DNA from: Caecitellus pseudoparvulus
Taxonomy: Eukaryota; Protista; Bigyra: Bicosoecida
DNA length: 27,287 bases
Assembly (NCBI GenBank): GCA_965644315.1
Contig: CBFFRQ010000215.1
Span: 1-27,287 of the forward strand
Reading direction: 5' to 3'
Positions 1 to 27,287 of this stretch are shown in pieces. The notes under the pieces were generated by a model. The model saw only the letters and a program-made list of their open reading frames with translations, had not been told where the DNA came from and did not search any database. Each line of letters starts with the position of its first letter. The first letter of the stretch is position 1. A program made the translations under genes and the position numbers.

Positions 1-745
1 CCCAGCCCCAAGCCACCATTGCCCCCCCGCCCCCACATCACACACGGCCACCTGCACGCCAACCGCCCACGAGCATGCTGCCGTGCATGGCCTGCGCCTG
101 GCTGCATCGCGGCGCACAGTGGACTGCCCTGATCACGGGCCCGTCCTCCAGCACCACCCGCAACGCCGGCCGCGTTTCCACGGCGTTTCCTCACACCCAT
201 CCACAGCCCACCCGCACACCCCGCGCACACTGACCACACGCCACACACCCCACTCACACATCTGGGCATGGCCGGGACCCCACACCAGGGCCCCGCTCTC
301 GCTGGCCTCGCCGCCGGTGCAGCGGTGGCCACGGGAGTGCATCTGGCGAGCCAAGCTGCCGGCACTGTTGCTGGCGCGGGCCTCAGCCTGGCATCCACCG
401 CCATGACGGAGGGCACACGGGCAGTGGGCGGTGACGTGGCCGCGGCGGCTGTGGCAGGTGTGTGCGGTGCTGGGTGTGCCCTGGCCGCGACAGCCGCCAG
501 CACCACCGGCACAGTGGCCAGTGCGGCGGCAGGCGCAGTCACGTCCGTGGCGGTGACGGCTGTAGGCTCTGCGGCGCTGCATGGTGTGCGTGCGGCGAGC
601 GCGGGTGTGTTGGGTGGTCAGGGCGGGCATGGGGATGTGTGGAGGTGCGGGGGGGGGGGTCCGCTGTGGTGTGAGGTGGATGATGGGTATGTGTGTGTGT
701 CTCGTCCTGGAGGGTGTGTGAGGAGCGGGGGTGGAGAGGGGTGAG
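1..745. repeat. Partial host tandem unit (ZF upstream region plus small divergent ORF); its ZF gene presumably lies left of the window
   Basis: Near-identical to ~9401-10147 and ~12478-13225 by direct comparison. Confidence 0.9.
268..744 (+). CDS. Small Ala/Gly/Val-rich hydrophobic protein, copy 1 (158 aa), unknown function
   Basis: ATG start; ORF conserved in three units; differences in the first ~105 codons are mostly synonymous (CAT/CAC, GCG/GCA, GCG/GCC, TCT/TCA versus one A/V). Confidence 0.55.
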   Translation: MAGTPHQGPALAGLAAGAAVATGVHLASQAAGTVAGAGLSLASTAMTEGTRAVGGDVAAAAVAGVCGAGCALAATAASTTGTVASAAAGAVTSVAVTAVGSAALHGVRAASAGVLGGQGGHGDVWRCGGGGPLWCEVDDGYVCVSRPGGCVRSGGGEG

Positions 746-1091
746 TTCGGTTGCCGCCTACAGAGGGGGCTTGTGGCTCAGCGAATGCATTGATAGACAA
801 CGCACCCGGTCGCGGACCGTCTTGACACCACGGGAGCCCTGCGCTCAGCACCGATGTGCCGCAGTCGCCGGGGCCCCGTACCCAGAGGCTATTGGTGCCA
901 GACGTCCATCGCCTGTGTGTTAAAAAAAGAAAAGCGGCGACAAGCGAGTGAGAGCTTGGAGGCTAGGGGGGCTGGGAGCTTGGAGGGGCGGCAGTCGTGG
1001 CACGGGAACTAGATAGTATCCGGTCGCGACTGCGCCCCAACCTCCCGCAGCGCCCAAACACTGGTTCTCGCCGGCTGCGCCATTGAGAACA
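746..1091. mobile_element. 346-bp orphan insertion, possible solo terminal-repeat remnant or non-autonomous element
   Basis: Absent at the homologous positions of the other units (~10145, ~13223); TGAG on both sides (742-745, 1092-1095); internal A-tract 922-933; terminal hairpin GTTCTC...GAGAAC. Confidence 0.55.
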
Positions 1092-1120
1092 TGAGGTCTA
1101 GTGCATTGTGGGCATGATGG

Positions 1121-1548
1121 TCATGCATGTACGGAGCGGATATGCTTCTTGAGATTGCCAGCCTGTGTAAATGTCTTGTTACAGTGAGGGCAGTGGTGGT
1201 CTCGCGCACCCTCATGCACAGTGCGGATGTGGACCTTGAGATAACCAGCCTCGGCGAAGCTCTTGTCACAGTGCGGACAGTGGTGGTCTCGTGCGCCTTC
1301 GTGGACGGTGCGGATGTGGGTCTTGAGGCTGCCAGCCCTACCGAATGCCTTGTCACAGTGTGGGCAGTGGTAGTCTCGTGCCCCTTCATGCACGGTGCGA
1401 ATGTGGGTTTTGAGATTACCAGCCTGTCCGAATGCCTTGTCACAATGCGGGCAGTGGTGGTCTCTGGTGCCCTCGTGCACGGTGCGGATGTGCTTTGTCA
1501 GAGAGCAAGCGATGCCGAATGCCTTGCCACAGTGCGGACACTGGTGGT
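1121..1548 (-). pseudogene. ZF gene A, 3' part (fingers 12-16), separated by retrotransposon copy 1
   Basis: Five CPHCxKxFxxxxxLxxHIRxVH repeats ending HIRSVHA-TGA; rejoins 7372-9235 in frame (EGARD|HQCPHC; 2292 nt, 763 aa). Confidence 0.9.
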
Positions 1549-2034
1549 TCCCTCGTGTTGGTGCGTTGTGCGTGGCAATCGAAATGCATTGAACTGGGCC
1601 CGCCTCGAGGCCGTCCCCTCCCCCCTCTATGCCAGCGGCCACCAGGGCTCGCTGCATCTCTTGGGGGAGGGGACGCCTCCTTGCGGCACCCGCCAATCGA
1701 GAAAAAGAAAAAAAAAGGAAAGAGAGTGACGAGGCCGGCTAATGACTGGTTTTGTCATGCCCGGTCCTGCCGTCGTCTACTCTGCGTTGGGGCGGCGGGG
1801 GACAATTGTGCCACTAGCGTGGGACTGCCCGCCGCCCCTCCTGCCGGGAAACATGGTTGCCGGCTGGGGTGCCGGCAACCTCGGTTCCCTCGTGTTGGTG
1901 CGTTGTGCGTGGCAATCGAAATGCATTGAACTGGGCCCGCCTCGAGGCCGTCCCCTCCCCCCTCTATGCCAGCGGCCACCAGGGCTCGCTGCATCTCTTG
2001 GGGGAGGGGACGCCTCCTTGCGGCACCCGCCAAT
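1549..2034 (-). repeat. Copy 1 3' terminal B1-A2-B2 split direct repeats
   Basis: B1 (1886-2034) matches B2 (1549-1697); A2 (1707-1885) matches A1 (7194-7371). Confidence 0.93.
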
Positions 2035-2065
2035 ACTTTTCAATGCTTGCTTCCTCCCCTGGGTG

Positions 2066-2940
2066 TCATGGCCTCGTGCCACAGCCTCGCCCCCTCCCCC
2101 CCCCCCGGGGGGGTAGTATCGTGCCCGGGTGGGGGAGCCAGCCGCCCAGCCCGCCGCGTGCTCCACCAAGACGTCGGGGGCCCGGCCTGTCCAGAACATA
2201 TTGCCCCCGGGTCTCAGGTGGGCCAAGGACACGCCCGCTACAGCCTTCAGGATGCCTTGCAGGCTGAGCCACGCCCACCTTGGGAGCAGGCTTCCCCGCT
2301 TGTCCCGGGCCTGCTCCCGGAGGCGGTCGAAGGCCCCCGCCCACTCGGCCTGGCGCACCACCTGGATGTGGCGGTTTGCACTCAGGTGCGTTTTATCCGT
2401 GACCCTGGCCTCCACCCACTGCAGGGGGCCCGCCCGCCCGAAGTGCAACTCCTCCCATCGCAGGCCCCGGAGCTCTCCCGGCCTGCACATGCCATGAAAG
2501 CCGATGTAGATAGCTGCGGCGGCAGTTGGGGCATGCCTCCCGAGGTGTGGCCCGTCCCATGCCCGCTTCATGGCCTCCATGACTTGTTCTTTGCTGATAG
2601 GGCGGCGGTGTTGCTCCCCTCTCCCTCGGTGGAGCCGGCGGATTGCCCGGCAGATGCTGCCGACTGTGAGCCCCAGCGGGGCTAGCGACGGGATTGGCAG
2701 GCCCAGATACCTAAAACCACCGACCCATTGCGCCAGGATCTGCTTCGCCCGATGGGGGGCCCATCTGCCTGCGGCCACGCCGCCCGTTAAGATGCCCACC
2801 ATGGTCCGCGCCCTGTCCCGGGGTGCTGGAGCGGCCCTGATCAGGCCAGCAACCGCGCGAACGTACTTGACCACCGTCCCCTTTGCCAGCCTATGTTGGT
2901 GAATCCTGCTGATCGGGGACGCGGGGATGGCCCTGATCAT
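2066..2940 (-). CDS. Tyrosine recombinase, copy 1 (3' end altered in the G/C homopolymer after the catalytic Tyr)
   Basis: Same protein as 19595-20464 up to RARYY; the 387-aa ORF extension comes from homopolymer differences near 2090-2113. Confidence 0.85.
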
Positions 2941-2960
2941 CTGCCAGAAGGTCTGCTTCC

Positions 2961-5107
2961 TTATCCAGAGTGTGTCTGTGCAGGGCGACGGAGAGTTGAG
3001 CTGAGTGAATCCACGCGGTGCCCGCCCCGGCCCTTTTCCGACGGCCCTACGTCTAGGGACACATCATGCCACCGCTCAGCGGCGCTGCTTCCCCCTGCTG
3101 ATACCTCCAGCTCGGCTGGTTGCCCTGGCGGGAGGCCGAGCGCTGCCGGTGTGCTGCTATCCACCCTTTCGGGGTGGCTGAGGGCGTCCGCCCGCCAATT
3201 CAGGCTCCTCGGGATCCACCGAGGCGCCAAGTGGACGTCCAAAACGCGGGAAACCCGCTCGAGGACCCCGCAGACGCGCGTGAGTTCACGGCTGTGCTTG
3301 CTGTACCCTCGTCGCGCCAGCGCCACCGCTGCCTGGCTGTCCGCAGCTAGGCATAGCAGCAGCGGCCCCGGCTCGGGAAAAACATGCCGCGCCATTGCCA
3401 TAGCCAAGGCGATTGCGTACAGCTCCAGCATCGTGGAGGCTCCCACGAGCTCCTCGCCCGGGGCTGTGCCGGGGATGCGCATGGACGCGTACCAAGCGGA
3501 GTCTGTGCGTTCTCCTGGCCCTGCCCACCTCGACACTGTTGCCCCCAGCCCGCCTTCCCCCGACGCGTCGCACGAGCCAAAGAGGGCGGCGCGCCACCTG
3601 CTTGACAGTGGGGAGAGCGGGCGCATCGGGCCCGTCGATAACGGCCCACCGAGGGCCTCAAGGAGGGTCCGCAGGGCCCCGTGCGACGCCGGGGGGACAG
3701 GCACGAGAGCGCCGGGGGGCCGACGCGGTACTTGTGTGTGCGCATGGTGTCGTACAAGAGCGACAGCGTTTGTTTTGCGTGGGGCACCACGGCCGACAGG
3801 CCGTGCAAGCGCCCTGTGACCGCGGCGAAAACGCGCTTGGGGATGGTGGAGCAAGCGCCGAGGCGATTAAGGACCGCGGCCAGCTGCCACCGCAGCTGAG
3901 TTCGTTTGGCTTGAGGACACTCAAGGTACACCCCACACGGGGCACACCTGACCACCATCCCCAAGTACTGAACGACGCGCTGTGGCCCTTGCGTCTTCTT
4001 GCGCGACACCCGGAAGCCCACGTCCTCGAACAGTTGAGTTATCTTGGGCACGATCGATGGCCGTGGCCCCAACGTAGCTCCCCCAAGCCCGACGTCGTCT
4101 ACGTACACAACCACATGCCCTGCTGGGAACGCCGCTTCGATCTTGGCGCCCAGAAGTCCAGAAAAAAAGCAGAAAATGGCCCCGGCCGGGCTGTACCCGA
4201 AGGCCATCCGAAGCATGCGGAAGGCTGGCCTGCCCTGGGCGAGCATGGTGAACAGTCCGGCGCCCGACGGAGCGATGGGGATGGCCGTGTACCCTGCTTC
4301 CACGTCCAGGACAACACAGTCCGAGTTCGGCGGGAGGCGCAGCGCCCAGCTCTCCAGCGTGGGGTAGTGGAATGGGGGGCTCACTGAGGCCTGGTTGACG
4401 GCTGCCAGATCGTACACCACCCGCTGCTTGGCCCGGAACAGGCGGCTCGGGCGGGCGGGCGCGCGGGAAGAGCTGGCGGCCTGCACCGCCTCGCCTGGGT
4501 TCGCAGCAGCCCACTGTCGCAGAGCTTCGTCGCTGACGCCCGGCTGGGGGGCCCATGTCGTGACAACGAAGGCAGAAGCGGCTGGCCCCCCATCTTTCGG
4601 TGCTGCTGCAGCTGCTGGGGGTGACCGGCTGCAGCACGCGCGCAGCCGCGAAGGCGTCATAGGCCGCTGCCACCGCCCGCTCGTCGTGCGGCTGCAGCAC
4701 GTATGCCGAGGACGGGGATGCCGCTGCCGGGGGCGGCGGAACAGCAGCCAAGCGGGGTCCCACCCGCGCAGCGTGACCACGGTGAGCAGTCGCATGGCTG
4801 CGCACCGCTCAAGCTGCCGTAATCTGGAAGTGGTCTCGCCGCATGCGGGACACACGTCAGCGTGGGCCTCCTGGCAACCCCAGTATGAGACCACGGGGTG
4901 GGGGCCCCAGTCCAAGCCCCCACGCAAGATGTCCTCGAAGAGCCCCGGTGGAGTCCAACAACGGTCCCCATGCAGCTGCTGGACCATTGATTCGATGAGC
5001 ACGGCCATGGCGCGGTGGTCTGTCGAGAGCGGGGCGGCAGCCCTCCACTCCACGGGCACGGCCCGGTACCCCGTGGTCGCTCTCACCACCGCGCTCCGGC
5101 CCACCTC
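2961..5107 (-). pseudogene. RT-RNaseH (pol), copy 1, frameshifted
   Basis: YVDD and RNase H motifs split over frames by 1-nt homopolymer deletions relative to copy 2 (near 4730, 4620, 4590, 3720); may be sequencing error. Confidence 0.85.
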
Positions 5108-7190
5108 CTAGAGGCTGAGAGCTGCCTCCACCATGGCCGTGGTGACAGCGCGGGGCTGCATGCGCCGCTGGAAGTCACGTCCCTTGGATGCCACCTTCCG
5201 CTCCCACTGGCGCACCAGCATGGCCACTGCCTGCGCCTGGGTAAGTTCTGCGGGCTTACCTCCGACTGTGTGGGTCCGGCGCAGGTGGGCCACATGCTGG
5301 GCCAGGCGTGGGCAGGATGCCAGCGACCGGCGCCGCCGGTCGGATCCGACGCACCCGGGGCACCACACGAATGTGCTCGGGTCGTCCTGCCGGTACAGCC
5401 CCGCGGGAGGGCCACGAGCGGGGGTTTGCGCCGGGCCGCCCCCCGCACCTGGCATCGGTGTGGCGGCGGCCCCGGCCGCCCATGCCTCGCGCGCCAGCGA
5501 GCTGGCCACCAGTGCTTGCCCCGTCGCCGACGCCATCATGACAATGGTGGCGTTAGTGCGGAACGTGGCCACCCAGGAGGCCCACGTCAGCTGGGCCCAT
5601 CGCCTGCGCTGGCCTTCGGGCAACGCAGCGGCGGTCTGCGCCACGGCCCGCACTGCGATTGTGATCAGGAGTGCGCACGCCATGGCTCGGCACAGGCCCC
5701 GCTGGTCTGCCAGGGCGGGCACCTCGGACGCCCACTTCCACCAGAACGCTCGGAGGGAGCGGTGGAGGTCGTCGGAAGGCGCCGTCAGCAAGTCCCTGGT
5801 CATCGCAGCAAGCCACCAAGCGCCCCCACGGTTGCCCAGCATGTGGCATGCCGACAGGGCACCCGCCCCAGTTACTGCCACTAGATGGGTTGGGTCAACT
5901 GTAACTTCCACCCTCCCTTGCACCAGGCGTACAGCAGTCACTACGTCCATAGCGTCGTCCATCATGACCGACGCGGACGGCGGGGCTACCTCATCGCCGG
6001 GGGCTGTGAGCCAGGACGGGTCGCCGGGAGCGGGCACGCGGGGCGAGTGGGGGGGGAGCTGGCGGGACAGGAACGTACCTGACGGCACTGGGCCCGTTGC
6101 TGCGGGCACCTCTCGTGCAGCAGCCTCAGCCATCTCGACAGCCACCGTGGTCAAGGCGTCTGTGGTCCCCGCAGCGAAAACTGCCCCCAAGGCTGACAGG
6201 CGGTCCCGGGCCACCGCCGACGAGGGGTGTGCGGTCGGCCCAATGACCCGCAGCGCGCCTACAGTGACCAGTACCTCGTCGGCTGGCGACGACCGACCGC
6301 TGTTCTCCCCCATGTGACCGAAAACAGCCGACCCGCCTTCGGGGTGGACTGCCGGCGAGGCTCCGCCGCCCCACGGGGGAGGGGGGCTGCGGGCTATAGG
6401 CCGCCCTGTGCCTCTTGGAGGCCGGGGGGTGACCCGGGGCCGCCGCACGGGGCTGTAACCGGGCGGCATCCGGTGTGGTGCCCGGGAAAACGGGAAAGAA
6501 CGGGGCGCCGGCATCGTCGTCGCCAAAGTCGTCGTCGCCCGCCAGCGCGGCCTCCAGGACCCGCTGCAAATGCATCACGATGTCGTCGGGGGTGAGGTCG
6601 GGGGGAATACCGTTGAGTCTGCACCATGCGGCGAAGCGCCGTGGAGGCCAAGCGGAGAGGGCGTACGGCGATGTCTCCTCCGTTGCCAAGCCCACGTAGA
6701 ACTGCAGCTGCACGGCGACGTCCTCGCTCGGCACCGTCGCTCCCCTCTGCAGGAACCACGTAAGCACTGTGGCGGGATCTTGCGGGAGGTCGCCTGCGAC
6801 TGCGTCCGGCTGGGTCGGGCGCGGGGGTAGGTGCGGGCCGTAGGGCGTGCCACTGCTCGCACCGCGCGGACGGGTTCGCTTCGTGCCGTGCCCCCGTGGT
6901 GAGCCGCCTGCGCGATGAGGGGCACCGTCAGCGGGGAGGCGGAAAGCTCTGCCCGCAATGAGGGATCGCATGCGATCTGCCCGGAATCCCTCGGGCACCT
7001 CCCGGAGGCGCCAAGCGGCCTCCATCTTACCAAAATCCTCAGAATCCGCCCACTTCAGCCAGTACTCGAACTCCTGCTCCGTTATGAGCGCCTTGGCTTG
7101 CTTGGCGGAGTTGACAGACATCATTTTGTCGTGGATGTCCTCCCAGCTTCCGCCCTCCGTGTCGCTGGAAGCTGGATCATCCGATGCCAT
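5108..7190 (-). CDS. Gag-like ORF1, copy 1 (two frames joined at a C-run near 6375-6386)
   Basis: ATG directly after A1; same translation as copy 2; gag assignment is positional only. Confidence 0.65.
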
Positions 7191-7193
7191 CTC

Positions 7194-7371
7194 GAAAAAA
7201 AAGGAAAGAGAGTGACGAGGCCGGCTAATGACTGGTTTTGTCATGCCCGGTCCTGCCGTCGTCTACTCTGCGTTGGGGCGGCGGGGGACAATTGTGCCAC
7301 TAGCGTGGGACTGCCCGCCGCCCCTCCTGCCGGGAAACATGGTTGCCGGCTGGGGTGCCGGCAACCTCGGT
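7194..7371 (-). repeat. Copy 1 5' terminal repeat A1
   Basis: 178 bp, matches A2 at 1707-1885. Confidence 0.93.
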
Positions 7372-9235
7372 CTCGTGCACCCTCGTGCACGGTGCGGATG
7401 TGCCTCTTGAGACTGCCAGCCTCGCCGAAGCTCTTGTCACAGTGTGGGCAGTGGTGGTCTCGCGCACCCTCGTGCACAGTGCGGATGTGTGCCTTGAGAT
7501 TACAAGCCGTGCCGAATGCCTTGTCACAGTGTGGGCAGTGGTGGTCTCGTGCGCCTTCATGGACGGTGCGGATGTGGGTTTTGAGATCACCAGCCGTGCC
7601 AAACGCCTTCTCACAGTGTGGGCAGTGGTGGTCTCTCGCGCCCTCATGCACTGTGCGGATGTGGACCTTCAGATTGCCAGCCGTGCCAAACGCCTTGTCA
7701 CAGTGTGGGCAGTGGTGGTCTCTGGCGCCCTCGTGCACGGTGCGGATGTGGGTCTTGAGGCTGCCAGACTCGCTGAAGGCCTTGTCACAGTGCGGGCAGT
7801 GGTAGTCCCGTGCACCTTCATGCACGGTGCGGATGTGCTTCTTGAGGTGACCAGCCGTGCCAAAGGCCTTGTCACAGTGCGGGCAGTGGTGGTCTCGCGC
7901 ATCCTCATGGACGGCGCGGATGTGTCTCTTGAGGCTGCCAGCCTGTGTAAATGCCTTGTCACAGTGCGGGCAGTGGTGGTCTTGGACACCCTCATGGACG
8001 GTGCGGATGTGGGTTTTGAGATTACCAACCTGCCCGAAGCTCTTGTCACAGTGTGGGCAGTGGTATTCCCGTGCACCTTCATGCACGGTGCGGATGTGCT
8101 TCCTGAGGCTGCCAGCCTCGCCGAACGTCTTGTCACAGTGCGGGCAGTGGTGGTCTCTGGCGCCCTCATGGACGGTGCGGATGTGTTTCCTGAGGCTGCC
8201 AGCCTCGCCGAAGGCCTTGTCACAGTGTGGACAGTGGTGGTCTCTGGCACCCTCATGGACAGTACGGACGTGGGTCTTGAGATTGCCAGGCTTGCTGAAG
8301 CTCTTCCCACACACAATGCACACCACTCGACCACCCGCACCTGCCCCCCCATGACACTCACGCCTGTGCTCCTCCACAGCGCCCCACGACCCCAACACCA
8401 CATCGCACAGCATGCACCGAGGCACGCCTTGCACACGCGCTCCCGCGCCTCGCCCCACATCTGCCCTCGCCGCCCCAGCCACCTCGCCCTCGCCCTCGCC
8501 ACGCGGCACGCTCACTCCCACATCGCCCAGTGCGTCGTCCCCGCGTCCATTGCCGTCACGGGTGCCGCTGTCCACCTCCTCACATGACACCGTGCTGCCA
8601 CTGTCACTGCTGTCACTGCCGTCGCTGTCGCTGCCGTCACTGTCCCACTCGCTGTCACTGCTGTGCCTCCCGTCGCCACCACCGCCGCTGCACTCCTCGG
8701 CCCCACCCACATCCACACCTACACACCCTCTCGCCCCCCACTCCTCACAGCTGCTCGACCCCCCACTGCTCGTCACCGTCAACCCGCCACAACTTGCTCC
8801 GCCACACCGACCACCACCGACCACACCGACCACACCCACCTTCCACAGTACCATGTCCGCCACCGTCCCCGCACGCCACTGGGCAGACCATGACGGCAGC
8901 TCACCCTGCAGTGCCGCGACGCCCGTGCGCGTCACGTCCTCCAACCGCTCCACCTGCGCCGCTGACTCTCCACACACCTCGCCACCACGCCCTGCGCCCA
9001 CGCTCTGACCGTCGCCACACAACGCGCCCCCACTACACCCCGTCACACCACCCGGCGCCTCGCCAGCACACGCTGCGCCACACTTCCTCTTGCAGGGACT
9101 GGTCTGGCCTCCCGCCAGCCTGCGCTTCGCGCCCCCCACGGCGCTCACCCTGCCCGCTTGCGTTGCAGGCGCTGCGCCGTGCCTCAAACTGCGCCGGCAC
9201 GCCACGCCGGGCTGCCTCGTGCCCACGCAGCTCAT
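7372..9235 (-). pseudogene. ZF gene A, 5' part (N-terminal low-complexity region, one isolated finger, tandem fingers 1-11)
   Basis: CCACC-ATG start (MSCVGTRQPG); 11 tandem 29-aa C2H2 fingers; frame runs into A1 and stops at 7241. Confidence 0.9.
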
Positions 9236-9667
9236 GGTGGGAGTGGGGGGGGGGCAGCAGTGTGCAGTTTGTCTGGTGTGTTGCATGTGATGTGAGCAGT
9301 GTGTGGTTGGGAAGTAGTGTGCGGGGGGAAGTGTGGGGGGGGGTGTGGCAGGAGAGACTCGTCGGCGAGCTGCTCAGGCTGCACTCTCGACTCCACACGC
9401 CCACGCCCCAAGCCGCCATTGCCTCCACGCCCCCACATCACACACGGCCACCTGCACGCCAACCGCCCACGAGCATGCTGCCGTGCATGGCCTGCGCCTG
9501 GCTGCATCGCGGCGCACAGTGGACTGCCCTGATCACGGGCCCGTCCCCCAGCAGCACCCGCAACGCCGGCCGCGTTTCCACGGCGTTTCCTCACACCCAT
9601 CCACAGCCCACCCGCACACCCCGCGCACACTGACCACACGCCACACACCCCACTCACACATCTGGGC

Positions 9668-10204
9668 ATGGCCGGGACCCCACACCAGGGCCCCGCTCTC
9701 GCTGGCCTCGCCGCCGGTGCAGCGGTGGCCACGGGAGTGCACCTGGCGAGCCAAGCTGCCGGCACTGTTGCTGGCGCGGGCCTCAGCCTGGCATCCACCG
9801 CCATGACGGAGGGCACACGGGCAGTGGGCGGTGACGTGGCCGCGGCAGCTGTGGCAGGTGTGTGCGGTGCTGGGTGTGCCCTGGCCGCGACAGCCGCCAG
9901 CACCACCGGCACAGTGGCCAGTGCGGCGGCAGGCGCAGTCACGTCCGTGGTGGTGACGGCTGTAGGCTCAGCGGCGCTGCATGGTGTGCGTGCGGCGAGC
10001 GCGGGTGTGTTGGATGGTCAGGGCGGGCATGGGGATGTGTGGAGGTGCGGGGAGGGGGGTCCACTGTGGTGTGAGGTGGATGATGGGTATGTGTGTGTGT
10101 CTCGTCCGGGTGGGTGTGTGGGAGGGGCAGGGGTGGAGAGGGATGAGGTGGTGTGCATTGTGGGTATGATGGTCATGCGTGTAGGGAGCGGATGTGGACC
10201 TTGA
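9668..10204 (+). CDS. Small Ala/Gly/Val-rich protein, copy 2 (178 aa; tail extended by an indel)
   Basis: Paralogue of 268-744; divergent from ZF gene A, convergent with ZF gene B. Confidence 0.55.
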   Translation: MAGTPHQGPALAGLAAGAAVATGVHLASQAAGTVAGAGLSLASTAMTEGTRAVGGDVAAAAVAGVCGAGCALAATAASTTGTVASAAAGAVTSVVVTAVGSAALHGVRAASAGVLDGQGGHGDVWRCGEGGPLWCEVDDGYVCVSRPGGCVGGAGVERDEVVCIVGMMVMRVGSGCGP

Positions 10205-12308
10205 GGTGGCCAGCCGTGCCAAACGCCTTGCCACAGTGTGGGCAGTGGTGATCTCGGGCACCTTCATGCACAGTGCGGATATGCTTCGTGAGGCTGCCAG
10301 CTTGGCCAAATCTCTTATCACAGTGTGGGCAGTGGTGGTCTCTGACACCTTCGTGCACGGTGCGGATGTGGACCTTGAGACTGCCAGCCGTGCCAAACGC
10401 CTTGCCACAATGTGGGCAGTGGTGATCTCTGGCACCTTCGTGCACAGTGCGGATGTGGGTTTTAAGGTAGCCAGCCGTGCCAAATGTCTTGTCACAGTGT
10501 GGGCAGTGGTGGTCTCGCGCGCCCTCGTGCACAGTGCGGATGTGGGTTTTAAGGTAGCCAGCCGTGCCAAATGTCTTGTCACAGTGTGGGCAGTGGTGGT
10601 CTCGGGCGCCCTCATGCACTGTGCAGATGTGTCGCTTGAGATTGCCAGCCGTGCCAAACGCCTTGCCACAGTGTGGGCAGTGGTGATCTCTGGCACCTTC
10701 GTGCACAGTGCGGATATGCTTCGTGAGGCTGCCAGCCTGCCCAAATCTCTTATCACAGTGTGGGCAGTGGTGGTCTCGCGCACCTTCGTGCACGGTGCGG
10801 ATGTGGACCTTGAGATTGCCAGCGTGCCCGAAGGCCTTGTCACAGTGTGGGCAGTGGTGGTCTCTGGTGCCTTCGTGCACGGTGCGGATGTGGACCTTGA
10901 GATAGCCAGCCTCGCCGAATGCCTCGTCACAGTGTGGGCAGTGATGATCTCTGGCGCCCTCGTGCACGGCGCGGATGTGGACCTTCAGGTTGTCAGCCCT
11001 ACCGAATACCTTGCCACAGTGTGGGCAGTGGTGGTGTCTGGCACCTTCGTGCACGGTGCGGATGTGGACCTTGAGATTGCCAGCGTGCCCGAAGGCCTTG
11101 TCACAGTGTGGGCAGTGGTGATCCTTCGCCCCTTCATGCACGGTGCGGATGTGTCTCTTGAGGCTGCCAGCCTCGCTGAATGCCTTGTCACAGTGCGGAC
11201 AGTGGTGGTCTCGCGCGCCTTCATGTACGGCGTGGATGTGGGTCTTGAGGTCGCCAGCTCGTCCAAATGCCTTGTCACAGTGTGGGCAGTGGTGATCTCG
11301 CGCGCCTTCGTGCACGGTGCGGATGTGGACCTTGAGGTCGCCAGCCGTGCCAAACGCCTTGTCACAGTGTGGGCAGTGGTGGTCTCGCGCGCCTTCATGC
11401 ACTGTGCGAACATGTGTCCTCAGATACGCAGCAGTGCAAAAGCTCTTCCCACACACAATGCACACCACACGACCCCCAGCACCTGCCCCCCCATGGCACT
11501 CACGCCTGTGCTCCTCCACAGCGCCCCACGACCCCAGCACCATATCGCACAGCATGCACCGAGGCACGTCCTGCACACGCGCTCCTGCGCTTCGCCCTAC
11601 GTCTGCCCTCGCTGCCGCAGCCACCTCGCTCTCGCCCTCGCCCTCGCCCTCGCCCTTGCTCTCGCCACGCGGCACGCTCACTCCCACATCGCCCATGGTG
11701 TCGCCCCCGTGCCCACTGCCGTCACGGGTGCCGCTGCTCACCTCCTCACATGACACCGTGCTGCCACTGCTGTCAGTGTCCCACTCGCTGCCACTGCTGT
11801 GGCTCCCGCCATCATCATCGCCGCTGCACTCCTTGGCCCCACCCACACCCACATACCCTCTCGCCCCCCACTCCCCACAGCTGCTTGACCCTCCACTGCT
11901 CGTCACCGCCAACCCGCCACAACTCGCTCCGCCACTCCGACCACCACCGTACAGGCCCACTCTCCCCACTGACATGTTCGACACCGTCCCCGCATGCCCC
12001 TGTGCAGACCATGACGGCAGCTCACCGCGCAGTGCCGCGACGCCCGTGCGCGTCACGTCCTCCAACCGCTCCACCTGCGCCGCTGACTCTCCACACACCT
12101 CGCCACCACGCCCTGCGCCCACGCACTGACCGTCGCCAGCACACGCTGCGCCACACTTCCTCTTGCAGGGACTGGCCTGGCCTCCCGCCAGCCTGCGCTT
12201 CGCGCCCCCCACGGCGCTCACCCTGCCCGCTTGCCTTGCAGGCGCTGCGCCGTGCCTCAAACTGCGCCGGCACGCCACGCCGGGCTGCCTCGTGCCCACG
12301 CAGCTCAT
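10173..12308 (-). CDS. ZF gene B: intact poly-C2H2 zinc-finger protein, 711 aa, 15 tandem fingers plus one isolated finger
   Basis: CCACC-ATG at 12308; CX2C-X12-HX4H fingers with EGARDHH linker; no KRAB/SET/BTB recognised by eye; no introns needed. Confidence 0.92.
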   Translation of the reverse strand: MSCVGTRQPGVACRRSLRHGAAPARQAGRVSAVGGAKRRLAGGQASPCKRKCGAACAGDGQCVGAGRGGEVCGESAAQVERLEDVTRTGVAALRGELPSWSAQGHAGTVSNMSVGRVGLYGGGRSGGASCGGLAVTSSGGSSSCGEWGARGYVGVGGAKECSGDDDGGSHSSGSEWDTDSSGSTVSCEEVSSGTRDGSGHGGDTMGDVGVSVPRGESKGEGEGEGESEVAAAARADVGRSAGARVQDVPRCMLCDMVLGSWGAVEEHRRECHGGAGAGGRVVCIVCGKSFCTAAYLRTHVRTVHEGARDHHCPHCDKAFGTAGDLKVHIRTVHEGARDHHCPHCDKAFGRAGDLKTHIHAVHEGARDHHCPHCDKAFSEAGSLKRHIRTVHEGAKDHHCPHCDKAFGHAGNLKVHIRTVHEGARHHHCPHCGKVFGRADNLKVHIRAVHEGARDHHCPHCDEAFGEAGYLKVHIRTVHEGTRDHHCPHCDKAFGHAGNLKVHIRTVHEGARDHHCPHCDKRFGQAGSLTKHIRTVHEGARDHHCPHCGKAFGTAGNLKRHICTVHEGARDHHCPHCDKTFGTAGYLKTHIRTVHEGARDHHCPHCDKTFGTAGYLKTHIRTVHEGARDHHCPHCGKAFGTAGSLKVHIRTVHEGVRDHHCPHCDKRFGQAGSLTKHIRTVHEGARDHHCPHCGKAFGTAGHLKVHIRSLHA

Positions 12309-12744
12309 GGTGGGAGTGGGGGGGGGCAGCAGTGTGCAGTTTGTCTGGTGTGTTGCATGTGATGTGAGCAGTGTGTGGATGGGAAGTAGTGTGCGGGGGG
12401 AAGTGTGGGGGGGGGTGTGGCAGGAGAGACTCGTCGGCGAGCTGCTCGGGCTGCACGCTCGACTCCACGCGCCCACGCCCAGCCCCAAGCCACCATTGCC
12501 TCCACGCCCCCACATCACACACGGCCACCTGCACGCCAGCCGCCCACGAGCATGCTGCCGTGCATGGTCTGCGCTTGGCTGCATCGCGGCGCACAGTGGA
12601 CTGCCCTGATCACGGGCCCGTCCCCCAGCAGCACCCGCAACGCCGGCCGCGTTTCCACGGCGTTTCCTCACACCCATCCACAGCCCACCCGCACACCCCG
12701 CGCACACTGACCACACGCCACACACCCCACTCACACATCTGGGC

Positions 12745-13224
12745 ATGGCCGGGACCCCACACCAGGGCCCCGCTCTCGCTGGCCTCGCCGCCGGTGCAGC
12801 CGTGGCCACGGGAGTGCACCTGGCGAGCCAAGCTGCCGGCACTGTTGCTGGCGCGGGCCTCAGCCTGGCATCCACCGCCATGACGGAGGGCACACGGGCA
12901 GTGGGCGGTGACGTGGCCGCGGCGGCTGTGGCAGGTGTGTGCGGTGCTGGGTGTGCCCTGGCCGCGACAGCCGCCAGCACCACCGGCACAGTGGCCAGTG
13001 CGGCGGCAGGCGCAGTCACGTCCGTGGTGGTGACGGCTGTAGGCTCTGCGGCGCTGCATGGTGTGCGTGCGGCGAGCGCGGGTGTGGAGGGTGGTCAGGG
13101 CGGGCATGGGGATGTGTGGAGGTGCAGTGGGGGGGGTCCGCTGTGGTGTGAGGTGGATGATGGGTATGTGTGTGTGTCTCGTCCGGGTGGGTGTGTGAGG
13201 GGCAGGAGTGGTGGAGAGGGATGA
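12745..13224 (+). CDS. Small Ala/Gly/Val-rich protein, copy 3 (159 aa)
   Basis: Paralogue of 268-744 with stop at the homologous position. Confidence 0.55.
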   Translation: MAGTPHQGPALAGLAAGAAVATGVHLASQAAGTVAGAGLSLASTAMTEGTRAVGGDVAAAAVAGVCGAGCALAATAASTTGTVASAAAGAVTSVVVTAVGSAALHGVRAASAGVEGGQGGHGDVWRCSGGGPLWCEVDDGYVCVSRPGGCVRGRSGGEG

Positions 13225-13250
13225 GTTGGTGTGCATTGTGGGCGTAGTGG

Positions 13251-15159
13251 TCATGCGTGTAGGGAGCGGATGTGGACCTTGAGGTGGCCAGCCGTGCCAA
13301 ATGTCTTGTCACAGTGTGGGCAGTGGTGATCTCGGGCACCCTCATGCACTGTGCGGATGTGTGTCTTGAGATAACCAGCCGTGCCAAACGCCTTGTCACA
13401 GTGCGGACAGTGGTGGTCTCTGATCCCTTCGTGCACGGTGCGGATGTGTGTCTTGAGACTACCAGCCTGTGTAAATGCCTTGCCACAATGTGGGCAGTGG
13501 TGATCTCTGGTGCCTTCGTGCACGGTGCGGATGTGGGTCTTGAGGTGGCCAGCCTGCGTAAATGCCTTGTCACAGTGTGAGCAGCGGTGGTCTCTGGCGC
13601 CCTGATGCACGGTGCGGATGTGCTTCTTGAGACTGCAAGCCCGGCTGAAGGCCTTGTCACAGTGTGGGCAGTGGTGGTCTCGTGCACCCTCGTGGACTGA
13701 GCGGATGTGCTTCGTGAGGGTGCAAGCGTGCCCGAAGGCCTTGTCACAGTGTGGGCAGTGGTGGTCTCTGGCGCCCTCGTGGACGGTGCGGACGTGCTTC
13801 TCAAGACTGCCAGCGTGCCCGAACGCCCTGTCACAGTGTGGGCAGTGGTGGTCTCGTGCACCCTCGTGCACGGTGCGGATGTGTGTCTTGAGGTGGCCAG
13901 CCGTGCCAAACGCCTTGTGGCAGTGTGGGCAGTGGTGGTCTCTGGCGCCTTCATGGACGGTGCGCATGTGCCTCTTGAGGCTGCCAACCTCGCCGAACGC
14001 CCTGTCACAGTGTGGACAGTGGTGGTCTTTGGCTCTCTCATGGACGGTGCGGATGTGCTTCTTGAGGTGACCAGCCGTGCCAAACGTCTTGTCACAGTGT
14101 GGGCAGTGGTGGTCTCGCGCACCCTCATGCACAGTGCGGATGTGTGCCTTGAGGTGGCCAGCCTCGCCAAACGCCTTGTCACAGTGTGGGCAGTGGTGAT
14201 CTCTGGCGCCCTCGTGCACAACGCGGACATGTTTCCTCAGGTTCGCAGCAGTGCAGAAGCTCTTCCCACACACAATGCACACCACTCGACCACCCGCACC
14301 TGCCCCCCCATGACACTCACGCCTGTGCACCTCCACAGCACCCCACGACCCCAGCACCACATCGCATAGCATGCACCGAGGCACGTCCTGCACACGCGCT
14401 CCCGCGCCTCGCCCCACATCTGCCCCCGCCGCCCCAGCCACCTCGCTCTCGCCCTCGCCCTCGCCCTCGCCACGCGGCACGCTCACTCCCACATCGCCCA
14501 GTGCGTCGTCCCCGCGTCCATTGCCGTCACGGGTGCCGCTGCTCACCTCCTCACATGACACCGTGCTGCCACTGTCACTGCTGCCCCTGCTGTCAGTGCC
14601 GTCACTGTCCCACTCGCTGTCACTGCTGTTGCTCTTACCACCACCGCCGCTGCACTCCTCGACCCCACCCACACCCACATACCCTCTTGTCCCCCACTCC
14701 TCACAGCTGCTCGACCCCCCACTGCTCGTCACCGTCAACCCGCCACAACTTGCTCCGCCACACCGACCACCACCGACCACACCGCTCACACCCACCTTCC
14801 ACAGTACCATGTCCGACACCGTCCCCGCATGCCCCTGTGCAGACCATGACGGCAGCTCACCGCGCAGTGCCGCGACGCCCGTGCGCGTCACGTCCTCCAA
14901 CCGCTCCACCTGCGCCGCTGACTCTCCACACACCTCGCCACCACGCCCTGCGCCCACGCTCTGACCGTCGCCACACAACGCGCCGCCGACACACCCCGTC
15001 ACACCACCCGGCACCTCGCCAGCACACGCTGCGCCGCACTTCCTCTTGCAGGGACTGGCCTGGCCTCCCGCCAGCCTGCGCTTCACGCCCCCCACGGCGC
15101 TCACCCTGCCCGCTTGCGTTGCAGGCGCTGCGCCGTGCCTCAAACTGCGCCGGCACGCC
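13251..15159 (-). pseudogene. ZF gene C (12 tandem fingers), first ~10 codons cut off by retrotransposon copy 2
   Basis: Collinear with genes A/B from VACRRSL onward; ORF otherwise open; internal ATG (MVLWK) near 14810. Confidence 0.88.
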
Positions 15160-15337
15160 ACCGAGGTTGCCGGCACCCCAGCCGGCAACCATGTTTCCCG
15201 GCAGGAGGGGCGGCGGGCAGTCCCACGCTAGTGGCACAATTGTCCCCCGCCGCCCCAACGCAGAGTAGACGACGGCAGGACCGGGCATGACAAAACCAGT
15301 CATTAGCCGGCCTCGTCACTCTCTTTCCTTTTTTTTC
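15160..15337 (+). repeat. Copy 2 repeat A1
   Basis: Matches A2 20645-20823; ends in a pyrimidine tract just before the ORF1 ATG at 15341. Confidence 0.93.
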
Positions 15338-15340
15338 GAG

Positions 15341-17423
15341 ATGGCATCGGATGATCCAGCTTCCAGCGACACGGAGGGCGGAAGCTGGGAGGACATCCAC
15401 GACAAAATGATGTCTGTCAACTCCGCCAAGCAAGCCAAGGCGCTCATAACGGAGCAGGAGTTCGAGTACTGGCTGAAGTGGGCGGATTCTGAGGATTTTG
15501 GTAAGATGGAGGCCGCTTGGCGCCTCCGGGAGGTGCCCGAGGGATTCCGGGCAGATCGCATGCGATCCCTCATTGCGGGCAGAGCTTTCCGCCTCCCCGC
15601 TGACGGTGCCCCTCATCGCGCAGGCGGCTCACCACGGGGGCACGGCACGAAGCGAACCCGTCCGCGCGGTGCGAGCAGTGGCACGCCCTACGGCCCGCAC
15701 CTACCCCCGCGCCCGACCCAGCCGGACGCAGTCGCAGGCGACCTCCCGCAAGATCCCGCCACAGTGCTTACGTGGTTCCTGCAGAGGGGAGCGACGGTGC
15801 CGAGCGAGGACGTCGCCGTGCAGCTGCAGTTCTACGTGGGCTTGGCAACGGAGGAGACATCGCCGTACGCCCTCTCCGCTTGGCCTCCACGGCGCTTCGC
15901 CGCATGGTGCAGACTCAACGGTATTCCCCCCGACCTCACCCCCGACGACATCGTGATGCATTTGCAGCGGGTCCTGGAGGCCGCGCTGGCGGGCGACGAC
16001 GACTTTGGCGACGACGATGCCGGCGCCCCGTTCTTTCCCGTTTTCCCGGGCACCACACCGGATGCCGCCCGGTTACAGCCCCGTGCGGCGGCCCCGGGTC
16101 ACCCCCCGGCCTCCAAGAGGCACAGGGCGGCCTATAGCCCGCAGCCCCCCTCCCCCGTGGGGCGGCGGAGCCTCGCCGGCAGTCCACCCCGAAGGCGGGT
16201 CGGCTGTTTTCGGTCACATGGGGGAGAACAGCGGTCGGTCGTCGCCAGCCGACGAGGTACTGGTCACTGTAGGCGCGCTGCGGGTCATTGGGCCGACCGC
16301 ACACCCCTCGTCGGCGGTGGCCCGGGACCGCCTGTCAGCCTTGGGGGCAGTTTTCGCTGCGGGGACCACAGACGCCTTGACCACGGTGGCTGTCGAGATG
16401 GCTGAGGCTGCTGCACGAGAGGTGCCCGCAGCAACGGGCCCAGTGCCGTCAGGTACGTTCCTGTCCCGCCAGCTCCCCCCCCACTCGCCCCGCGTGCCCG
16501 CTCCCGGCGACCCGTCCTGGCTCACAGCCCCCGGCGATGAGGTAGCCCCGCCGTCCGCGTCGGTCATGATGGACGACGCTATGGACGTAGTGACTGCTGT
16601 ACGCCTGGTGCAAGGGAGGGTGGAAGTTACAGTTGACCCAACCCATCTAGTGGCAGTAACTGGGGCGGGTGCCCTGTCGGCATGCCACATGCTGGGCAAC
16701 CGTGGGGGCGCTTGGTGGCTTGCTGCGATGACCAGGGACTTGCTGACGGCGCCTTCCGACGACCTCCACCGCTCCCTCCGAGCGTTCTGGTGGAAGTGGG
16801 CGTCCGAGGTGCCCGCCCTGGCAGACCAGCGGGGCCTGTGCCGAGCCATGGCGTGCGCACTCCTGATCACAATCGCAGTGCGGGCCGTGGCGCAGACCGC
16901 CGCTGCGTTGCCCGAAGGCCAGCGCAGGCGATGGGCCCAGCTGACGTGGGCCTCCTGGGTGGCCACGTTCCGCACTAACGCCACCATTGTCATGATGGCG
17001 TCGGCGACGGGGCAAGCACTGGTGGCCAGCTCGCTGGCGCGCGAGGCATGGGCGGCCGGGGCCGCCGCCACACCGATGCCAGGTGCGGGGGGCGGCCCGG
17101 CGCAAACCCCCGCTCGTGGCCCTCCCGCGGGGCTGTACCGGCAGGACGACCCGAGCACATTCGTGTGGTGCCCCGGGTGCGTCGGATCCGACCGGCGGCG
17201 CCGGTCGCTGGCATCCTGCCCACGCCTGGCCCAGCATGTGGCCCACCTGCGCCGGACCCACACAGTCGGAGGTAAGCCCGCAGAACTTACCCAGGCGCAG
17301 GCAGTGGCCATGCTGGTGCGCCAGTGGGAGCGGAAGGTGGCATCCAAGGGACGTGACTTCCAGCGGCGCATGCAGCCCCGCGCTGTCACCACGGCCATGG
17401 TGGAGGCAGCTCTCAGCCTCTAG
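15341..17423 (+). CDS. Gag-like ORF1, copy 2 (~690 aa if joined; frame switch at C-run 16145-16156)
   Basis: Protein-like sequence switches frame at the C6-T-C5 run; copy 3 is fused there; CPGC...HLRRTH Cys/His motif near the C-terminus. Confidence 0.65.
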
Positions 17424-19574
17424 GAGGTGGGCCGGAGCGCGGTGGTGAGAGCGACCACGGGGTACCGGGCCGTGCCCGTGGAGTGGAGGGCTGCCGCCCC
17501 GCTCTCGACAGACCACCGCGCCATGGCCGTGCTCATCGAATCAATGGTCCAGCAGCTGCATGGGGACCGTTGTTGGACTCCACCGGGGCTCTTCGAGGAC
17601 ATCTTGCGTGGGGGCTTGGACTGGGGCCCCCACCCCGTGGTCTCATACTGGGGTTGCCAGGAGGCCCACGCTGACGTGTGTCCCGCATGCGGCGAGACCA
17701 CTTCCAGATTACGGCAGCTTGAGCGGTGCGCAGCCATGCGACTGCTCACCGTGGTCACGCTGCGCGGGTGGGACCCCGCTTGGCTGCTGTTCCGCCGCCC
17801 CCCGGCAGCGGCATCCCCGTCCTCGGCATACGTGCTGCAGCCGCACGACGAGCGGGCGGTGGCAGCGGCCTATGACGCCTTCGCGGCTGCGCGCGTGCTG
17901 CAGCCGGTCACCCCCCAGCAGCTGCAGCAGCACCGAAAGATGGGGGGGCCAGCCGCTTCTGCCTTCGTTGTCACGACATGGGCCCCCCAGCCGGGCGTCA
18001 GCGACGAAGCTCTGCGACAGTGGGCTGCTGCGAACCCAGGCGAGGCGGTGCAGGCCGCCAGCTCTTCCCGCGCGCCCGCCCGCCCGAGCCGCCTGTTCCG
18101 GGCCAAGCAGCGGGTGGTGTACGATCTGGCAGCCGTCAACCAGGCCTCAGTGAGCCCCCCATTCCACTACCCCACGCTGGAGAGCTGGGCGCTGCGCCTC
18201 CCGCCGAACTCGGACTGTGTTGTCCTGGACGTGGAAGCAGGGTACACGGCCATCCCCATCGCTCCGTCGGGCGCCGGACTGTTCACCATGCTCGCCCAGG
18301 GCAGGCCAGCCTTCCGCATGCTTCGGATGGCCTTCGGGTACAGCCCGGCCGGGGCCATTTTCTGCTTTTTTTCTGGACTTCTGGGCGCCAAGATCGAAGC
18401 GGCGTTCCCAGCAGGGCATGTGGTTGTGTACGTAGACGACGTCGGGCTTGGGGGAGCTACGTTGGGGCCACGGCCATCGATCGTGCCCAAGATAACTCAA
18501 CTGTTCGAGGACGTGGGCTTCCGGGTGTCGCGCAAGAAGACGCAAGGGCCACAGCGCGTCGTTCAGTACTTGGGGATGGTGGTCAGGTGTGCCCCGTGTG
18601 GGGTGTACCTTGAGTGTCCTCAAGCCAAACGAACTCAGCTGCGGTGGCAGCTGGCCGCGGTCCTTAATCGCCTCGGCGCTTGCTCCACCATCCCCAAGCG
18701 CGTTTTCGCCGCGGTCACAGGGCGCTTGCACGGCCTGTCGGCCGTGGTGCCCCACGCAAAACAAACGCTGTCGCTCTTGTACGACACCATGCGCACACAC
18801 AAGTACCGCGTCGGCCCCCCCGGCGCTCTCGTGCCTGTCCCCCCGGCGTCGCACGGGGCCCTGCGGACCCTCCTTGAGGCCCTCGGTGGGCCGTTATCGA
18901 CGGGCCCGATGCGCCCGCTCTCCCCACTGTCAAGCAGGTGGCGCGCCGCCCTCTTTGGCTCGTGCGACGCGTCGGGGGAAGGCGGGCTGGGGGCAACAGT
19001 GTCGAGGTGGGCAGGGCCAGGAGAACGCACAGACTCCGCTTGGTACGCGTCCATGCGCATCCCCGGCACAGCCCCGGGCGAGGAGCTCGTGGGAGCCTCC
19101 ACGATGCTGGAGCTGTACGCAATCGCCTTGGCTATGGCAATGGCGCGGCATGTTTTTCCCGAGCCGGGGCCGCTGCTGCTATGCCTAGCTGCGGACAGCC
19201 AGGCAGCGGTGGCGCTGGCGCGACGAGGGTACAGCAAGCACAGCCGTGAACTCACGCGCGTCTGCGGGGTCCTCGAGCGGGTTTCCCGCGTTTTGGACGT
19301 CCACTTGGCGCCTCGGTGGATCCCGAGGAGCCTGAATTGGCGGGCGGACGCCCTCAGCCACCCCGAAAGGGTGGATAGCAGCACACCGGCAGCGCTCGGC
19401 CTCCCGCCAGGGCAACCAGCCGAGCTGGAGGTATCAGCAGGGGGAAGCAGCGCCGCTGAGCGGTGGCATGATGTGTCCCTAGACGTAGGGCCGTCGGAAA
19501 AGGGCCGGGGCGGGCACCGCGTGGATTCACTCAGCTCAACTCTCCGTCGCCCTGCACAGACACACTCTGGATAA
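17424..19574 (+). CDS. Reverse transcriptase-RNase H (DIRS/Ngaro-type pol)
   Basis: RT motifs RVVYDL, VLDVEAGYTAIPI, MAFGYSPA, VYVDD, GFRVSRKKT, YLGM; RNase H motifs CDAS, MLELYA, ADSQAA, NWRADALS. In frame with ORF1; first own ATG at 17523. Confidence 0.95.
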   Translation, partial: EVGRSAVVRATTGYRAVPVEWRAAAPLSTDHRAMAVLIESMVQQLHGDRCWTPPGLFEDILRGGLDWGPHPVVSYWGCQEAHADVCPACGETTSRLRQLERCAAMRLLTVVTLRGWDPAWLLFRRPPAAASPSSAYVLQPHDERAVAAAYDAFAAARVLQPVTPQQLQQHRKMGGPAASAFVVTTWAPQPGVSDEALRQWAAANPGEAVQAASSSRAPARPSRLFRAKQRVVYDLAAVNQASVSPPFHYPTLESWALRLPPNSDCVVLDVEAGYTAIPIAPSGAGLFTMLAQGRPAFRMLRMAFGYSPAGAIFCFFSGLLGAKIEAAFPAGHVVVYVDDVGLGGATLGPRPSIVPKITQLFEDVGFRVSRKKTQGPQRVVQYLGMVVRCAPCGVYLECPQAKRTQLRWQLAAVLNRLGACSTIPKRVFAAVTGRLHGLSAVVPHAKQTLSLLYDTMRTHKYRVGPPGALVPVPPASHGALRTLLEALGGPLSTGPMRPLSPLSSRWRAALFGSCDASGEGGLGATVSRWAGPGERTDSAWYASMRIPGTAPGEELVGASTMLELYAIALAMAMARHVFPEPGPLLLCLAADSQAAVALARRGYSKHSRELTRVCGVLERVSRVLDVHLAPRWIPRSLNWRADALSHPERVDSSTPAALGLPPGQPAELEVSAGGSSAAERWHDVSLDVGPSEKGRGGHRVDSLSSTLRRPAQTHSG

Positions 19575-19594
19575 GGAAGCAGACCTTCTGGCAG

Positions 19595-20464
19595 ATGATC
19601 AGGGCCATCCCCGCGTCCCCGATCAGCAGGATTCACCAACATAGGCTGGCAAAGGGGACGGTGGTCAAGTACGTTCGCGCGGTTGCTGGCCTGATCAGGG
19701 CCGCTCCAGCACCCCGGGACAGGGCGCGGACCATGGTGGGCATCTTAACGGGCGGCGTGGCCGCAGGCAGATGGGCCCCCCATCGGGCGAAGCAGATCCT
19801 GGCGCAATGGGTCGGTGGTTTTAGGTATCTGGGCCTGCCAATCCCGTCGCTAGCCCCGCTGGGGCTCACAGTCGGCAGCATCTGCCGGGCAATCCGCCGG
19901 CTCCACCGAGGGAGAGGGGAGCAACACCGCCGCCCTATCAGCAAAGAACAAGTCATGGAGGCCATGAAGCGGGCATGGGACGGGCCACACCTCGGGAGGC
20001 ATGCCCCAACTGCCGCCGCAGCTATCTACATCGGCTTTCATGGCATGTGCAGGCCGGGAGAGCTCCGGGGCCTGCGATGGGAGGAGTTGCACTTCGGGCG
20101 GGCGGGCCCCCTGCAGTGGGTGGAGGCCAGGGTCACGGATAAAACGCACCTGAGTGCAAACCGCCACATCCAGGTGGTGCGCCAGGCCGAGTGGGCGGGG
20201 GCCTTCGACCGCCTCCGGGAGCAGGCCCGGGACAAGCGGGGAAGCCTGCTCCCAAGGTGGGCGTGGCTCAGCCTGCAAGGCATCCTGAAGGCTGTAGCGG
20301 GCGTGTCCTTGGCCCACCTGAGACCCGGGGGCAATATGTTCTGGACAGGCCGGGCCCCCGACGTCTTGGTGGAGCACGCGGCGGGCTGGGCGGCTGGCTC
20401 CCCCACCCGGGCACGATACTACACCCAGGGGGGGAGGGGGCGAGGCTGTGGCACGAGGCCATGA
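19595..20464 (+). CDS. Tyrosine recombinase (289 aa)
   Basis: GFHGMCRPGEL (Arg), TDKT (Lys), AHLRPGG (HxxR box variant), AGW...RARYY (Trp, catalytic Tyr). Confidence 0.9.
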   Translation: MIRAIPASPISRIHQHRLAKGTVVKYVRAVAGLIRAAPAPRDRARTMVGILTGGVAAGRWAPHRAKQILAQWVGGFRYLGLPIPSLAPLGLTVGSICRAIRRLHRGRGEQHRRPISKEQVMEAMKRAWDGPHLGRHAPTAAAAIYIGFHGMCRPGELRGLRWEELHFGRAGPLQWVEARVTDKTHLSANRHIQVVRQAEWAGAFDRLREQARDKRGSLLPRWAWLSLQGILKAVAGVSLAHLRPGGNMFWTGRAPDVLVEHAAGWAAGSPTRARYYTQGGRGRGCGTRP

Positions 20465-20495
20465 CACCCAGGGGAGGAAGCAAGCATTGAAAAGT

Positions 20496-20981
20496 ATTGG
20501 CGGGTGCCGCAAGGAGGCGTCCCCTCCCCCAAGAGATGCAGCGAGCCCTGGTGGCCGCTGGCATAGAGGGGGGAGGGGACGGCCTCGAGGCGGGCCCAGT
20601 TCAATGCATTTCGATTGCCACGCACAACGCACCAACACGAGGGAACCGAGGTTGCCGGCACCCCAGCCGGCAACCATGTTTCCCGGCAGGAGGGGCGGCG
20701 GGCAGTCCCACGCTAGTGGCACAATTGTCCCCCGCCGCCCCAACGCAGAGTAGACGACGGCAGGACCGGGCATGACAAAACCAGTCATTAGCCGGCCTCG
20801 TCACTCTCTTTCCTTTTTTTTTCTTTTTCTCGATTGGCGGGTGCCGCAAGGAGGCGTCCCCTCCCCCAAGAGATGCAGCGAGCCCTGGTGGCCGCTGGCA
20901 TAGAGGGGGGAGGGGACGGCCTCGAGGCGGGCCCAGTTCAATGCATTTCGATTGCCACGCACAACGCACCAACACGAGGGA
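20496..20981 (+). repeat. Copy 2 3' terminal B1 (20496-20644), A2 (20645-20823), B2 (20833-20981)
   Basis: B1 and B2 are matching 149-bp direct repeats; the B1-A2 junction GAGGGA|ACCGAGG equals the expected circle junction. Confidence 0.95.
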
Positions 20982-21477
20982 AACGCCCACGCCCACACAC
21001 CCTCCCGCCCCCCACTCCCCACAGCTGCTCGACCCCCCACTGCTCGTCACCGTCAACCCGCCGCAGCTCGCTCCACCACTCCGACCACCACCGACCACAC
21101 CCACCACACCCACCTTCCGCAGTGCCACGCCCTCACCCGTCCCCGCACGCCCCTGTGCACACCATGACGGCAGCTCACCCTGCACTGCCGCGACCCCCGC
21201 GCGCGTCATGCCCCCCAACCGCCCCACCTGTGCCGCTGACTCTCCACACACCTCACCACCACGCTCTGCGCCCACGCACTGACCGTCGCCACACAACGCG
21301 CCCCCACTACACCCCGCCACCACACCCGGCGCCTCGCCACCACACGCTGTGCCACACTTCCTCTTGCAGGGACTGGTCTGGCCTCCCGCCAGCCTGCGCT
21401 TCGCGCCCCCCACGGCGCTCACCCTGCCCGCTTGCCTTGCAGGCGCTGCGCCGTGCCTAAAACTGCGCGGGCACGCC
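20982..21477 (-). pseudogene. Fragment of a fourth, more diverged ZF paralogue (N-terminal region only) between copies 2 and 3
   Basis: Homologous to ~8710-9203 and ~14667-15159 with many substitutions (e.g. GGMTRAGVAAVQGELPSWCAQ). Confidence 0.88.
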
Positions 21478-21658
21478 ACCGTGTTTGCCGGCACCCCAGC
21501 CGGAAACATTGTTTCCGGGCTGGTGGGGGGGGGGGCAGTCCCACGATTGTGGAAAAATTGACCCCCGCCGCCCCAACGCAGAGTAGACGACGGCAGGACC
21601 GGGCATGACAAAACCAGTCATTAGCCGGCCTCGTCACTCTCTTTCCTTTTTTTTCGAG

Positions 21659-23738
21659 ATGGCATCGGATGATCCAGCTTCCAGCGACACGGAGGGCGGA
21701 AGCTGGGAGGACATCCACGACAAAATGATGTTCTGTCAACTCCGCCAAGCAAGCCAAGGCGCTCATAACGGAGCAGGAGTTCGAGTACTGGCTGAAGTGG
21801 GCGGATTCTGAGGATTTTGGTAAGATGGAGGCCGCTTGGCGCCTCCGGGAGGTGCCCGAGGGATTCCGGGCAGATCGCATGCGATCCCTCATTGCGGGCA
21901 GAGCTTTCCGCCTCCCCGCTGACGGTGCCCCTCATCGCGCAGGCGGCTCACCACGGGGGCACGGCACGAAGCGAACCCGTCCGCGCGGTGCGAGCAGTGG
22001 CACGCCCTACGGCCCGCACCTACCCCCGCGCCCGACCCAGCCGGACGCAGTCGCAGGCGACCTCCCGCAAGATCCCGCCACAGTGCTTACGTGGTTCCTG
22101 CAGAGGGGAGCGACGGTGCCGAGCGAGGACGTCGCCGTGCAGCTGCAGTTCTACGTGGGCTTGGCAACGGAGGAGACATCGCCGTACGCCCTCTCCGCTT
22201 GGCCTCCACGGCGCTTCGCCGCATGGTGCAGACTCAACGGTATTCCCCCCGACCTCACCCCCGACGACATCGTGATGCATTTGCAGCGGGTCCTGGAGGC
22301 CGCGCTGGCGGGCGACGACGACTTTGGCGACGACGATGCCGGCGCCCCGTTCTTTCCCGTTTTCCCGGGCACCACACCGGATGCCGCCCGGTTACAGCCC
22401 CGTGCGGCGGCCCCGGGTCACCCCCCGGCCTCCAAGAGGCACAGGGCGGCCTATAGCCCGCAGCCCCCCTCCCCGTGGGGCGGCGGAGCCTCGCCGGCAG
22501 TCCACCCCGAAGGCGGGTCGGCTGTTTTCGGTCACATGGGGGAGAACAGCGGTCGGTCGTCGCCAGCCGACGAGGTACTGGTCACTGTAGGCGCGCTGCG
22601 GGTCATTGGGCCGACCGCACACCCCTCGTCGGCGGTGGCCCGGGACCGCCTGTCAGCCTTGGGGGCAGTTTTCGCTGCGGGGACCACAGACGCCTTGACC
22701 ACGGTGGCTGTCGAGATGGCTGAGGCTGCTGCACGAGAGGTGCCCGCAGCAACGGGCCCAGTGCCGTCAGGTACGTTCCTGTCCCGCCAGCTCCCCCACT
22801 CGCCCCGCGTGCCCGCTCCCGGCGACCCGTCCTGGCTCACAGCCCCCGGCGATGAGGTAGCCCCGCCGTCCGCGTCGGTCATGATGGACGACGCTATGGA
22901 CGTAGTGACTGCTGTACGCCTGGTGCAAGGGAGGGTGGAAGTTACAGTTGACCCAACCCATCTAGTGGCAGTAACTGGGGCGGGTGCCCTGTCGGCATGC
23001 CACATGCTGGGCAACCGTGGGGGCGCTTGGTGGCTTGCTGCGATGACCAGGGACTTGCTGACGGCGCCTTCCGACGACCTCCACCGCTCCCTCCGAGCGT
23101 TCTGGTGGAAGTGGGCGTCCGAGGTGCCCGCCCTGGCAGACCAGCGGGGCCTGTGCCGAGCCATGGCGTGCGCACTCCTGATCACAATCGCAGTGCGGGC
23201 CGTGGCGCAGACCGCCGCTGCGTTGCCCGAAGGCCAGCGCAGGCGATGGGCCCAGCTGACGTGGGCCTCCTGGGTGGCCACGTTCCGCACTAACGCCACC
23301 ATTGTCATGATGGCGTCGGCGACGGGGCAAGCACTGGTGGCCAGCTCGCTGGCGCGCGAGGCATGGGCGGCCGGGGCCGCCGCCACACCGATGCCAGGTG
23401 CGGGGGCGGCCCGGCGCAAACCCCCGCTCGTGGCCCTCCCCGCGGGGCTGTGCCGGCAGGACGACCCGAGCACATTCGTGTGGTGCCCCGGGTGCGTCGG
23501 ATCCGACCGGCGGCGCCGGTCGCTGGCATCCTGCCCACGCCTGGCCCAGCATGTGGCCCACCTGCGCCGGACCCACACAGTCGGAGGTAAGCCCGCAGAA
23601 CTTACCCAGGCGCAGGCAGTGGCCATGCTGGTGCGCCAGTGGGAGCGGAAGGTGGCATCCAAGGGACGTGACTTCCAGCGGCGCATGCAGCCCCGCGCTG
23701 TCACCACGGCCATGGTGGAGGCAGCTCTCAGCCTCTAG
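21659..23738 (+). CDS. Gag-like ORF1, copy 3 (1-nt insertion near 21731, otherwise one frame)
   Basis: The 637-aa ORF 21825-23738 fuses the two frames seen in copies 1 and 2. Confidence 0.65.
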
Positions 23739-25887
23739 GAGGTGGGCCGGAGCGCGGTGGTGAGAGCGACCACGGGGTACCGGGCCGTGCCCGTGGAGTG
23801 GAGGGCTGCCGCCCCGCTCTCGACAGACCACCGCGCCATGGCCGTGCTCATCGAATCAATGGTCCAGCAGCTGCATGGGGACCGTTGTTGGACTCCACCG
23901 GGGCTCTTCGAGGACATCTTGCGTGGGGGCTTGGACTGGGGCCCCCACCCCGTGGTCTCATACTGGGGTTGCCAGGAGGCCCACGCTGACGTGTGTCCCG
24001 CATGCGGCGAGACCACTTCCAGATTACGGCAGCTTGAGCGGTGCGCAGCCATGCGACTGCTCACCGTGGTCACGCTGCGCGGGTGGGACCCCGCTTGGCT
24101 GCTGTTCCGCCGCCCCCGGCAGCGGCATCCCCGTCCTCGGCATACGTGCTGCAGCCGCACGACGAGCGGGCGGGGGCAGCGGCCTATGACGCCTTCGCGG
24201 CTGCGCGCGTGCTGCAGCCGGTCACCCCCCAGCAGCTGCAGCAGCACCGAAAGATGGGGGGCCAGCCGCTTCTGCCTTCGTTGTCACGACATGGGCCCCC
24301 CAGCCGGGCGTCAGCGACGAAGCTCTGCGACAGTGGGCTGCTGCGAACCCAGGCGAGGCGGTGCAGGCCGCCAGCTCTTCCCGCGCGCCCGCCCGCCCGA
24401 GCCGCCTGTTCCGGGCCAAGCAGCGGGTGGTGTACGATCTGGCAGCCGTCAACCAGGCCTCAGTGAGCCCCCCATTCCACTACCCCACGCTGGAGAGCTG
24501 GGCGCTGCGCCTCCCGCCGAACTCGGACTGTGTTGTCCTGGACGTGGAAGCAGGGTACACGGCCATCCCCATCGCTCCGTCGGGCGCCGGACTGTTCACC
24601 ATGCTCGCCCAGGGCAGGCCAGCCTTCCGCATGCTCTCGGATGGCCTTCGGGTACAGCCCGGCCGGGGCCATTTTCTGCTTTTTGTCTGGACTTCTGGGC
24701 GCCAAGATCGAAGCGGCGTTCCCAGCAGGGCATGTGGTTGTGTACGTAGACGACGTCGGGCTTGGGGGAGCTACGTTGGGGCCACGGCCATCGATCGTGC
24801 CCAAGATAACTCAACTGTTCGAGGACGTGGGCTTCCGGGTGTCGCGCAAGAAGACGCAAGGGCCACAGCGCGTCGTTCAGTACTTGGGGATGGTGGTCAG
24901 GTGTGCCCCGTGTGGGGTGTACCTTGAGTGTCCTCAAGCCAAACGAACTCAGCTGCGGTGGCAGCTGGCCGCGGTCCTTAATCGCCTCGGCGCTTGCTCC
25001 ACCATCCCCAAGCGCGTTTTCGCCGCGGTCACAGGGCGCTTGCACGGCCTGTCGGCCGTGGTGCCCCACGCAAAACAAACGCTGTCGCTCTTGTACGACA
25101 CCATGCGCACACACAAGTACCGCGTCGGCCCCCCCGGCGCCTCGTGCCTGTCCCCCCGGCGTCGCACGGGGCCCTGCGGACCCTCCTTGAGGCCCTCGGT
25201 GGGCCGTTATCGACGGGCCCGATGCGCCCGCTCTCCCCACTGTCAAGCAGGTGGCGCGCCGCCCTCTTTGGCTCGTGCGACGCGTCGGGGGAAGGCGGGC
25301 TGGGGGCAACAGTGTCGAGGTGGGCAGGGCCAGGAGAACGCACAGACTCCGCTTGGTACGCGTCCATGCGCATCCCCGGCACAGCCCCGGGCGAGGAGCT
25401 CGTGGGAGCCTCCACGATGCTGGAGCTGTACGCAATCGCCTTGGCTATGGCAATGGCGCGGCATGTTTTTCCCGAGCCGGGGCCGCTGCTGCTATGCCTA
25501 GCTGCGGACAGCCAGGCAGCGGTGGCGCTGGCGCGACGAGGGTACAGCAAGCACAGCCGTGAACTCACGCGCGTCTGCGGGGTCCTCGAGCGGGTTTCCC
25601 CGCGTTTTGGACGTCCACTTGGCGCCTCGGTGGATCCCGAGGAGCCCGAATTGGCGGGCGGACGCCCTCAGCCACCCCGAAAGGGTGGATAGCAGCACAC
25701 CGGCAGCGCTCGGCCTCCCGCCAGGGCAACCAGCCGAGCTGGAGGTATCAGCAGGGGGAAGCAGCGCCGCTGAGCGGTGGCATGATGTGTCCCTAGACGT
25801 AGGGCCGTCGGGAAAGGCCGGGGCGGGCACCGCGTGGATTCACTCAGCTCAACTCTCCGTCGCCCTGCACAGACACACTCTGGATAA
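23739..25887 (+). pseudogene. RT-RNaseH, copy 3, several 1-nt frameshifts
   Basis: Same motifs as copy 2 spread across frames; indels near 24115, 24258, 24636, 25141, 25600, 25813. Confidence 0.85.
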
Positions 25888-25907
25888 GGAAGCAGACCTT
25901 CTGGCAG

Positions 25908-26780
25908 ATGATCAGGGCCATCCCCGCGTCCCCGATCAGCAGGATTCACCAACATAGGCTGGCAAAGGGGACGGTGGTCAAGTACGTTCGCGCGGTTGCT
26001 GGCCTGATCAGGGCCGCTCCAGCACCCCGGGACAGGGCGCGGACCATGGTGGGCATCTTAACGGGCGGCGTGGCCGCAGGCAGATGGGCCCCCCATCGGG
26101 CGAAGCAGATCCTGGCGCAATGGGTCGGTGGTTTTAGGTATCTGGGCCTGCCAATCCCGTCGCTAGCCCCGCTGGGGCTCACAGTCGGCAGCATCTGCCG
26201 GGCAATCCGCCGGCTCCACCGAGGGAGAGGGGAGCAACACCGCCGCCCTATCAGCAAAGAACAAGTCATGGAGGCCATGAAGCGGGCATGGGACGGGCCA
26301 CACCTCGGGAGGCATGCCCCAACTGCCGCCGCAGCTATCTACATCGGCTTTCATGGCATGTGCAGGCCGGGAGAGCTCCGGGGCCTGCGATGGGAGGAGT
26401 TGCACTTCGGGCGGGCGGGCCCCCTGCAGTGGGTGGAGGCCAGGGTCACGGATAAAACGCACCTGAGTGCAAACCGCCACATCCAGGTGGTGCGCCAGGC
26501 CGAGTGGGCGGGGGCCTTCGACCGCCTCCGGGAGCAGGCCCGGGACAAGCGGGGAAGCCTGCTCCCAAGGTGGGCGTGGCTCAGCCTGCAAGGCATCCTG
26601 AAGGCTGTAGCGGGCGTGTCCTTGGCCCACCTGAGACCCGGGGGCAATATGTTCTGGACAGGCCGGGCCCCCGACGTCTTGGTGGAGCACGCGGCGGGCT
26701 GGGCGGCTGGCTCCCCCACCCGGGCACGATACTACACCCAGGGGGGGGGGAGGGGGCGAGGCTGTGGCACGAGGCCATGA
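25908..26780 (+). CDS. Tyrosine recombinase, copy 3 (290 aa)
   Basis: Identical to copy 2 apart from one extra Gly in the G-run. Confidence 0.9.
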   Translation: MIRAIPASPISRIHQHRLAKGTVVKYVRAVAGLIRAAPAPRDRARTMVGILTGGVAAGRWAPHRAKQILAQWVGGFRYLGLPIPSLAPLGLTVGSICRAIRRLHRGRGEQHRRPISKEQVMEAMKRAWDGPHLGRHAPTAAAAIYIGFHGMCRPGELRGLRWEELHFGRAGPLQWVEARVTDKTHLSANRHIQVVRQAEWAGAFDRLREQARDKRGSLLPRWAWLSLQGILKAVAGVSLAHLRPGGNMFWTGRAPDVLVEHAAGWAAGSPTRARYYTQGGGRGRGCGTRP

Positions 26781-26811
26781 CACCCAGGGGAGGAAGCAAG
26801 CATTGAAAAGT

Positions 26812-27287
26812 ATTGGCGGGTGCCGCAAGGAGGCGTCCCCTCCCCCAAGAGATGCAGCGAGCCCTGGTGGCCGCTGGCATAGAGGGGGGAGGGGACGGCC
26901 TCGAGGCGGGCCCAGTTCAATGCATTTCGATTGCCACGCACAACGCACCAACACGAGGGAACCGAGGTTGCCGGCACCCCAGCCGGCAACCATGTTTCCC
27001 GGCAGGAGGGGCGGCGGGCAGTCCCACGCTAGTGGCACAATTGTCCCCCGCCGCCCCAACGCAGAGTAGACGACGGCAGGACCGGGCATGACAAAACCAG
27101 TCATTAGCCGGCCTCGTCACTCTCTTTCCTTTTTTTTTCTTTTTCTCGATTGGCGGGTGCCGCAAGGAGGCGTCCCCTCCCCCAAGAGATGCAGCGAGCC
27201 CTGGTGGCCGCTGGCATAGAGGGGAGGGGACGGCCTCGAGGCGGGCCCAGTTCAATGCATTTCGATTGCCACGCACAACGCACCAAC
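26812..27287 (+). repeat. Copy 3 3' terminal B1-A2-B2 (truncated by window edge)
   Basis: Matches 20496-20973. Confidence 0.93.

Follow-up and report, generated by a model that had tools for sequence, protein, structure and literature searches.

In the 27,287-nt stretch of DNA analysed here (the window; Table 1), BLAST alignment shows a 5,823-bp element in three near-identical copies, which interrupt a tandem array of poly-C2H2 zinc-finger (ZF) genes with units of about 3 kb. The explanation we favour, at about even chances, is that a young Ngaro-type tyrosine recombinase (YR) retrotransposon entered this array at least three times, probably four, through a preference for a short sequence combined with regional reinsertion and with the tolerance that gene redundancy allows. 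The element belongs to a known kind (Ngaro-type).

Table 1. Features of the ZF gene array and of the three element copies in the window.
Feature	Position	Strand	Description
ZF unit 1, 3' part	1121-1548	minus	last fingers and stop codon; Pfam zf-C2H2
Element copy 1	1549-7371	minus	5,823 bp; same orientation as the ZF gene
B2, copy 1	1549-1697		followed by an 11-nt spacer
A2, copy 1	1709-1885
B1, copy 1	1883-2034
A1, copy 1	7195-7371
ZF unit 1, 5' part	7372-9235	minus	N-terminal acidic low-complexity region and first 12 fingers; empty site P at 9203/9204
ZF unit 2	10173-12308	minus	sole uninterrupted paralogue; 711 aa, 16 fingers; empty site P at 12276/12277
ZF unit 3	13251-15159	minus	13 fingers; copy 2 at site P severs the first ~11 codons and the upstream region
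Element copy 2	15160-20981	plus	5,822 bp; antisense to the ZF genes
A1, copy 2	15160-15336	plus	177 nt
Palindrome	15166-15189		perfect, 9 bp, 6-nt spacer; inside A1 of copy 2
gag-position ORF, copy 2	15287-17423	plus
RT/RNase H ORF, copy 2	17427-19574	plus	715 aa
YR ORF, copy 2	19595-20464	plus	289 aa
B1, copy 2	20496-20647	plus
A2, copy 2	20645-20821	plus	followed by an 11-nt spacer
B2, copy 2	20833-20981	plus
ZF unit 4 fragment	20982-21477	minus	only the N-terminal stretch, from site Q to site P
Transversion patch	21459-21561		17 substitutions; spans the unit 4/copy 3 junction
Element copy 3	21478-27287	plus	at site P of unit 4; window ends 8 nt short of the 3' end
Element termini			5' start ACCGAGGTTGCC; 3' end CACGAGGGA

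The first-pass annotation had recognised tandem poly-ZF genes in this stretch, and the analysis bears this out: each unit ORF, on the minus strand, encodes 13-17 C2H2 fingers with a length of 29 aa (87 nt) (Pfam zf-C2H2, E 1e-54 to 1e-74), and the variability falls mainly on the residues that contact DNA. Across 44 fingers, the entropy amounts to 2.58, 2.43 and 2.27 bits at helix positions -1, 3 and 6, and every other finger position but one stays at or below 1.3 bits. Besides, the N-terminal coding stretch is 89-96% identical among units as against 97% for the intergenic spacers, i.e., the coding sequence is the more diverged of the two. The array is one of rapidly diversifying poly-C2H2 ZF genes of a GC-rich marine eukaryote, and tandem poly-ZF genes with hypervariable contact residues are thereby known to exist in a GC-rich marine protist. 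Pfam returned only ZF families for these proteins and no repressor or effector domain, and a search with the N-terminal 330 aa of the ZF protein gave no homologue beyond its first fingers. These observations bear on the idea of an arms race, in which the array would encode repressors recognising the repeats of the element, and insertions knocking them out would be favoured. A peak of variability at the three helix positions (2.3-2.6 bits) and the stronger divergence of the coding N-terminal stretch, both as in fast-evolving DNA-binding arrays, would fit such a conflict, but with no detectable effector domain, an N-terminal region without homologue, and a selection for disrupting repressors that is hard to sustain at a low element copy number, we regard it as highly improbable.

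All five junctions between element and host (1548/1549, 7371/7372, 15159/15160, 20981/20982 and 21477/21478) lie exactly where the first-pass annotation had put them, and its count of three disrupted paralogues out of four, at three sites and in both orientations, stands, as unit 2 alone is uninterrupted. The accompanying statement that the junctions fall in ZF coding sequence holds for the site of copy 1; i.e., unit 1 is cut inside a finger linker, the 87-nt register is kept across the insertion, and excising exactly 5,823 bp rebuilds a single ORF of 17 fingers. At the two other sites, here called P and Q, the sequence is putatively coding, judged from a long N-terminal ORF; the indels among units around P and Q are all multiples of 3, and the break in unit 3 falls ~11 codons past the first conserved ATG. 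A target-site duplication is absent: the flanks of copy 1 are contiguous, and only a 3-nt ACC is common to the start of the element and the 3' flank.

The element is built as A1-ORFs-B1A2-B2, i.e., with split direct repeats of which the internal pair lies downstream of the YR gene. A measures 177 nt and B 152 nt, each pair is 100% identical, B1 and A2 share 3 nt, and a gap of 11 nt separates A2 from B2. The overlap of B1 and A2 would give a circle junction ...GGGA/ACC... (the slash marks the point of joining here and below). The palindrome inside A1 was considered as the crossover site and rejected, since the host/element boundaries lie 7-16 nt upstream of the palindrome spacer. Rfam and tRNA scans returned no matches.

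Three ORFs follow one another between the repeats. The first is named gag-like by position only, because Pfam, fold (low confidence, pLDDT 47) and structure searches gave no match; a poly-C tract near 16150 splits it in copies 1 and 2 (in copy 2 into 15287-16405 and 16005-17423), and it is unbroken in copy 3 (21825-23738) and in Logan contig L013. The second matches Pfam RVT_1 (E 1.6e-7, 31.7 bits at a cut-off of 29.6) and contains a YVDD box that is invariant across 12 relatives. It is followed by an RNase H-type pattern at the level of sequence (DAS...E...DS...N..AD.LS), in which D514, E562, D590 and D641 are invariant in the 12 relatives, and the ORF gave no RNase H match in Pfam at E<=1. 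The third ORF encodes a Cre-like YR, which takes the place of a DDE integrase. Residues R153, E156, K183, R243, W265 and Y276 are invariant in seven relatives, the YR profile matches Cre weakly, and the top 31 Foldseek matches of an AF2 model of moderate quality (pLDDT 69.8, catalytic C-terminus <50) consist solely of Cre and Cre-derived Tre chains (best E 6e-6), with Flp, Xer and TelA ranking next. The YR ORF has no Pfam match of its own, and no integrase family was matched in any ORF scanned. A methyltransferase family was absent from every ORF in Pfam, and the element has no room for one, because the pol ORF stops ~70 aa past the RNase H motif and the YR ORF begins 20 nt later.

Classed by its repeat layout and domain content, the element is a Ngaro-type YR retrotransposon. 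The proposal of a Ngaro-like element made from the sequence at first sight is thus upheld by the split direct repeats, the RT, the Cre-like YR, and the absence of both a methyltransferase and a target-site duplication. A PAT-like affiliation was rejected (direct split repeats are present, the methyltransferase is absent), as was a DIRS1-like one (the terminal repeats are direct, and there is no terminal inverted pair within any copy).

The youth of the element, likewise proposed earlier, is borne out by the lack of clean substitutions between copies 1 and 2, by terminal and internal repeats that are 100% identical, and by the occurrence of the same element at ~99% identity in several marine metagenomes, where the RT and YR ORFs are open. 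The earlier description of copies that differ almost only by homopolymer indels applies to copy 1 versus copy 2 (zero clean substitutions) and fails for copy 3, which has 15 substitutions within its first 84 nt, ~5 further on, and several indels outside homopolymers. Private homopolymer deletions disrupt the RT ORF of copy 1, and private indels disrupt that of copy 3, whose gag-position ORF is a single frame. Gene conversion among elements could imitate youth. The ENA/Logan contigs with the 99%-identical element (L001, L003, L011-L013) are internal fragments or repeat-collapsed paths without junctions. A search with the 5'-terminal 22-mer gave no hits in the JGI metagenomes or in IMG/VR; a single match of 22-24 nt in an Acidobacteriota MAG of GTDB was taken as chance. 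The RT protein had no match in IMG/VR, which was searched for virophage-borne copies. The nearest relatives in the databases are environmental sequences of at most 46% identity.

The junctions 15159/15160 and 21477/21478 represent one homologous site, P; in units 3 and 4 it was entered at exactly the same base with the element facing the same way, and it is empty in units 1 and 2. With independent, uniform insertion into a unit of ~3,073 bp, the same base and orientation would be met by chance in about 1 in 6,000 cases. The host flanks of copies 2 and 3 are 89% identical and the elements >99%, which speaks against one old insertion that was duplicated together with its unit; that scenario was rejected on these figures, and also since exchange cannot create the junction between the element and Q. 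Copy 2 has the site P of unit 3 as its left flank and the site Q of unit 4 as its right flank. These do not adjoin in a unit and ~2.6 kb of host sequence is missing between them; copy 2 therefore results from recombination, from a deletion or from a misjoin.

Clustering in the region after one founding insertion, without preference for sequence or gene, would be another way to arrive at such a pattern, either through YR-mediated recombination into or next to resident copies, local reinsertion and unequal exchange, or through residence in a TE-tolerant, silenced region. Copies 2 and 3 share their orientation and are separated by 496 bp, the flanks of copy 2 need recombination or deletion, adjacent Ngaro pairs are on record in Cafeteria, and DIRS-1 forms clusters that are credited to its YR (PMC5633606). 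However, homologous exchange between units can neither yield a junction between the 3' end of the element and Q nor put an element at P of a second unit with a 10% diverged flank, and copy 1 is a clean simple insertion at an unrelated site and in the opposite orientation. We consider such clustering rather improbable.

Part of the arrangement could be a misassembly, because the junction of unit 4 with copy 3 falls in a low-quality patch and the flanks of copy 2 are non-adjoining. The substitutions in the stretch 21459-21561 are all transversions, many of them lengthening homopolymers, and this is probably a low-quality stretch of the assembly; the 15 transversions that copy 3 carries within its initial 84 nt have the look of sequencing errors. 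The indel states of copy 2 match five independent short-read metagenome contigs at most variable positions, and those of copies 1 and 3 disagree with the short-read contigs. The part of the repeated-insertion picture that involves copies 2 and 3 could be a recombination product or an assembly misjoin. An artefact in the wider sense would mean that identical 5.8-kb repeats were misjoined and that copy 2, the unit 4 fragment and copy 3 do not follow each other as drawn, with fewer insertions in the array or with junctions brought together from different loci. The homopolymer-biased patch across a junction and the separated flanks of copy 2 would agree with this, as would copy differences that are mostly homopolymer lengths, the conflict of copies 1 and 3 with short-read data, and a window end that falls inside copy 3. 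On the other hand, the unit 4 fragment is a true paralogue rather than a second copy of unit 3, because it is 89-92% identical to units 1-3 and its transitions outnumber its transversions; copy 1 is clean at both junctions, and even a chimeric path would imply real junctions of P with the element and of the element with Q somewhere in ZF units. We regard the artefact as very unlikely.

The two target sites that can be resolved, P and the site of copy 1, have GCACGNN/AC in common, which points to a preference for a short sequence; with the recurrent use of P, this is the sole sign of specificity inside the window. This motif was defined post hoc from two fully resolvable sites, and agreement at 7 of the 9 positions has a chance of ~0.004 if a per-base match of ~0.3 is assumed. 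The identity between target and the junction of the B end with the A start is limited to 2-3 nt (AC or ACC). The target motif as the cause of a bias towards ZF genes was rejected: CACGNNAC has a density of 1.6/kb in the finger arrays versus 2.1/kb in the intergenic spacers, and because it is no commoner in the former, the motif alone does not account for insertions that are all in ORFs. The restriction of the motif to two sites, the position of the unit 4/copy 3 junction in the low-quality patch, and the distance between the flanks of copy 2 are points against our favoured explanation.

True homing to ZF genes would be a genome-wide preference for poly-ZF genes, with the redundant family as a safe harbour; the cue would be either the finger-linker DNA, which is repeated, or the chromatin of these clusters. 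All four inferred events (copy 1, P of unit 3, P of unit 4 and Q of unit 4) fall in ZF ORFs within ~10 kb of host sequence, the target of copy 1 lies in linker codons, which recur once per finger, and nine further GCACGNNAC sites are all in ORFs, with none in 2.9 kb of spacer; strong preferences for target classes are also known for the Ngaro types of Cafeteria (PMC8547959). Yet ORFs make up ~70% of the unit (2,136/3,073 bp), and the chance expectation is p ~0.23-0.34 (~0.34 for three sites all in ORFs). This lies within chance, as anticipated by the caveat in the first-pass annotation that, with ~70% ZF exons, the window alone cannot prove targeting. Besides, the N-terminal region outside the fingers holds two of the three sites, and only 6 of the ~44 fingers contain the motif. 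Of four related elements whose flanks are visible, none is in a ZF gene; their neighbours are EGF-like or unknown ORFs, a sulfate permease and an LRR gene. A C2H2 array was found in none of the 39 loci fetched. We hold such homing to be rather unlikely. That the recombinase seeks out a short motif within coding sequence of a hypervariable poly-ZF family, and that the element uses this redundant family of putative repressors as a landing pad and perhaps erodes it, in a KRAB-independent parallel to the conflict of ZF proteins with transposons in vertebrates, seems to us distinctly unlikely; the homing and arms-race readings are both speculation.

Under the explanation that we favour, i.e., repeated entry guided by a short sequence, an RNA copy of the element would be reverse-transcribed, with the internal B1A2 junction serving as template for complete ends or for a circle junction, and the Cre-like recombinase would exchange strands with a target that is short and loosely defined in sequence. 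The clustering would reflect this sequence preference, YR-mediated reinsertion or recombination near resident copies, and tolerated hits in redundant paralogues, and it need not mean that ZF genes as such are recognised. Clustering of YR elements by recombination into existing copies has a precedent (PMC5633606). Copy 2 would probably have arisen from recombination that joined an insertion at P in unit 3 with one at Q in unit 4, or alternatively from an adjacent deletion mediated by the recombinase, and either route loses the ~2.6 kb of host sequence.

To our knowledge, almost nothing is known about the target choice of YR retrotransposons, and apart from the Cafeteria Ngaros with their preference for virophages, clean junctions that can be compared with an empty site are few. 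In the present array, one and the same site can be seen empty and filled, to the exact base, in paralogues; together with the crossover core of 2-3 nt and a candidate upstream motif, this makes the target rules of the recombinase testable. If the association with ZF genes were genome-wide, it would be the first known case of a retroelement homing into a family of DNA-binding genes.

The host array resembles the KRAB-ZFP clusters of vertebrates in its tandem poly-C2H2 genes, variable finger number (13-17) and hypervariable contact residues, but its genes lack KRAB, SCAN, BTB or any other effector domain, and its 29-aa fingers have an H-x4-H spacing and belong to a protist. As for the element, its direct split repeats and the lack of a methyltransferase set it apart from DIRS-1 of Dictyostelium, in which the terminal repeats are inverted and accompanied by an internal complementary region and a methyltransferase-like domain. 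DIRS-1 is also a YR retrotransposon found in clusters, which have been attributed to YR-mediated recombination into resident copies (PMC5633606). With the Ngaro superfamily of zebrafish, sea urchin and fungi (PMC4157794) it shares the lack of a methyltransferase and a YR that replaces the DDE integrase. A close comparison is with Ngaro types 1-4 of Cafeteria burkhardae, which have type-specific integration preferences (Hackl et al. 2021, eLife; PMC8547959). Their full-length copies measure 6.0-6.9 kb as against 5,823 bp here (compared by description), and among the 80 copies listed none equals our element in length and none lies on a contig with two others. The RNase H and YR of the Cafeteria elements are reported to match Pfam PF17919 and PF00589, neither of which was detected here by Pfam, and their preferred targets are endogenous virophages or general host DNA, with no mention of ZF genes; the word "zinc" does not occur in the supplement of that paper (PMC8547959). 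Both share the A1-[ORFs]-B1A2B2 layout and the gene order of gag-position ORF, RT with putative RNase H, and YR, a GC-rich sequence of ~6 kb, a marine protist as host, and near-identical copies with adjacent insertions.

The repeated occurrence of a young tyrosine-recombinase (YR) retrotransposon inside a tandem array of poly-C2H2 zinc-finger (ZF) genes, as described in the first-pass annotation, is a real observation that had been accurately read, and the coordinates of its five element/host junctions were exact. The three copies (c1 to c3), found by BLAST of c1 against the window and by a repeat scan, are listed together with the parts of the element in the table. The G+C content is 61-71% all along the window, and all sequence outside the copies belongs to a tandem array that repeats every ~2.9-3.1 kb. 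The most interesting solid result is that one exact insertion site is found both empty and filled in paralogous genes of this array, and this pair comes with a crossover identity of 2-3 nt and a candidate upstream motif.

Copies of the element in the window and parts of the element in coding orientation (coordinates of c2)
Feature	Position	Strand	Length	Remark
c1	1549-7371	minus	5,823 bp	
c2	15160-20981	plus	5,822 bp	
c3	21478-27287	plus		3' end lost: window stops 8 nt short
A1 repeat	15160-15336	plus	177 nt	
gag-position ORF	15287-16405 and 16005-17423	plus		two overlapping frames in c1 and c2
RT/RNase H ORF	17427-19574	plus	715 aa	
YR ORF	19595-20464	plus	289 aa	
B1 repeat	20496-20647	plus	152 nt	
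A2 repeat	20645-20821	plus		3-nt overlap with B1
Spacer A2-B2	20822-20832	plus	11 nt	
B2 repeat	20833-20981	plus		

The target of c1 is a finger linker (host GCACGAG, element, host ACCACC) without target duplication, and removing exactly 5,823 bp gives a 17-finger ORF again. The sole bases shared by the start of the element and the 3' flank are ACC, a pattern which is what would be left by a conservative crossover inside a 3-nt identity. The overlap of B1 and A2 gives the junction expected of a joined or circular copy, i.e., ...GGGA|ACC... Both c2 and c3 start directly after host GCACGCC, at a position that is empty in unit 1 (9203/9204) and unit 2 (12276/12277) of the array, where the host continues with ACG and the identity is 2 nt (AC). 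The pattern GCACGNN|AC is common to both fully resolvable targets; it was defined after the fact and from two sites only, and agreement at 7 of 9 positions would arise by chance with an estimated probability of ~0.004.

The junctions 15159/15160 and 21477/21478, missed as a pair in the first reading, are one homologous site (site P) in two paralogous units and in the same orientation. A single old insertion copied along with the unit is unlikely, because the host DNA next to c2 and c3 is 89% identical (33 transitions vs 20 transversions) while the elements are >99% identical. Two independent integrations may have struck the same base, which has a probability of ~1 in 6,000 when integration within a unit is uniform; otherwise, gene conversion or misassembly had a part in it. 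Across the junction between unit 4 and c3, the last 19 nt of the host flank and the first 84 nt of c3 (21459-21561) carry 17 substitutions relative to the other units and copies. All are transversions, many of them lengthening homopolymers (e.g., GGGGCGGCGGGC to a G-run), and this is probably a low-quality, poorly polished stretch of the long-read assembly rather than biological divergence.

Moreover, c2 is no simple insertion, which had also been missed. On the left it adjoins site P of unit 3; on the right (20982 onward) it adjoins a second point in the N-terminal region of the ZF units (site Q), homologous to 8708 in unit 1 and 11838 in unit 2. Site Q lies ~500 bp from P, on the wrong side of P for a simple insertion, and ~2.6 kb of host DNA is absent between the flanks. 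Homologous exchange between units is unable to make the junction of the element 3' end with Q. There are three ways in which c2 might have arisen: recombination between elements after a fourth insertion had taken place at Q; joining of the element end to a pseudo-site by the recombinase, in line with the ACGCC present in both right flanks (ACGCC at P, A-ACGCC at Q); or an assembler jump between identical copies. Part of the pattern of repeated insertion may hence be a recombination product or an assembly artefact.

The claim that the copies differ almost only by homopolymer indels held for c1 and c2, which differ at four homopolymer tracts and one C/G-run only, and failed for c3, which opens with the patch of transversions. 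The same element, with ~99% identity, is present in five independent short-read metagenome contigs (ENA ZHEN20-1, SAMN07748060, SAMN07748062; Logan SRR8404393, SRR8404394, SRR6144761). The reads of SRR8404393 and SRR8404394 are cruise data deposited for a study of 'the deepest oceans' (PMC7265257), and a study of the Challenger Deep cites the two runs as well. The metagenome contigs match c2 at nearly all indel positions, and because they side with c2, the private indels that break the RT ORFs of c1 and c3 may be genuine or erroneous. A poly-C tract in the gag-position ORF, near c2 position 992 (window ~16150 in c2, ~6380 in c1, ~22470 in c3), reads C6TC5 in c1 and c2 and C6TC4 in c3; the metagenome contigs L003 and L013 have C8TC5 there, and the ORF is split in c1 and c2 only. 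Sequencing error, true variation and a slippery site are all possible causes of this difference. Overall, the reading of the element as young and Ngaro-like is borne out: it adds a young member to the Ngaros, in a GC-rich marine eukaryote.

By BLAST, neither the two A repeats nor the two B repeats differ from each other within c1 or within c2 (100% identity). The RT ORF matches Pfam RVT_1 (E 1.6e-7), and 12 relatives all share its YVDD box and the four acidic residues that form an RNase H-type pattern; Pfam found no RNase H in it. The YR ORF had zero Pfam matches even at E<=10; R153, E156, K183, R243, W265 and Y276, which correspond to the catalytic set of Cre, are unchanged in seven relatives, and a profile of these sequences weakly matches Cre (E 0.013). 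In a Foldseek search of the PDB with its AlphaFold model (pLDDT 69.8), the top 31 matches were all Cre or Cre-derived Tre chains (best E 6e-6), followed by Flp, Xer, TelA and integron integrase. Since the catalytic C-terminus is poorly predicted, it is mainly the first 240 residues, together with the motifs, that support the fold assignment. Pfam detected no methyltransferase domain in the element ORFs, and the element has no room for one. By the structural definitions summarised in PMC4157794, the element is of Ngaro type: PAT-like elements require the methyltransferase and DIRS1-like elements inverted repeats, both lacking here.

Located 7 nt inside the A repeat (15166-15189, and likewise in A2 of each copy) is a perfect 9-bp palindrome with 6 nt between its arms, and an extended hairpin has the B-end GGGA paired at its base. 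In shape the palindrome resembles a recombinase core site, but it lies away from the observed crossover, and the overall fold z-score is only -1.8. Two Cys/His clusters invariant across relatives may be zinc-binding motifs, one at the N-terminus of the pol ORF (17427-19574, residues 81-101: H81, C85, C88, C101) and one near the C-terminus of the gag-position ORF (21825-23738, residues 554-570: C554, C557, C570).

Every host unit has one long minus-strand ORF. Its N-terminal ~250-300 aa are acidic and of low complexity, and after them come 13-17 C2H2 fingers, each 29 aa long (C-x2-C-x12-H-x4-H; Pfam zf-C2H2 E 1e-54 to 1e-74). Pfam found no effector domain in these ORFs, and the N-terminal region had no homologue among 5.8 billion proteins. 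Indels between units in this region (6, 9 and 48 nt) are all multiples of three, which supports its reading as coding. It is 89-96% identical between units, vs 97% for the non-coding intergenic spacers of ~940 bp (9236-10172, 12309-13250, with 1-747 as a further one); together with the varying finger number, this indicates that the coding part evolves faster. Among 44 fingers, the positions equivalent to helix -1, 3 and 6 have entropies of 2.58, 2.43 and 2.27 bits, and all others but one stay at <=1.3 bits. The units bear, in their sequence, the signature of a fast-evolving DNA-binding family.

The caveat that the window alone cannot prove targeting of ZF genes was well placed: because ORFs make up 70% of the unit, three or four insertions would all fall in ORFs by chance with p ~0.23-0.34. 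The motif CACGNNAC is equally frequent in spacers and finger arrays, and the longer GCACGNNAC has nine further occurrences, all in ORFs, a weak signal (p ~0.05). Searches of JGI metagenomes, IMG/VR and GTDB gave no further junctions of this family outside the window. The RT lineage is rare and unannotated (310 matches at E<=1e-3, 23 at E<=1e-30, among 1.84 billion representatives), and most relatives are on element-sized contigs of 5.4-6.4 kb (L005-L009, L016-L033), one of which (L005) has a 141-nt terminal overlap, i.e., a circular path; repeat collapse, tandem copies and extrachromosomal circles might each explain such contigs. Four relatives have visible flanks, adjoining unknown and EGF-like ORFs (L004), a sulfate-permease gene (L010 and L022, one locus) or an LRR-repeat gene (L028), and a C2H2 array is absent from all 39 fetched loci of relatives. 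Relatives only 30-46% identical say little on the preference of this family itself, beyond showing that a ZF association is no trait of the lineage. ZF-gene homing or an arms race as the explanation of these insertions is speculation.

The relative on L028 (5859-7430; 30-32% RT identity, clean A1...B1A2B2 repeats) stops 15 nt short of an ORF whose very start consists of 24-aa leucine-rich repeats, and it may also lie inside a tandem-repeat coding gene. L010 (4753-12662) and L022 (1-7910), which come from separate metagenome collections, are identical over 7.9 kb of host DNA carrying BK-channel and sulfate-permease genes and then run on into related elements along differing paths, which points to two elements, or a nested arrangement, at this single locus.

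Among the Ngaros of Cafeteria, 0 of 80 tabulated copies match the window element in length or arrangement and, unlike here, ZF genes are nowhere concerned (PMC8547959). Their type-specific integration preferences, for virophage or host DNA, have been tentatively ascribed to ORF1 (PMC8547959). They do share with the window element the architecture, the size of ~6 kb, the near-identical copies and the adjacent insertions, and for DIRS-1 it has long been proposed that YR elements cluster by recombining into copies already present (PMC5633606).
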